Assembly: GCA_963674965.2 (NCBI GenBank) | Contig: CAXXFL010000003.1 | Coordinates: 288,001-352,000, forward strand | From: a bacterium | GTDB taxonomy: Bacteria > RBG-13-61-14 > DATKZS01 | Length of the DNA: 64,000 nucleotides | Direction: 5' to 3' | In this document: piece by piece, positions 1-64,000 of the stretch | How positions within the stretch are numbered: the first letter of the stretch is position 1 | Layout: the number at the start of each line of letters is the position of its first letter | Program-made: the position numbers and the translations under genes | The notes under the pieces: generated by a model | The model's database searches: none | The model's input: the letters and a program-made list of their open reading frames with translations, nothing else | Told to the model about the DNA's origin: nothing

Positions 1-290
1 GAGTTTTTTTTACGGCGTGAGGCATGGTTTGGAAAAACGCCGCATTGCCAGGCCCGCCTGGCCGGGGAGAGGTGGCGGGCGATGAATAATCCAAACGGGG
101 ACGCTTAAGTCCGAAAGCCATCAGCGGTGTTTTGGGCATGGAAATTGATATTCAACTCCTGGGATATTGGCTGGGACCAAAAAAAGGAAGGTCCGTAAGA
201 AGTGGCGGTTAAATATTTATAATTGCGGGGATTTTATCCGCCGATGTCCCGGAGGTTTCCTTTGATGCGGGAGATTTAGTTGATTATAAG

Positions 291-342
291 TAAATTAAAT
301 TAATATATAATTACATATAATTATATATAATTATAATAAAAA
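291..342. repeat. AT-only tract with 4x 10-bp tandem repeat and 20-bp palindrome, in the upstream region of the hybrid kinase
   Basis: 52 nt with a single C; 301-340 reads taatatataa/ttacatataa/ttatatataa/ttataataaa; 316-335 TATAATTATATATAATTATA is a perfect palindrome. Confidence 0.8.
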
Positions 343-497
343 GATTTTGCCCGGACGATAAGAAGGAATCGAGAAGAAAAGGATGAGAAGAGCAACATGC
401 CGAATTCGCTAAATAAAAATTGCAAGGCCCATGATTTTGCCAAGGGCGGGAATCGGCTGGACGTTTTTTCCCGATATCGGAAATTTGGCGGAGAGAA

Positions 498-3400
498 TTG
501 ATGAGTTACGACGCTAAAACTCGCGAGGAATTGATAAGGGAAATCGAGGACCTTAAAAAGAGGATCGAGCGTCACGAGGAGTCGGAAAGGGAGCGCAACC
601 GGGTGGAACGGGAACTCCGTCGGGAGCACGACCGGAACCAGCTTTACCTGGACACGGCCGGCGTAATCCTTGTCGCCCTTGACAGGGAGGGCAAGGTCTC
701 TCTTATCAATCGGGCTGGCCGGGAGATACTCGGGTTCGAGGAGCGCCAAATTCTTGGCCAGTCCTGGTTCGATCGCTTCCTTCCCGCCGACGCTCGGGCC
801 AAGACCAGGGAAATCTTCGCGAGGCTCATGAAGGGCGAACTCGAGGCGGTCAAGCAGGCGGAAGGCCGCATACTTTGCCGTGACGGGTCCGAGCGGGAGG
901 TACTGTGGACCAATTCCCTTATCTGGGACGACGGCGGCGAGATCATGGGCACGCTCAGCTCGGGTCTCGACGTGACGGGTGAGAAGTCGGCCCGCCGGGA
1001 GCTTCGGGAAAGCGAGGAAAAATTCCGCACCATCGCGGGTTCGGCCCAGGACGCCATCATCATGATGGACGGGAGCGGCAAAATTACCTTCTGGAACGAG
1101 GCGGCCCGTGACATCTTCGGTTGGGACTCGGGTGAAGTAATAGGCGAGGACCTCCACCGGGTGATCGCTCCCCAAAAGTATCATGAGGCCTACTCCCGGG
1201 GGCTTGGCCGCTTCTGGAAGGACGGGAGCGGCGCGGCGGTGGGCAACACCCTCGAGCTTACGGCCCTTCGCAAGGATGGTTTCGAGTTTCCCATCGAGAT
1301 ATCCGTGGCGGGCGTCGAGATGGGCGGCGAATGGCACGCGGTGGGCATCATTCGCGACATTACCGGGCGCAAGCTCGTGGAGGAGACCCTTCGCGAGAAC
1401 GAGGAGAAGTTCCGTACCATTTGCGACTCGGCCCAGGACGCCATCGTGATGATGGACCATCACGGCTCGGTCTCTTTCTGGAACGACGCGGCGGAGAAGA
1501 TATTCGGGTGGACGGCGGAGGAAACCTTTGGCGCGAACCTTCACGATCTCCTCGCTCCGCCGCGCTATCGAGAGGCCTCGGGCAAGGCCCTGGCCTCCTA
1601 TTTTCGGACCGGCCACGGCTCGGCCATCGGCAAGACCGTGTCCCTGGGCGCGATCAGAAAGGACGGCCGGGAGATACCGGTCGAGCTGTCCCTCGCCTCG
1701 GTCCATCTTCACGGGCAAAGGAGCGCCGTGGGCATCGTAAGGGACGTGACCGAGAGAAAGCGGATGGAGAGCAAGCTCAGCGAGAGCGAGGCCCGCATGA
1801 AGACGGTGCTCGAGGCCATCCATACCGGCGTGGTGGTGATAGACGCCGAGACTCGGGTCATTCTCGACGTGAACCCCTCCGCCGTCAAAATGATCGGGGC
1901 GCCCCGCGAAAAAATCGTCGGCAACGTCTGCCATCGCTTCATTTGTCCGCAGGGGGAGGGAAGGTGCCCAGTGTGCGACCTCAACCAGACGGTCGAGGAC
2001 GCGGAGGGGGTCCTGCTCCGGCCCAACGGCGGGCAGATTACCGTGCTTAAGACGGTGGTGCCGGTAACGATCCTGGGCAGGAAATGCCTCCTTGACTGCT
2101 TCGTGGACATTACCGAGAGAAAGAAAGCCGAGCTGGCACTGCACGAGGCCAAGGAGGCGGCCGAGGCCGCGGCCAGGGCCAAGAGCGAGTTCCTGGCCAA
2201 CATGAGCCACGAGATCAGGACCCCCATGAACGGAGTGATGGGCATGAACGGACTGCTGCTCGACACGGAGCTTACCCCCGAGCAGCGCGGCTACGCCGAG
2301 GCCGTTCAGAAAAGCGCCGAGTCCCTCTTAACGATCATCAACGACGTTTTGGATTATTCCAAGATCGAGGCGGGGAAAATAGACCTGGAGAAAATCGATT
2401 TCAATCCCCCGTCCCTTTTGGAGGAGGTCAACGACCTCATGGCGGTCAAGGCCCAGGAAAAGGGGATCGAGTACCTTTGCGAGGTCGGACGCGACGTGCC
2501 CTCCCTCTTGGCGGGCGACCAGGGAAGACTGAGGCAGGTGCTGACCAACCTGATCGGCAACGCGGTCAAGTTCACCGAAAAAGGGGAGATACTGGTCAAG
2601 GCCGAGCTCGAGGGGGAGGACGGCCTCGAGGCGGTCGTCAGGTTCTCGGTTACCGACACGGGGATCGGCGTGGATCCCGAGCGGCTCGAGTATCTTTTCC
2701 AGCCCTTCACTCAGGCCGACGCTTCCACCACTCGGAAGTACGGAGGCACCGGGCTTGGTCTGGGCATATCCCGCCGTCTGGCGCGGGCCATGGGCGGGCA
2801 AATCGGGGCCTGGAGCGTTCCCGGCCAAGGCTCGTCCTTCTGGTTCACGGCGCGGCTGGAGAAGCGACAAGGCGGGGCTGGGGTCGATTCCGGCGTGGAC
2901 CGGGACTTGAGGGGCGTGAGGGCGCTTATCGTGGACGATAATAGGACGAACCGCGCGGTGGTAAAAAAGTGGCTCGAGGAATGGGGGGCCGGCTGCGACG
3001 AGGCGGAGGATGGGCTGAAGGCCCTCGATATGACTCGCCGCGCCGCCGCCAATGGGCTCCCGTATCGGGCGGTCCTTATCGACATGCTGATGCCGGGCAT
3101 GGACGGTGAAAGCCTGGCCATGGAAATCAAGAAGGACGACGATATCGGGTCCGCCTCGCTGATCATGATGACCTCGATAGGGGGACTCGCAAGAGAGCGG
3201 GCCAGGGAGATCGGACTTCACTCCCTTTTAACCAAGCCCGTCAAGAAAAAGGAACTTCTGGCGTGTCTGCTTTCGGCCATCCGCGGCCATGATATCAAGG
3301 ACGAAAGCCCGGAAAGGCCCGTTCCCGTTCCAAGGGCCTTGAAAGGCGCCGCCAATAAGGGCCGCCTGATTTTGGTGGCCGAGGATAACCGGATCAACCA

Positions 3401-4118
3401 GATGGTGGCCCTTCGCGTGCTGGAGCGGCTGGGGTTCGAGGCCGAGGCGGTGGAGAACGGAAAAGAAGCCGTCTCGGCCGTGGCGGCCGGCAAATACGAT
3501 CTGGTGCTTATGGACGTGCAGATGCCGGAGATGGACGGGTTCGATGCGACAAAAAGGATACGGTCCGGAGAGGCGGGCGATGAATTCCGCTCGATCCCGA
3601 TAATCGCCATGACCGCTCACGCCATGAAGGGCGACATGGAAAGGTGCCTCGAGGCCGGCATGGACGATTATCTTTCCAAGCCCATCGACTCGTCCATGCT
3701 CGAGGCGGCGGTCAATCTCCACCTTGGCGACGGCCTGGAAAAATCCGCTTTGGACAAGGCGCCCGCCCCGCGCTCGAGGGAGGATGACGCCTTCGACGCC
3801 TCGGTCCTGGAGGAAAAACTGGAAGGAGACGAGGAACTGATTAAAATAATATTGCGGACCTTCCTGGAGGACGCGCCGCTTAGGATAGCCCAGATCAAGG
3901 AGGCGCTCTCGAGGGGCGACGGTGACGGCTATCGCGCTCCGGCCCATTCCTTGAAAGGGGCCTCGAGCAACGTGGGCGCCCGGGACATCCAGGAGTTGGC
4001 GCTTCGCATCGAGAAGGCCGGCACGGACGGCGACGCGGGACTGGCCATGGACCTGGTCGGGACGCTCGAGGAGAAATGGGAGCTTTTCAAAACGGCCGCC
4101 GGCGGCTATATTAATTGA
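498..4118 (+). CDS. Cytoplasmic multi-PAS hybrid sensor histidine kinase (4 PAS, HisKA, HATPase, 2 REC, Hpt)
   Basis: [16 protein letters not shown]-box; [25 protein letters not shown]; receiver motifs LIVDDN and LVAEDN...DVQMPEMDG; Hpt AHSLKGAS. Start could be ATG 501. Confidence 0.95.
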
Positions 4119-4152
4119 CGGTTTCTTGAATGTACGAAATGGAGACGGGTGG

Positions 4153-4782
4153 ATGAGAATACTGATAGCGGAGGACGACAACACGTCCCGCCTCGTGCTG
4201 GAGAGCGTTCTTAGGAAGGCCGGGCACGAGGTCATAAGCACGACCGACGGCGCGATGGCCCTGAAGGAGCTCCAGAAACCGGAGGCTCCCAGGCTGGCCA
4301 TACTCGACTGGATGATGCCGGAAATGGACGGCATCGACGTTTGCCGGCGGGTCAGGGCCATGGACAAGGGCGAGAGGGTCTATATACTAATGTTGACGGC
4401 GCTGGGCAACAAGTCGGATATAGTCTCGGGGCTGGACGCGGGCGCCAACGATTACCTGACCAAGCCCTTCAACAACGAGGAGCTTCGGGCCAGGATAAGG
4501 GTCGGCCGGCGGGTGCTCGAGCTCCAGGAGGCCCTGTCCGTCCGGGTGGCCGAGCTGGAGGAGGCCCTTCACCAGGTCAAGACCCTGCAGGGAATAATTC
4601 CCATCTGCATGCACTGCCATAAGATTCGCAACGACGAGGAGTCCTGGCTCCGTATGGAGAGGTACGTCGAGGACCATTCAAACGCGCAGTTCAGTCACAG
4701 CATATGCCCCGAGTGCATGGAGAAATATTATCCGGCCGACGACGAGGAACTCGAGGAGGAGGTGGTGGGGACCGCCGAATAA
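4153..4782 (+). CDS. Response regulator (REC plus C-terminal Cys/His motif domain)
   Basis: MRILIAEDD, LDWMMPEMDG, DYLTKPF; C-terminus IIPICMHCHKIRND...FSHSICPEC; ATG 4153 preferred over TTG 4126. Confidence 0.9.
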   Translation: MRILIAEDDNTSRLVLESVLRKAGHEVISTTDGAMALKELQKPEAPRLAILDWMMPEMDGIDVCRRVRAMDKGERVYILMLTALGNKSDIVSGLDAGANDYLTKPFNNEELRARIRVGRRVLELQEALSVRVAELEEALHQVKTLQGIIPICMHCHKIRNDEESWLRMERYVEDHSNAQFSHSICPECMEKYYPADDEELEEEVVGTAE

Positions 4783-4792
4783 GGGGCCGGTC

Positions 4793-5296
4793 TCAATCCT
4801 CCGCCGGCCGATCTTCCTTTTTTCCGAGGGCCCGTTCGATCCTTTTAACGCACGCCACCGGGTCTTTTTTCAAGCGGCATTCCCAAATCCTTATCACGCT
4901 CCAGCCCCGGGCCCGAAGCTCCCGGCTCACCCTGGCGTCCCTCTTCCTGTTGCCCGATATCTTCGTTTCCCATTTCTCCGCGTTCGAGCGGGGCGTAAGG
5001 TTGCGGCCGCAGTCGTGGCCGTGCCAGAAACACCCGTCCACGAACACGGCCACCTTTTGGCGGGGCCAGACGAAGTCGGGCCTGCCGGGAAGGTCCGCGT
5101 GGCGCCTCCATCCCTTAAGACGCCTCGAGCGGAGCGTCTCCATCAGGCGCAGCTCGGTGGACTTGTTGCCCCGCGACCGGATTCGGCTCATGAGCTCGGA
5201 GCGGGTCAGGCCCCCGAAACCGGTCGTCTCGTCCCCGGGTCCCGCGGCCTTGTTTGTTTTATCGCGGGTCTTGTTTTTCGGCGTCCTGGATTTCAT
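4793..5296 (-). CDS. vsr: Very short patch repair endonuclease
   Basis: RSELMSRIRSRGNKSTE, LPGRPDFV, VFVDGCFWHGH, GWSVIRIWEC are the Vsr family motifs. Confidence 0.92.
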   Translation of the reverse strand: MKSRTPKNKTRDKTNKAAGPGDETTGFGGLTRSELMSRIRSRGNKSTELRLMETLRSRRLKGWRRHADLPGRPDFVWPRQKVAVFVDGCFWHGHDCGRNLTPRSNAEKWETKISGNRKRDARVSRELRARGWSVIRIWECRLKKDPVACVKRIERALGKKEDRPAED

Positions 5297-5335
5297 CGCG
5301 CGGTCTTTTTTAAGTCGGTTGACTGGTTTTCCGTT

Positions 5336-6310
5336 TCAAAGCGGGTCGGGATAGAGGTATCGATAGGCGCTTTCCATGGCCTCGACCGCGGTGAGGGCGG
5401 GGGAATATCCGAGGACTTTCCTGGCCTTCTCGATCGAGTACTCGCCTCCCACCAGGGCGAACCTGGCCAGCTCGGCCGGGGTGGGCGAATATTGCTCGAA
5501 CCTCTCGATGAGGTCCACCACGCGCTCGGTCCATGCGACCGGGACCTGGAGAAGCCTCGATTTCGATCCCACCCTCGAGACGAGCTCGGCAAGGGCCCGG
5601 GAGCAGGGAGGAGCGTCGGCCGCGGCGATGGTAAAGGCCTCGCCGTCGGCCTCCTCGGCCTCGGCGCAAAGCGCGAAGGCCCGGCCCGCGTCCAGGGACG
5701 AGACCGAGGCCCAGGGCGCGTCGGGAGCGGCCGTCACCGGCACGGGCAGGCCTTTTCGGATCAGCTTGAAAAGGAGGGTCATCGAGGGCTCGTGGTAAAA
5801 GCCCGGGCCGAATATCATGGGCATGCGCGGGAAGACGACCTCGAGCCCGGTTTCATCCCTGATCTTTAACAGCCGCTTTTCGCACTCCCATTTGTTCCTC
5901 GAGTACACGCCCGTGAAGCGTTTCTCGTCGTCCTCCGAGACGGGGAACTCCTCGGGGTAGTAGAGGCCGTAAATCTCGATGGTGGAAGCGAACACGAGAC
6001 GGCGGACGCCGTTCTTAACGGCCGCTCCCGCCATGTTCAGGGTGGCCCCCACGTTTATCTCCCAGAAGCCCCGCGCCGTAAGGTCGGCCTGGGGCATGGA
6101 CGCGGCCAGGTGATGGATGACCTCGACGCCCTTGGCCGCCCGGTTTGCGGCCTCCCGATCGAGCACGCTTCCCCTCACGAAGGCCACGTCGCCCAAGAGG
6201 CCGTCGGGCGGCTTTTTCAGATCGAGCACGATGACGTCGTGGCCCTTCTCGAGAAGGGCCTTGATTACGGCCCTTCCCAGCACGCCGGCGCCGCCGGTTA
6301 CAAGGTGCAT
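5336..6310 (-). CDS. NAD-dependent epimerase/dehydratase (extended SDR)
   Basis: LVTGGAGVLG Rossmann motif, HLAA, YSRNK (YxxxK), IFGPG. Confidence 0.9.
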   Translation of the reverse strand: MHLVTGGAGVLGRAVIKALLEKGHDVIVLDLKKPPDGLLGDVAFVRGSVLDREAANRAAKGVEVIHHLAASMPQADLTARGFWEINVGATLNMAGAAVKNGVRRLVFASTIEIYGLYYPEEFPVSEDDEKRFTGVYSRNKWECEKRLLKIRDETGLEVVFPRMPMIFGPGFYHEPSMTLLFKLIRKGLPVPVTAAPDAPWASVSSLDAGRAFALCAEAEEADGEAFTIAAADAPPCSRALAELVSRVGSKSRLLQVPVAWTERVVDLIERFEQYSPTPAELARFALVGGEYSIEKARKVLGYSPALTAVEAMESAYRYLYPDPL

Positions 6311-6339
6311 GGCGGTCTCCTTTTATCCATTCCCGAGGC

Positions 6340-6780
6340 TCAGTAGATGGTCTTGATCAGCGCCCGCTTCCTGCCGGCCGCCTCCTTGAAAAACGAGGCC
6401 AGTTCCCTGAACTTATCGTACGCCTCGTCTCCCACCTCCTCCTGGCAATCGCAATGGGCCTTCTCAAAGGCCCTTAAAAAAGCCTCCCTCGTCACGGTCT
6501 CCATGGCCGCCGCGGCCTCCCTCACCTTGGCCGCCGAGAGGAGACTGACCGGACACTCGTCGTCGCCGATCGATTTCTCGAGCGACACGGCCAGGTCCAG
6601 GCACGTGGACTCGATCTCGTCCATAAGATATGACAGGGCCGCGTCCACGTGGTAGCCGAAAAGCTCGAGCGAGAACCGGCCCTCGTCCCGACTCGCGGCC
6701 AGCTCGCGCGCCAGCCCGGGGTCTTTTCCGATCCGCTTGACCTCGGCCGAGGTCACCTGGACGTATATCTCTCCCGCCAT
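6340..6780 (-). CDS. Hypothetical protein, YfbM/DUF1877-like
   Basis: Size and pattern LLSAAKVREAAAAM...FRELASFFKEAA..KRALI resemble DUF1877; SD-like GAAGGGA upstream. Confidence 0.55.
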   Translation of the reverse strand: MAGEIYVQVTSAEVKRIGKDPGLARELAASRDEGRFSLELFGYHVDAALSYLMDEIESTCLDLAVSLEKSIGDDECPVSLLSAAKVREAAAAMETVTREAFLRAFEKAHCDCQEEVGDEAYDKFRELASFFKEAAGRKRALIKTIY

Positions 6781-6816
6781 GTCCCTTCATCTCCCGCCGC
6801 GAAAAGAGCGCCTAAT

Positions 6817-8343
6817 TCAGCGGCATTCGCCGGTTGCGAAGTCCAGCGACAAGGCCTCGCCCTTCTTGAGCCGCCGGCGGCACTCGAGGTCTTTCCAGGC
6901 GATCGCCGTCTCCGACGCGCCTTCCTCGCGGGTCTTCACCTCCACCGTTACCCCGTCGGCCGGAATTTCGAGCCTGACGCTGACGCCTTGGGCCTCATCG
7001 GGGAAAGCCGGACTGGCCGCGACGCCGCCCGGGTCCCGGCCGTAACCTATCAGGTCCTCGATCAGCATGGTATTGGCCAGGCCCGTCCAGCCCACGAAGT
7101 TGGGCCGGGGCTTGCCCCCCAGGGTCAGTTGCTTATACAGGTTGCCCTTTTTCCTGTGAAGCTCCCTGAAGTCGAAGCGGTCGGGGTCGTAGAACTCGAC
7201 CAGCTTGCCCGTGTTGCCGTAAGTACGGTAAACGCCGTCCACCAGCTTGAAGCACATGAGGGATGCCTCGTCCTCGTAGCCGTACCTTATAAGGCCGCGG
7301 GTGGCCATGTAGGCGGTGTTGAGCCAGATGGGTCCCCTCCAGCAGTCCTTCTCGAAGTGAGGGTCGTTCCTGGCCACCGAGGGAAGGGGCATGGGCGTGT
7401 TGAACTCATCGGGGTCCATAACCCGCTCGACGACCCTCCGCGCCCTCTCGGGAGAAGGGACGCCCGCCATAAGGGGGAATATGCCGGCCACGGTCCGTAT
7501 TTTGACCGGCTCTCCCGAGGCCAGGTCGAGGTCGTAATAAAAGCCCGTTTCCTCGTCCCAAAGACTCGCCTCGACGAGTTCCTTCAGCTCCTCGGCCTTG
7601 GCCCGAAAGTCTCCGGCTTCCTTCGTTCTCCCGAGGAGCCCGGCCATGGCCGCGAGCGACTCGTTCTGGAGGATCACGTACGAGCAGAGGTCGACCGCCG
7701 CCAGCTTCTCCATGTCCACCATGTAGGACTCGTCGGCCGAGCCGAAGCGGGGTGAGTTGTCAAGGCCCGACTCGTAGGAGTGCAGCCAGTGGAAAAGGCC
7801 GTTGTCCAGTCTCCGGTTGTCGTAGAGCCACCGGTTGTAGTCCTTGAGGACCGGGTAGGCCTTCTCGATAAAGTCGCGGCCGGCGCCTCCCTTTTGGTAG
7901 TTCTCCCATATGGACCAGGCCATGACCGGGGGCTGGGTATAGTCGCTCTTGCCCCATTGGCTGGAGTAATGCTGGAGCCTTCCGTCCCTGGCCTTGGAAA
8001 GCACGGCCCAGGTAACGTCCTGGGCCGCCTCCCGGTCCCAGGTCCGCCATACCTGGGAGATGAAGGCCGTGTCCCAAAGGTAAACGCCCCGGAAGATGGG
8101 AGATGGATAGGCGAACCTGACCTCGAAGAATCGGTTGGGGCCATGGAGATTTTTGAGAAGGGTACGGTAGACGGTCTCGAAGCCCTTTTCCCAGTCGCCC
8201 GAGCGCTCGAGTCCCGAGACCTCGATCGATGGAGCGGGACTGGATACGCCCTTGCCGGGACCGGCGGGTCCGGCGTCGGCCGCGCGGCCGAACGCGGCCG
8301 AGGCGGCGATGGCAAAAATCAAAAATGAGCGAAACGATTTCAA
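6817..8343 (-). CDS. Secreted (alpha/alpha)6 glycoside hydrolase, GH63/trehalase-like
   Basis: Signal peptide; YLWDTAF, TQPPV, ESGLDNSPRF, WRGPIWLN, EFYDP motifs; TTG start with GAGG upstream. Confidence 0.85.
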   Translation of the reverse strand: MKSFRSFLIFAIAASAAFGRAADAGPAGPGKGVSSPAPSIEVSGLERSGDWEKGFETVYRTLLKNLHGPNRFFEVRFAYPSPIFRGVYLWDTAFISQVWRTWDREAAQDVTWAVLSKARDGRLQHYSSQWGKSDYTQPPVMAWSIWENYQKGGAGRDFIEKAYPVLKDYNRWLYDNRRLDNGLFHWLHSYESGLDNSPRFGSADESYMVDMEKLAAVDLCSYVILQNESLAAMAGLLGRTKEAGDFRAKAEELKELVEASLWDEETGFYYDLDLASGEPVKIRTVAGIFPLMAGVPSPERARRVVERVMDPDEFNTPMPLPSVARNDPHFEKDCWRGPIWLNTAYMATRGLIRYGYEDEASLMCFKLVDGVYRTYGNTGKLVEFYDPDRFDFRELHRKKGNLYKQLTLGGKPRPNFVGWTGLANTMLIEDLIGYGRDPGGVAASPAFPDEAQGVSVRLEIPADGVTVEVKTREEGASETAIAWKDLECRRRLKKGEALSLDFATGECR

Positions 8344-8418
8344 TTTGGCATACCTCTTGGTCGGCGTCGCCGGGACGCTTTTTCAACGCGAGGGCCCGCG
8401 CGGGGAGCGGGGGGGACG

Positions 8419-11340
8419 CTAATCGGAGTCGAGATTGAATTCTCCCAGAAGTTCCCTTAAACCGTTGGCCATGCTTTTCAAGTTGGCGACGGTGCGCATC
8501 ATTTTTTCCACGCGAAGCTGGTTGTCGTCGGCCACGGACTTTATATGTCCCACGGCGTTGGAGACCTCGTCCGTGCTTTTGAGCTGCTCGCCCTGGGACA
8601 GGTTGATAAAGCCCGTGATCTCCGCGATGTGCTCGATGGCCTGGGTGATCTGCCTGCTGCCCTGGGCCTGCTCGAGCGTCGCCCTTTTAACCTGCTGGGC
8701 GATGTCCTCCATCTTGGCGGCGGTCGAGGCTATCTGGTCGCCGCTTTTGGTCTGCTCCTGGGTCGCCTGGGCCGCCTGGGTGATCATGGCGTTAAGTCCG
8801 TCCATGAACTCGAGGAACTCGGAGGACTTTTTCGCCTGCACCTTCGCGGCCTCGGCTATGGCGTGGGTCTGCTCCATGGATTTTCTGGCCGAGTCCTGAA
8901 TCTCGATAAGGGCGTCGCCGGCCTGCTCGGAGCGCTTGACTCCCTCCTCGATGGTCTGGGTCCCCTCCTTCATGCGCAGCACGGCCAGTTGGGCCCCGCC
9001 CTGCACGGCGTCGATGAGGTCGGCGATTTCCTTGGTGCTGGCGGCGGTCCTCTCGGCCAGGTCCTTGATCTCGTCGGCCACCACCGAGAACCCCCGGCCG
9101 TGCTCGCCGGCCTGGGCCGCGATGATGGCGGCGTTAAGGGCGAGCAGGTTGGTCTCGTCCGTCACGTCCTCGATGACGTTCAGGATGTTGCCGATTTCCG
9201 CGGCCCTCGCGCCCAGCTCGGAGATGACCTGGGACACTCCTCCCGAGGTGTCGCGGATTTTCTGAATGCCGTCGATGGTGAGGTTCACGGCCCGGGCGCC
9301 CTTCTCGGCGTCCTGCGCCACCCGGCCGCTGAGGGAAGCCGTCTCGGACGATCCCGAGTTGACGCGCGATATCATCCTTTCCATCTCGCCCAGGGAGTCC
9401 ATGGCGATCTGGGACCGGCGCGACAAATACTGAACGTTCTCGGCCACCTCCCTGGTTGAGGTGTTCATCTCCTGGATGGCCGCCGTGGTCTGTTCCACCG
9501 CGGCGGAAAGGTTCTCCACGTTCAGCCCCACCTCGTCGATGGTGGCCTGGACCTCGAGGATGGAGGCGCTGGACTCCTCGGCCGAGGAGGCCAGGGTCTG
9601 CACCGAGTCGGCTATGCCGCCGACCGATTCCTTCATGACCCCCATGGTCCGCGAGGTCTCGTCCACCAGCGACACCTGGGTGCGGCTGCCCTCGCTCATC
9701 TCGTCCCCCTCGGACTGGATGGCGCCCGCCGCGTCGTCCAGGGCGTGGGCGGCCTCCTCCATCCTTCCCAGCAGCCGCCTAAGGCCGAAGATGGCCGAGG
9801 CAACGGACCTGGACAATATGCCCATCTCGTCCCTGCCGGTCACGGTCACGTTCCTGGTCAAGTCCCCCTCGGCCATGGCCCCAAGGGACCCCATCAGAGA
9901 GACGATCGGGTCCCGAATCTCGGCCGAGGCCAAACCCGCGTACCGGACCGCGAAGAGGGGCAGGACGATAAGGACGGGGACCACCAGCCAGAGCATCTCG
10001 TTGACCGCGTAGGAGTAGCTCTCGTAGGGAGTGGCCACGAAGAGGTAACTATTGCCGGCCTCCGGCTCCTCTTTCGGAGCGAGGTACTTCTCGTCGTCCC
10101 TCGCCGCGTCCGCCGGCTCCGAGTAGCCGCTCTCGATATCGGTCTCGACGTTTTCGGTCTCGGGAGCGGCGCCCTCGTCGAATTCTTCCTCCGTGCCCAT
10201 GCTCGCCTCGGAGCCCTGGGGACCCTCGGCCCGGCCTTCCTCCTCCCGCATCCATTTCTCGAGGTCCTTGGACTCGTCGCTTATGTCAACCCGCACCAGG
10301 GAATACTCGGAAGCGCCCATCATCACCGAGTAGATTTTGCCGGGTACCAGGGTATGGATAGTGGGCCGCCGGAACTCGAGGGGGTCCTTGACTCCCCTGA
10401 CCACGACGTCCATGACCCGCTTGAAATCCTCGGGGACCTCCTCGTCCAGCCTGGAGTTGAAGTCCTCGTCAACCAGGAAGACCTTGTCGCGCTCCTTGTC
10501 GATGACGTACTTCTTGAGGTGCTCCTTGATGTTGCTCCCCGACACGCGGAACTGGACCATGGTGGAAAGCATGGGCTTTTGAGGCTCGAGAAGGTTCAGG
10601 TAAAAAGTCCCGAGCTGCCTTTTGTATCCCCTGTTGGCCCCGGATAAAAAGGCCACGCCCACCGTGACTATGCTCATGAACACGAGGAAAAGAAGGGCCC
10701 CCGTGAACTTGCCCCCGAGGTTGATCTCCATGAACCACTTGTCCTTGGCGTCGGTGAGCATGAGGTCGGGAAAGTCGGCGAGGATTTCCTCCTGGAACTC
10801 GAGGAGTCTTTTCCTGACCTTGTAGAACTGGAAGATGGAAATGACCCAGCCGGTGGCGGCGATGGCCATGATCATGGCGACGATCTGCCTCAGGGCGAAG
10901 CAGTAGGTGAACTGGAGGGCCCCCACCGCCGCGAAGGCCCCGGCGGTATAGAACACGCAGGACCAGAACATGGCGCGGTAAGGAAGGGTCTCGCTGGCGT
11001 AAAGGGCCGAGGAGGCGCTTGCCCTCAGTTCCTCGGGATCGGTACCGTTGGTGAGGGACAAATATTTCTCCGCCGGTCCCAGCACCCGGATGACCCAGTA
11101 ATAATGGCCCACCACGAAGGACGCGGAGATGGTCACCAGGATGATGAAATTTACGATAATGAAATAGGGGTCACGGGACCAGTCCCGGACCACGTTGGTC
11201 CACCTGGAAAGGGAACCCATGATCAAAAGGATGAAAAAAAGCAGGACGGGCATGCCGATCAGGTTGGTGTTGACGATGTTCCACCATACGGCCCATCTAA
11301 GGTCCTTTGCCGCCTCTTCTCCGGTCGCGCGCTCAGCCAT
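8419..11340 (-). CDS. Methyl-accepting chemotaxis protein with multi-pass N-terminus and HAMP
   Basis: [36 protein letters not shown] hairpin tip; HAMP AEGDLT...RDEMG; several hydrophobic helices. Confidence 0.93.
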
Positions 11341-11372
11341 GCTTCCTCCCGCCCGGTTTCAGGCCCTCTCGT

Positions 11373-11789
11373 TCACGTCTGGTTAAGAATCCAAAGCAGG
11401 GTAAAACCGCCGATAATGGACTCGCAGATCACCGCGCCCGCCGCCGCGCCCACGCGGAGGGCCCCCTTTTCCCCGAACAGGTAGCCAAGGACCGACCCGG
11501 CGGCCACCCCGAAAATAACGCAGCCCAGGACCGGCCCGTTGCCGATGAGCAGCCAGTCGTACTGGTTGGGGTACAGGGTCGGCACGGGGTCCAGGACCGC
11601 CGTGAGAATGAAAAAGGATATCGTCATAATAACGGCCCCGAAGTAATTGGCCGCCTGTATCTTGTAGGGGATAAAGAAGTCCTCGAGGAAGTTGGACGCG
11701 ATGGAGTAAAGGGTCCAGTTGATCATCAGCGTCACCAGGATAACGTTGACGTCGAAAAACTCGGGCGTCAGCCATTCTTTAATCGTCAT
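11373..11789 (-). CDS. Small integral membrane protein of unknown function
   Basis: 138 aa with about 4 hydrophobic segments; abuts the lipB stop codon. Confidence 0.7.
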   Translation of the reverse strand: MTIKEWLTPEFFDVNVILVTLMINWTLYSIASNFLEDFFIPYKIQAANYFGAVIMTISFFILTAVLDPVPTLYPNQYDWLLIGNGPVLGCVIFGVAAGSVLGYLFGEKGALRVGAAAGAVICESIIGGFTLLWILNQT

Positions 11790-12506
11790 TTACCAGGTCC
11801 CTCCGTCCAGCGCCGACAATATCTTCAGGGGGTCCGCGCTTACAAGCTCGATCCTCAACTCGCCCGCCATGTTTTCGGCCAGCGTCTCGATGATCTTTTT
11901 TCTATCAAGCTCAGCCGCGCCAAGCTTTTTAAGCGAGGTCACGGGTTTGTCCGTGATGCCGCAGGGCACGATATGTCCGAACATCGCGAGGTCCGGGTCC
12001 ACGTTCAGGGCGAACCCGTGAGTGGTGACGTTCTCGGCCACGCGGATTCCTATCGCCGCCACCTTCGCCCCCCCTACCCAGACGCCCGGATACTCGGGGT
12101 CGGCGTAGGGCTTGAGGCCCAGGTCGAAAAGCGTCTTCAACATAAGGGCCTCGAGTTTGCCCACGTACCTTTTCACTCCCAGCCTCATGCCCTTGAGGTT
12201 GAGCGCGGCGTAGCATACTATCTGCCCGGGCCCGTGGTACGTTGCCTTTCCTCCCCGGTCCACCTGGACGACCTTCACCCCGTCGGCCGCCAGTTTGTCC
12301 GGCCCGGACTTGATATTGGACCTTCCCTCGTCCCCCTTAAGGGAATATCCCAGGGTGATGGTGGGCGGATGCTCCAGAAAAACGACGGTACCTGGTCTCG
12401 AGGGATCGAGCGCCTTCTCGCGCAGGGCCTTTTGCAGCCTGGCCGATTCGAGGTATTCGACCAGCCCCAGGTCCGCCCACTCAGCCTTGTACACTCCGCC
12501 CGTCAT
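11790..12506 (-). CDS. lipB: Lipoyl(octanoyl) transferase
   Basis: LEHPPTITLG, DRGGKATYHGPGQIV, KVAAIG, TTHGFALN, IVPCGI. Confidence 0.95.
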   Translation of the reverse strand: MTGGVYKAEWADLGLVEYLESARLQKALREKALDPSRPGTVVFLEHPPTITLGYSLKGDEGRSNIKSGPDKLAADGVKVVQVDRGGKATYHGPGQIVCYAALNLKGMRLGVKRYVGKLEALMLKTLFDLGLKPYADPEYPGVWVGGAKVAAIGIRVAENVTTHGFALNVDPDLAMFGHIVPCGITDKPVTSLKKLGAAELDRKKIIETLAENMAGELRIELVSADPLKILSALDGGTW

Positions 12507-12602
12507 TTGTCGTTCAAGCCCGCCGCCTTCAGGGCCTATTATAAATATCGGAGATGGAAAAAATCAAGGAGGATCGAAATTTAGACGTTTTCCCGCCTGG
12601 GC

Positions 12603-15092
12603 CTACATGCTCTTGGCCTTTTTGCCGGGGTCTATTTTTCTTTCCGTGAGTATGACGGGCAGCTCGATGATGAAGGTCGTGCCCCTCGGCTCGTTGTCCG
12701 CCACCCGGATGTAGCCGTAATGGTCCGATATGATGCGTTGGACGATGGTGAGGCCCAGCCCGCTTCCTTGCGGCTTGGTCGAGTAATAGGGCTCGAAGAG
12801 CCTGTCCTTGACGTATTGCGGAATGCCGTGGCCGCTGTCCCTTATCTCGATGCGCACGATGTTGAGCTGGTCGTTGTACATGGTCTCCACCTCGACCTCG
12901 CCCTCGTCCTTGATGCTGGAGACCGCGTTGTCCAGAAGGTTTATGAAAACCCGCTTTATCTGTTCCCTGTCCAGCTCGATGAGAGGAAGGCGGTCGTCGC
13001 TTACGAGCTCGAACCTGACCCGGTGATGGGCCTCGCGGTAAAGGGGAAGGACCTCCCGCAGGATATCGTGGAGGTCGGAGGGCTCGGGCTTGATCGAGGG
13101 AAGGCGGGCGAAGAGCGAGAACTCGTTTACCAGGTGTTTGAGCTCCTCCACCTGCCGGATGATGGTCCGCGTGCATTGGCTGAAGACCTCGGCGTCCTCC
13201 CCCGTCAACTCCCCCGCGTAGCGGCGCTCGAGACGCTGGGCCGCGAGCTGAATGGGAGTAAGGGGGTTCTTGATCTCGTGGGCGATCCTTCTGGCGACCT
13301 CCCGCCAGGCCATGGCCCGGTGGGCCCTGACCAATTCGGACATGTCGTCAATCACGATAACCGAGCCCAGGCTCTGGCCCTGGGCGTCCCTCAGGGGACT
13401 CACGGTGATGAGTAGAACGGCCGAGTGGCCGCCGCGGAAAGTGCTGATCTGCCTCTGGGCCATGGACTTATCGTCCTTTTCCAGCTCGCCCGCCAGGGAC
13501 TTGATAACGTCCATCACGTCGGACTGGAGGACCTCGGCCAGGTCCTTGCCCCTCACCTCGGCCGGGCTTTCCTTGCCGATCATGGCCAGGCCCGCCGGGT
13601 TGATGGTCGAAATCCTCGCGTCGGGGTCGGTGGAAATGACGCCGGCCGCCACGTGGGCCAGCACCGTCTCGGTGTATTTCCTTCTCTGCTCCAGCTCGAG
13701 GTTGGTGTCCGAAAGGCTCCGGTAGGCGCTGTTAAGCTCGGACCTGCTTTTCGCCAGGTCGCCCGTCATTTTATTGAAGGACCTTACCAGCGCGGATATC
13801 TCGTCGTCCCCCGAGGACGACAGGTCGATCTTGTAGTCCAGGTTGCCCGAGGCCACCATCTCCGTGCCCTCGGCCAGGAGGATGATGGGCTCCGTGATCC
13901 CCTTGGACACGTAGAAGCCGAACCAGATGGCGAGAAAGATGACGATAAGGGTCACGAACATGAGCAAGATAAAATAGGAACCCTTGATGGGAAGCTCGAG
14001 ACGACGCAGCGTCTCGTAGTCCTCGCTCGCCTCCTCGGCCGCCGCCCGCGCTCCCTCGAGCTTGGCCAGGTCCTTTTCCGGCGCCCATGAAACCAGACGG
14101 CCGCAGACCACCACCCCCACCATCTCGGACTCCTCCGACCCCGCCCGCCGGGGCACGGGATAAAAGGAATAAATGACCGCGCCGCCAGCCACCTCGATGG
14201 GCGGATTGATGCCCACCGCCCCGCTAAGGGCCTTCTTCACGTCCTCAAGAGGGACCGGCGGCGCCTCCCAGTTTTCCTTTACCGCCCGGGCCAAAAGCCC
14301 GCCCGACTTGTTGTAAACGCTCACCGAGTCGAGGTTGTACTCCATGCGCTTGTACTTGATGAAAAGACCGAGCTGCTCGGTGGCCGTGGGAACGGACGCC
14401 GCCTCCTGGGTACCGCCGTCCAGCGCGGACCCCGGGCCGCCGAGGGAAGAGTCGTTCTCCGGGCCCTCGTCCGCGCCGGCGCTCGAGCCGTCCCTGGCCA
14501 CCACGTCGATCCAGCCCCGCTCGATGATGGAACGCGATATCTCCTCGGCGAAGTGCAGGGCGTCTTCGCCGTCGGCCTCGTACTTGGCCGCCAGGAGGGT
14601 ACGGGCCGCCTCGCCTATGTTGGCCGCCTTTACCAGCACGTCCTTGGACTGGACCGCCACGTTCATCACGTGGGGCTCGTAAAGGCGCTCGATCGAGGTG
14701 TTGAGGATAAAGGTGGAAAGGAAAAATAGGACCGCCGCCGGGCCGATGGTCAGGGTCATGAAGGCCATGATCAGGCGCATCCTGAGACGGGCCCCCATGA
14801 CGCCCCGGCGCCTCTCGAAGAGGAACTTGACCACGTTGCGGACGATGAGAAAAACCAGCACCAGGATGAGAACGAGAAGAAGGGCCCAAACCGCGAAATT
14901 GAAGAAATATATCAGCGGGTCCTGGGTAAAGGCGTTGCTTTGAGCCAAGTGAAAAAAGCGGTCCACCAGATAAAGAAGGGCGCCGACAAGAACGCCCATA
15001 AGCGCGATTATGACTCTCTCGCGCCGCCGCCTCCGCTCGTCCTTGCTGGCCGCGTCGAGTATCTGAGCGCGCTTGCTGCCACCATCGCCCAT
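12603..15092 (-). CDS. NtrY-like membrane sensor histidine kinase (HAMP, PAS, HisKA, HATPase)
   Basis: AWREVARRIAHEIKNPLTPIQL, FEPYYSTKPQGSGLGL; three N-terminal TM helices with GARLRMRL pattern. Confidence 0.9.
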   Translation of the reverse strand: MGDGGSKRAQILDAASKDERRRRRERVIIALMGVLVGALLYLVDRFFHLAQSNAFTQDPLIYFFNFAVWALLLVLILVLVFLIVRNVVKFLFERRRGVMGARLRMRLIMAFMTLTIGPAAVLFFLSTFILNTSIERLYEPHVMNVAVQSKDVLVKAANIGEAARTLLAAKYEADGEDALHFAEEISRSIIERGWIDVVARDGSSAGADEGPENDSSLGGPGSALDGGTQEAASVPTATEQLGLFIKYKRMEYNLDSVSVYNKSGGLLARAVKENWEAPPVPLEDVKKALSGAVGINPPIEVAGGAVIYSFYPVPRRAGSEESEMVGVVVCGRLVSWAPEKDLAKLEGARAAAEEASEDYETLRRLELPIKGSYFILLMFVTLIVIFLAIWFGFYVSKGITEPIILLAEGTEMVASGNLDYKIDLSSSGDDEISALVRSFNKMTGDLAKSRSELNSAYRSLSDTNLELEQRRKYTETVLAHVAAGVISTDPDARISTINPAGLAMIGKESPAEVRGKDLAEVLQSDVMDVIKSLAGELEKDDKSMAQRQISTFRGGHSAVLLITVSPLRDAQGQSLGSVIVIDDMSELVRAHRAMAWREVARRIAHEIKNPLTPIQLAAQRLERRYAGELTGEDAEVFSQCTRTIIRQVEELKHLVNEFSLFARLPSIKPEPSDLHDILREVLPLYREAHHRVRFELVSDDRLPLIELDREQIKRVFINLLDNAVSSIKDEGEVEVETMYNDQLNIVRIEIRDSGHGIPQYVKDRLFEPYYSTKPQGSGLGLTIVQRIISDHYGYIRVADNEPRGTTFIIELPVILTERKIDPGKKAKSM

Positions 15093-15189
15093 GACCGGAT
15101 GATATCACATCGGGGAAAGCCGGACAAAGGGGCCCCAGAGCGAAGAGTTGCCCTTATTGGACGCGTTTTATGGTGTGATTAAGCGAGGA

Positions 15190-15561
15190 TCAGACTTCGC
15201 CCAGTCCTTTTCTGACTTTCCTTTTGAGCTCGTCGATGTCGAAGGGTTTTCCGATCACGTCGTCTCCCCCGCACTGCTTCACCGCCCCCGCCGCCTGGGA
15301 GACCCCCCTGGCGGTGACGAAAAGCACGTAAACGCCGCTGGTGTCGGGCTCGTTTTTAAGGGCCTCGCATACCTGGTATCCGACCATGCCCGGCATCATG
15401 ACGTCGAGTATGACCAGGTCGGGCTTGATCAGGCGTCCCCTTTCCAGGGCCTCGATCCCGTCCCGGGCCAGGTGGACGTCGTAACCGGCGGACTCGAGCA
15501 GAATCCTTATGGCGGTCCTTATGTCCTCGTCGTCTTCAGCCACCAATATTTTCTTCGACAT
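15190..15561 (-). CDS. Single-domain response regulator (CheY-like)
   Basis: KILVAEDD, PDLVILDVMMPG, KPF; overlaps the end of the upstream kinase. Confidence 0.92.
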   Translation of the reverse strand: MSKKILVAEDDEDIRTAIRILLESAGYDVHLARDGIEALERGRLIKPDLVILDVMMPGMVGYQVCEALKNEPDTSGVYVLFVTARGVSQAAGAVKQCGGDDVIGKPFDIDELKRKVRKGLGEV

Positions 15562-18094
15562 TTTCGACTTCTCCCGCTTCGCTTATGTTACCCCCCGGGA
15601 GAGGAAGAGTAAAATAAAACTCGCTTCCCCGTCCCGGCTCCGACTTGACTCCGACCTCCCCGCCGTGGCGCTCGACGATTTGGCGGACCAGGGCCAGGCC
15701 CAGACCGCTGCCCTGCTCCTTATCCCGCATCAGCTTGTCGCCCTGCTGGAACTTGTCGAAAAGCCTCTCTCGCAGTTCCTCGGCCACGCCCGGCCCGGTG
15801 TCCGCCACCGTTACCCGGGCAAGGGGACGGTCGCCGCGCTCGAGGGCCAGGCTCACGGTGACCTCTCCTCCCGGGGGCGTGAACTTCATGGCGTTGGACA
15901 GGAGGTTGACCAGGACCTGGTCGAGACGGTCCCGGTCGCCGATCACCACGGCGTCCTCCTCCGCCGTCTCCCGGCGAAGGGCGACGTCCTTTTCCCGCGC
16001 CAGCGCTCGAAAGGCCTCTCGGGCGTCGCGTATGACGGCCTTCAGGTCCACCGGGTCCGAGGCCATGGTCATCTTGCCCGCCTCGAGGCGCTGGATGTCA
16101 AGCAGGTTGTTGATCAGCCTGGTGAGGCGCTTGCTCTGCTTGATAATGACGTCGAGATACTTGGCCTGCTCCTCCTTGCCCAGGTCGTCCAGGCCGCTCC
16201 TGATTATCTGGGCGTAGGCCACGATGCCGGTCATGGGGGTCCTCAGGTCGTGGCTGACCATGGAAAGGAAGTTGTCCTTCATCTCGTCGAGCTTCTTGAG
16301 CTCGTGGTAGGAGGTCTCGATCTGAACCATCCTTTTGAGCTCCTCGACTTTTTTCGCGTTCTCGATCGAGACCGCCGTCTGCGTCATCAGGGCCTCGAGT
16401 ATCTCCTCGTCCCCGCTCGAGTACCAGGCCCCCGTCATCTTGGGACCCAGGCCGAGAATGCCGATCAGCTCCTCCTGGAAAAGCACGGGAATCACCGCCA
16501 CGATCTCGAGCTCGTGCATAAGCCTGAGCATGGGAAGGCGGTCCGGATCGCTCTCGGGCATTTCCTCGATATCGTTCATCTGGATGGCCCTGCCCTCGAT
16601 TTCCAGCCGCCTGAAGAGAGGGTGCTCGATTCCCTCGATCTCGTAGTCCAGGGAACGGTAATAGGTGGGGTCGGGATCGTCGGGAACGCCGCCCGACCTG
16701 TCGCGAAGGGCGTAAAGCTTGAACTGGCCGCCTTCCCGCTCGCGCAGCAGGATAAAGCCCCTCGCTATCTTGATGGCGTCCATGACCGTGTCCAGCATCT
16801 TGCCCAGAAGCTCGTCAAGCTCGATGTAGGAGCCCAGGATTTTTCCCGCCTCGCTTATCGCCCTCTGGTACTCGTACTTGTCGCGGAAAAACCTGCGCTC
16901 GATGGCCAGGTCCACGTGGTCCCGGAGGGGACGGAAGACCACCACCATGATGAAGATGGTGCCGAGGGCCGCTATCTCCGAGCTGAAGCCGGAAATGTCC
17001 CGGAGGGCCAGGCTGAACCCGCTTATAAGCAGAAGGGAGATAAACATGACCAGGGCCGACACCGCGAGATAACTCGAGCTTCGAACGATGAAGACGTCCG
17101 CGTCGAAAAGGTTGTGCTTGACTATGGCGTAGGCCATGCTGAGGGGAAAGAAGGTGAGGGGAATAAAGGCCCAATAGATGGTGATGACGCGCAGGAAGTT
17201 GGTGCCCACGAGCACCGCCGCCACCCCGGTAAATGACACGCCTATCGAGAAAAGCACCACCTTGGCCCTCTGCCTGACCACCGGGTCGTCGGTGGCCATG
17301 AAGTCCCGGACGATTATGGCGATGGCCGTCACGCAGCACAGTAAATTGTTTATCACCATCAGGGTGTCGAAGACGATGAAGACGCGCGGGACCCGGAAAA
17401 ATATGGCGTTCAGCGCCAGTATGGCGGCGGTGATGGACCAGGCGATCAGGGCGATGGTTTTGAGACGCCCGTGTTTTCTGGGGAAATAAAGGCCGAAAAG
17501 GAGAAGGGAAGGGCCGGACATGATCACGGTGAACATTGGCAGCATGAAAACGTGCGTCACGCAGTACTCGGGGTTGGCCGCAAGCGTAAGCCCCGCCAGG
17601 GTGCAAAAGAAAAGGAAGGCCCGGGAGGACGCAAGGTCGGGCTTCATTAAAAAGACCGCGACTCCGAGGCCGAAAAACACCAGGCCGAAAAATATGAAAA
17701 AGGGAAAAATAAGGACGTAATACCTCAAGGTGAAAAGGGAGACGGGTATGGTCAGCTCGATTTTCTCCCCTCCCCGCAGGATCGAATAGGTCACCTCCTG
17801 GCCCGGGCGTTTTCCAGCGATCTCCTCGTTAAGATCGACCCCCTTGCCGACGCGAACGCCGTCAACCGCCACGATCGCGTCGCCGAACTTGATCCCCCTT
17901 TGGAAACCATCCCACTCGGGAAGCCAGATTATGGAAACCACGTTGTTGGGCAGAACCGTGAAGCCGGGGAAGGGCTTGCCCACGGCGCCGTATCCCATAA
18001 CCAGGCCGAAAACGGAAACGGCCAGAAGCAAAAGGGTCAGAACGCCAGAGATAATATATCTGACCGGCCTCGTTATTAGTCCGTCGCGCGCCAT
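15536..18094 (-). CDS. Membrane sensor histidine kinase with extracytoplasmic PDZ, multi-TM and GAF domains
   Basis: GIKFGDAIVAVDG...ILRGGE PDZ; about 8 further TM helices; GAF-like LGPKMTGAWYS..D; VSHDLRTPM; QGSGLGL. ATG 18094 chosen as start. Confidence 0.88.
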   Translation of the reverse strand: MARDGLITRPVRYIISGVLTLLLLAVSVFGLVMGYGAVGKPFPGFTVLPNNVVSIIWLPEWDGFQRGIKFGDAIVAVDGVRVGKGVDLNEEIAGKRPGQEVTYSILRGGEKIELTIPVSLFTLRYYVLIFPFFIFFGLVFFGLGVAVFLMKPDLASSRAFLFFCTLAGLTLAANPEYCVTHVFMLPMFTVIMSGPSLLLFGLYFPRKHGRLKTIALIAWSITAAILALNAIFFRVPRVFIVFDTLMVINNLLCCVTAIAIIVRDFMATDDPVVRQRAKVVLFSIGVSFTGVAAVLVGTNFLRVITIYWAFIPLTFFPLSMAYAIVKHNLFDADVFIVRSSSYLAVSALVMFISLLLISGFSLALRDISGFSSEIAALGTIFIMVVVFRPLRDHVDLAIERRFFRDKYEYQRAISEAGKILGSYIELDELLGKMLDTVMDAIKIARGFILLREREGGQFKLYALRDRSGGVPDDPDPTYYRSLDYEIEGIEHPLFRRLEIEGRAIQMNDIEEMPESDPDRLPMLRLMHELEIVAVIPVLFQEELIGILGLGPKMTGAWYSSGDEEILEALMTQTAVSIENAKKVEELKRMVQIETSYHELKKLDEMKDNFLSMVSHDLRTPMTGIVAYAQIIRSGLDDLGKEEQAKYLDVIIKQSKRLTRLINNLLDIQRLEAGKMTMASDPVDLKAVIRDAREAFRALAREKDVALRRETAEEDAVVIGDRDRLDQVLVNLLSNAMKFTPPGGEVTVSLALERGDRPLARVTVADTGPGVAEELRERLFDKFQQGDKLMRDKEQGSGLGLALVRQIVERHGGEVGVKSEPGRGSEFYFTLPLPGGNISEAGEVENVEENIGG

Positions 18095-18300
18095 GAAAGT
18101 AATTTGAAGGGGCCCTGGCCTCGGGCCTTTATATCTCGAGCGAGAACTAAAGGCCCGTCCCACCTAAGGACCGCGTCGCTCCTCTTTTTTCAGTTTAATT
18201 TAGCCTGTGCCAATGGTCCCGGGACCTCAGGGTCTTCTGACCGTAAAGCGGCCGATGGGCTATTATGCCAAATCGCCGGGCGAAAAACCATTTGCGGCCA

Positions 18301-21300
18301 TCATCTTTTTTTGTCGTCCCGGACCGGCACGAGTTTATTCAACCTGGTGAAATAGATACCCGTCTCCTTGACCTTTTCGCCCAGGCACGCCTCGAGGCTT
18401 TCCTTGTACAGCTCGACTTGAGGCGCGTATCTTTTCGCCTCCCTCTTCGCCGCGGCCTCGGTCACGGCGTCGGTCTTATAATCGATCACCACCCAGCCGT
18501 CCTCTTCCCGGAAGGCCAGATCGATTACGCCTTTTATCAATAGCGGCTTGGACGAGTCCTTGGCCACCGCTCGCTGGAAAGGTACCTCGGTTAAGACGAC
18601 TTTCGCCCGGGCGGCCCGCCGCCAGACGTCCGAGGCCATGACCGAGGAGACGACGCCCAGGGCCTCGCTCGCGAGCGACGGGTCCAGGTCGTTATCCTGG
18701 AGAATGGCCTCGGCGTAAGAGCAAAGGTCGGCGCCGGGTTTTCGCGCCGCCAGATGAAGGAGCTGGTGGATGACCGATCCCCACTCCGGGCCGCTTTCCC
18801 CGGCGCGGCTTTCGGAAAAGGGCGTCGGCTGGCCCGACGTCCCGGTCCCGGTATCGGCGGGTCGGACCTTGGCCGCCGCCCCGTGAGCCTCGGCCGAGGA
18901 CAAGGCGTAATCCTTGGCGCCCCGGGAATCGATACTCGGCTCCCTCGAGGCGCGGTAACGCTCCGCCATGGCGCGCCCGGCCTCGGCCGCCTCCTCCGGG
19001 GACATGGCCGCGGCGTCCCTGGCCGTCGGCGGCTGGGCCTCGGGGTCGGATATCTCAGGCGCGTCCGCCAGGCGTTCCCCGAAAAAACGCCAGGGGTTGT
19101 GACCGTTATAACTTCCCTTTTGCGTAACGATAAGGGCCGAGCCCGCCCGGGTGGCGGCCACGTATCTAAGGCGAAGCTCCTCGGCCTTTAAAAAGCCCCG
19201 CTCCTTTTCCATCAGGTCCTTCCAGTCAGCGGAGTGCGCCAGGAGAGGGCCTTGTCCCCGGCCCTTACTCTCCCCGTACAGCGCCATGTAGCCTCGTGTA
19301 ACTCCCCCCGAGCGGTCAACGTGGAGGGTCACCGGATGATCGCCTCCACCAGAGGCGTCGGCCAGGAAGACGACGGGGGCCTCCAGTCCCTTGGCCTTGT
19401 GAAGGTTCATGATCCTGACGCGGGGCTCGAGGTCGGCCGTGGCCGGGATTCCGTCCTCTTTGGCCTCCCCCGAGGCGATCGAGCCCAGCAGATCGGCCAT
19501 CCCCGCGACGGACCGGGACCGCCCGTTCTCGAGGCGGGCCAGCTCGACGGCCTTGGCCAGCCCGCCCGCCGCCAAGTCTCCCGCGGGGCGGGCCGAGGCC
19601 AGGGCGAAAAGGCCCAAGTCCGAGGCGATCCTTTCCAACGCGGCCGCCGCGGGCATGGAGGCCAGCCATTCCGAGTAAGTCGAGAGCCTGGAAAAGGCCT
19701 CGATGATCGCTCGGCCCCCCTCTCCCTCGAGCCCTTCCGGAGGCGGCGCCTTGAAGTTGAATTCGCCGCCGCCCTTTTTGAACTCGTATAGCGCCGCGTC
19801 GCTCGCCCCGAAAAGCTCGCTCCTTAAGAGACCGACCAGGGCCGAGGGATCGTCCGGCCGGTTAAGGCAAAGAAGACACTTGTAAAGCAGTCCGATTTCC
19901 TCGATCTCGGCCAGTGACGACCCTCCGGTCACGCGGCAGGGTATTCCGTAGCCGGCCAGCCCGGCCTCGAAGGCGCTCAGGTTTGTCGTGTTGCGCGTGA
20001 TAATAAGGAAGTCAGAGGCGTTAACCCTGGACGAGGCGCCATGGGCCAACTCCTTTTCCGAGCGGGTCACGGTCAGCCCCTTGTCAAGGGCGTCCCTGAT
20101 GATCCTGGCTATCCGGCCGGTCTCGTACTCCAGGGCCGCCGCCTTATTGCCGCACCGGCTTTTGGGGATGGTGAGCTTGAAAGGCCCGGTCAGATCGCCG
20201 ATCTCTCCGTCGCCCCGTCCGACCTCGAGCCGAGAGTAGGCGGGCGACTCGTCCGATGGGGCGGACCTGAACCGGAGCATGTCGCCCTTTTCGCCGAAGG
20301 TCTCGCCGCCGTCCGGGCCGAAGACCTGGTTGACCCAGCCGATGACCGAGCCCGTGGTCCTGAAGTTGGCCGTCAGGTTTACCACCGTTCCGCCGCCGGC
20401 CTCGATGATTTTCTTGACCTCGTTATAGGTCATGACGTCGGCGCGCCGGAAGCGGTAGATCGACTGCTTGGGGTCTCCCACCACGAAGAGGGACCCCGGC
20501 CGGGGAACGCATTTGCGCCAGTCTTTCTCGACCTGGCTCGAGGCCGTGAGCAGCGTCATGACCTCGGCCTGGATGGGGTCCGTGTCCTGGAACTCGTCCA
20601 CCAAAAGGTGACTCCAGCGCCTGGCGAAGTAGCGCCTTACGTGAGGAAAGTCGCGAAGGAGGCGGGCCGAGATCATAAGAAGGTCCTGGAAGTTTAAAAG
20701 CCCCCGCGACCTCCTGGCCTCGTCGTAAATCTCCCGCGCCTTGATCAGGGCCGCGAGGGCGGCAGCGTACCGCTTCTCCCGCCACCTGGCCAGAAGGGGG
20801 GCCGCCGCCTCGTTCATCTCCATCCAGCGGGCCTTCTCCGCCTTGGCGTCGTCTCCGGTAAAGACCTTGGTTTTTATCCACTCCTTTTGCACGATGGAGG
20901 GATTGGACTCGAAGCAACACAAAACCTCGGCCGCGCAGGCCGGGTCGGACATGTCTCCCCTGTGCCTCACCAGAAGGGGAACGCTTTTATACTTCGGTAT
21001 CAGAGCGTCGTTTCCGCACTCGTCGGGAAGATGAGGGCGCGTCTCGAGCATGTGGTCCACGTAGCTTAGGACCTTTTTCGCCACGCCCGAGGAGATAAGA
21101 TCGACGTCCGCGGGCTCGGGCGCGGGCCATTCGTCCACGTCGGGAAAGTCGGCGAAGCGCCTGAAAGCGCCGGCCAGGTCTCCGGCCCCCAGTCCGGCTT
21201 CCCTTAGCTTCGCGGCCGTCTCCGCTTCCGCCCCGGCCGCGAGCCTGGCGGCGAACTCGTTCCAGGCCTCGTCCCGAAGCGCCGCGTCGGCCTCGTCGTC

Positions 21301-21708
21301 CATCTCCTGGAAGGCCAGGTCCACCCGCGCCTCGACCGGCCGCTCGCGGAGCAGTCTCGCGCAAAAGGAATGGATGGTGCCGATGAAGCACTTGTCCACG
21401 TCGGCCGCGGCCCTTGCCAGCCGGTCCCGCTCGGCCCCGTCCGCCTCGGCGGCTGCCCGCTCGAGGGCCACCCGGAACTTGGCCCGAAGCTCGGAGGCCG
21501 CCTTGCGGGTAAAGGTCACGGCCGCCATCTTGCCGACGGACGAGCATTTTCCCGAGCGGATCAGGGCCGTCATCCTGCCGATCATGCTCGTGGTTTTGCC
21601 CGCTCCGGCTCCGGCCTCGACCAGCATGCTTTGGCCCAGCTCGGTCAGTATAAGCTCCCGGGCCTCGTTGTCCGGCGGAAGGGAAGGGCGATGATCGGAT
21701 CGGCTCAT
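18301..21708 (-). CDS. addA: AddA-like UvrD superfamily-1 helicase-nuclease
   Basis: EAGAGAGKT, VDEFQDT, VGDPKQSIYRFRRAD, HKAKGLE, RLRYVAATRA; C-terminal GVIDL...IDYKT nuclease. Confidence 0.88.
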   Translation of the reverse strand: MSRSDHRPSLPPDNEARELILTELGQSMLVEAGAGAGKTTSMIGRMTALIRSGKCSSVGKMAAVTFTRKAASELRAKFRVALERAAAEADGAERDRLARAAADVDKCFIGTIHSFCARLLRERPVEARVDLAFQEMDDEADAALRDEAWNEFAARLAAGAEAETAAKLREAGLGAGDLAGAFRRFADFPDVDEWPAPEPADVDLISSGVAKKVLSYVDHMLETRPHLPDECGNDALIPKYKSVPLLVRHRGDMSDPACAAEVLCCFESNPSIVQKEWIKTKVFTGDDAKAEKARWMEMNEAAAPLLARWREKRYAAALAALIKAREIYDEARRSRGLLNFQDLLMISARLLRDFPHVRRYFARRWSHLLVDEFQDTDPIQAEVMTLLTASSQVEKDWRKCVPRPGSLFVVGDPKQSIYRFRRADVMTYNEVKKIIEAGGGTVVNLTANFRTTGSVIGWVNQVFGPDGGETFGEKGDMLRFRSAPSDESPAYSRLEVGRGDGEIGDLTGPFKLTIPKSRCGNKAAALEYETGRIARIIRDALDKGLTVTRSEKELAHGASSRVNASDFLIITRNTTNLSAFEAGLAGYGIPCRVTGGSSLAEIEEIGLLYKCLLCLNRPDDPSALVGLLRSELFGASDAALYEFKKGGGEFNFKAPPPEGLEGEGGRAIIEAFSRLSTYSEWLASMPAAAALERIASDLGLFALASARPAGDLAAGGLAKAVELARLENGRSRSVAGMADLLGSIASGEAKEDGIPATADLEPRVRIMNLHKAKGLEAPVVFLADASGGGDHPVTLHVDRSGGVTRGYMALYGESKGRGQGPLLAHSADWKDLMEKERGFLKAEELRLRYVAATRAGSALIVTQKGSYNGHNPWRFFGERLADAPEISDPEAQPPTARDAAAMSPEEAAEAGRAMAERYRASREPSIDSRGAKDYALSSAEAHGAAAKVRPADTGTGTSGQPTPFSESRAGESGPEWGSVIHQLLHLAARKPGADLCSYAEAILQDNDLDPSLASEALGVVSSVMASDVWRRAARAKVVLTEVPFQRAVAKDSSKPLLIKGVIDLAFREEDGWVVIDYKTDAVTEAAAKREAKRYAPQVELYKESLEACLGEKVKETGIYFTRLNKLVPVRDDKKR

Positions 21709-24700
21709 CTCTTGCCCTCCTCTTTGGCTCGAAGGCGGGCGAAGGCCGCAAGGCGCGGGTCGGAGGCCATCTTGGCGAGGACCGAGCGGGCCCGTTCCTC
21801 CATCTCCGCCTCCGGCCCGAAGGCCGCGCCGTAGTCGGTGAATTTCACGTCGTCCACCTCGCTGGTAAAGGGGAAAGTTCCCGAGGCTATCATCGAGCAG
21901 AGGTCCTCGATGATTTCCCGGCCCCGGAGGAGGTCCTCGGCCTTCCAGCCAAGGCGCTCGCCGTATCCTTTCGGGCCCGTGAACAAATAGGAAAAGCCGT
22001 CGGCCTCGGCGCCGGGAAAAGTCTCGTCAAGTCGCGCCTGGAGCATGGCCAGGTACAGGGCCCCCTGGAGGGACCGCCCGCAATTGAAAGGCGGAGCGAT
22101 CTTGAACTTGTAGGGTGACCCGGTTTTGTAATCGACCACCGAGTAGCCGGCCCCTATCGAGCCGAGGTCGGAGTCGACCCGGTCTATCCGTCCCCTGACC
22201 CGGACGCGCCCGCCCGAGGGCAGCTCGATCTCGACGGGAGACCTCGAGTCGAGGGGGGTCCCGTCCCCCACCGGAGGAAGCCCGATCGAGGCCTCGAGGA
22301 AACAGGGACGAGAAGAGCGGCGGCACTCCTCCTCCTCGGCGGCGAATATTCCCGCGGCCAGGTGAAGCTCGGCCCGGTCGCGCTCGAGGGCCTCGGGGTT
22401 GGGAGGAGGGTTGTCGGCCTTCTCGAGCTCGATCAGCTCGTCCACCACGCGTATAAGCTCGGGCAGGTCCCTTTCCTTTCGGGGCGAGAGTCCGTTTTTC
22501 TCGAGGCGGTCCACGAACCTGCGAAAGGCCTCGTGAAGAAGTCCTCCCTTTTCTCCGGCGTCCAGCCAGGAAAAGGGATCGGGCTCGTAGTCCTCGGGCA
22601 AGGATATCTCGAGCGCGTAGCGGAAAAAAAATTCCATCGGGCACCTGGCCAGAAGCTCGAGCCCGCTCGAGGACAGCGTCATGCCCCCGGGAAGGAAGGG
22701 ATCGAGGTCCACGCCGGCGGCTTCCACGCGGCCGTCGTACTCGGTGAAGGCGCTCGAGCGCCGGGCCTCCCTCGCGAGTTTGCCCCGCCCCAGGTTGGGA
22801 AAACAAAGCGCCGCTATCTCCTCGGCGTTCGAGGGCTTGTTCTTCCCGGCCAGCCTCCACGTCCACCACTCGTGGGCCAGGGCGGCCCCCTCCCCCGAGG
22901 AGGCGGAAAAGGACTCGGGCGGGCCAAGCCAGGCCGCCATGTCCTCGAGGGCACCGTCCCGGCGGCCCGATAAAATCCTGTAGGCGTTGATGAGGAAAAG
23001 ACCGGGAAAGTTATCCCGCCCATCCTCCACCGACGAGCTCGGGTAGCTGAGGCAAACCTTACCCCTCGAGCGGCATAAAAGCCGGACCAGGTCCTCGGCC
23101 CCCCGTCTAACGCGGCCGGCCGCGGTGGGTAGGGCCGAGCTTAAGTTGCCCCTCTCCTCGTCGAGGATGATGGGGTCCTGGAGGCCCGCGCCGGGAAAGC
23201 GGCCCTCATCGAGCCCGATGACGAAGAGGCAGGGCCGGCCCGAGTGGCCCCCGCCCCGAAGAGACGACACGTGGACCCGGCCGGGACGAGGTCCAAGGCC
23301 CTCGGCGCTCATGCCATCGGGAAGCTCCTCGATCCAGCTCAAGGCGTCGAAGCCAGGAACGTCGCCCTCCTCCAGGACCTCGGCCATCTCCCGGAGGCGC
23401 CTTTGCATGGCGTGGAGAACGTACTCGTCCAGCCTGTTGGCCGAGCGGGCCATGGCCTCGGCCATCTCGGCCGCCTTGGAAAGGATTCGGCCCTGCCCGT
23501 CGCCGGGACCGGGCGAGAAACCCATAAGCCGCTCGGCCAGGTCGGCCAGTCCCTTCAGCGCGGCCAGTCTTCTTTTAAGCGAATCGGAAGAAGGAGAGTC
23601 GTCCTCGAGGGCCCCGATCTTTCTCGAGCGCTTTATCCTGGCGGACAAGGCGTCGATCTCGCGCTCGATAATGGGCTGGTACGAGTCCCGCCCCAGTCCG
23701 ATGGGAAGGGGACGGAGGGCGGCGGCCAGGGCCGAGTAACCGGCCGAGCCGCTCTCGGCCGCCTCGGCGATCAGGAGTCCTTCCCCGATCATCCGGGCCA
23801 GGCTCGACTGCGGATACCCGTCCTTTATCCACCGGGCCCAGGCGGACAGCGCCCGGGCGGGGCGGGCGTACCTGGCGGGTATCCCCTCCGCGAAGGTGGC
23901 GGGTATCTCGCCGGACTCGCCGGCGGCCAGGAGGGAGGCCGTCTCGAACAGGCGGGGAACGTAGGCGCCGTAGTCGGTGTGCACGATCTCGACCTGGTCG
24001 AAGGGCACGCCCTCGGCAAGTACGCGGCGGAACACGGCCCGGACCTCGTTGGTCTCTCCCGCGGCGCTGAAGATGGAGGCCGAGCCGTCGCCCCTGGCCG
24101 CGGGCGCCCTCGAGGGCTCGCCTATCCATGAGAGGAGAGAGGCGTCGGAGCCGGCGTCGGGCCTGGCCGAGCCGGGCCGGTCCACCGGGAGCGTGGCCCG
24201 GGTCCCCTGTGGAATCGACTGCCACAGCTTCTTCTCGAGGCCCGTCAGGCGCTCGGCGTCGTCGGCGGGCATGATGACGACGGCGCCCTCACCCAGGACG
24301 TCGTCCTCAACGCGGACCCGCTCCGAGGCCATGGCCAGGACGTCGGCGTAGTCGGCGAGCTTTTGGCGATCGAGCTCGGACTCGTACTCGGACAGGGCGT
24401 CCAGGACCTCGCGTCCTTTGTCCTGCACCTCGAAGGCCGCGGGGTTGAGTCGAAACGATCCCACCCCCGCCATCCTCAAGTCCAGGAGGGTTGAAAGGAG
24501 CGCCCCGTAAACGCCGGGACCGGGCTCGAGGCTGGCCAGGTAGTCGTGGCCCTTGTCCTGGAGGCGGGAGAATATTTCGGCCGCCAGCGCCTCCTGCCTG
24601 GCGCCGGCCAAATAGGACATGCCTTGCCGTCCTAGCTCGGCCGAGGCCAGCTCGAGGGCCAGGCCGGCCATGGTGGTCACTCGGGCGTTAAAGGCGGGCG

Positions 24701-24839
24701 CCCCGGCCAGGGTTGCCGCGTCGAGCCATTGTCTTCCCACCCTTCTGGTGGGGGCCAGGATTATCTTAGGCTCCAGCCGCCTTTTCTGGAGGACTCGAGC
24801 GAGGGCGCCGGTCATTTCATTCAAAACGGTTGAGGTCAC
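21705..24839 (-). CDS. addB: AddB-like inactive helicase plus PD-(D/E)XK nuclease
   Basis: LSSSGLELLARCP, RGRIDRVD, VVDYKTG, LQGALY; ATGA overlap with the addA-like gene. Confidence 0.83.
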   Translation of the reverse strand: MTSTVLNEMTGALARVLQKRRLEPKIILAPTRRVGRQWLDAATLAGAPAFNARVTTMAGLALELASAELGRQGMSYLAGARQEALAAEIFSRLQDKGHDYLASLEPGPGVYGALLSTLLDLRMAGVGSFRLNPAAFEVQDKGREVLDALSEYESELDRQKLADYADVLAMASERVRVEDDVLGEGAVVIMPADDAERLTGLEKKLWQSIPQGTRATLPVDRPGSARPDAGSDASLLSWIGEPSRAPAARGDGSASIFSAAGETNEVRAVFRRVLAEGVPFDQVEIVHTDYGAYVPRLFETASLLAAGESGEIPATFAEGIPARYARPARALSAWARWIKDGYPQSSLARMIGEGLLIAEAAESGSAGYSALAAALRPLPIGLGRDSYQPIIEREIDALSARIKRSRKIGALEDDSPSSDSLKRRLAALKGLADLAERLMGFSPGPGDGQGRILSKAAEMAEAMARSANRLDEYVLHAMQRRLREMAEVLEEGDVPGFDALSWIEELPDGMSAEGLGPRPGRVHVSSLRGGGHSGRPCLFVIGLDEGRFPGAGLQDPIILDEERGNLSSALPTAAGRVRRGAEDLVRLLCRSRGKVCLSYPSSSVEDGRDNFPGLFLINAYRILSGRRDGALEDMAAWLGPPESFSASSGEGAALAHEWWTWRLAGKNKPSNAEEIAALCFPNLGRGKLAREARRSSAFTEYDGRVEAAGVDLDPFLPGGMTLSSSGLELLARCPMEFFFRYALEISLPEDYEPDPFSWLDAGEKGGLLHEAFRRFVDRLEKNGLSPRKERDLPELIRVVDELIELEKADNPPPNPEALERDRAELHLAAGIFAAEEEECRRSSRPCFLEASIGLPPVGDGTPLDSRSPVEIELPSGGRVRVRGRIDRVDSDLGSIGAGYSVVDYKTGSPYKFKIAPPFNCGRSLQGALYLAMLQARLDETFPGAEADGFSYLFTGPKGYGERLGWKAEDLLRGREIIEDLCSMIASGTFPFTSEVDDVKFTDYGAAFGPEAEMEERARSVLAKMASDPRLAAFARLRAKEEGKR

Positions 24840-25042
24840 TTGGCTTTTTTCTCCCTTTGATCGATATGCGTCGTCCCGGGCGTATTTTCGCCCAATCCGT
24901 GATTAATTTCCAGCCGGAGGGGGCGGGAGGCCCCGGCGCGGGAGGGCCGGCCAATTTTTCGATGGACAACGGCGCAAGGTTTGGTTATGATAGACGCCGT
25001 GCCGATCGGCCGTTTTGGTATCCGTTCAAGGAGGAGCGCGAA

Positions 25043-26365
25043 ATGAGGAGCTGGGCGTCATTGGTGGTAACGTTGTTGGCGGTAGCGCTTTGCCATTCCT
25101 GCGCGGTGAAGAGCTATCCGCGCTCGGTCAACGCCCTCGAGGAATACGCCACCACCGCGGCCCACACCGTCGATATAGTGGCGGGCAAGGTGGCCCCGAA
25201 GGAAAAGACGGGAAGGAAATACGACCTGACCCGCCAGACCCCCTTTATCGAGTACTCCTTTTACATGGACGACAGGTTCAAGGGAAACCCCAAGGCCTTT
25301 TACCCGGCGCCCAAGACCGTTCCCCTCGTCCAGATAGTGGACAAGTTCAAGGACAACAAGAAGCGCGAGATAATGCTCATGAAATGGAAGAGCCAGTACC
25401 GGCCCCAGAACCCGGACTTCGCGCTTTACTACGAGACCTACGTCGAGAACCAGGACGCCTGGGCTATCTTCGCCCGGAGCAAGAAAAAGAACCAGGGCGC
25501 CATCATCGTATGCCACAAGTGGACGGGAACGGACCTCCGTCGCGTCTGGAGGCGCGGCAACTACGACAAATATCTGAAGAAGGGCTACGACGTTCTTCTT
25601 CTCCAGCAGCCCTATCACGGTTTCCGCAGCCTCGAGGGATCGGTCTTCTCGGGCGAGAAGAACCTCTCCGGCGAGGTGGCATCGGTCAACGAGGCCATGT
25701 GCCAGGCCGTGACCGATATTAGGAGCATGGTAAGCTGGCTCAAGAAAAAGCGGGAGTACGAGGTAGTGGGAGTGCTGGGCTACAGCCTGGGCGGGACCGC
25801 GGCACTCCAGGCGGCGGTGGTGGACAAGAACATCGACTTCGTGGTGGCCTGGAAGCCGCCCACCTCTCTGGGCGACGTGAGCCAGGAGTCTCCCCTCGCG
25901 CCCTTCGCCGTCCAGGCCATGAGGATGTCCGACCTGGACCAGGAGGCGGTCAAGAGGATACTGTACGTGTCCGGCCCGGCCAACTTCAATCCCTCCGTCA
26001 GCCCCGACGACGTGATCGTCTTCGCCGGCATGGGCGATACCTTCGTCCCGCCCGAGCAGCCCCTGTTCCTGATCAACCGGTGGGGCGTGAGCAAGGTCGT
26101 CTGGTACGCGGGCGGCCATTACCTCAATATGCAAAAGCCCCTTTGCAAGCGGGAGGAAAGGAAGTTCCTCGACCGGCGGCTGCCCGGCTACGAGGAGCCG
26201 CCCGAGTTCAGTTGGGACAAGCTCTTCAAAAAGGACAAGGACAAGAACAAGGACGTAAAAGACCAGGACAAGGACGGGGCGAAAGAGGAAAAGAAGTCGA
26301 AAAAGAAAAAGAAATGGTGGGACGCGAGGACCTGGAAAAAGGACAAGCCCAAAGATGGGAAATAA
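25043..26365 (+). CDS. Exported alpha/beta hydrolase (probable lipoprotein) with Lys-rich tail
   Basis: SD AAGGAGGAG before ATG 25043; signal ending in HSC; GYSLGG nucleophile elbow; GMGDTFVP; GGHY. Confidence 0.85.
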   Translation: MRSWASLVVTLLAVALCHSCAVKSYPRSVNALEEYATTAAHTVDIVAGKVAPKEKTGRKYDLTRQTPFIEYSFYMDDRFKGNPKAFYPAPKTVPLVQIVDKFKDNKKREIMLMKWKSQYRPQNPDFALYYETYVENQDAWAIFARSKKKNQGAIIVCHKWTGTDLRRVWRRGNYDKYLKKGYDVLLLQQPYHGFRSLEGSVFSGEKNLSGEVASVNEAMCQAVTDIRSMVSWLKKKREYEVVGVLGYSLGGTAALQAAVVDKNIDFVVAWKPPTSLGDVSQESPLAPFAVQAMRMSDLDQEAVKRILYVSGPANFNPSVSPDDVIVFAGMGDTFVPPEQPLFLINRWGVSKVVWYAGGHYLNMQKPLCKREERKFLDRRLPGYEEPPEFSWDKLFKKDKDKNKDVKDQDKDGAKEEKKSKKKKKWWDARTWKKDKPKDGK

Positions 26366-26577
26366 AGAGGGCTATGGGCCTCCTTCTGGTTCGCGCGTCG
26401 CCACTGGATGATAACCATGGGCGGCCCGGAAAGCCGTCCGCGTCACCCGGGGCGGGGAAGACGTGATTTATTGGCAAGCTCACTTGCCCCTGCTATATTG
26501 ATATAAGGGAACTGGAAAAATAAATCCGGCTTGAACAATTATTTCGTCCGTAACCTCGGACGGCGGAGGATTCGACC

Positions 26578-27864
26578 ATGAAAGCCATGTTCAGAACCAT
26601 ATTGATTATCGCCCTGGCCATCGCGCCCTACGTGCTTACCCTGGGCTGCGCCGACTTCAAGGGCGAGGACGGCGCCGACGGCAGCACCGGCGACATGGGG
26701 CCTCAAGGTCCCGCCGGCTTTCCCTGCGGCTCGCCCGGCTGCGTCCAGACCGACGACATAGCCGACGAGGCCATCACGCTCGCTAAAATGGCGGAGCACT
26801 CGGTGGGTTACGACCAGTTGGTGACCTACCCTATCATCGGGACCACCGTGATAAGGGACGACGCCGTGAACGGGGATAAAATCGATGACGACTCGATTAC
26901 CTCCGATCATATTCTGGACGGAGAGGTCGATACCGATGATATCGCGACGGACGCCGTGACCTCGAACGAGATTGAAGACTTCACCATTTTGCGCGCGGAC
27001 ATGCATGACAACGCCGTCGACACGGACGTTATCCAGGACCTGAGCGTCGGGAACGTGGACCTGGCCGACGACGCGGTGAACTCGAATAAAATCGAGGACC
27101 TGAGCATATCGGAGGACGATATAGCGGACGGGCAGATAACCTACGTGAAAATGGGAAGCAGCGCCATCGGCTTCGAGCAGATGAGGGCCGACGCTATAGG
27201 TTCCAGCGCCCTTAGGACCGACTCGGTGGGCGTCGACGAAATCGCGCCCAACGCGGTGGGCCTCTCCGAGATGGCGGACAACGCCATCGGCCTCGCGGAG
27301 ATGCGGGACGACGCCATCGGCCTCGCGGAGATGCGGGACAACGCCATCGGAAACGACGAGATGCGGGACAACGCCGTGGACACGGCCGAGATCGCCAACG
27401 GCGGGGTCCATACCGAGGACATAGCCTTGAACGCCGTGTCGAACGTTTATACCAACTCGGACGTGAGCCAAGCGGACTTGACCCTGGATATCCAATGGGA
27501 CGACTCGGCTTATCAAACCTTTGTATCCAGGTCTTTTACCGTGGCCCGAGACAACGGTTTCCAGGTGATCATGGTGGATTTCGACGTTCTAAAAGTGAAT
27601 ATGTCCATTCCGCCGGAAAATTCATCGAGCACGATCGGACTTTTTATCGATACCGATACCGATCCCAGAACCGTGGTTACCGCGGGCGGGAGTTCAGGCG
27701 ATATGTCGGTGCATTTCCACTGGGCCGGCCAACTCACTCAGGGCTCGCATGACGTGTATATCAAGATCAAAGACACGAATATCGCCAATCAACACACCAG
27801 GTTTGTAAACAGGCCGGACTCGGAGGGCCACAGGACCATTACCGTCCTGGACTTCGCCCGGTAA
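26578..27864 (+). CDS. Lipoprotein with short collagen-like segment, acidic 10-aa repeats and C-terminal beta-rich domain
   Basis: SD GGAGG; lipobox TLGC; GEDGADGSTGDMGPQGPAG; repeats such as DAIGLAEMRD and NAVDTAEIAN. Confidence 0.82.
   Translation: MKAMFRTILIIALAIAPYVLTLGCADFKGEDGADGSTGDMGPQGPAGFPCGSPGCVQTDDIADEAITLAKMAEHSVGYDQLVTYPIIGTTVIRDDAVNGDKIDDDSITSDHILDGEVDTDDIATDAVTSNEIEDFTILRADMHDNAVDTDVIQDLSVGNVDLADDAVNSNKIEDLSISEDDIADGQITYVKMGSSAIGFEQMRADAIGSSALRTDSVGVDEIAPNAVGLSEMADNAIGLAEMRDDAIGLAEMRDNAIGNDEMRDNAVDTAEIANGGVHTEDIALNAVSNVYTNSDVSQADLTLDIQWDDSAYQTFVSRSFTVARDNGFQVIMVDFDVLKVNMSIPPENSSSTIGLFIDTDTDPRTVVTAGGSSGDMSVHFHWAGQLTQGSHDVYIKIKDTNIANQHTRFVNRPDSEGHRTITVLDFAR
27250..27369 (+). 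repeat. 30-bp coding tandem repeat, 4 copies
   Basis: aacgccatcggcctcgcggagatgcgggac and variants at 27250, 27280, 27310 and 27340. Confidence 0.9.
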
Positions 27865-27874
27865 CGGCCGGGTC

Positions 27875-27957
27875 CCGGGTGACCCGTCCGGTTTCAAAGA
27901 AACCGCGCGGGTCCCGCGAAGCGGGATGGCTATGGAGCCGCTCATCTCTCGTTACCG
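27875..27957. repeat. Palindromic dispersed repeat family A, copy 1
   Basis: ccgggtgacccgtccggtttc..gaaaccgcgcgggtcccgcgaagcgggatgg...ctcgttaccg is directly repeated at 28595-28678. Confidence 0.88.
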
Positions 27958-27993
27958 TTTCTTTCCATCGTTCTCCGACGTCTTGCCAATGTA

Positions 27994-28071
27994 CCTATCC
28001 GCGCGGCGTAAGCCGTTGGATCGTTATATGAGCGACCGGCGAACCTTAGCCCCCTTTCCCGCGCCTTCGGC
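27994..28071. repeat. 78-bp inverted repeat, left copy (family B)
   Basis: Matches the reverse complement of 30091-30168 at 70/78 positions by manual alignment. Confidence 0.9.
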
Positions 28072-28152
28072 GCCCAGATAGCGGAGCTATCCGGGCCACC
28101 GCGGCAAAACCGGCCGGGCCATCCCGCCGTTAGCAATGTTGGTTCCCCGATA

Positions 28153-28416
28153 AGTCCCGTAGGGACGGCGGTCTATAGCCCAGGGTGAAGGCCGCGATTG
28201 GCGGCCGAAACCCTGGGAGAAGATGACGATAAACAAATGAGTCCCAAAGGTACGGCGAAAATGAGGAAAGGCCCGGTAAAATACGGCCATCTTCCTGGCT
28301 GGAAATTTTACGCCGCGCCTTCAGCGCTCGGGTTCTTGCTTGATCTCATACCCAGGGTTACGGACGCGGAGCGCGTCCTCCACCCTGGGCTGTAGATCAT
28401 CGCCCCATCCGGGGCT
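28153..28416. repeat. REPIN-like pair of inverted palindromic units (family C)
   Basis: agtcccgtagggacggcggtctatagcccagggtg (28153) pairs with caccctgggctgtagatcatcgccccatccggggct (ends 28416); each arm has an internal cccaggg...ccctggg hairpin. Confidence 0.7.
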
Positions 28417-29580
28417 TTAAAGGAGCGAAAAGAGAGCGGTGGCCCGGCAGGTTTTCAAGAAACCGAGCGGGTCCGGAGAAGCCGGATAGGAACGGGGTCT
28501 CCCTCGGTATTCGATTGTCAAAGAGCAAGGCGGGTCGCGCCGCCGGGGCCTGACTTGGATCGCCATGCCGTCATCGCGTGAAAGCCGCGGGACGCCGGGT
28601 GACCCGTCCGGTTTCGTAAGAAACCGCGCGGGTCCCGCGAAGCGGGATGGGTACGGGGCCGCGTATTTCTCGTTACCGCGTATTTCCCACCTGCCCATAC
28701 ACCTATCCGGCTCCACCGGCCCCGGGCGGTTTTTGGCAAAACCGGCCGGGGCACCCCACCAAGGCGATCGTCCTTTGCCAAAGGCCAGACAAGGACCGTC
28801 ACGGGGGCGGGCGCAGTCGGACTCGAGGAAGTCAGCGCGAAAGACCGGCCAGCCGGCTTTTTCGATCATCGATGCCATCGCGGCCAGGCCGCCGTCGCTT
28901 CCGACTTCAGCCAGATAAGGATTGCCTTTGATAGGACTGTAAACCGGGCCGCGTAAAAGATAGACCAGGAGCAGGAACTGAAAAGCCTCGAAATCGTCGT
29001 CGGCGTGGGCCCGGGCGTAATGGTAACCGTCGATCAGGATGGCCGGGCCGAAGCTGAAGGCCAAGTCGAAGGCCTGGTCGCGAGGAACGCCCATTTCATC
29101 AAGGCCGTCGATGACCTCGTCCGGCACGTCAATAAGATAGTCGGGGATTTTGGCGGTCCTTAGCCACGTCTGTATTTGATACCCCACGTGCTCCGGCTCG
29201 GCCGGGGTCCCGAAGAAGCCGTGGTCGAACTCGTCCAGCTCCTTCAACCCGGCTTTCACCGCCGGGCACTCGGGGCAGGTCGAGAGCCAGCGGCCGCATT
29301 GTATGGTTATCTCGCCCGACCGGGTCTCGGTGAGTTTGATGAGTAAGTTGCGGGCCAGGACGCGAGCGATCCGCTTGAACTTCACCGTGGACAACCCGCA
29401 CCGCTTTGCCCAGGCCCCGGCGGGCAAAGTCAGGGCCCGGTTCTCCTCCCCCTCGGCCCGCTCGGCCAGTATCTCGATAAGATAATAGTAAAGCCCGTAG
29501 CCCTCGAGCCCGCACCTCTTCATCACCTCGCTCTTGGCCCAGTCCCGGCCCGCGTCCACCTCATGCTTGAACCAGCGCAT
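28417..29580 (-). CDS. Lin1244/DUF4373-like N-terminal domain protein (phage replication-protein-like), probably degenerate at the 3' end
   Basis: SD GAGGAGGAG; MRWFKHEVDA..D......CGLEGYGLYYYLIEILAE matches the family N-terminus as I recall it; the last ~110 codons run through family A repeats. Confidence 0.65.
   Translation of the reverse strand: MRWFKHEVDAGRDWAKSEVMKRCGLEGYGLYYYLIEILAERAEGEENRALTLPAGAWAKRCGLSTVKFKRIARVLARNLLIKLTETRSGEITIQCGRWLSTCPECPAVKAGLKELDEFDHGFFGTPAEPEHVGYQIQTWLRTAKIPDYLIDVPDEVIDGLDEMGVPRDQAFDLAFSFGPAILIDGYHYARAHADDDFEAFQFLLLVYLLRGPVYSPIKGNPYLAEVGSDGGLAAMASMIEKAGWPVFRADFLESDCARPRDGPCLAFGKGRSPWWGAPAGFAKNRPGPVEPDRCMGRWEIRGNEKYAAPYPSRFAGPARFLTKPDGSPGVPRLSRDDGMAIQVRPRRRDPPCSLTIEYRGRPRSYPASPDPLGFLKTCRATALFSLL
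28595..28678. repeat. Palindromic dispersed repeat family A, copy 2 (diverged copies at 28450-28497 and 30565-30660)
   Basis: Near-identical to 27875-27957 in the same orientation. Confidence 0.88.
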
Positions 29581-29808
29581 GTTCTCCTCCTCGCAAAAAA
29601 TGCCCTTCTATATATGGCGAAACGGGTGCATTTTTGTGGAGCGCCGGTTGACGAAATGCTGGGTTTACGCGCCCGCGATGATATACCGTTATGGTTAAAT
29701 ACATAATTCCGGGAGGTAAGGGGCGCCGAAAAAAATATCGTCCATCCCTAATATACGACTTCAATTCCATCTCCGCTCGACGGTAAAACCCGGCCGTATC
29801 ACGAATCA

Positions 29809-30085
29809 GGGTCGCCCACGCGTTTTGCGTGGGTGAGCGCGGCGAACGGGCTGAGCGTATAAAGGTTGATCGCATGTTGATTATACTCCTAGTGGCCTCG
29901 ACACGGAGAGGGATGAGGCCTGAAAAGTGGGAGGAACTCAGCCGGCGGCTACGCCGCCCATGCAGAATGCATGGGCGACCCCGCCGTTTAATTTGAAAAG
30001 AATATCATATTGCGTGCTTACTTCTGAATGAAATAATACTCAGCCCGCGGCTTACGCCGCCCATGCAGGATGCATGGGCGACCCC
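29809..30085. repeat. Three REP-like hairpin units (family D): 29809-29855 inverted, 29936-29982 and 30038-30085 direct
   Basis: actcagcc.gcggct(t)acgccgcccatgcag.atgcatgggcgacccc twice; inverted variant gggtcgcccacgcgttttgcgtgggtg...cgggctgag. Confidence 0.85.
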
Positions 30086-30090
30086 GGCTG

Positions 30091-30168
30091 GCCGAAGGCG
30101 TGGGAAAGGGGGCTACGGTCCGCCGGGCGCTTACATAAGAATCCAACGGCTTACGCCGCGCGGATAGG
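30091..30168. repeat. 78-bp inverted repeat, right copy (family B)
   Basis: gccgaaggcgtgggaaagggggctac...atccaacggcttacgccgcgcggatagg is the reverse-complement partner of 27994-28071. Confidence 0.9.
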
Positions 30169-30441
30169 CGAGCTATCCGCGCCACCCGCGACTTGATACT
30201 CATAACCGCCGATCTTGTAATGATCCACGTAATATGCCTCGTATTTATCCGTTTCCACGTCCTTAAGCTTGACGCCGAGGGAATTTTCCATATCGGCTTT
30301 GTCCATGTCCCAGCTCAAGTCCTTGAAGCATTGCGCCGGTATCCCTGGCTTGGTCTCCTTTTGATTGGTCTCCCCTTGTCCATGCGCGGCCATGAGGAAA
30401 GCGGCCAGGACGCCGATTGAAATAAGGACCGTACTTCGCAT
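30151..30441 (-). pseudogene. Small secreted protein, probably truncated by the repeat cluster
   Basis: SD AAGGAGGT; signal peptide; lower GC; the last codons (GADSSPIRAA and stop) lie in a hairpin and in the family B repeat. Confidence 0.5.
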
Positions 30442-30724
30442 GATTATACCTCCTTAAATAATTCCTTGCATTACGCCCGTCTCTTGTCAACCCTGCGTTG
30501 TCCCTTTCCATACATATCCCACATGGCTCCGCTATGTGGACGAGCATGGCGAGCGGGTCATGGCGTCCCGCAAAGCGGGATGGGCAGGCCGCCACGACTT
30601 CCCTCGCGACCTCATCTTTCCACCGTCCTTTTCCATCTTGCCCATCACCTATCCGGCTTCGCCGCCGTTTTTTATCAACCCTTCGTCATCCCGCCCTTCG
30701 TTGTTCCCCGCCATCCCTCCCGTT

Positions 30725-32245
30725 TCAAATATCTATCGGATACCTCCCGTATTTCTTGCAGGCCTCGACCATGGCGCGGTAGTTTTCGGGCTTGACGTAG
30801 TCGGGCACGGAGTTGGAGGCGGCCAGTCCCCAGCCGCCGCCGGGGGCCAGCTCGCGTATGCGCTTTTTCACCTGCTCCTCCACCTCGGCCGCCGTGCCCA
30901 GGGTGAGGGTGTAATCGAGGTCGATGTTGCCGAAGATACAGAAGCGGCCGCCGTGGTTTTTCTTCACCTCCACTATATCCATGGCCTGCGGCTCGATGGG
31001 ATGGATGGCCTTGATACCGCAGTCGGCCAGGTCGTCCAGGACCGACAGGAGCGTCCCGTCGGAATGGAAGATGAAGGGCAGGCCCGCGTCGTCCAGGACC
31101 TCGCCGAACTTCTTGTACCAGGGGAAGACGTACTTGCGATACACCGCGGGCGAGACCAGGGTCCCGGTGGTGTGGGCCAGGTCGTCGGACATGAACACGG
31201 CCCCGAGGCGGGGCATGGTCGCGAGCTTTCTGGCAATTTTGAGGTAGCTCGATCCGATGATCTCGAACATGGCCTCGATCACGGCGGGGTCGTCGTAGAG
31301 GGCGTAGGAGAAGTTCTGCAGGCCCATGCTCTGGGAGGTGTTGCCGAAAACCGCGGCCGGGCTGAGCATGCCGATGATTTTCATCTTGGGCGGGAGCAGG
31401 TCGGCCATCTCGTAAAAGGAGGAAAAGTCCACCTGGTCGGGGTCGGGCCAGGGGAACTTCTCCACGTCCGCGATGGTCTTGATGATGCCCTCGCTCTCGG
31501 TCAGCCAGGCCCGCTCCCGGTCGGACTCGGCCATGGTCCCGTCCGCGTCCGCGGCCGTGCGCATAAGCCGGGGCGTGAAAAAGGGAGGCAGCACGGGCAC
31601 GAAGTCGTAGCCGGCCCGGACGTAGAACTCGATCTCGTCCTCCGCGCTGGCGATCTCGCGGCCGAGGAAGCTCTCCTGGATGGGGATGGCTATCTCGGCC
31701 TCGAACTGCGGCACCCGGTCGGCCTCCTCCCGGCGGAGGGCGGCCTCGAGGCGGGAGAAGTCGGGATCGAGAGGGACGCCGCCGAGTTCTCCCGTCACCT
31801 GGACCGGCCCTTTCGGCTTTTCCCCCCCGCTAAAGACACCCTTCAGGCGGCCCCAGAAAGAGCCCCTCCCGGACTCCCCAAGAGAGTCCGACACCTTGAG
31901 CGTGGCGCCGCCGTACTCGTTGGTGATAAAGCTTATCTTGATCGTGTGTTTGCCCGGAGAGAGCCGCTGGCCCTTGACCTGGATAAGGAGCCTCGAGTCC
32001 TTGGCGAAGGTGACGGGCCGCTCGAGCCCGCCGGCCACGTTGATGGAAGCGCCGCCCAGGTTGAGGCTGACGCGGTCCGGGGGGTAGCCTTTTCCGTCCA
32101 CGTCAATGGCCATGTCCCTCATGCCGCTGATCTTGAGGGGAGTCATGCGGTTCTGGAAACAAAACTCGAAGCCCTCCTCGAAGTTGCGAAGGCTGCCCTT
32201 CTCGTAAACCTTGTTGACCAGAAAACCGGGAATGTAAACCATCAT
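30725..32245 (-). CDS. Uroporphyrinogen decarboxylase / MtaA-CmuA family protein with an extra N-terminal beta domain
   Basis: EADRVPQFE, FPWPDP, SDDLA, FIFHSDG, IHPIEP, IFGNID, APGGGWGLAASNSVPDYVKPENY; SD AAGGAGG before ATG 32245/32242. Confidence 0.88.
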   Translation of the reverse strand: MMVYIPGFLVNKVYEKGSLRNFEEGFEFCFQNRMTPLKISGMRDMAIDVDGKGYPPDRVSLNLGGASINVAGGLERPVTFAKDSRLLIQVKGQRLSPGKHTIKISFITNEYGGATLKVSDSLGESGRGSFWGRLKGVFSGGEKPKGPVQVTGELGGVPLDPDFSRLEAALRREEADRVPQFEAEIAIPIQESFLGREIASAEDEIEFYVRAGYDFVPVLPPFFTPRLMRTAADADGTMAESDRERAWLTESEGIIKTIADVEKFPWPDPDQVDFSSFYEMADLLPPKMKIIGMLSPAAVFGNTSQSMGLQNFSYALYDDPAVIEAMFEIIGSSYLKIARKLATMPRLGAVFMSDDLAHTTGTLVSPAVYRKYVFPWYKKFGEVLDDAGLPFIFHSDGTLLSVLDDLADCGIKAIHPIEPQAMDIVEVKKNHGGRFCIFGNIDLDYTLTLGTAAEVEEQVKKRIRELAPGGGWGLAASNSVPDYVKPENYRAMVEACKKYGRYPIDI

Positions 32246-32488
32246 GGCCTCCTTGCGCCCGATCGCGGACGCGCCAAGATATCGCGGCATGATTAATACC
32301 GCCATGGAGGGTATCGATGATGGAAAAGCCGCGCCGCTTTCCCGATACCCTTCCCTTATTAATCGCAATATACACGATGGTGATTGCCGATACAAAAGGA
32401 ACTCGGATGTGACCGCGCCCATGCCGCCATGGCCCGGACGGCGAAAAGCCTGGGCCATAATATGAAGAGGTTCGCCGCCTCGCCGATC

Positions 32489-32516
32489 TTGACAATTCCG
32501 GCTATTGGTTTAGAAT
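32489..32516 (+). promoter_or_regulatory. Sigma70-type promoter of tRNA-Leu
   Basis: TTGACA-16 nt-TAGAAT, 20 nt upstream of the tRNA. Confidence 0.8.
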
Positions 32517-32535
32517 ACATTCTGTCCGGATGAAC

Positions 32536-32622
<87 letters not shown>

Positions 32623-32632
32623 TACAATAATC

Positions 32633-32667
32633 AAGGCGGCGAGGATTGTCCTTACCGCCTTTTTTTC
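32633..32667 (+). terminator. Intrinsic terminator after tRNA-Leu
   Basis: aaggcggcgagga-ttg-tccttaccgcc imperfect stem followed by a T8 run. Confidence 0.8.
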
Positions 32668-32760
32668 ATCTCTTTGCGCCATAACCGCTTGCCGCGAGAT
32701 ACTCTCACTTTTAAAATATCTCCTTGTTAATCCGGTCCTTGCTGGTAGACTATAGTCCAA

Positions 32761-34659
32761 ATGGGTAAATACAAAACGGCTTTGGCGGCCATTGTGGGGG
32801 CGGCCATAGTGGGGGGATTCGTTATTCACCTGTCCCTCGACCGCCGCGTACAGGACGTGATCGAGGAGACCAGGACCGAGGCTTTGGAAGTATCTCCCGG
32901 CGCCGAGCTGGTGGGCGAGATGGACTTCTACGCGCCCGCGCCCGACGGCGTCCAGTCCTTTTTCCGGCTCCTTCCGGCCGCGGACATGGTCTCCTGGAAC
33001 GAGCGCCTGGTCCTGGCCACGGGCGGGGGCCTGCTGATCTATAAAGACGGAGTCCGCCTTCACCTGTCCTCCCTTAACGGCCTGCCCGGGACGGAAGTCA
33101 CCTGCCTCGCCACCTGGCTCGACCAGCTATTGGTGGGCACCACCGACGGCCTGGCCATACTGGACGAGAAGACGGTCCGCTCCTACCGGTTCGCCGACGC
33201 CAAGGCCAACCATATCTCTTGCCTCCTCTCCACCGACTCCGGGGTCCTCATCGGCACCCAGGGGGGAGGCCTGCTCCATTACGACGGGTCATCCATCGGT
33301 TACCACCCGGCCCTGCGCGACGCGAGGGAACTTATGGTCTCGGCCCTCTCCTTTCGGGACGACGGCTTCGCCGTGGGCACCTGGCGCTCGGGCGTTTTCT
33401 TTATCGACGACTCGTCCATCGTCGGCGGCGTCCGCGGCCAGGGCCTCATCGACCCGGTCACGGCCCTTCTCGAGACCGACTCCAACCTCCTTATTGGCTC
33501 ACCCGTGGCCCTCCAGGCGCTTAAGGCCGACGGGGGCCTTAGCGTAATCATGCCCGACGTCAACGTTTCCTCGATGCTGCTGGGGGACGGGGCCATCTGG
33601 ATCGCGGCCGGAAGCGACGGGGTCATCACCCTCGATGGGGAGGACATGACTTTCAGTCCAGCCCGGGACGAAATAATGAACGTCCGCTCAGTGGGAGGCG
33701 AGGTCTACGCCCTTGGCGTGGGAGGGGTCTCGCGGGTTACGGAAGAAGGACTCGAGCCGCTTCCCGAGTATGTTTCCTCCCAGGACCAGGAGCTCGTGGA
33801 CAACCACCTCACCTCTCTGGCCGCGGCCCCTCCCGACAAGCTGTGGATCGGGACCTTCGAAAAAGGGGTCCAGACGATCGAGAGCTTCGGCGACGGGGGC
33901 GAGGCGTTTCTCGAGCCCGACTTCGGGGCCGTGAACCGCGTGGTCCCCAACGTGGCCGACGGCAAGATATACGTGGCCACCAACCGGGGCGCGCTGGTCT
34001 ACTCGAGCGGCGTCTTGATCGACGCGGTGACGCGGGAGGACGGCCTGATCGGGGAGGCCGTTTTCGACGTGCTTCCCCTTGCCGGCGGCGAGGTGGCCTA
34101 CGCCACCAACAAGGGCGTCACCATCCAGGGCGCCGGGGGCTTTAGAAGCCTTTACGCTTTCCACGGCCTGGTTAACAACCACGTCTATTGCCTGGCCGAG
34201 TTTCAAGGCAAGATAGCCGCGGGGACCCTTGGCGGCCTTTCCTTTATCGAGGACGACCGTGTGATAAAAAGCTATACCATGGACGACTCGCCCCTTCGGC
34301 ACAACTGGATCAACGCCCTTGTCGCCTCGCCCGAGACGCTTTACGTGGGGAGTTTCGGTGGGGGCGTCGTGGCCCTGACCGGCGAGATGGAGTGGCTGGA
34401 CCTGTCCGGTCCCATGGACAAGGCGAACGTCAATCCCCACGCGCTCCTGCTCGAGGCGGACCGGCTTTACGCCGGGGTCTTCGGACAAGGCCTTTATTCG
34501 CTGAATCTCGAGAGCGGAAAATGGAGCGCCTGCCGCGGGCCTCTTCCCTCTCGCAACGTTACCGGTCTGGCCCGGTGGACCGGAGTGGGCGGACGCGAGA
34601 GTCTCGCCATAGCCACCGACGCCGGCCTGATCATGGCCGGTCCCGGATACGTCGAATGA
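32761..34659 (+). CDS. Membrane-anchored/exported beta-propeller protein (two-component-regulator propeller-like repeats, no kinase domain)
   Basis: N-terminal hydrophobic helix; repeats GLPGTEVTCLA, GLVNNHVYCLA, PLRHNWINALV, LPSRNVTGLA with W/Y-x-G-T-x-x-G motifs. Confidence 0.85.
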   Translation: MGKYKTALAAIVGAAIVGGFVIHLSLDRRVQDVIEETRTEALEVSPGAELVGEMDFYAPAPDGVQSFFRLLPAADMVSWNERLVLATGGGLLIYKDGVRLHLSSLNGLPGTEVTCLATWLDQLLVGTTDGLAILDEKTVRSYRFADAKANHISCLLSTDSGVLIGTQGGGLLHYDGSSIGYHPALRDARELMVSALSFRDDGFAVGTWRSGVFFIDDSSIVGGVRGQGLIDPVTALLETDSNLLIGSPVALQALKADGGLSVIMPDVNVSSMLLGDGAIWIAAGSDGVITLDGEDMTFSPARDEIMNVRSVGGEVYALGVGGVSRVTEEGLEPLPEYVSSQDQELVDNHLTSLAAAPPDKLWIGTFEKGVQTIESFGDGGEAFLEPDFGAVNRVVPNVADGKIYVATNRGALVYSSGVLIDAVTREDGLIGEAVFDVLPLAGGEVAYATNKGVTIQGAGGFRSLYAFHGLVNNHVYCLAEFQGKIAAGTLGGLSFIEDDRVIKSYTMDDSPLRHNWINALVASPETLYVGSFGGGVVALTGEMEWLDLSGPMDKANVNPHALLLEADRLYAGVFGQGLYSLNLESGKWSACRGPLPSRNVTGLARWTGVGGRESLAIATDAGLIMAGPGYVE

Positions 34660-34678
34660 CCCGAAAAGGATAAATTAA

Positions 34679-37144
34679 ATGAAACCAGTATTCCGCGAGC
34701 ATGGAGCGAGAATCTCCCTGGCCTTATTGTTGGCGACGGCCGTGGCCGCCTTCTTTGTGCTCCGGCCGGGAGAGCGCGGGGCCCGGGCCGAAATAGGGGC
34801 CTTTAGACTCGCGTCCTGGCAAAGCGACAAGGGGCCCGGAGCCATATCTCTGGCCGACCTCGATATCAAGATCGAGATATCGGGAGGCTTCGCCCAGGTA
34901 CGGCTCACGCAATATTTCGAGAACAAGACCGACGCCATCCTCGAGGGGACCTATTACCTCAAGCTCCCGGCCGACGCGACCCTCATGAACTTCGGAGTCT
35001 GGGACGAGGGAAAATTCACCGAGGCCGTCGTCATCGAGCGGGAGGCGGGAAGAAGGGCCTACCAGGAGATAGTCAGCCGCATGGTCGATCCCGCCCTGAT
35101 GGAGGCGCCCGAGGCCGAGATTACCGACGCCTTCCAGGTCAGGGTCGCCCCCATCCCGCCGCGGGCGGTCAGGAGGATCGAGTCTTCCTTCCACCTGTGG
35201 CTGCCCGTCAGGCGGGGAAAGAGGGTCTTTATCCTGCCCTTGAAACCGGGACCGACCCTCTCCGCCGAAAGGGCGCAAAGGTGCAAGATCGACGTGACCT
35301 TGCGCGAGACCTCCCCCCTTCAGGCCGTCGCCTGGAGCGCGCCGTCCTCGGTCAAGCCGGAAATCGGGGGTACCTGGCCCAGCCTGTCCGACCCACCGAG
35401 AGATACCGAGACCTGGACCCTCAAGTGGGAGGGAGGGCCTCTCGAGCTGGACGAGGACCTTACCCTGCAAATTCCCCTGGACCAAAGCCGAAGCTCGATG
35501 AGCGTGACAGTCTATCGTGACGCGGACTCGAGGCGCCTGGATGTATCGGCCACCGGCGGCGAGACCTACCAGGACGATTCCGGCTACTTTCTGGCCGAGG
35601 CCTTCTTCAGCCTCGAGGGCGAAAGGGAAGCCGAAAACCAAAACGCGCCCGAGCCGGCCAGGCCGGCGAGGAACGTGGCCATACTTTTCGACGTGTCCCT
35701 TTCCATGGGCTTCGATAAGCTGGTCAAGGCGGTCGAGGTGTTCGACTCCGTCCTTGCCGACCTCTCCGAAAAGGACCGCTTCGCGGTGATAACCATGGGA
35801 GGCGAGGTCAAGTCCTGGCAAAAGTCCCTCCTTGGCGCCACGGCAAAAAACAAAAGCGAGGCCCACGAGTTCCTGCGGCGGTCGCCCCTGGCCGGCGGCA
35901 CGAGGCTGGCCGAGGGCCTGGCCGAGGCGCTGGCCGCCCTCTCCGACGGCTCGGGAAGAGAGGGCAGGATCGTCGTCATCTCCGACGGACGGCCGACCAT
36001 GGGCGAGATCGTACACGCGAAGCTTCTCGAGGCCGCGGCGAGCGCGAACAAGACCGACGCGGGTTTTCCAGCGGCCGGCCTTTACGTCTTCGGAGTGGGG
36101 GAGGACGCCAACGTTCCCCTGCTCAAGGAACTGGCCCGGCAAAGCAAGGGATACTTTATCTGGGCCCGCGAAACCGAGTCGCTCGAGTCCAAGCTGCCCC
36201 CCTTTTTAAGGGCCCTCGCCGGAGACCCGGTAAAGGACGTGGGCCTCGAGGTTTCTCCCGCGGCCGGCGTGACCATGGTCTACCCCGCCGACAGGCAAAG
36301 CGCCTTTGACCTCGAGTCCATCCACTGGTCCGGCAAGTACGCGAACCCCGAGCCTCAGGCCAGGTTCAGCGCCTCCGGGACCCGGGACAAGGAAACGGTC
36401 ATTGTCGAGAACCTGGCGTCCCTGCCCGAGAAGGAGACGGAAAACGACTTCGTGGCTCGCCTCTGGGCGCAACAAAGGGTCGAGTTCCTGCTGGAAAAAA
36501 TTCGAAGGGAGGGCGAGACCGAGGAGTGGATCGACGAGATCGTGGCTTTATCCAAGCGTTTCAAGTTCCCGACCCCTTATACCTCCTACCTGGTGGCGCC
36601 GAGGGCCTTTCTGAGGCCGCGCGTGATCAGGCCCGCCGACCCGGTAATCAAGATCAAGGCCCCACCCGACACGGCCGCCGTGACGGCCCTCCTGCCCTTC
36701 GGCGAGACCAGGCGCATGACCAGGATCGGAGCCGGACCCGAGTGGGAAACCAGGTTCCTCGTGCCCCTCTGGATGAAGGACGGCCAGTACTTCGCCAGGA
36801 TCGTGCTCACCGATTCCTCGGGCAAGAAGACCATGGAGTACAAGGAGTTCGTCGTGGACGGCTCGCCTCCCCGCCTCAAGCTGAGGCTGCCCGATGAGGC
36901 CCCGGGGCCGGGACGGACGCTCGAGATAGCGGTCGACGCCGATCCCGACGTCAGGACCATTAACGCCAAGCTGGGATGCCTGCCCGCGGCCCCCGTCAAG
37001 TGGGACCCGGAGGCCAGGATCAACAAGGGGTCCATCCTCCTACCCGCGGGATGGCCAAGCGGAGAATACACCCTGAGGATCACCGCCGAGGACTTCGCCC
37101 ATAACGTGACTTCCCTCAGCGCCAAGGTCACGGTTGGAGAATGA
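34679..37144 (+). CDS. Exported VIT and vWA domain protein with C-terminal Ig-like extension
   Basis: VIT-like AQVRLTQYFEN...LEGTY..KLP...VDPALME; MIDAS FDVSLSM, GGT, ISDG; FGVGED; ARLWAQQRV; TPYTSYL. Confidence 0.9.
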   Translation: MKPVFREHGARISLALLLATAVAAFFVLRPGERGARAEIGAFRLASWQSDKGPGAISLADLDIKIEISGGFAQVRLTQYFENKTDAILEGTYYLKLPADATLMNFGVWDEGKFTEAVVIEREAGRRAYQEIVSRMVDPALMEAPEAEITDAFQVRVAPIPPRAVRRIESSFHLWLPVRRGKRVFILPLKPGPTLSAERAQRCKIDVTLRETSPLQAVAWSAPSSVKPEIGGTWPSLSDPPRDTETWTLKWEGGPLELDEDLTLQIPLDQSRSSMSVTVYRDADSRRLDVSATGGETYQDDSGYFLAEAFFSLEGEREAENQNAPEPARPARNVAILFDVSLSMGFDKLVKAVEVFDSVLADLSEKDRFAVITMGGEVKSWQKSLLGATAKNKSEAHEFLRRSPLAGGTRLAEGLAEALAALSDGSGREGRIVVISDGRPTMGEIVHAKLLEAAASANKTDAGFPAAGLYVFGVGEDANVPLLKELARQSKGYFIWARETESLESKLPPFLRALAGDPVKDVGLEVSPAAGVTMVYPADRQSAFDLESIHWSGKYANPEPQARFSASGTRDKETVIVENLASLPEKETENDFVARLWAQQRVEFLLEKIRREGETEEWIDEIVALSKRFKFPTPYTSYLVAPRAFLRPRVIRPADPVIKIKAPPDTAAVTALLPFGETRRMTRIGAGPEWETRFLVPLWMKDGQYFARIVLTDSSGKKTMEYKEFVVDGSPPRLKLRLPDEAPGPGRTLEIAVDADPDVRTINAKLGCLPAAPVKWDPEARINKGSILLPAGWPSGEYTLRITAEDFAHNVTSLSAKVTVGE

Positions 37145-40100
37145 TCATGAGTTGCCTTAACCGCCGAAAATATTTTTCGGCCGCGATGGTCTTAGCGGCG
37201 TCCTTTTTCGCCTCGGCCTTATATTGCTCATCCGCGGCGGGATCGGAAAAAAGCCGCGATCCCTACTTCCGGTCGCCGGAGGAAGTCCAGGTACCGGGCG
37301 CGGTAAGGGCGCGGATGGATGGACTCTATTACGAGTTCATGCCCCTCATGGGATCGTCCTGCCTCGCGCCCAGGACGCCGGCCGAGGTCGAGAAGGGACT
37401 TGCCGGCCTCATCGAGGCCTTTCCCGAGGAGACGGACCTGTACCTGGAAAGGGCCGGGGCGAGACGCTCGATGGGCGACGCCGCCGGGGCCCTGGCCGAT
37501 ATCCAGACCGCCGTACAAAAGGCAAAGGACAAGAAGAGGGCCCTTAGGGCCCTGGCCGACTTTTACGGCGACGGGCTGGAGCGAAAAAAAGAAATCGAGG
37601 CCCTGGACTCCCTCCTGGCCGAGCTCGAAAAGGGACCCACCCAAAACAAGGCCGCCATCAAGTCCCTGATCGGCGAGATTATTTCACGCGCCTCGGCCGG
37701 CCTGGTCGCGATCGACGAGAAGGCCTACCGGCGCCGCTTCGTGGACCTGTTTCCCGACGATATCGAAGCGGCCCTGACCTATCTTAAGGAGGTCGCCAAA
37801 AGCTCGGACGAACGTGAGGCCCTGGCCGAGACGGCCAACTTCATGGGCCGCTTCCCGGAAAGGCCCGAGCCTTTCCTCGCCATCATGGCGGATATCCATT
37901 ACGCGGGCGGCCACAAGGACAAGGCCATCGAAGTTTACCTGGACGGGCTCACGCCCGAGTCGAGGCCGTCGGTGTTCTACTCCTTTTTCGAAAGCCTGCA
38001 AAAACGCGACGACCTCGAGGCCTTTGCAAACGAAATCAAGAACCCCGCCGGAAAGCACTCGGAAAAGGACAAGGCCATCGTCTTTCACCTTATGCTCTTC
38101 GACGGAGACTGGGAGGAGGCCTCGAGTTTTCTCGAGCGCTGGCTGAAAGATACTCCCGAGACGAAAAAGGAAAAGCTGAGGACCTTCGCCCGATACTTCA
38201 CCCTCTGTCAGAGACACGAGCGAGCGGCCCAGCTAAGGTACGGGGGACTGGCCGAGGCCGGCCCCAAGGAAAGGGAGGAGTGGATCGGAGAGCTTTATTC
38301 ATCCCTCCTGAGCAGCCGCTCGGGCGCGATGGCGGCCCCCGGCTCCATGGCGGGCCCGTTTTCCATCAGGCTTCTCGACCCGAGCCCCGGAATAACGGGC
38401 GGCCTTCTTTCACTCCTCTTAAACGGACGAGAGATGGGCGAGACCTTCTCCGATATCTCCCGGATGGAGGAAAGGCACGCCAACTTAGCCCTCGCTCTCA
38501 ACCTGCTCGCCAAGTACCGAGAGGATTTCCCCGACGGGCGCCTGGCCCCCGAGATGGAAATGGCCGCCATCGGCCGATACTGGGACCTGGGCTACTGGAA
38601 CGCCGCGGCCGCGGCCGCCGACGCCTTTTTAAGGGACCATCCCGAAAACGAGCTGGCCGCCGCCGTCCTCGAGAAGCGCTGCGCCTCCCTTATAAACCTG
38701 GGCAGGTTCGAGGAGGCGGACGCCGGCTACGGCGAGCTTCTTTCGCGGGTCGGGGGGGACGAGGACAAGTATCTCGCCGTCCTTTCCGAGTACGCCCGGC
38801 GCCTGAGAAGCAAGGAGCGCGTTCCGCAAATGGTCGCCCTGTATTGGAGGGAGGTCGAGGCCCATCCTGAAAATCGGCGGCTCTACGACCAGTTCCTTCA
38901 GGACATATCCTACCTCAGCCTGGATGAGGACAAAGCCAGGCTCTATCGGATGGCCGTGAAAAAAATCCCCGGCCGCGGCTGGTACGACCGGCTTTCCCGC
39001 TATTACCTCCGAAGCTCGATGTTCGCCGAGTATGAGGAAACGCTTGGCTCCGCCGTCGAGTCCCTGCCCGAGGACGAGATCGGTCCTTTCCTCGACGGCG
39101 CCGTGGGAGAGATGAAGAACTCGAAATGGACGGCCGTCAAGGCGGCATTGTTCCTCGAGGCCCATCGCAAGTACCCCCGGAACCCCGAGTACATGAAACG
39201 ATATATTCAACTCGCGCAAAAGATCGAGAAATGGGAGAAGAATTCCAACTCCCTTCCCTCCCCCTCCTCGGTCGAGTTCGCCAGGCAAAACCTGATGGAC
39301 GACCCGCAAACGGACGGCTTTATCGGGCGGTCCCTGCTCGAGGGCATGATGGCCCGGGACGATCTCAGGTCCGAGCTGGCCAGGCTGGAGGACGGATGGA
39401 GCGTCAACCCGGCCGAGACCTACTTTCTCGCCATCGCCCACGATCACTTGGGCCAGTACGAGAAGTCCCTTTCCCACTGGCGGCGGCTGGCCGAAATATA
39501 TCCGGGCACGGCCCAGTTCCAGGAGACCCTTTCCGAGCGTCTTCTCGGATTGTCCCGGTCCCGGCCCAAGGAGTATCCATCCTCCTCGTCCGAGGCGGTC
39601 GAGGTCATGTCCCGAGCCGCTAAAATGTATCCCGCCTCCTCCCGTTTCCCGACCGCGATCGGGGAGGCCCTGGCGGAGCGGGGCAGGTTCGGCGAGGCCC
39701 TCGCCTGGTGGGACAAGCCGATCGAGGCCGAGCCCGGCCGGCCGGGACCTTACCTGCGGGCGGCCGAGATCGCCTGGGACTATTACCAGTACGACGCGGC
39801 CATCGAGAGGCTGCGACTCGCCCGCGAGCGCCTCAAGGACCCCGCCCTGTTTGCCCTCGAGATCGGGGCGGTGCTCGAGGACAAGGGTCAGGCCGATCAG
39901 GCTATCGCCGAGTACGTGAACGCCCTTTGTCAAAAGGATGGAAGGTCCCAATACAAGATTCTTAGCCGCCTGGACGCCCTGGCCGGACGGGAAGGACTGG
40001 AAAGCCTCATCGACTCCCGCTTCCAGGCCGCCATCCTGCATGCCCCCTCCAACCCCGGTCCCGTCTGGTCCTATTACGATTACCTCAACCTCCGGGAAAG

Positions 40101-43100
40101 GAGCGGCGACGGTGGAAAACTCCTGCTTGACGCGGCGGAAAGGATAAGCGACGTCAAGTTCCTTCACGAGGCCCGGATGGCCCTCGAGATAAGCGGGCTA
40201 AAGGAAGCCGAGTTGGCCGTCATTCGCAAACTGGTTCAGGCCAAAGACCCCAGTCCCGATGACGTCATCAGGCTGGTCAGGTACTTCCGCTTGAACGGGG
40301 GCGAGGAAATCGGCGCGGCGGCGGACTCGGCCGCGGCCGTCATAGCCTCCATTCCCGCCGCCAAGGCCAGGCTCCACTATTACCGGGAGCTGGTCGAGGA
40401 ACTGATCCTGGCGGGAAGGCTCGAGAGGGCGGCCGAGGCCCTGCGAAGGGTCCTGCCCGACGCGAGGGGAGACGATAAGAAAAGCGCGGTCCTCGAGTTC
40501 GCCCGGGTGCTGTCCGATCTCGATAATTACGCCGAGGCGGCGAACGCGCTCGATTCCCTTCTCGAGGAGCGAGGATGGGATGAGGACGTCTTTCGGGCGC
40601 TGGTGTCCGTCCACGTCGCCCGCAAGGACCATATTTCCATCATCGAGTTGAACGGGAAACAAAAGAAAGCCATCGCCTCCAAAATCAAGGGAGTCATGGA
40701 AAGAAGGCGGGAGTACGCCTCGCTTCATCTGGTCACCGCCTCGGCCCTGGCCGAGCTGCGTCGGGCGGGCGAGGCCCTGGATTACTACATGGAGTGGCTC
40801 AACCAGGACCCCACCGACCCGGACAAGCTGAGGACCGTTTTTGTTTACGCCAAACAAAGAGGCCTCGAGAAAAAGGTTATCGAGAGATACGAAAAGGAGG
40901 CGAGAACGGCGAACAAGGATTATCGCTGGTCTTTGTCGGCGGGCCGGCTCGAGGCCTGGGACCACGACTTGAAGGAAGCGGCCAAGTCGTATAACCGCGC
41001 CGCGTGGAACGAGCCGGGCAAGGCGGTCCTTTACGAGGAGGCGGCCAAGGTCCGCGTCGCCCTCCATGAATACGAGGAGGCCGCCAAACTGCTCGAGTCG
41101 CTTTACGCCATCGAGAAAGAATCGGACCAGCTTGGAAGGGCCGCCCGCTCCTGGGCCCTGGCCGGACGGGAGGACAAGGCCCTCGAGATAGTCGCCGCGA
41201 GCGTCAAAAGGGGCGGAGGCCGATCGAGATACTTCAAGGCCGCGCTGGCCCTCGAGGCGGCCGGGCTGCCGGAGGAGGGCCTGACTTACCTCGAGACCGG
41301 GCTCGAGGAGGCCCTGCAAAAAATCGAGAGGAACTCCATATCGCGAGGCGAGTTGGACGACCTGGTCCGCATTTACGCCAAGGCCGGCAAGACGGAAGAG
41401 GCCATGGACCTCATCTTCGGGGCCTGGTCGAGGGCCCTCGAGAAAAGCTCGAACCCGTCCAACAAGTACGTCAAGTGGAGGATCGACCAAAACCTCCGCG
41501 CCATCCGGACGGCCGCTCTCGAGACGATTCCTCTCGAGCTGTTGCAAAGAGGGAAAGCCCAAGACCTCGCGTCGGCCGAAAGCCGGATAAACGCCGCCAT
41601 GAAAGGATCGCCCTATCCCGCGGCCGACCTGGACGCCTTTGCTAAAAATTGCGGCTTCACCGACCAGGCCGCCGAATTGGTGGACGAGGAGTCGAAACGC
41701 GATTCCAACCACCTCCTCGTTATGGCCGACTTCTGGGCCGGAAGACTGGCCTGGAAAAAAGTTGTCGCCTTGGACGCTCAGCCCTCCAGGCGGCGCGCCA
41801 ACGCCTTCCTCTGGATGGATCAACCCGACAAGGCTCTGGCCGAGCTGACAAGCTTATACATGGTCCACTCCGGCGGATATGAGCCCCTCCTTTACCTGGC
41901 GGCCGAACGAAACGCGGAGCAAACGCTGAAGCTCTGCCTGGACGACGGGAGCAACGTGGCCGAGGAGGCCGATTACCTTGTCGAGCTGGGCCGTCCGGAC
42001 CTCGCCATCCGTACCATTCGGTCCAGCAAGGACCCGGTATGGAGCGCCTTTAAGGAAATGCTGGTAAAGGACCACTTCTCGGAGAAGGACCCCGAGCTGG
42101 CCGCTCGGGCGGCCGCGGCTCTTCGGAACTGGAGCGTGAGCGCCCGGCTTGACTCTCCCTTCAACGCCGCGCTCGAGGCCAGGGGCCACGAGTACTCGGT
42201 TATGGCCATGGAGTACGCCCGCTATCTGAAGCTTCTCGGCCGGGGTCCCGAGGCGCGGGACTTTTACTACGCGGCCGCGGAGGAAAGCCCGACTTCTTAC
42301 GAGGCTTTCCGGTACCAGGGAATACTGGCGCTGGAGATGGGCGACCTCGACCTGGCGAGGGACGGATTTGCCAAGGCCCTCGAGATCGAGCCGCCCGACC
42401 TTTCCTCCCGAAACGGCCTGGCCCTGGCTATCCTGAAGTCCGGAAACAAAAAGGACGCCCTTAAAAACCTGGAGCTTCTGGCGAAGGACTCCTCCACCTG
42501 GGACCGCGCCGAGTACAAGTACTACGCCATGCTCTCGCGGGGAATGGAAAAAGAGGCGGTGGAATTCATCGTCCGCTGGGCCAAGGCCGCCTACGCCGAT
42601 TATCGGGATTCGGGGATGCTCGGCGTTCGCGAGCTCGCCCTCCTGGCCGAGAAGAAACCCTCCCTTGCCCGGGCCCCGCTGACCGACCTCGTCCAATACC
42701 TCATCGCCTCATATCCGGACGACGTGGAACTGGCCTCATCGGCCGTTTTCGAGGAGCTGCTAAGGGGCAAGGACGCGGACCCGGCTTATGACGCCCTCGT
42801 CCTGGCTTACGGCAAGGACCGAAACGCCGAGGGCGATCTTCATCTCTGGGAGGATAGAAGGATCGACCACTGGCTCGATACCGGCAGGTATGAAGAGGCC
42901 CTGGAGGAGTTGAACCGGCGCGAGATTCCCCTTTCCCCGGGAGAGGTCCCGCCCGAGAACGTGAAGAGACGGGCCAGGGCCCTTATTGGAAAGGGAGAAA
43001 CCGGCGAGGCCCTTGTCTCTCTCGAGTCCTTTCTGAGCCTGGACCCGTATTCCTTGGACGCGCTCAAGCTGGCCCGCGAGGTGGCCCTGGAAGAGGGCCT

Positions 43101-44346
43101 TGCCGAAAAAGCCGACGAATACCAGGATAAACTGTTCAAGCTTCAGCTTGTGGACCCGGACGCGGGCCTTGAAGTCTACGAGGGATACGCCTCGTTCCTG
43201 GTCCGGTCGGGCGAGATGGACGCCGCCGCGGCCGTCGCCGAGCAAGCGGTCTCCGACAAGCCGGGCTCGCTCGCCGCGCTGATAAAGGCCGCCGCCATAT
43301 TCGAGGAGATGAAGGATTATCAAAAAGCCATCGGGCAAAGGCGCCTGGCGGAGGACCTCGAGCCCCAGGACGCGGGCAACCTCGCCGCGTTGGGCGCCGA
43401 CCTCATCCGGATCGGGAAGGAGAACGAAGCGCTTCTCGTTTTCCATGACGCCCTTGTCTCGAGCTCGATTTCCAGGAATCAAAAGATCGAGATGCTCCGC
43501 GTGGCCCGGGACGTCCTGATGGAGGGAAACGAGGAAGCCGCGAAAACGTTTTTCGATCACTTCAGCGAGCGGGCCGGCAAGGGTTCGGACTTCGACGACC
43601 TTATTTGCCTGGCCGCCGCCGTCTCGGCCAGGGCCGGGGGCGACGGGGAGTACGCGGCCCGGACGGCCTCGGCGCTCGTCGGACCCGGCTTTCCATCATC
43701 CTCCTCGTTCCTCGGCCAAACTCTCCTGGAAGCGGGACGCGCCAAGGAGGCGGCCGGGATTTTAACGGCAAGCCTTTACCGTTTCCCCGGCGACGACGAC
43801 GCCCGGGCCCTGCTTGGTCTTTGCCATTTGAGGCAAGGCGAGCCGGCCAAGGCGGTCAGTCTTATTTTCGGCCAAAGCGGTTATTTTTTGCCCGGCGAGT
43901 TCGAGGACGAGTACTGGGCGCGGGACCGGGCGCGCCAAGTCCTGGGCGGCGGGCTCGAGCTCGAGTTCAAGATCGAGCTTGTAAGAGGGCTGGCGGATGG
44001 ACTTCTCAAGCTGGAGTCGCATGACGCGGCGCTCGCGGCGCTTGGGACCCTGCTCGATTATCTATCGGAGGGCGGAGAATACGAAGGTCCATCCCGCGCT
44101 CACGAGGAAACGGTTTCCGCCGGCGCGCTGGACAAGGAGCTTTCCGAGTCCATCGGCAAGCAACTGGCGACGATCGAAAAGGCCCGCCGGGAGAAAGAAA
44201 AAGAGTCCGGGCAAAGGCCCCGCGTACTCGAGCGGCTCGACAACGCCGAGGCCTGGTCCGATTTGCCGCCCGACCTGGAGTTCCCCGGGAAATACTACTG
44301 GTCCATGGCGGATGAAGCCGCCGCCGGGAAGGAGGGACAAAAATGA
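37141..44346 (+). CDS. Giant exported TPR/alpha-solenoid protein (2401 aa)
   Basis: Signal peptide; many TPR-like units (e.g. GEALAERGRFGEALAWW, ARDGFAKALEIEP); ATGA overlaps at both ends. Confidence 0.88.
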   Translation: MIMSCLNRRKYFSAAMVLAASFFASALYCSSAAGSEKSRDPYFRSPEEVQVPGAVRARMDGLYYEFMPLMGSSCLAPRTPAEVEKGLAGLIEAFPEETDLYLERAGARRSMGDAAGALADIQTAVQKAKDKKRALRALADFYGDGLERKKEIEALDSLLAELEKGPTQNKAAIKSLIGEIISRASAGLVAIDEKAYRRRFVDLFPDDIEAALTYLKEVAKSSDEREALAETANFMGRFPERPEPFLAIMADIHYAGGHKDKAIEVYLDGLTPESRPSVFYSFFESLQKRDDLEAFANEIKNPAGKHSEKDKAIVFHLMLFDGDWEEASSFLERWLKDTPETKKEKLRTFARYFTLCQRHERAAQLRYGGLAEAGPKEREEWIGELYSSLLSSRSGAMAAPGSMAGPFSIRLLDPSPGITGGLLSLLLNGREMGETFSDISRMEERHANLALALNLLAKYREDFPDGRLAPEMEMAAIGRYWDLGYWNAAAAAADAFLRDHPENELAAAVLEKRCASLINLGRFEEADAGYGELLSRVGGDEDKYLAVLSEYARRLRSKERVPQMVALYWREVEAHPENRRLYDQFLQDISYLSLDEDKARLYRMAVKKIPGRGWYDRLSRYYLRSSMFAEYEETLGSAVESLPEDEIGPFLDGAVGEMKNSKWTAVKAALFLEAHRKYPRNPEYMKRYIQLAQKIEKWEKNSNSLPSPSSVEFARQNLMDDPQTDGFIGRSLLEGMMARDDLRSELARLEDGWSVNPAETYFLAIAHDHLGQYEKSLSHWRRLAEIYPGTAQFQETLSERLLGLSRSRPKEYPSSSSEAVEVMSRAAKMYPASSRFPTAIGEALAERGRFGEALAWWDKPIEAEPGRPGPYLRAAEIAWDYYQYDAAIERLRLARERLKDPALFALEIGAVLEDKGQADQAIAEYVNALCQKDGRSQYKILSRLDALAGREGLESLIDSRFQAAILHAPSNPGPVWSYYDYLNLRERSGDGGKLLLDAAERISDVKFLHEARMALEISGLKEAELAVIRKLVQAKDPSPDDVIRLVRYFRLNGGEEIGAAADSAAAVIASIPAAKARLHYYRELVEELILAGRLERAAEALRRVLPDARGDDKKSAVLEFARVLSDLDNYAEAANALDSLLEERGWDEDVFRALVSVHVARKDHISIIELNGKQKKAIASKIKGVMERRREYASLHLVTASALAELRRAGEALDYYMEWLNQDPTDPDKLRTVFVYAKQRGLEKKVIERYEKEARTANKDYRWSLSAGRLEAWDHDLKEAAKSYNRAAWNEPGKAVLYEEAAKVRVALHEYEEAAKLLESLYAIEKESDQLGRAARSWALAGREDKALEIVAASVKRGGGRSRYFKAALALEAAGLPEEGLTYLETGLEEALQKIERNSISRGELDDLVRIYAKAGKTEEAMDLIFGAWSRALEKSSNPSNKYVKWRIDQNLRAIRTAALETIPLELLQRGKAQDLASAESRINAAMKGSPYPAADLDAFAKNCGFTDQAAELVDEESKRDSNHLLVMADFWAGRLAWKKVVALDAQPSRRRANAFLWMDQPDKALAELTSLYMVHSGGYEPLLYLAAERNAEQTLKLCLDDGSNVAEEADYLVELGRPDLAIRTIRSSKDPVWSAFKEMLVKDHFSEKDPELAARAAAALRNWSVSARLDSPFNAALEARGHEYSVMAMEYARYLKLLGRGPEARDFYYAAAEESPTSYEAFRYQGILALEMGDLDLARDGFAKALEIEPPDLSSRNGLALAILKSGNKKDALKNLELLAKDSSTWDRAEYKYYAMLSRGMEKEAVEFIVRWAKAAYADYRDSGMLGVRELALLAEKKPSLARAPLTDLVQYLIASYPDDVELASSAVFEELLRGKDADPAYDALVLAYGKDRNAEGDLHLWEDRRIDHWLDTGRYEEALEELNRREIPLSPGEVPPENVKRRARALIGKGETGEALVSLESFLSLDPYSLDALKLAREVALEEGLAEKADEYQDKLFKLQLVDPDAGLEVYEGYASFLVRSGEMDAAAAVAEQAVSDKPGSLAALIKAAAIFEEMKDYQKAIGQRRLAEDLEPQDAGNLAALGADLIRIGKENEALLVFHDALVSSSISRNQKIEMLRVARDVLMEGNEEAAKTFFDHFSERAGKGSDFDDLICLAAAVSARAGGDGEYAARTASALVGPGFPSSSSFLGQTLLEAGRAKEAAGILTASLYRFPGDDDARALLGLCHLRQGEPAKAVSLIFGQSGYFLPGEFEDEYWARDRARQVLGGGLELEFKIELVRGLADGLLKLESHDAALAALGTLLDYLSEGGEYEGPSRAHEETVSAGALDKELSESIGKQLATIEKARREKEKESGQRPRVLERLDNAEAWSDLPPDLEFPGKYYWSMADEAAAGKEGQK

Positions 44347-46091
44347 AGACGCTCAGCTTGTTCAGCCCGGGAGGAAAAGCAAGGCTTCTCGCCCTGGTAG
44401 CGGCGGCCGTCCTTCTCGCCGCGCTCACGGGTTGCCCGGCCAAGGACGGCGGCGAACGGAGAGGCGGTGAAGGCGCCGCTCAAGTCCCCGCGGCCTTTAG
44501 CGGCCATTCTCCCCCCCCGGCCTTGATGGAAGCCGCATCCCCCTTTCCCGCGGGGGCGCTGGTATTCCTTTACTCGCCGGACCTGTCCGATCTGCTCGAA
44601 AAGGTCGAGACTTCCTCCAGCCTCAAGGTCTATCTTGACTCTCAGGGCCACGCGCGCTTCAAGGACTCCCGTCTTTTCCGGAAACTGACCACCCGTTTCG
44701 AGGAACTGGCGGGCCTGGCCTCGGACGAGGCCCGCTTCGGGGACCTGGCCGGCCTGGCGGGAAAGGAAAGCGCCCTGGCCCTCTACGACATAGGGGAGGT
44801 CAAGTTCGTCTACTCGAGCCGGGCGCCGATGGAGAAAATCTCCCGGGCCATGCTCTGGGGCGCTCGGGACAAGGCGGAGGAGATCGGCCTGGAGGGAGAG
44901 ACTTATTACGCCCTGGTTTCATCGGGCGGACCCGGCGCGCTTTACTTCGGCGTACGGGAGGAATCTCTCGTCGTCTCCAATGATGAAGACCTTTTCCAGA
45001 GCGTGTTCTCCGCCCTCGGCGGCGGCGAGGCCCAGACGCCGAAACTGTCGGAATCGGACCCGTTCAAGTCGGCCTTTCCCAAGGACCTCGAGGCCGGCGA
45101 CCTGGTCATGTACCTGGACCAGGAGGCGCTCAACCAGGACTGGTATTTCAAGCATTACTGGATTTATCAAAACCTCGAGGATATCTCCTGGATTAAAAGC
45201 GCGGCCGTGGACCTCGAGATCGGCGACCTCCTTTGGCGGGAGCGAAGGTTCATCGCCGGGGAAGGGCCCCCGGATCGATACGTCAACCGGGACCTGTCCA
45301 TGCGGGACGCCTTGGCGCCGCTGGGAGATGTCCTCGAGTGCGTCGGCTCGCCGGGCGACAATGAAGCGGCCATGCTCGCGCTGGGAAACCTGTTCACCGC
45401 CTCGGAACTCGGCGAGGCCCTGAAAGGCGGCGACGCGGGCGAGGGGAAGGCGCGGACGCTCGCCGAGTGGATCGGCCGGCTTGGGGAAATCCTGCATCCG
45501 GCCGGACCGGTCGCGGCCGGTTCCGTCAGCGGCCTCGAGTGGACGGAAGGCCGCGTATTCTGGCGCCGGCGTGGATCGGTGGTCCTCGAGCTGGCCCATC
45601 CCGGCGAGCTGGACCTTGCCGGACTTCGCCGGGAGTGGGCCGCCAACTGGAGCAAAATCCTTTTCGGCGCCTCCTCCCATCAGCTTGAATGGAAGAAAGG
45701 GCAAGAGGGGACCGCCCTGTCCATGCCTTTCCTGAAGGACATGGAAATTCTGATCGACGCCGACGGGCCTTACCTGATCGTCTCGAACGACGCGAGAATG
45801 CACGTCGAGGTGAAAAAGGCCCTCCTTGCCCCGGCGGGGACCTCCAGGGACCCTTTTAGCGGGGCCTACTATTCCAGATGGGACATGAACGAGGCTGGTC
45901 ATTCGGTTCGCCTCGCCTTCGACGCCCTGGACCGTTATGGGGACTGGCCCAGGATGGAAAGCAAGAACGCCCTTCTCGACCTGCGGTCTCTTCTTGACGC
46001 CATGGGTCCGGGAGTGGCGACCCGCGAGGTCCTGGCCGGCGACGACCTGCTGGAGGAGCGCGTAACCTTCAAGGGAGAAATCCCCGGATGA
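44343..46091 (+). CDS. Lipoprotein of unknown function
   Basis: Lipobox LTGC; SD AAGGAGG; ATGA overlap with the TPR gene. Confidence 0.8.
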   Translation: MKTLSLFSPGGKARLLALVAAAVLLAALTGCPAKDGGERRGGEGAAQVPAAFSGHSPPPALMEAASPFPAGALVFLYSPDLSDLLEKVETSSSLKVYLDSQGHARFKDSRLFRKLTTRFEELAGLASDEARFGDLAGLAGKESALALYDIGEVKFVYSSRAPMEKISRAMLWGARDKAEEIGLEGETYYALVSSGGPGALYFGVREESLVVSNDEDLFQSVFSALGGGEAQTPKLSESDPFKSAFPKDLEAGDLVMYLDQEALNQDWYFKHYWIYQNLEDISWIKSAAVDLEIGDLLWRERRFIAGEGPPDRYVNRDLSMRDALAPLGDVLECVGSPGDNEAAMLALGNLFTASELGEALKGGDAGEGKARTLAEWIGRLGEILHPAGPVAAGSVSGLEWTEGRVFWRRRGSVVLELAHPGELDLAGLRREWAANWSKILFGASSHQLEWKKGQEGTALSMPFLKDMEILIDADGPYLIVSNDARMHVEVKKALLAPAGTSRDPFSGAYYSRWDMNEAGHSVRLAFDALDRYGDWPRMESKNALLDLRSLLDAMGPGVATREVLAGDDLLEERVTFKGEIPG

Positions 46092-46104
46092 CGAAATCGA
46101 TCGA

Positions 46105-48180
46105 ATGAAAAATGAAGGAAAAGAAAAAAGGTCCTTGAAAAAAGTCCCGGCCGAGATCGGACGCGCTCTTTTGGCGGCGGCCGCGGCGGCCTTTTCCACC
46201 GGGGCGGTTTCCTTTTACAGGGGCAACTTCGCCACCAGCCCCCTCGTCTCCTTCGCCCTTTTCGGGGCCGCGCTGTGGCTGGTTTTAAGACTGATCGTTT
46301 TCAGGAAGTCCCGGGGGCGAAGGTCGCCCGCTCCGATAGCCGCCTATTTTATTTCCGTCGTCATCCTGTCTTTTATAACTCACCGGGCGGAGCCGACCTC
46401 GGTCAGCTACCTTCCCCTGGGGGACGAAAGCGGGGCCGAGCTATCCGGGCCCCTTCACGACGCGCTCAAGGTCAAGGTGACCGGGCCTTTCAGAACGGAG
46501 ACCCGGGCGGCCTCCCGGATGCCTCTCGTTCCCGGCCTGGCCTTTTCCTTAGCCGTGCCCAAGGACGGCGTTCTTAACCTGGGGGCCCTGGCCGAGAGTA
46601 AAGGCCGTCCCGTCGGGGACGTGGTCATCGAGGTCGCGATCGGCGGACAAGCGGGAGTCGGCCGCCGGAAAATCGGGGAGGTCGCCACTTCCGCCGAGGG
46701 CTGGAGCGACGTATCCATCGACCTTTCCGGCTTCGGTCCGGGTCGGGCCGGCGTCTCCCTGCAAGTCGCGTCCGGCGAGCTGGGCCATCTGAAGGAAACG
46801 AGCCTCTGGGTCAGCGGGCCTCGAGTCTCGACGCGCTCAGGTGCGCCCAACTTGATGCTCATCGTTATCGACACGCTCCGAGCGGATCATCTGTCCTGCG
46901 ATCCCGCCGCTCCGAGAGCGACCCCCAACCTGGCCAAGTGGGCGGCGCGCGGGACCTGGTTCACCCGCAACTACTCCCAAAGCTCCTGGACCCTTCCATC
47001 CATCGCCTCCATCTCCACCTCGCGCATGCCGGCCGAGACCGGAGCGGTCAACGTCAGCGAGTTCAAGCTCGAGGACCGAAACCTCACTTTGGCGGAGACC
47101 CTCTCGAGCCTCGGATACGGGACCGCCATGGTCACGGCCAACCGCGTCATCTCCGCCGGAAACGGGTTCGACCAGGGGTTCGACTCCTTCGTCTCCGTCA
47201 AAAGCAGGCTAAGATACTCGCTCGGAAACGCGCACAGGGTCAACCGGGAGACGCTTGATATAATCGAGCGAGCGTCACCACCCTTTTTCGTCTTCGCCTT
47301 GTACATCGACCCGCATATGCCTTACCTGGCCCCCTGGTCGGACGCGGACTACGCGGGCGTCCTGGGCCAGGCCTTCTTCTCCAGCGCCGGGGCCATGCTC
47401 GATAACTTCATGTCCTCTTCCATTACCGGCTACAGGCGACCGGCGCCCTGGAGCGTTGAGGCCAACAAGCGCCTATACGACGGGGAGGTCAGGTACGTGG
47501 ACCGGGCGTTGGGAGAGCTTTTCGAGGAGTTGGAAAAGCGGGGCCTCCTGGAGAACCTGGTGGTAGTGATCGCCTCGGACCATGGGGAGGAGTTCGCGGA
47601 GCACGGACTTACCGGCCACGGCACGTCTCTTTTCGAGGAACTGATCCGCGTTCCCCTCGTGGTGATAGACTTTCGGGAGGAGGGGCAAAAAGTCGCGAGG
47701 TGGGACGGACTGACCACCAACCTGGACGTGGCGCCCACCTTGCTGGACCTGGCGGGCTTTCCTCCCGCCGAGGGCATGTTGGGGAAATCCTTGAGGCCCG
47801 TCATGATGGGACAATACGAAAGCCGGGAAAGGGCCGCCTTTTCCGAGCTTCCCGAGATACTCCACTACGGGGAACTCGAGGAGATTCACCGGCCCGGGCT
47901 GCGCGACTCCTACCTCCGTTCCATGGTGCGGGAAAAAAAGAAACTGATCAGTCACGTCAACCTTAAGGACAAGGGGGTTACGATTTCCGCTTTCGACCTT
48001 GCTCTCGATCCCTCGGAGGTCATGGACCTTAAGATCGACCCGCCCCCCTGGATGTCCGGGTCGCGGGAGGAAATGGAGCTTTTCTTCGGCGACATGCCCG
48101 ACCCCCACGACCTTCCGAGGGGCGAGCCGCTCGACGCCGGGACCCTGGACCTCCTCAAGACCCTCGGCTACGTGCAGTGA
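46105..48180 (+). CDS. Membrane-anchored sulfatase-like (alkaline phosphatase superfamily) protein, Thr-type
   Basis: 3 TM helices; PNLMLIVIDTLRADH, TPNL, SSWTLPS, DPHMPY, YDGEVRYVD, SDHGEEF, LDVAPT, LKTLGYV. Confidence 0.88.
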   Translation: MKNEGKEKRSLKKVPAEIGRALLAAAAAAFSTGAVSFYRGNFATSPLVSFALFGAALWLVLRLIVFRKSRGRRSPAPIAAYFISVVILSFITHRAEPTSVSYLPLGDESGAELSGPLHDALKVKVTGPFRTETRAASRMPLVPGLAFSLAVPKDGVLNLGALAESKGRPVGDVVIEVAIGGQAGVGRRKIGEVATSAEGWSDVSIDLSGFGPGRAGVSLQVASGELGHLKETSLWVSGPRVSTRSGAPNLMLIVIDTLRADHLSCDPAAPRATPNLAKWAARGTWFTRNYSQSSWTLPSIASISTSRMPAETGAVNVSEFKLEDRNLTLAETLSSLGYGTAMVTANRVISAGNGFDQGFDSFVSVKSRLRYSLGNAHRVNRETLDIIERASPPFFVFALYIDPHMPYLAPWSDADYAGVLGQAFFSSAGAMLDNFMSSSITGYRRPAPWSVEANKRLYDGEVRYVDRALGELFEELEKRGLLENLVVVIASDHGEEFAEHGLTGHGTSLFEELIRVPLVVIDFREEGQKVARWDGLTTNLDVAPTLLDLAGFPPAEGMLGKSLRPVMMGQYESRERAAFSELPEILHYGELEEIHRPGLRDSYLRSMVREKKKLISHVNLKDKGVTISAFDLALDPSEVMDLKIDPPPWMSGSREEMELFFGDMPDPHDLPRGEPLDAGTLDLLKTLGYVQ

Positions 48181-48193
48181 AAATAAACGCGGC

Positions 48194-49507
48194 TTACGAC
48201 TCGAGGTGAGCGCAAAGCCGCTTGGCCAGGCCGATGATGGTCATGACCGTGGGACGGTCCAGGGCCTCGGGAAAGACGGAGGCGTCGCACACGTAAAGCC
48301 CGCCGATCCCGGTCTTCAAGTTCGAGTCGACCACCTGCCCTATCCTGCAGGTGCCGCTGGGATGAGCGCCCTTTACCTCGCTCTCGAATATCGAGCTGGA
48401 CTTGCAGTCGAGCGCCCTTAAAATGTCGGCGGCGACCTGTTTGCCCTTTTTCAGCCTCGCCTGGTCGTCGTCGGTCAGGGGCTTGCTGACCACCCCGTCG
48501 GCGTCCACCCCTCCCGTAAGGTCGTCCTTGACCTTGGCCAGTATGCCCACCATGTTCCCGTAGGAAAAGCCCGAGATCGCCCGGCTCGGGGAAATCCGGG
48601 CGGAGTTGATCGCGAAAAGCCAGCGCGGCTCCATCATGGTCCCCAGCCTGATCCCATGGCTCTCGTAAAACTCCCAACTGACAACGCTCACCGGCGGGTC
48701 CAGGTGGGTCCCCTCGAAGGGGGCCTTGCCATAGACCACCACCGTCGGGTCCACGAAGCAGCCGTCGCCCGCGCCGTCCACTCCGGCCTTTTTCAGGAGC
48801 ATGGGAGAACCGATGCCGCCGGCCGCCAGGATGACCCGGTCGGCGTTGACGCGGAGGCGCTCTCCCGATTTCATCCGGATTAATAAGCCCCTGGCCGCGC
48901 CGCCTTCCACCATCACGCGCTCGCACTCGGTCTCGTCCAGGAAGTGGGCGCCGGAGTACATGGCCTCCCGCACGTACTCCCGAGCGGTCCACTTGGCCCC
49001 GCAGGAGCAGCCCAGGTGGGTCTCGGCCCCGCAGCATCTTCCCTTCACGAACTTGTCCGGATTCAGGAACTTGGGCATGGGCTCCCATTTGTACCCAATC
49101 TTATTGGCCGTCTCCATGACCTTGGCCGAAGACTTTCCCCAAAGTTCCTCCGGCAGCACCCCGTAGCCGGTCTCCTTTTTGATCTCCGGAAGCCACGGCT
49201 CGAGGTCGATGCCGTACCTGGGTTTCAGCCAGGGAGGAGGGTCGGCGGCCGAGGCGCTGTAGACCACGGACGCCCCGCCGGTGGTCAGGGCCCTGAAGAT
49301 GGGCATGCCCTCCTTGGCCCTTAGCAGTCCGTGTCCGTCCAGTACCTGGGCGGCTGTAAGGTAGCTTCTCATGCGTCGGTGGGTCTTTCCCATCTCGAGG
49401 AGGAGCACCTTTTTGCCGGCCCTTGCCAACTCCCGGGCGCAGGTGGCCCCGCCGGGTCCGGACCCGACCACGGCGACGTCGTAATTATTTTTCGGCTTAA
49501 AGTCCAT
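48194..49507 (-). CDS. GMC family FAD-dependent oxidoreductase
   Basis: VVGSGPGG, GGASVVYS, LAAGGIGSP, HPSGTCRIG, LYVCDASVFP; start at ATG 49507 after GGAG (ORF track extends to 49570). Confidence 0.9.
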   Translation of the reverse strand: MDFKPKNNYDVAVVGSGPGGATCARELARAGKKVLLLEMGKTHRRMRSYLTAAQVLDGHGLLRAKEGMPIFRALTTGGASVVYSASAADPPPWLKPRYGIDLEPWLPEIKKETGYGVLPEELWGKSSAKVMETANKIGYKWEPMPKFLNPDKFVKGRCCGAETHLGCSCGAKWTAREYVREAMYSGAHFLDETECERVMVEGGAARGLLIRMKSGERLRVNADRVILAAGGIGSPMLLKKAGVDGAGDGCFVDPTVVVYGKAPFEGTHLDPPVSVVSWEFYESHGIRLGTMMEPRWLFAINSARISPSRAISGFSYGNMVGILAKVKDDLTGGVDADGVVSKPLTDDDQARLKKGKQVAADILRALDCKSSSIFESEVKGAHPSGTCRIGQVVDSNLKTGIGGLYVCDASVFPEALDRPTVMTIIGLAKRLCAHLES

Positions 49508-49614
49508 GGCAAACTCCATAACCATCGTTATCTTGCAATTGAGGCCGTTTGTATTTTCCGCCTTTACCATGTTACAAAAGCCCGATATGGGTTACAACCG
49601 AAAAAGGAAATAAA

Positions 49615-52488
49615 ATGGATAGAGAAAGTCCGCGCCTCAGGATCAGGCTCATGCAGGCGGTATCCGACCTGATCTACGCGCATCACTGGAAAATACTCGG
49701 GATATGCCTGGCCATTACCGTTTTCAGCGTTTTTTCTTATTCCAGGCTGGGGCTGAAGCTAAACTTCGTGGACATGCTCAGTGAGGACGACCCCGCCGTG
49801 ATCCACTATAAAAGCGCCGTCGATCAGTTCGGGGCGCTGTCGTTTTTATTTATTATCGTCGAGTCGGACGACCTGGAAAAGAGCAAGGCCTACGCCGACG
49901 AGCTGGCGGAGCGTCTTCCGCAAAACCAGGACTTCGTTCCCCGCGTGTACCACAAGGTCCGGATCGAGGACTACCTTGACGACTCCCTCTTATTCCTCAA
50001 GCCTGAGGAACTTTCCCTGCTGGCGGAGCTGTTCGAGAGGAACTCGGGCGCCCTCTCGTCGATCATGGCCGATCCCGGCCTGGTGGGCGGAGTGGGCGGC
50101 CTGGCCGATATTCTCGGCGGCTTCGCGGCCCAGGGCGAGATACCCGACCTTGGCGAGGAGGACCAGGACTTCGGGGCCATCTTCGATCCCCTGTCCACGC
50201 TGGTCGGGTCCTTCAAGGACTACGCCCTGAAGGGGGACAAGGGCTCGAGGGAGGACTTGAAAGGTGAGATGCTCGGGCGGCTCATGCAGGGCGGCGAGGA
50301 CCTTCCCATCGACATAAGCGAGCCATATTTTTTGGACAAGGAAAAGAAGCGCCTTCTCATGCTGGTGTCCTCGACCAGGCCGGCGGAGGACTTCGAGTGG
50401 TGCCGCGAGTACATGGAGTACGTGGACCAGGTGGTGGCCGAGGTCAACGCCGGGTTCAAGGACCCGCCCAAGACCATGATGACGGGCAACGCGGCCTTTA
50501 TGCGGGACGACTTCCTGGTCATTTCTCGGGACATGAAGGTCACCACGGCCGTGGCCTTCGCCTGTATCATGCTTTTATTCGCTTTTTCCTTTCGGAACTT
50601 AAGCTCGATCCTGATGGTGGCGGTCCCCCTGGCGGTGGGCATCATCTGGTCCTTCGGGGCGGCCTACTGGGTGACGGGCAAGTTCGAGGCCGGCTCCTGG
50701 GTGGGCGGACACCTGACTCCGGTCACGGCCATCTTCGGGGCCATCCTTCTTGGGCTGGGCATCGACTACGCCATACTCATCCTCTCACGCTACACCGAGG
50801 AAAGGCACAGGGGAAGATCGATCAAGCAAAGCCTGGACGCGACCATGACCGAGACGGGCGTATCCATATTGACCGGGGCCGTGGCCACGGCGCTGGCCTT
50901 TTTCTCGATGACCATGGCCACCTTCGAGGGCGGCCGGGAAATGGGCCGCATAGCCGGCACGGGCATCATCCTCTTCGTCTTCATCATGACCTTCGGGCTG
51001 GGCTCGCTCCTGGTGGCCTGGGACAAAAGGCGGGAGGCCGCCGGTCCCACCCAGAGGAAGTTCGACCCCAAGCTGACCCGGAGGCTGGCCAGGCTCGCCG
51101 ACGGCGGCGCGCCCTACGTGGTGGCCGTCCTGACCCTGGTGACCGTTTTCATGGCCTACAAGGCGCCTCAGTTCAAGTTCGAGTACAACTACTTGAACCT
51201 CGAGCCCAAGAACGTTCCCAGCTTTCAGCTCGTGCACAAGATTCCCGAGTGGTTCGGCATCGACACCAACTACGGGATGGTGATCTCGCGGGACCTGGAC
51301 GAGGACAGGAAGCTGGCGGCCGAGCTTCGGGGCAAGTCCACGGTGAGCAAGGTCGAGGCCATATCCGACTTTATTCCCATGGACCAGGATAAAAAGCTTC
51401 CCTTTATAAGACGCCTCGAAAAGGTGACCCGGGAGGTGAGGTCCGGCCTGGGTCCGGACGCGGTCCCCCCACCCGGCGCCGAGCCGGGATCGACGCTCGA
51501 GGCCGCGCCCATGTCCGAGTTGGATTTCCTCGAGCTGATGAACGACTTGAAAAGGCTGCGCGACGCGGTGGGCGCGCCCGGCCGGGGCCTGGTGGGCCTT
51601 TTCTACCTGGCCGAGATCGAGGACGGCGAGGAGGGGGCCAGGAAGCTTCTGGCCGAGCTCGACTCCCTTATCGAGGCCCTCGAGACGGCGCCTCACGACA
51701 AGGTCCTGGCCAACCTGGGCGTCCTGGACCGGAAGACCGAGCGCGGCCTGGCCAAGGGCTTTTCCTGGCTGGAGAAGATGTCCGCCACCGAGGGGGTCAC
51801 GGTCACGAGCCTGACCGACAAGCACCCGGAGTTAAAGGACCGCTTCATGGGCAAGGAGGGCGACTTCATCGTCTATTCCTATCCCTCGCTGGTCCTGTGG
51901 GAGGAGGAAAATCTCAAGGCCGTGGCCAACGAGCTTCGGGAGGTCGACCCCGAGGCCATGGGCGTGGCCGTGCTTTTCGACCGCATCCTCTACCAGCTCA
52001 AAAAGGACCTGGTAAGGGTGGCGCTCATCGCCCTGTCCGTGGTGTTCGTGGTCATCTTCATCAACTACCTGGGCCTTTGGCACACGGTGTTGACCCTCAT
52101 TCCCCTGGTGGCCGGGGCCCTGGCCATGGTGGGGACCATGAACCTTCTGGGATGGAAGTTCAACATCGTGAACACGGGCATGCTGCCCCTCGTCATCGGC
52201 GTGGGCGTGGACTACGGGGTTTACGTGGTCCACCGCTGGATAGCCGAGGGGAAAGGACTGTCCTCGATCACGCCCGTTATCGAGAGCACCGGGCGGGCCG
52301 TGAGCCTCTCGGCCTTTACCACCATGATCGGATTCGCCTCGGTCATGCTCAGCCAGTGGCGGGGCCTGCACCTGATGGGAAGGACCCTCACCATGGGCAT
52401 CGGGTTCTGCTGGGTGGCGGCGGTGATTTTTCTTCCCGCCATCCTCAAGGTCATCGAGACGGTCAAGGCCCGGCGCGGGAAGGAATAG
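49615..52488 (+). CDS. MMPL/RND family transporter (HpnN-like architecture)
   Basis: Two TM bundles with LGLGIDYAI and IGVGVDYGV; large extracytoplasmic loops; TGRAVSLSAFTT. Confidence 0.92.
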   Translation: MDRESPRLRIRLMQAVSDLIYAHHWKILGICLAITVFSVFSYSRLGLKLNFVDMLSEDDPAVIHYKSAVDQFGALSFLFIIVESDDLEKSKAYADELAERLPQNQDFVPRVYHKVRIEDYLDDSLLFLKPEELSLLAELFERNSGALSSIMADPGLVGGVGGLADILGGFAAQGEIPDLGEEDQDFGAIFDPLSTLVGSFKDYALKGDKGSREDLKGEMLGRLMQGGEDLPIDISEPYFLDKEKKRLLMLVSSTRPAEDFEWCREYMEYVDQVVAEVNAGFKDPPKTMMTGNAAFMRDDFLVISRDMKVTTAVAFACIMLLFAFSFRNLSSILMVAVPLAVGIIWSFGAAYWVTGKFEAGSWVGGHLTPVTAIFGAILLGLGIDYAILILSRYTEERHRGRSIKQSLDATMTETGVSILTGAVATALAFFSMTMATFEGGREMGRIAGTGIILFVFIMTFGLGSLLVAWDKRREAAGPTQRKFDPKLTRRLARLADGGAPYVVAVLTLVTVFMAYKAPQFKFEYNYLNLEPKNVPSFQLVHKIPEWFGIDTNYGMVISRDLDEDRKLAAELRGKSTVSKVEAISDFIPMDQDKKLPFIRRLEKVTREVRSGLGPDAVPPPGAEPGSTLEAAPMSELDFLELMNDLKRLRDAVGAPGRGLVGLFYLAEIEDGEEGARKLLAELDSLIEALETAPHDKVLANLGVLDRKTERGLAKGFSWLEKMSATEGVTVTSLTDKHPELKDRFMGKEGDFIVYSYPSLVLWEEENLKAVANELREVDPEAMGVAVLFDRILYQLKKDLVRVALIALSVVFVVIFINYLGLWHTVLTLIPLVAGALAMVGTMNLLGWKFNIVNTGMLPLVIGVGVDYGVYVVHRWIAEGKGLSSITPVIESTGRAVSLSAFTTMIGFASVMLSQWRGLHLMGRTLTMGIGFCWVAAVIFLPAILKVIETVKARRGKE

Positions 52489-54241
52489 GCCCGGACCGGA
52501 TTTTTCTCAAGAGGTCGGCCGCTCCCGCGTGTCCCGGAAACAGGTCGAGGATAAGCTCGAGCTCGGCCTCCGCCTCGGCCCTTGCGCCGCTTCCCGCCAA
52601 AATCCTGGCCCTTCCCAGCCTGGCCCCCGCGTGGAACTCGTCGCTCGCGATGGCCGCGTCATACTCGGAGAGAGCGGCCGCCGGGTCGCCCGAGAGTTCG
52701 AGGTACGCGCCCAGGTTGTAGCGGGCCATGGCGACGTCCGGCTCGAGGGTCGCGGCCCGCCGAAAAAGTTCGCCCGCGGTTTTGGAGTCGCCGGACCGCA
52801 TCACGGCTATGGCCAGGTTGGCCACGGGAAAGGCCTTGTCCGGGGCCAGGGCCATGGCCCTTTTGCAGACGGACCGGGCGCCCCGATCGTCGCCCTCCTC
52901 GGCCATGGCCCCGCAAAGGTTGCTCCAGGGACGATTAAGACCGGGAGACTTGGCTACGGAGTCGGCCCAAAGCGTCCGGGCGGACGACCAGGCCGCGTTG
53001 CGGGAAACGGTCATGCCCGCGAGAAGGATTACGCACGCGGCGGCGGGCGCCATGGCCCTCCTTACCCCCGCGACGCCGATGAGCCATACCGCGAGGGGCG
53101 GGACAATGAAGAGGGAGGGCCCGTAGGCGCGGTGGTCGTTCATGAGGTCGAGGGGTATGAAGGTCGACTCCGGCGCCAGGCTAACCAGGAAACCCAGGAC
53201 CAGAAACAAAAAAAGCCTCGAGCGCCGCCTGGCCGCGACGGCGCCGCCGACGGCCGCGCACAATATCAGGATCGAGGCCAGGGTGGTCCATGGATCGAGA
53301 AGCGATCCCGATACCGCGACCTCATGGTCCAGGGCCAGCCGGGAGGAATGGGGAACGAGCGAGGTAAGAACGTAGCCCACCACCACCCTGGCCTCGGTCG
53401 CCATCCGCTCGAGCGGCCCGTAGCCCAGGCTCGCGTAGCCCTCCAGATAGGTCGGGAGTATGCCGGTCAAGACCAGGACCGCCGTTCCCACCGCCGCCAG
53501 GGCCGCGAAACCGGCGGCTATTGTCGCCCTGGTTTTTCCCGATATCTTTTCCCCGCGCTCCCTGACCAGGAACTCGTACAAGACGACGATCACCGGCGCC
53601 GTCCATCCCGTCTCCTTCGAGAGGGCGGCCAGGGCCATGGAAGCAACCGACAGGGCCCACATGGCCCATTTCTTTTTCGCCTTCCCCGCCCCGGCGGCCT
53701 CCAGGTAAAAGAGGAAGGCGGCCAGTGATCCCAGCGTCGCCAGCAGGGTCTGGCGCTGGACGATATAAGTGACGGCCTGGACCTGGGCCGGGTTCAGCGC
53801 CCAAATCAGGGCCGCGGCCCCCGCCGCCATCGCGGCCCCTTCCCGTTTCCCGGCCAGCTTGAGGATGACAAGATATAGAAGGAAGGTGGCAAGCGCGTGC
53901 AGGGCCACGTTTTCGGCTCTCATGATTTTGGGGTTTAGCCGATGGAGGTAGTGGTCGAGGGCGAAGGTGAAGTTGGAAAGTGGACGCAGCTGAAACTTGT
54001 CCTGGATAACCGCCCTTTTCATCTGCTCCCAGGACGGCTCGGTCAGCCGGATGTAGGGGTTCTCCGTGACGTTGATCGCGTCGTCGAAAACAAAGGGATA
54101 GCCGAGGGCGCGGCCGTAACAAGCGGCCAGGATAATGATGAAGACCAGAAAGGCGAGGGCGTTTCTCGCCGCCGGCGAGCCGACTTTCATCGCCGGCCCG
54201 TCCGCCCGCTTTATATTATGGTCCTTTTCTTTTTTCGCCAC
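52463..54241 (-). CDS. TMTC-like GT-C membrane protein with C-terminal TPRs (putative protein glycosyltransferase)
   Basis: FVFDD, RPL, QAVTYIVQR, SKE, DHRAY, RNAAW...LW motifs followed by TPR repeats. Confidence 0.82.
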   Translation of the reverse strand: MAKKEKDHNIKRADGPAMKVGSPAARNALAFLVFIIILAACYGRALGYPFVFDDAINVTENPYIRLTEPSWEQMKRAVIQDKFQLRPLSNFTFALDHYLHRLNPKIMRAENVALHALATFLLYLVILKLAGKREGAAMAAGAAALIWALNPAQVQAVTYIVQRQTLLATLGSLAAFLFYLEAAGAGKAKKKWAMWALSVASMALAALSKETGWTAPVIVVLYEFLVRERGEKISGKTRATIAAGFAALAAVGTAVLVLTGILPTYLEGYASLGYGPLERMATEARVVVGYVLTSLVPHSSRLALDHEVAVSGSLLDPWTTLASILILCAAVGGAVAARRRSRLFLFLVLGFLVSLAPESTFIPLDLMNDHRAYGPSLFIVPPLAVWLIGVAGVRRAMAPAAACVILLAGMTVSRNAAWSSARTLWADSVAKSPGLNRPWSNLCGAMAEEGDDRGARSVCKRAMALAPDKAFPVANLAIAVMRSGDSKTAGELFRRAATLEPDVAMARYNLGAYLELSGDPAAALSEYDAAIASDEFHAGARLGRARILAGSGARAEAEAELELILDLFPGHAGAADLLRKIRSGPIPSRAGP

Positions 54242-54250
54242 GTCCTCTCG

Positions 54251-55354
54251 CTAGTTCGGGGGCGCGAGGTCCTTGGGGTCGTAGGGCTTGCCGCCGGTTA
54301 TCTCGAGCGCCTTCTCGACCGCCGCCAAAAGGGCGTCCGCGTCGTTGTCGACCCACGCCTCGGGGTCCTTGGGATTGAAAATCCAGAAGACCGCCGGCCA
54401 GTGGAAAAGAGCGTGGCGAAGGTTGTAACCCACCCTTCCATGCTCGACCGTGAAGGACGGGGCCCCGTGATAAAGGTACATAAAATCGTCCGAGTCGCCC
54501 AGCGTCGGATACCAACTGTAACTGACCTGGACCTTGTACTTCCACCGGCCCTGCGCGTCGGCGAAAGCCTGGCCGATCTCTTTAAACTCCTCGACGTGGC
54601 GGGCCGGCTTCCTGGTGAAGCCGTGAGGATAAAGGAACTTGCCCGCCACGCTGTGACAGTTCAGGGCCACGTAAAAATCATGCTCGTCGGCCAACCTGGC
54701 GATGGCCCGGGTCTCGGGCTCGGAGAGTTGCTCGGGACCCATGTAATAGGTCGAGTTGGGCCTGCGGTTGCCGGACATGGGATGGGAACTCTTCGCGCCG
54801 GGGGCAACGGGGTAGTTCCGGTTAAGGTCCACCCCGTTGGCGTTTTTTCTTTTATCCCCATTTCCCTTGAGCGAGATGACCCGGTGGTACCCGTCGGGGT
54901 TTTGCATGGGCACGATCCAGAAATCCGTCCTCTCCAGAAGCGAGGTGATCCATGGGTCCTTGCCTTCTCCCCTGATCAGGCGCCAGGCCGCGCCCAGGAC
55001 CACCCGCGAGGATATGACCTCGCCCGCGTGGATGTTGGCCGTGATCAGGGCCTCGGGACGGTCCGCGCCGTCATTTTTCGAGACGTGGACCGCGTAAATG
55101 GGCCGGTCTTCCACGCTGCGCCCGATGATATCGATCTGGACAAGGTCCGGCCTCTCCCGGGCCATGGACTCGATATCGGCGAACACCACCGACAGGGGCG
55201 GGTACGGACCCAGCCAGTCCCCGTCCTTTTTGCCGGCCAGGGAAGGGGTGGGCGTCAAATAGCCCGCGATGATAACGGCCGCGATCAACGGGCGGTCCCA
55301 GTTTGCGGTCTTCAACTTCAAAAGGATTTCTCTCGCTCGTTCGTATTGCATCAT
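54251..55354 (-). CDS. M14 zinc carboxypeptidase, likely exported
   Basis: IGRSVEDR, IHAGE (HxxE), NPDG, NANGVDLNRN, SEPET, NCHS, FTVE. Confidence 0.92.
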   Translation of the reverse strand: MMQYERAREILLKLKTANWDRPLIAAVIIAGYLTPTPSLAGKKDGDWLGPYPPLSVVFADIESMARERPDLVQIDIIGRSVEDRPIYAVHVSKNDGADRPEALITANIHAGEVISSRVVLGAAWRLIRGEGKDPWITSLLERTDFWIVPMQNPDGYHRVISLKGNGDKRKNANGVDLNRNYPVAPGAKSSHPMSGNRRPNSTYYMGPEQLSEPETRAIARLADEHDFYVALNCHSVAGKFLYPHGFTRKPARHVEEFKEIGQAFADAQGRWKYKVQVSYSWYPTLGDSDDFMYLYHGAPSFTVEHGRVGYNLRHALFHWPAVFWIFNPKDPEAWVDNDADALLAAVEKALEITGGKPYDPKDLAPPN

Positions 55355-55364
55355 TCCAGCCCTT

Positions 55365-56348
55365 TTACCGGCCGTCTTTTTTATCAGCCGACTTTTTCTT
55401 CTTTTTCCCGCCCGGTTTCTTGCCTTGTTTTTTGCCGGGGCCCTGTCCTTCCCCGGCCTCGGCTTTGTCCGGCCGTTCCTGATTTTGTTTTCCCGCGCCG
55501 AGCCTGGCCATCACGTGGGCCGGTATGATCATGGGCCGGTCCTTTTCGTCCTCCGAGTCCGGGGCCGCGGCGATCTCGTAGACGGGTGGTCTTTTCATGA
55601 TCCATACCCAGGCGCCGGCGGCGATGACCACGAGAATCACGCCGATGAACTGCGAGGTGGAAAGGGGGATGGGTCCGTCCTCGATAACGAACCCTCTTAT
55701 CTTGTCGCCCCTGAAGAACTCGATGACGATCCTGATGATCGGATACGCGGTGAACCAGATCAGGGTCGGGACCCCTCTTCTAACGCCGCGATTGATGACG
55801 ACGTAAATGGCCGCGGCCAGAATGAGCGAGGAAAACGACTCGTAAAGCGGGGTGGGATGAACGCCCAGGCCCAGGGTCTCGTGGTCGTGAGGGTAATGGA
55901 TGGCCCAGGGAAGGTCGCAGGCCTTGCCGTAGCAGCAGCCTCCCATCAGGCAACCCCATCTTCCAATGGCCAGGCCCAGGGCCAGGGGAGCGGCCAGGGT
56001 GTCGGTAATCTGTAAAAAGGGCATGCCCCGCCTTTTGGCGTACCACACCAAAAAGACGTTGACGGCTATGACGCCGCCGTACCATACCAGTCCGCCCTCC
56101 CTGGGGTTGAGCATTTTTATGGGGTGTTCCAAAAAGCTGTCATACTCGATAATGTTGTAAAGCAGCTTCGATCCCACCAGCCCGAAGATAATGACCCAGA
56201 TGTAAAGGTCCATGTAGAACTCGACGTCCTCATTTCGCCTGGTGGCGATCTTGTACATGAGGGCAAAGCCAAGCAGAAACCCCAGGGCCATGATGGGACC
56301 GTAGGTGTAAATCTGTTTTCCGAAAATCTCGAACAACACGGGATGCAT
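55365..56348 (-). CDS. lgt: Prolipoprotein diacylglyceryl transferase
   Basis: YTYG, GGLVWYGG, IGRWGCLMGGCCYG, HPTPLYE, EFFRGD, STSQ; SD GGAGG. Confidence 0.93.
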   Translation of the reverse strand: MHPVLFEIFGKQIYTYGPIMALGFLLGFALMYKIATRRNEDVEFYMDLYIWVIIFGLVGSKLLYNIIEYDSFLEHPIKMLNPREGGLVWYGGVIAVNVFLVWYAKRRGMPFLQITDTLAAPLALGLAIGRWGCLMGGCCYGKACDLPWAIHYPHDHETLGLGVHPTPLYESFSSLILAAAIYVVINRGVRRGVPTLIWFTAYPIIRIVIEFFRGDKIRGFVIEDGPIPLSTSQFIGVILVVIAAGAWVWIMKRPPVYEIAAAPDSEDEKDRPMIIPAHVMARLGAGKQNQERPDKAEAGEGQGPGKKQGKKPGGKKKKKSADKKDGR

Positions 56349-56565
56349 TTATAAACGCCTCCAATTCAGCGCGCGATCATTACTTATGTCCATCTTGAGC
56401 GGCTTTTGTTCCCAAGGTACCGACTTTATCGGAAAAGGGGAGGATGAACGGAAATCGTAAAGAGGGTCCCCATCATCGCGTGACCTGTGCCGCCGGTCCG
56501 CGCTCCGCCTCGCCGGGCGGCAAGCCGAGCCGACTTCCCCTTTTTCAGCCGGCCTGGATTCCCCC

Positions 56566-58770
56566 TCATTTTTGCAGGGACTTTTTCTTTTTGATCAGCA
56601 TGTCCAGGGCCTGGGGCACCTGGTAAGCCAGTATTTGCAGCTCCGCCGCGTTGACGGGCACGAATTCCCCGCCTCCGTTGTCGCCGTAAAGGATGTAAAC
56701 GACCTTCTCGTTTTTCACGACGGGCATTATGAACACGTTGTTCGGCCGGTCTCCCCCCAGGGTCTTGAGGAACCTGTCGTTTATGGCGCCGGGCTGGAGC
56801 GGGCCCAGGAAAAAGCTCTTGGTCATGTTCACAAGCTGGAAGACGCTGGGCTCGGACATGGGAAGCATGATGGACTCGACCATGTCCGACTTGATGCCCG
56901 GACCCTGGCCGTCCCAGCCGAAGAGGGTCTGGCCCCTGACCGTGAAGAGCATGATCCTCTTGAAATATCCCATGGCGAAACCGATGACGATCCGCGAAAT
57001 GTCCTTCCTGTCGTCCACCTCGGTCAGCTTCTTTCGCGCCTCCTCCAGGGTGAGCTCGACGTACTCCTCGACTTCCTCCTCCTCTTCATCCTCCGGCTCC
57101 TCGTCCGGAACGAAAGCCTCGGCTTCCTCCACGCTGGCCAGGTCCTCGGCCCCCAGCTCGATCACCTGGAGAACGCCCGGAGACGTGCCCTCCCCGACGG
57201 CCTCGATGGAAGGCTCGGACGCCGGCGCCTCGGCGGGAGGAGGAGCGGGCTCCTCGATGCCCCCGGGGACCCCGGCTTCCGGCGCGGCCGTCTCGGCGGG
57301 CGGCGGCGGAGGCTCGGGAGCGGAAGGCTCGGGAGGAGGAGGCGGTGGAGGCGCCGCGACCTTCTCCGCGGGAGCGGCTTCCTTCTTGACCTCGGGCGCC
57401 TGCTCGCCGGGCAGGACCACCGTTACACCTATGGCCGGTCCCTGCCGCTTGAACTCCTCCAGGATTCCCTCGATCCACTCGACGGGAGCGTTGGCCTCGA
57501 TGATGAACCAGTTGGCGAGGAAGTTCATGCTCACCACGTTGTTCTTGAGCTGGCTCTTGACGAAGAGCTTAAGGAACTCCTGCAGGGTCTGCTTGGGTAT
57601 GAATTTCTGCACGTCCCGCTTCATCAGCAGTGAATACAGGGCCTGGGCCACTTCCTTGTACGGCTGCCTGCCGGTTGGGACCGGCACGCGGGGAGGGGCC
57701 TCGGCGGGCGGCGGGGTGGGCTCGGTGGCGGCGCCACCGGGCGGTATGGACGCCTCCGGCGACGAAACCGCCGGGCCGGGTCCGGGTATGGTTTCCATGG
57801 GAGGACTCGGCGGAGGCGCGGCCGTTCCGGGAGAGGGCTGCCCCGGAGGCGCCTGGAACGGGTTGGCCGGCGGCGGCGCGGGCGGAAAAGGCGTCTGTCC
57901 CGGCTGCGGCTGGTATTGCCCCGGCGGCATGGGATACCCCGCGGGCGGGGGGTAAGGAGGAGCGCCGGGATAGGGGGTTCCCGGAGGCATGGGCTGGCCC
58001 GGATAAGGAGCGGGTTGCCCGGGCATGGGATACGGGGCCGGCTGGCCGGGGTACCCGGGAGGATACTGGCCGGGAAAGCCGCCGGGCGGGACCTGCCCCG
58101 GCGCCTGGACGGGCTCCTCTTCGGGCTCGGCCCGGGTGAACGACTCGTCCGCTATCTTCTGGAAATCCTCCTCGCTCTGGAGGTCGCCGCTGGCGTCGAA
58201 GCCCACCTTTTTGCGGGCCGCCTCCCGCTGTTCCCAGACCGAGGCGCTCATGCCCTCGGGCGGTCCGTCCCTTTTTTCCTTCTTGACCTCCTCGCGGGGC
58301 TTTTCCCGATACATCATGGCCAGGTTTATGTAGCGCAGTTCCCGGCCCACGTTGTAGAACCTGGTTAAAAGGTCGTAGACCCGAAGCTCGGGCAGGACCA
58401 GCGGCTTGATCCGCTTGCCCGTGGCGAACTCGATTTCCTGGATCGCCTGCAGGTCGCTCGGGTCGGTCATGACCACGTAAAGGTCGCGCCCGTCCAGCTT
58501 GATGGGGAAAGCCTCGCAGTTCTTGGCCAGTTTCTTGTTGAAAAGCTTGATGACCTCGGGCCGCACCCGGTTTAAGCTGGTCCACTTTACGGTGGGCGCC
58601 CCCGTCTTCTTGGCGATATATTTCGTGAGGGTCTGCTCGTCTATATAGCCGAGCTCGACGAGGTTCGATCCCAACCTGCCGCCGAATATCACCTGAGCCT
58701 GTATGGCCTCCTCGAGTTGCTCGGACGTGACGACGCCCGCGTCAACCAACATCTGGCCTAATTGAGCCAT
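56566..58770 (-). CDS. MshEN/GspE-N domain protein with long Pro-rich linkers and no ATPase domain
   Basis: QLGQMLVDAGVV...LEEAIQAQ...RLGSNLVELGYI; VVMTDPSD...IEFATG; no Walker A motif; C-terminal YILYGDN domain. Confidence 0.85.
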   Translation of the reverse strand: MAQLGQMLVDAGVVTSEQLEEAIQAQVIFGGRLGSNLVELGYIDEQTLTKYIAKKTGAPTVKWTSLNRVRPEVIKLFNKKLAKNCEAFPIKLDGRDLYVVMTDPSDLQAIQEIEFATGKRIKPLVLPELRVYDLLTRFYNVGRELRYINLAMMYREKPREEVKKEKRDGPPEGMSASVWEQREAARKKVGFDASGDLQSEEDFQKIADESFTRAEPEEEPVQAPGQVPPGGFPGQYPPGYPGQPAPYPMPGQPAPYPGQPMPPGTPYPGAPPYPPPAGYPMPPGQYQPQPGQTPFPPAPPPANPFQAPPGQPSPGTAAPPPSPPMETIPGPGPAVSSPEASIPPGGAATEPTPPPAEAPPRVPVPTGRQPYKEVAQALYSLLMKRDVQKFIPKQTLQEFLKLFVKSQLKNNVVSMNFLANWFIIEANAPVEWIEGILEEFKRQGPAIGVTVVLPGEQAPEVKKEAAPAEKVAAPPPPPPPEPSAPEPPPPPAETAAPEAGVPGGIEEPAPPPAEAPASEPSIEAVGEGTSPGVLQVIELGAEDLASVEEAEAFVPDEEPEDEEEEEVEEYVELTLEEARKKLTEVDDRKDISRIVIGFAMGYFKRIMLFTVRGQTLFGWDGQGPGIKSDMVESIMLPMSEPSVFQLVNMTKSFFLGPLQPGAINDRFLKTLGGDRPNNVFIMPVVKNEKVVYILYGDNGGGEFVPVNAAELQILAYQVPQALDMLIKKKKSLQK

Positions 58771-59101
58771 ATTTCCAGCATGTCCTCCCCTGGTCGGAAA
58801 AACGGGGAATTGGCGGTGGCGTCCCTAAATCGACGGCCATTCCCCGTGAAACGCGTTATAAACCGCGTCTTTAAATTAACATCGGCTCCTTGAAAATGCA
58901 AGCGGGAAAAAAGGGCCGGACCTCGCGTGGGAAGCCAAACCAGGCGAATTGAAAAGACAATCCCGCCAAGACTTGCCGGGACCGGCGATTAAAGCCGACG
59001 CCGAGAGACGGTACCGGCAAAAGGCTGAAAATAAAAATTGGATAAGCATCGGTTTTATGCTAGATATAGTATGAAACCATGATCGAGAGGGAGGATAAGC
59101 G

Positions 59102-59974
59102 GTGAAAGACGGACGCTACATCATTACGGCGCTTCTTCTGATCGCGCTTCCGTTGGCCGTGCTGGCGAAAGGCGAGGCGGACGACTGGGCCAAGGCCCAG
59201 AAAAAGGGCACCATTCAGGCCTACGACGAGCACCTGAAGAACTACCCGAGGGGGACCTACTCCGAGCAGGCGAAAAGGGAGGCCTCGAGACTGAGCGGTC
59301 CCGAGCTTCAGAACTCGGCTTCCCGGTGCGACTCCCTGTTTCCCCGGGTCTTTTATTACTCGGTCTCGGCCTCGGGCGCTCCGGTGGTAAGCGGGGCGGC
59401 GGTCAGCTCCAGCCTGGACAAGGCCGCCGGCTGCATGGGCATGGCCAAGAGCATCGGCAAGGACGACAGGCCTCACGCGGCGGCCGGGCTTTTGGATTCG
59501 CGCTCGAGCCTGGTCCAGATGAACGTCCAGGGCGTGGGCGTTCGAGAGGTTATCAACCTGGACCTCGTCCTGCTCGAGATCGAGAACGAGGTGATAATGG
59601 ACGCCTACGACGAGACGGTGAAATGCAAGAACCAGAGCGCCTGGGTTGACACTCCCAAGTCGGAGGTCTTCAAGTGCTCGAGGCCCCACCAGGAGGTCCA
59701 GGCCCGCATGGCCCAAGCCATGTCCGACCAGTTGAAATACGACTTCGCCAACGTGTCCTCCGTGCCCGACGAGAATTTCCGCATGGGCTTCTGGAAGGAA
59801 GTTAACGGCATGTGCCGATGGCTGGTCCTGGAGCAGATGGGCCCGGCCTTCGGACTCTACGCCGACGCCAAGAACGCCATGGCCCGGGAGCCCAACAAGA
59901 ACATCGCGGGCAAAATCGAGGACGTGTCCATCAAGCTGGCCGGAACCGGAAAGCCCACCGGCGGCTTCAGATAA
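59102..59974 (+). CDS. Secreted hypothetical protein
   Basis: SD GGAGG; signal peptide; DWAKAQKKGTIQAYDEHLKNYPRGTYSEQA helical-hairpin motif; six Cys. Confidence 0.75.
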   Translation: MKDGRYIITALLLIALPLAVLAKGEADDWAKAQKKGTIQAYDEHLKNYPRGTYSEQAKREASRLSGPELQNSASRCDSLFPRVFYYSVSASGAPVVSGAAVSSSLDKAAGCMGMAKSIGKDDRPHAAAGLLDSRSSLVQMNVQGVGVREVINLDLVLLEIENEVIMDAYDETVKCKNQSAWVDTPKSEVFKCSRPHQEVQARMAQAMSDQLKYDFANVSSVPDENFRMGFWKEVNGMCRWLVLEQMGPAFGLYADAKNAMAREPNKNIAGKIEDVSIKLAGTGKPTGGFR

Positions 59975-60059
59975 TCGAGCGGCCGGCCGGGAAAAAACCC
60001 GACGCCGGGAATGGGGACGCCGGTCCGCGGCGCATCGGCCGGGCCCGGCGGGAGATCGG

Positions 60060-61412
60060 ATGAATCAAAAAGCATCTCGCGTTCCAAGAAGGACCTTTAT
60101 TCAAGCCGCGTCATCGGCCGCCCTCCTGCCCCTGGCGGCCGGGTCGGCCAAAGCCGGCGGTCCCAATATCATACTTATTACCGCCGACGACCTGGGATGG
60201 CGAGACCTGGGCTGCTACGGAAGCGGCAACTTAAGGACGCCCAACCTGGACGCCCTGGCCGAGCAGGGCGTAAGGTTCACCAACGCCTTCGTTACCGCCC
60301 CCTCCTGCAGCGCCTCCCGAGCCTCGATCATCACCGGACAGGCGCCGCATTCGGTGGGAGTGCTCGGGCTTACCCACGTCCATCCCCGCTACCAGATGCC
60401 GGCCAGGGTCCCCACCATGCCCCGCGCTCTCAAACAAAAAGGCTACAGGACGGCCATTCACGGCAAGTGGCACGTCGCGGCCTTCCGCGATACCCGGTCC
60501 TACGGCTACGACCTGAGAATGAGCGTCATGACCATCAAAAGGTCGGGACCGGCCAAGAGGTTTATTTCCGCCAACCGGAACCATCCCTTTTATCTCGAGC
60601 TGAACTTCATGCAAACCCATCGCCTGCCGAGCGGCGAGTTCAAAATGGACCCCCGCTTTCCCGTGGACCCCGAGGCCGTCGAGCTGCCCGACTACTGGCG
60701 CCTGCCCGACTGGCCCGAGATAAAAAAGGACGCGGCCAAATACTACAGCCAGGCCGAGGCCATGGACGGCCTGATCGGTGACGTCATGGGCCGCCTCGAG
60801 GACGAGGGCCTGGCGGAAAACACCCTGGTCCTTTTCGTGTCCGACAACGGCCCGCCCTATCCGGGCTGCAAGACCACCTGTTACGACGCGGGAATCGGTA
60901 CCCCCCTGATTATGCGCTGGCCGAGGGGACTGCCGGCGGGCCAGGTACGGGACGGCCTCGTCTCGACCGCGGACCTGGCGCCCACTTGTCTCGAGGCGGC
61001 GGGGGCCGGGGCTTTGCCCGGCTGCCAGGGCTTGTCGCTCCTGGGCATGGCCCGAGGCGAGGTCGAGTCGGTAAGGGACGAGGTCTTCGCCGAGGTCACC
61101 TATCACGTCAAGTATACGCCCATGCGGGCGATCAGGACCATGAAGTGGAAATACATCGAGAACCTCTCGCCCGACCCAACCGGACTCGATCAGAACGAGC
61201 GCTTCGACTGGGCCAGGCGGGTCGCCCGCGAGCCGGGCCAGCGCTGTTGCGTTCTCCGTCCCCCCGAGGAACTCTATGACCTCGCCCGCGATCCCCTCGA
61301 GCAAAACAACCTGGCCGAGGACCCGGGGCGCGCCGGAATAAAAAAGGACTTGAAGGCCAGGCTCGATAAACACCGGGCCGAGACCAACGACCCCTTTCCC
61401 AACCTGCGCTAA
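60060..61412 (+). CDS. Tat-exported Cys-type sulfatase (sulfamidase-like)
   Basis: PRRTFI twin-Arg signal; PNIILITADDLG, CSASRASIITG, GKWH, SDNG, EELYDL..DP.E..NLA. Confidence 0.92.
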   Translation: MNQKASRVPRRTFIQAASSAALLPLAAGSAKAGGPNIILITADDLGWRDLGCYGSGNLRTPNLDALAEQGVRFTNAFVTAPSCSASRASIITGQAPHSVGVLGLTHVHPRYQMPARVPTMPRALKQKGYRTAIHGKWHVAAFRDTRSYGYDLRMSVMTIKRSGPAKRFISANRNHPFYLELNFMQTHRLPSGEFKMDPRFPVDPEAVELPDYWRLPDWPEIKKDAAKYYSQAEAMDGLIGDVMGRLEDEGLAENTLVLFVSDNGPPYPGCKTTCYDAGIGTPLIMRWPRGLPAGQVRDGLVSTADLAPTCLEAAGAGALPGCQGLSLLGMARGEVESVRDEVFAEVTYHVKYTPMRAIRTMKWKYIENLSPDPTGLDQNERFDWARRVAREPGQRCCVLRPPEELYDLARDPLEQNNLAEDPGRAGIKKDLKARLDKHRAETNDPFPNLR

Positions 61413-61429
61413 GAAAGTACTGGACTAGT

Positions 61430-62854
61430 TTATGGCGACTCGGGGACCTCCAGTCCCAGGTAGTCGCGGGCGTTGTTGAAGCAGACGTCCCGGATCATGG
61501 CGCCCACCAGCTCGTCCTCATCGGGTATCTCGCCCGACTCCACCTCCGCTCCGATCAGGTTGCAAAGGACCCGGCGGAAGTATTCGTGCCTCGGGTAGGA
61601 CATGAAAGACCTCGAGTCCGTGAGCATGCCCACGAACCTCGAGAGCAGCCCCAGGCCGGAAAGGGCGTTAAGCTGCCACTCGATGCCCTCCTTTTGATCG
61701 AGGAACCACCATCCCGACCCGAACTGTATCTTGCCCGGTATGGAACCGTCCTGGAAGTTGCCGATCATGGTCCCCACCAGGTAATTGTGGCTGGGGTTCA
61801 GGTTGTAAATGATGGTTTTGGGAAGCTCGCCCCTCGAGTCCAGGCCGTCAAGATAAGCCGCGAGCGACCGGCCCTGCTCGAGGTCGCCGATCGAGTCGAA
61901 CCCCACGTCCGGTCCCAGCCGTTTGAACGCGCGGGAATTGTTATCGCGCATGGCGCCCAGGTGTAGCTGCTTGGTCCATCCCTTCCGAGCGTCGAGTCTT
62001 CCGAAAAAGAGCATCAGAAAACCGGCGAAGGCCTCCCGGCCGGGAGGAGGAATTTCCTTTCCCCCTCTCGCGTCGGCGAAAATGGCCGAGGCCTTTTTTT
62101 CGTCGGCGTATAGGGACGGGGCCTTCTCGAGTCCGTGATCGGACAGGCGGCACCCGAGTTGGTGGAAGAAGTCATGGCGCCTCTCGATCGCCGCGAGAAG
62201 CGACTCGAGGTCCCCGATCTCCACGTCGGCCATTTGCCCGAGCTTGTCCACCCACCGGTTCCAGGCGGCCGGGTCGGAAAGGGCCATGGCCTTGTCCGGA
62301 CGAAAAGCAGGATACACGCGGACGCCGGTCTCGGACCGGGCCAGACGAGCGTGGTGGGAAAGGTCGTCCGTCGGGTCGTCCGTGGTGCAGACGGCCGCGA
62401 CTTTGAATTTCCTCATTATGCCCAACGCGCTCATCTCCGGCTCGGACAGCCGCTCCCTTGCCTTGTCCCATATGGCCCTCGCGGTTTGGGGGCCGAGAAG
62501 GTCGTCCACGTCGAAATAGCGCTTCAGCTCGAGGTGTGTCCAGTGATAAAGAGGGTTGCGGAGGGCGCGGGGAACGGTCCTGGCCCAGGCCATGAACTTA
62601 TCGAAGGGGCTCGCGTCGCCCGTGCAATAGCGCTCGGGCTCGCCGTTCGAGCGCATGGCCCGCCACTTGTAGTGATCGCCCTCCAGCCATATCTCGAAAA
62701 GGTCGTTGAAGCGGCGGTCGTTGGCCACGTCGGCCGGCGGCAGGTGGCAGTGATAGTCGAGAATCGGCATGTCCCGGGCGAAGCGCTCGAAGAGCTCGAG
62801 TCCTTTTTTATTGTGGATGAGGAAGTCGTCCGTAATGAATGGTTTCGAGGGCAT
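61430..62854 (-). CDS. uxaC: Glucuronate (uronate) isomerase
   Basis: PILDYHCHL, GDHYKWRAMR, NPLYHWTHLEL, CTTDDP, GSGWWFLDQ, GMLTDSRSFMSYPRHEYFRR. Confidence 0.96.
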   Translation of the reverse strand: MPSKPFITDDFLIHNKKGLELFERFARDMPILDYHCHLPPADVANDRRFNDLFEIWLEGDHYKWRAMRSNGEPERYCTGDASPFDKFMAWARTVPRALRNPLYHWTHLELKRYFDVDDLLGPQTARAIWDKARERLSEPEMSALGIMRKFKVAAVCTTDDPTDDLSHHARLARSETGVRVYPAFRPDKAMALSDPAAWNRWVDKLGQMADVEIGDLESLLAAIERRHDFFHQLGCRLSDHGLEKAPSLYADEKKASAIFADARGGKEIPPPGREAFAGFLMLFFGRLDARKGWTKQLHLGAMRDNNSRAFKRLGPDVGFDSIGDLEQGRSLAAYLDGLDSRGELPKTIIYNLNPSHNYLVGTMIGNFQDGSIPGKIQFGSGWWFLDQKEGIEWQLNALSGLGLLSRFVGMLTDSRSFMSYPRHEYFRRVLCNLIGAEVESGEIPDEDELVGAMIRDVCFNNARDYLGLEVPESP

Positions 62855-62904
62855 GGATAAAATCTCCCTTCCAGTTGAAGTAAACGAGAGGAGGGCTTTC
62901 GCGT

Positions 62905-63768
62905 TCAGTCGCCTCTCTCTTGTATTTTCCGGATCAGGTCGTAAACTTCTTGTCTTTTCCATCCCGTTTTCCTGGCTATCTCGGATGCCAGGCGGGACGG
63001 AGGATGACTCTTTTCGTCCAGGGCAAGGAGGACCATGTTTTCCACCTCCTCTTGAGAAGCGGCCGCCTTCTCCTTCGCGCCGCCTATCACGACCGTGACC
63101 TCGCCCTTGATCTCGCGTCCAGAGAGGGCCTTGATTATTTGTCCCAGGGTCCCGCCGATCCTTTCCTCATGCATCTTGGTAAGCTCGCGAAACAGGACCG
63201 CTTCCCTGTCTCCAAGAACGGCCAAGGCGTCTTCCAGGAAATCGAGCGTCCGGCGGGGAGACTCGAAGAACACCAGGGCGTCGCGCCTGTCGGCCAGTTC
63301 CTCGAGGGCCCTTTTTCTTGCTCCCGACTTCGCGGGCAAAAACCCGGCGAAGGTCACCCGGTCGGAGGGCAGCCCCGAGACGGATACGGCGGCGGTGAGG
63401 GCCGAGGGCCCCGGAATGGGCGAGGTTTTGATCCCCCGCCGGGCGCAGGCCTTGACCAGCCTGTAGCCGGGATCGGAAACCGCGGGAGAGCCGCCGTCCG
63501 TTACCAGGGCCACGTCCTTTCCTTCCTCGAGGAGGCGAATGATTCCGGGGATCGCCTCCTCCTCCCTGGGCTCGTAATAGCTGGAAATGGGTTTTTGAAT
63601 CCCCAGGCTGGAAAGAAGGGCCCGGGTCCTTCTCGTGTCCTCGGCCGCCACGTGGGCGACCTCCTCGAGGGTCCGCCTGACTCGGGGGCTTACGTCCTCG
63701 AGGTTGCCGATCGGCGTGGCCACCACGTAAAGAACGCCTGGCGCTTCCCTGGTTTTATCGCCGGACAT
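62905..63768 (-). CDS. rsmI: 16S rRNA (cytidine1402-2'-O)-methyltransferase
   Basis: LYVVATPIGNLED, AEDTRRT, VSDPG, PGPSA, FESPRR, RELTKMHE, KGE. Confidence 0.95.
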   Translation of the reverse strand: MSGDKTREAPGVLYVVATPIGNLEDVSPRVRRTLEEVAHVAAEDTRRTRALLSSLGIQKPISSYYEPREEEAIPGIIRLLEEGKDVALVTDGGSPAVSDPGYRLVKACARRGIKTSPIPGPSALTAAVSVSGLPSDRVTFAGFLPAKSGARKRALEELADRRDALVFFESPRRTLDFLEDALAVLGDREAVLFRELTKMHEERIGGTLGQIIKALSGREIKGEVTVVIGGAKEKAAASQEEVENMVLLALDEKSHPPSRLASEIARKTGWKRQEVYDLIRKIQERGD

Positions 63769-64000
63769 CAGACCGCCGGGAAGGCGCCGTCCAGCGCCCG
63801 GGCGAAAAGAGGGACCAGTAACCACTCGGCGGCCCTGATCGCGAGAAGGGACGCGCAAAACCCGGCGTAAAGGAGGCGGTAGAAATTCCGGAACCCGGCA
63901 ATATCGTCGTTTCCGTTCCAGGCCCGGTAATAATAAGCCCGCTCGATCCATACGGCCAGGAGCAGCGCTCCAATAAGGACGTACATGGGCGCGGCCCTGC
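63768..64000 (-). CDS. C-terminal part of a membrane protein that probably starts beyond the window
   Basis: Hydrophobic ORF (YVLIGALLLAVW...) whose TGA overlaps the rsmI ATG. Confidence 0.55.
   Translation of the reverse strand, partial: RAAPMYVLIGALLLAVWIERAYYYRAWNGNDDIAGFRNFYRLLYAGFCASLLAIRAAEWLLVPLFARALDGAFPAV

Follow-up and report, generated by a model that had tools for sequence, protein, structure and literature searches.

CTCGAG is over-represented in all three frames and in intergenic DNA of an uncultured bacterium from a phylum sampled by 13 genomes

Introduction

The palindrome CTCGAG recurs throughout the stretch of DNA analysed here (64,000 nucleotides; hereafter the window), which raises the question of whether its frequency exceeds what base composition and codon choice would produce, and what might have put it there. 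In classical theory, a resident restriction enzyme causes its host to avoid the recognition word. The passages on site avoidance in Rusinov et al. (2015; PMC4687349) describe genomes encoding a restriction enzyme as normally avoiding its site, with few and unexplained exceptions. Words in excess are known from cyanobacteria, where HIP1 (GCGATCGC) is over-represented 15-300x according to the figures on this word in Xu, Lawrence and Durand (2018; PMC5861425), and where iterated palindromes, including alternative highly iterated palindromes, are linked to methylases in the parts of Elhai (2015; PMC4390886) that deal with them. A reading of the window from its sequence alone had likened CTCGAG to HIP1, and here we weigh that analogy against several explanations.

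Results

CTCGAG is in excess in all frames and between genes

The 171 copies in the window (Table 1) compare with 21.4 expected from base composition, an 8.0-fold excess. Base composition gives one copy per 3.0 kb, much as the sequence-only reading had estimated (about 1 per 3 kb), while its GC content judged by eye (63-65%) was corrected to a computed 62.2%. Its counts for two genes (13 and 18) were exact, and its three off-frame examples lie at the positions and in the frames claimed. By frame, 131 copies in the window are in-frame CTC-GAG, 34 are nnC TCG AGn and 2 are nCT CGA Gnn, and the remaining 4 lie past the last gene fully contained in the window. The 33 called genes hold 167 copies, 2.9 times the mean of 57.5 obtained in 200 synonymous shuffles of these genes, in which the maximum was 79.

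Table 1. Positions of CTCGAG copies and of genes discussed in the text (window numbering unless a contig is given)
Feature	Coordinates	Strand	Details
CTCGAG, dispersed copies	1..64000	.	171 sites, 2.7 per kb
PAS/HisKA/HATPase/receiver hybrid histidine kinase gene	498..4118	+	Pfam; 13 CTCGAG
Off-frame CTCGAG, GCC TCG AGC	3962		in gene 498-4118 (+)
Vsr (T:G mismatch endonuclease) gene, 167 aa	4793..5296	-	Pfam Vsr 3.1e-20; TIGR00632 2.2e-29
1044-aa gene	21705..24839	-	18 CTCGAG; among the genome's densest stretches
Seven CTCGAG within <400 bases	22383-22758 (= G000:C3:310383-310758)		in gene 21705..24839
2401-aa gene	37141..44346	+	30 CTCGAG
Seven CTCGAG within <400 bases	41182-41538 (= G000:C3:329182-329538)		in gene 37141..44346
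CTCGAG in the rarest frame, CCT CGA GTC	46820..46825	+	in gene 46105-48180 (+)
CTCGAG in the nnC TCG AGn frame, GCC TCG AGA	59284..59289	+	in gene 59102-59974 (+)
XhoI-family restriction-modification pair	G000:C6:34917-36517		outside the window

The source genome (G000; 7 contigs, 4,289 called genes) contains 10,762 copies, 1.7 per kb overall and between 1.21 and 2.01 per kb on each contig. The ratio of observed to expected copies was 5.27 against base composition and 4.2 and 3.14 against Markov models of orders 1 and 2, and CTCGAG ranked first by z among the 4096 hexamers at both orders. When codons were shuffled synonymously within each gene, the word was still 2.84-fold in excess and again headed all 4096 hexamers. 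By frame (in-frame CTC-GAG, nCT CGA Gnn and nnC TCG AGn, respectively), the shuffle-based ratios were 2.79, 3.60 and 2.98 in all genes and 2.90, 4.65 and 3.10 in 1,502 high-confidence genes; the two off-frame classes number 184 copies against 51 expected and 1963 against 659. In intergenic DNA (2,319 short segments) 167 copies were found against 67 from dinucleotide shuffles, a 2.5-fold excess. The excess thus persists (2.8x) when protein sequence and the codon usage of each gene are controlled for, and it extends beyond in-frame Leu-Glu to all frames and short intergenic DNA, the two points at which the earlier reading could have failed. The enrichment of GGCC that it had also suspected is mild (1.88 against base composition, 1.29 after synonymous shuffling).

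A translation-level cause, with CTC and GAG as favoured codons and CTC-GAG as a preferred codon pair, would fit the 78% of genic copies that are in-frame Leu-Glu, and the peaks in the spacing of copies at 9, 21 and 30 bases would fit Leu-Glu pairs in helices. We find such a cause scarcely credible, and as the main cause it is refuted by the off-frame and intergenic excess, which is equal to or larger than the in-frame one in the two other frames. Nor did the excess rise with codon adaptation, the ratio being flat over the adaptation classes (2.75-2.89); relatives of equal codon preference lack it, and GAG-CTC, made of the same two codons in reverse, stands at 0.46. In the lowest 5% of genes by codon adaptation or GC3 the ratio drops to 1.72 to 1.98, and the low-GC islands have almost no CTCGAG. 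Foreign-looking genes, we observed, have the smaller excess. Around the 10,762 copies, 42% have C at -1 and 42% have G at +1, with otherwise no common flank, and their spacing is over-dispersed (CV 1.49) and not even.

The whole six-letter word is favoured over its neighbours

CTC-GAG encodes 62% of all Leu-Glu pairs in the genome. The comparison of CTCGAG with CTGGAG at Leu-Glu pairs, suggested from the sequence, favoured the palindrome, with CTC-GAG at 2.78 of expectation and CTG-GAG at 0.55. The choice of CTC hinges on the codon that follows (2.78 before GAG, 0.56 before GAA), the one-step synonymous neighbours of the word are drained, and the site base is favoured at all six positions, transversions included. 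Among words one letter off, ratios at order 1 range from 1.35 to 2.67 for changes at the outer positions and from 0.13 to 1.44 for changes at the inner ones. The word has entered the genome mainly by synonymous change.

These data bear on the proposal that no site-specific process exists and that the word is a sum of drifting lower-order preferences (TCGA, CTCG and CGAG up, CA/TG passing to CG, abundant Leu and Glu). In line with it, the ratio falls to 1.22 and 0.94 at Markov orders 3 and 4, the Karlin-type highest-order ratio is 0.965, and the outer variants ATCGAG (2.67) and GTCGAG (2.34) are themselves raised at order 1. TCGA is also the tetramer most raised relative to related genomes (2.36 versus 1.28), and many CG-containing tetramers are up and CA/TG-containing ones down in the same comparison. 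Measures conditioned on sub-words of four or five letters thus detect no CTCGAG excess, but they are insensitive here, because they return only 1.18 for genomes in which CTCGAG is enriched 36x. Moreover, TCGA and CTCGA inherit the excess of the full word, since CTCGAG itself accounts for 19% of TCGA and 42% of CTCGA occurrences. Against drifting preferences stand also the first rank of CTCGAG among 4096 hexamers at order 1, at order 2, after synonymous shuffling and relative to relatives, the dependence of the choice at position 3 on position 6 and the depletion of the sister palindromes GTCGAC and TTCGAA, and we judge this proposal improbable.

The excess is specific to the lineage

Four genomes of the same family, with GC of 57-61% and codon use similar to that of G000, gave CTCGAG ratios of 0.91, 1.01, 0.66 and 1.66. 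Relative to the pooled DNA of the family, CTCGAG is the most raised hexamer (5.27 versus 1.53), and the odds ratio for the flanks of TCGA comes to 0.82 in G000 versus 0.24. G000 is the sole member of its genus among the genomes compared, and in a metagenome scan the nearest SecA match had 57% identity, with none closer. The data point to a lineage-specific, genome-wide bias at the DNA level toward the whole six-letter word, and not to codon usage. Multi-copy families gave no sign of a present net gain of CTCGAG, with roughly 12 independent losses against 4 gains, small numbers polarised by majority rule.

The Vsr gene of the window points to GGATCC

Dcm and Vsr of E. coli are thought to raise CCWGG. 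By analogy, 5-methylcytosine at CTCGAG followed by Vsr correction of T:G to C:G would turn CTTGAG and CTCAAG into CTCGAG, which is a concrete route for the methylation-directed repair that the sequence-only reading had raised. The Vsr gene of the window is the one match in the whole genome, the genome has one 5-methylcytosine methylase (PF00145), both are host-like in composition, and no in-frame alternative to CTC-GAG is more depleted than CTT-GAG (0.17). The loss of deamination products is, however, not strand-symmetric in genes, in intergenic DNA or relative to relatives: in genes CTTGAG stands at 0.28 but its reverse-strand form CTCAAG at 1.52, the pair stands at 1.74 in intergenic DNA and at 0.92 versus relatives, and TTGA/TCAA (0.93 versus relatives) did not fall while TCGA rose. 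The preference for the site base at all six positions, transversions included, likewise speaks against this route. Close homologues of the PF00145 methylase (57-64% identity) belong to a cassette that also comprises DUF4928 and Vsr, with a Vsr match nearby at 62 of 82 loci, and at 25 cassette loci the most depleted palindrome was GGATCC (60 versus 191), which fell below half in 23 of the 25 and stands at 0.09 in G000. Across 50 genomes with homologues of 49-64% identity, the CTCGAG:GAGCTC ratio ran from 0.08 to 25 without trend. Vsr and the 5-methylcytosine methylase therefore look tied to GGATCC, not CTCGAG; we set the window's Vsr aside as a candidate driver, and an origin of the excess in very-short-patch repair is very unlikely and close to refuted.

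An XhoI-family pair has a presumed CTCGAG target

The sequence-only reading had suggested looking for a methyltransferase that targets CTCGAG or TCGA. Elsewhere in the genome (Table 1), a PF01555 methylase gene does overlap by 4 bases a nuclease gene of the XhoI family (PF04555; 1.8e-89, positions 2-190 of 191, without stops); the nuclease is apparently intact, and CTCGAG is the presumed target of both, for the nuclease from its family membership only and for the methylase from the family of its partner only. Motif IV of the methylase is SPPY, which would mark it as an N4-cytosine methylase. Besides this gene, G000 has six other methylase genes. A methylase homologue is paired with an XhoI-family gene in three other genomes (G042, G068 and G002). 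GC3 is 0.54 in the nuclease gene, below all 4,289 called genes, and 0.75 in the methylase gene, where it is host-like along the full length (0.70-0.86); the methylase gene also contains two CTCGAG found in none of 4 homologues, and it looks long resident. The presumed target is enriched and not avoided in this host, though the words of resident systems usually are avoided. A SacI-family nuclease gene in the same genome is broken by an in-frame TAG, and its word GAGCTC is depleted (0.47 in genes, 0.24 in intergenic DNA).

Among the mechanisms weighed, we rank first, and hold tentatively, the reading in which the methylated site is the favoured state and is made by the host-adapted methylase of this pair. 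Besides the frame-independent, whole-word and lineage-specific nature of the excess, the full-length nuclease with its overlapping methylase, the recurrence of the pairing, the host-like GC3 and the two CTCGAG of the methylase gene speak for it, as does the precedent of methylase-tied iterated palindromes in the relevant parts of PMC4390886. So does the 13-genome phylum of G000, where both other enriched genomes carry such a methylase: G012 (CTCGAG 2.15) has a homologue at 71% identity, and G010 (1.88) has a methylase of a different class adjoining an XhoI-family fragment. Against it, G011 has a homologue at 70% identity but a ratio of 0.99, and G068 (63%) has only 0.30 copies per kb. Of the 364 genomes of the G042 phylum, 43 carry a homologue of 56-73% identity; these include 25 of the 33 genomes G271-G303, a block in which no XhoI-family nuclease was found and in which the CTCGAG:GAGCTC ratios of carriers and non-carriers are equal. 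Homologous methylases elsewhere thus occur both with and without CTCGAG enrichment. Also against a causal methylase, restriction ought to select against new CTCGAG, the target is assigned through the partner's family only, no MutH was found in G000, losses outnumber gains in the multi-copy families and the sites are over-dispersed.

The strongest excess in the comparison belongs to uncultured Deinococcales (G192-G214), with 5-8.5 copies per kb and an excess of 36x at order 1 that is still 8-10x once codons are shuffled synonymously (G197, G212), and neither an XhoI-family nuclease nor a close homologue of the PF01555 methylase was found in them. As in G000, the word is the same, all frames are affected and GAGCTC is also depleted. 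The Deinococcales differ in degree (G000 has 1.7 per kb, 4.2x and 2.8x) and in showing no rise of one-off words and a flank odds ratio of 18.8, whereas in G000 outer one-offs are raised and the ratio is 0.82. These genomes suggest that a word-specific bias at the DNA level may come from some other CTCGAG reader or a repair bias, with the XhoI-family pair unrelated, present by chance or because cutting the commonest palindrome of the host works especially well on phages with similar word usage, and too recent to have purged sites. That account, to which we give nearly as much weight as to the first-ranked reading, draws on the low GC3 of the nuclease gene, on the unenriched methylase carriers (G011, G068 and the G271-G303 block) and on the distribution of the nuclease family: uninterrupted genes were found in six genomes, all with 0.7 or more copies per kb (G000, G042, G221, G223, G224 and G236), and remnants occur in 3 of 13 genomes of the G000 phylum, compared with 7 of 364 and none of 14 in the other sets. 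Against it, no candidate CTCGAG reader was found, the methylase gene looks long resident, and the pattern of host richness amounts to hardly more than a single observation, all five carriers of the other phylum being closely related.

Discussion

We infer that complete sites are slightly favoured in fixation, by about ln 3 in scaled units per site, through weak selection or through repair or recombination drive. In the reading ranked first, the host-adapted methylase would methylate CTCGAG, and methylated sites, by analogy with Elhai's cyanobacterial model, would be used or shielded by strand-aware repair or another DNA transaction, so that sites would be gained faster than lost. The nuclease gene, lowest in GC3, would be a passenger that either arrived recently or is kept under tight control, and it would not yet have imposed avoidance. 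A link between CTCGAG methylation and the excess is possible. A wider version, which we think unlikely, places G000 at the beginning, or at a weak stage, of the process that fills uncultured Deinococcales with CTCGAG, with a host-adopted methylase tipping the balance of gain and loss; in G000 the process would be strong enough to overcome the avoidance expected from an uninterrupted cognate nuclease. The codon-aware ratios would form a graded series, from about 1x in the family relatives through 2-3x in G010, G012 and G000 and 3x in G239 and G072 to 8-10x in G197 and G212.

Among known systems, DNA uptake sequences of competent bacteria are 9-12 letters long and non-palindromic. HIP1 is closer to CTCGAG in G000: both are short, lineage-specific palindromes present in every frame and between genes at a density of about 1 per kb, with one-off variants commonest at the outer positions. 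HIP1 genomes also encode a methylase that recognises the word or its core, for which G000 has a candidate assigned through its partner's family. The analogy drawn from the sequence holds in frame independence, intergenic occurrence and outer one-offs, and it overstated the size, since G000 lies below the HIP1 range (5.27x base composition, 4.2x order 1, 2.84x shuffled, against 15-300x in the published figures cited above). HIP1 further has eight letters and an orphan methylase, where CTCGAG has six and a methylase-nuclease pair, and the over-dispersed spacing in G000 counts as another difference.

In Helicobacter, CCGG is over-represented in genomes with a CCGG restriction-modification system, and in their passage on it Rusinov et al. 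(PMC4687349) say that they can offer no biological explanation for the excess. There, as in G000 with its presumed target, a resident orthodox type II system coexists with an excess of its recognition word instead of avoidance; the Helicobacter ratio (Kr about 1.4-1.5) is conditioned on sub-words, whereas CTCGAG in G000, with its Karlin-type 0.965, would go unflagged and shows its excess in lower-order, codon-aware and relative-based controls. XhoI/PaeR7I-type systems (PF04555) resemble that of G000 in the full-length nuclease with an adjacent methylase as a recurring pair; unlike the expectation for their hosts, G000 is enriched for the presumed target, and its nuclease and methylase genes differ in GC3. 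Nocardia, in the section of Blow et al. (2016; PMC4752239) that concerns it, has an orphan CTCGAG methylase and clusters of sites at the replication origin, between dnaA and dnaN, a likeness in that CTCGAG methylation possibly serves the host instead of restriction. In G000 no such non-coding cluster was found, the maximum being 5 sites in 300 bases.

One genome shows two outcomes, GAGCTC depleted beside a decaying SacI-family system and CTCGAG enriched beside an uninterrupted XhoI-family system, and so lends itself well to the question of what can override avoidance. The puzzle of iterated palindromes now reaches a phylum sampled by 13 genomes, in a mild case whose steps are traceable, with conversion partial at 62% of Leu-Glu pairs and the neighbours drained. 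If the methylase is not causal, a high word count would still be no proof that a restriction enzyme is absent. If it is causal, the 30-year-old question of HIP-type words would gain a testable mechanism, and if the graded series is true, the origin of iterated palindromes would be datable and the gene findable by comparison.

CTCGAG is, A/T runs apart, the most over-represented hexamer of the genome

The sequence-only reading had counted by hand 13 CTCGAG in 498-4118 and 18 in 21705-24839 of the window and had cited three off-frame examples, at 3962, 46820 and 59284; our recount reproduced these figures exactly and found each example in the frame claimed. The whole window (G000:C3:288001-352000, GC 62.2%) holds 171 CTCGAG against 21.4 expected from base composition, and across the 6.50 Mb, seven-contig assembly of the source genome, G000, the word occurs 10,762 times, at 1.21-2.01 per kb on every contig. 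Its genome-wide observed/expected ratio (O/E) of 5.27 is the highest among hexamers other than A/T runs, and Markov models of order 1 and 2 gave 4.2 and 3.14, rank 1 of 4096 in both. At orders 3 and 4 the ratio was 1.22 and 0.94, and the Karlin-type highest-order ratio was 0.965. Because 42% of CTCGA in G000 lies inside CTCGAG, the sub-words on which these high-order measures are conditioned carry the excess themselves, and the same measures yield only 1.18 in other genomes where CTCGAG is 36-fold enriched; we therefore read the low values as insensitivity and not as refutation. The reading under which the excess is the summed drift of lower-order word preferences was kept as a rival, and we rank it third, as unlikely.

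Along the chromosome, low-GC islands are poor in CTCGAG, and the low-GC stretch listed in the table is probably recently acquired DNA. Spacing is not even (coefficient of variation 1.49; 218 gaps longer than 3 kb vs 74 expected). A repeat element carrying the word was rejected since the flanks are not conserved.

Coordinates of the features discussed in the text
Feature	Location	Strand	Remarks
Vsr gene	window 4793-5296	-	only one in G000
Epimerase gene	window 5336-6310		beside Vsr gene
Very long gene	window 37141-44346	+	2401 aa; 30 CTCGAG
PF00145 methylase gene	G000:C3:248882-249976		only one in G000; 39 kb upstream of window
Open frame, 75 aa	G000:C6:34666-34893 (L101:1178-1405)		46% GC; just upstream of nuclease gene; no family match
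XhoI-family nuclease gene	G000:C6:34917-35633		PF04555, 1.8e-89; full length, no stops
PF01555 methylase gene	G000:C6:35630-36517		4-base overlap with nuclease gene
Low-GC stretch	G000:C6:260000-380000		GC 48-54%; 1-8 CTCGAG per 20 kb
MmeI-like enzyme gene	G000:C6:351209-355135		one of two; inside low-GC stretch
Decaying SacI-family system	G000:C2:655402-657346 (L277:609-2553)		adjoins ychF
XhoI-family fragment and Eco57I-type methylase	G010:C255:487-3588 (L102)		adjoin an epimerase 56% identical to that of the window

The excess is independent of frame and of codon usage

Genic sites were analyzed in 4,289 genes from a crude in-house calling script, covering 81% of the genome. They numbered 7,827 in the frame CTC-GAG, 184 as nCT CGA Gnn and 1,963 as nnC TCG AGn, and 20 rounds of gene-by-gene synonymous codon shuffling gave expectations of 2,805, 51 and 659, i.e., ratios of 2.79, 3.60 and 2.98 and an overall ratio of 2.84, the largest excess among all 4096 hexamers. 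Miscalled antisense genes were considered as a source of the nnC TCG AGn excess: 57 of the 4,289 calls had no margin over other frames, and in the 1,502 genes whose called frame is clearly ahead of the five others the ratios were 2.90, 4.65 and 3.10, so that such miscalls are not the cause. In intergenic DNA, represented by 2,319 segments 20-400 bases long and totalling 309 kb, the sites numbered 167 vs 67 in dinucleotide-preserving shuffles; words outranking CTCGAG there include ribosome-binding site, -35 box and start-codon context words. The proposal that the palindrome is iterated irrespective of frame thus stands, in all three frames and in short intergenic DNA.

Leu-Glu pairs are written CTC-GAG in 7,827 of 12,692 cases (62%; 2,812 expected), and in 131 of 188 within the window. 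The alternatives CTG-GAG (O/E 0.55), CTT-GAG (0.17) and CTC-GAA (0.56), set beside CTG-GAA (0.95) and TTG-GAA (0.89), show that C at position 3 is preferred only with G at position 6; neighbours one step from CTC-GAG are drained more strongly than two-step neighbours. Above the 5th percentile of codon adaptation the synonymous-shuffle ratio held level at 2.75-2.89, and it dropped to 1.72-1.98 in the lowest 5% of genes by adaptation or GC3. On the frame, codon-adaptation and codon-pair tests, together with the comparison of relatives, codon usage, codon-pair or translational selection was rejected as the main cause, and a cause at the level of translation is scarcely credible.

The bias arose in the lineage of G000

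The samples taken from relatives measured 40-160 kb each; closely related genomes do not count as independent. Over whole genomes, GAGCTC, the control of the same composition, occurs 1,421 times in G000, and four genomes of the same family hold 1,722, 2,295, 1,911 and 2,492 CTCGAG and 3,177, 2,496, 3,913 and 3,273 GAGCTC, respectively. In 57-100 kb samples of these four, with GC of 57-61% and codon preferences alike, shuffle ratios of 0.91, 1.01, 0.66 and 1.66 were obtained. Compared with the pooled same-family DNA, no hexamer of G000 is raised more than CTCGAG (O/E 5.27 vs 1.53) and none lowered more than GAGCTC (0.70 vs 2.28); the odds ratio linking a C before TCGA to a G behind it is 0.82 vs 0.24. 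There is also a broad shift in G000 from CA/TG-containing to CG-containing tetramers, TCGA leading. A SecA metagenome scan for closer relatives gave a best match of 57% identity, which was of no use. Elsewhere in the phylum, CTCGAG occurs only 23, 45 and 19 times in G006, G008 and G013 (genomes of 2.0-2.6 Mb), and the word therefore swings from near zero to three-fold excess inside one small phylum. Another member, G009, avoids TCGA (85 vs 297 expected in 77 kb, L247-L256). The polarity of changes in multi-copy families, about 12 losses vs 4 gains with repeats removed by eye (raw 23 vs 6, families multiply counted), is too small a set to weigh and gave no sign of current net gain.

The ratio for GAGCTC in G000 is 0.47 within genes and 0.24 between them, a two- to four-fold genome-wide depletion. 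The SacI-family locus consists of an uninterrupted D12-class methylase frame followed by a nuclease gene with an in-frame TAG, and this separate system is a simpler explanation than a mechanism coupling the rise of CTCGAG to the fall of GAGCTC, which we rejected; ordinary avoidance is thus seen in G000 for GAGCTC and its opposite for CTCGAG. The many other palindromes strongly avoided after synonymous shuffling include CAGCTG (0.10), CGTACG (0.25), CTGCAG (0.36), GTCGAC (0.38) and TTCGAA (0.45). CACA/TGTG reaches 0.22 of the count that base composition predicts; enrichment is 6-8x for A/T runs and 3.8x for TGGCCA (order 1).

An XhoI-family system is present, and homologues of its methylase occur with and without the excess

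The XhoI-family nuclease-methylase pair of G000 sits between secA and a UbiA-family gene. Its PF01555 methylase carries the motif TSPPYW, in which SPPY is a putative mark of an N4-cytosine methylase. The 75-aa open frame beside the pair could encode a controller protein of the system. PF04555 was matched in 3 of 13 genomes of the phylum of G000, 7 of 364 of the phylum of G042 (five without stops), 3 of 59 other genomes (one full length) and 0 of 14 control genomes. Within the first phylum the gene is uninterrupted in G000, truncated with an 8-residue deletion in G002, where it adjoins a methylase homologue and both are decayed, and reduced in G010 to a fragment of 83 residues that adjoins an Eco57I-type methylase, of which G000 has only a 24% relative. 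A methylase homologue also adjoins an XhoI-family gene in G042 (58% identity) and a fragmented nuclease in G068 (63%). The nuclease gene has a GC3 of 0.54, lower than every called gene of G000; the methylase gene has 0.70-0.86 along its whole length vs 0.47-0.64 in four homologues, and holds two CTCGAG that all four lack. G000 further encodes a second PF01555 methylase, an Eco57I-type, an Eco57I + TaqI_C, two MmeI-like and one D12 protein.

Within the phylum, a shuffle ratio of 2.15 was found in G012 (71% methylase homologue, nuclease not found), 1.88 in G010, with its methylase of another class, and 0.99 in 40 kb of G011 (our own arithmetic puts its whole genome at about 1.0), which has a 70% homologue; G001 and G003-G008 have only 32-39% relatives or none. 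A 56-73% homologue occurs in 43 of 364 genomes of the phylum of G042, including 25 of the 33 in the block G271-G303 (64-69%), where no XhoI-family nuclease was matched, CTCGAG:GAGCTC ratios are the same in carriers and non-carriers, and the gene looks like a conserved orphan methylase. Given these enrichment-free carriers, the methylase is at most necessary but not sufficient, and perhaps irrelevant.

In the phylum of G042, the block G192-G214 and G072 hold 12,000-35,000 CTCGAG each (3.6-8.5 per kb). Most genomes of the block have fewer than 30 GAGCTC and none more than 568, and G072 has 1,197. In samples of G197 and G212 the order-1 ratio was 36.6x, and the synonymous-shuffle control still left 8-10x, with every frame in excess. 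One-off words were at about 1, the flank odds ratio was 18.8 and many other palindromes were absent; in 180 kb (L207-L216) AGGCCT, ATGCAT, CCGCGG, CGGCCG, CTGCAG, GAGCTC, GGGCCC and TCGCGA all number 0. G197 has seven PF01555-type methylase matches. G239 and G072 show an excess of about 3x. A search of the hyper-rich genomes found neither the XhoI family nor a close homologue of the G000 methylase in any. An alternative is that some other CTCGAG-directed process acts and that the restriction system was a late or favoured arrival; we rank this a close second, as hardly less probable than the first.

Vsr repair is a poor candidate

The sequence-only reading had offered methylation-directed repair as one of three possible sources, and the window carries a Vsr gene. 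Both this gene and the PF00145 methylase gene are host-like in composition. Homologues of that methylase (57-64% identity, many phyla) lie in a cassette together with DUF4928 and Vsr, with a Vsr match near 62 of 82 loci; the DUF4928 protein (308 aa) is probably the cassette's nuclease, and its gene is absent from G000. The cassette is tight in other phyla; in G000 Vsr and the 5-methylcytosine methylase are both orphans, 44 kb from each other. At 25 cassette loci GGATCC was the most depleted palindrome (60 vs 191, order 2, 245 kb; below half in 23 of 25), and in G000 GGATCC, AGATCT and AGATCC stand at 0.09, 0.05 and 0.06 of the synonymous-shuffle expectation, RGATCY words being nearly missing. 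In 50 genomes with 49-64% methylase homologues (50 of 79 distinct loci) CTCGAG:GAGCTC ratios spanned 0.08 to 25 and showed no trend. The traces expected of T:G-to-C:G repair were also missing: CTCAAG stands at 1.52 in G000 genes, the CTTGAG/CTCAAG pair at 1.74 in intergenic DNA and 0.92 vs relatives, TTGA/TCAA at 0.93 vs relatives, and all six CTCGAG positions favour the site base, transversions included. With CTCAAG and TTGA/TCAA not depleted and GGATCC the depleted word, the Vsr form of the proposal was set aside, and Vsr repair as the cause is very improbable. MutH was not found in G000, which has two MutS genes, a point against every model in which strand-directed repair works as in E. coli. 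The epimerase neighbourhood, occupied by Vsr in the window and by XhoI-family remains in G010, may be a spot where restriction and repair genes have settled repeatedly.

Comparison with known systems

A literature search outside supplements, in part limited to the 15 top-ranked papers, found no account of genome-wide CTCGAG over-representation in bacteria. The available text on cyanobacterial iterated palindromes (PMC4390886) describes features that CTCGAG shares: frame-independence, a methylase in the genome (here a candidate for the word) and variants biased to the outer positions. Its enrichment falls short of that of HIP1 as given in the accessible part of PMC5861425. As with CCGG in Helicobacter, the presumed word of a resident type II system is in excess; among the resident type II sites surveyed there only 47, CCGG included, were over-represented, and the authors leave the CCGG case unexplained (PMC4687349). 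Unlike Nocardia, where an orphan CTCGAG methylase accompanies site clusters at the origin (PMC4752239, in the text available), G000 yielded no origin-type cluster. The bias in G000 is word-specific, acts at the DNA level, arose in its own lineage and is not yet present in foreign-looking genes. As to its source, methylation-linked gain or retention of CTCGAG sites ranks first by a narrow margin, as a tentative choice, with a remainder left to explanations not considered here.
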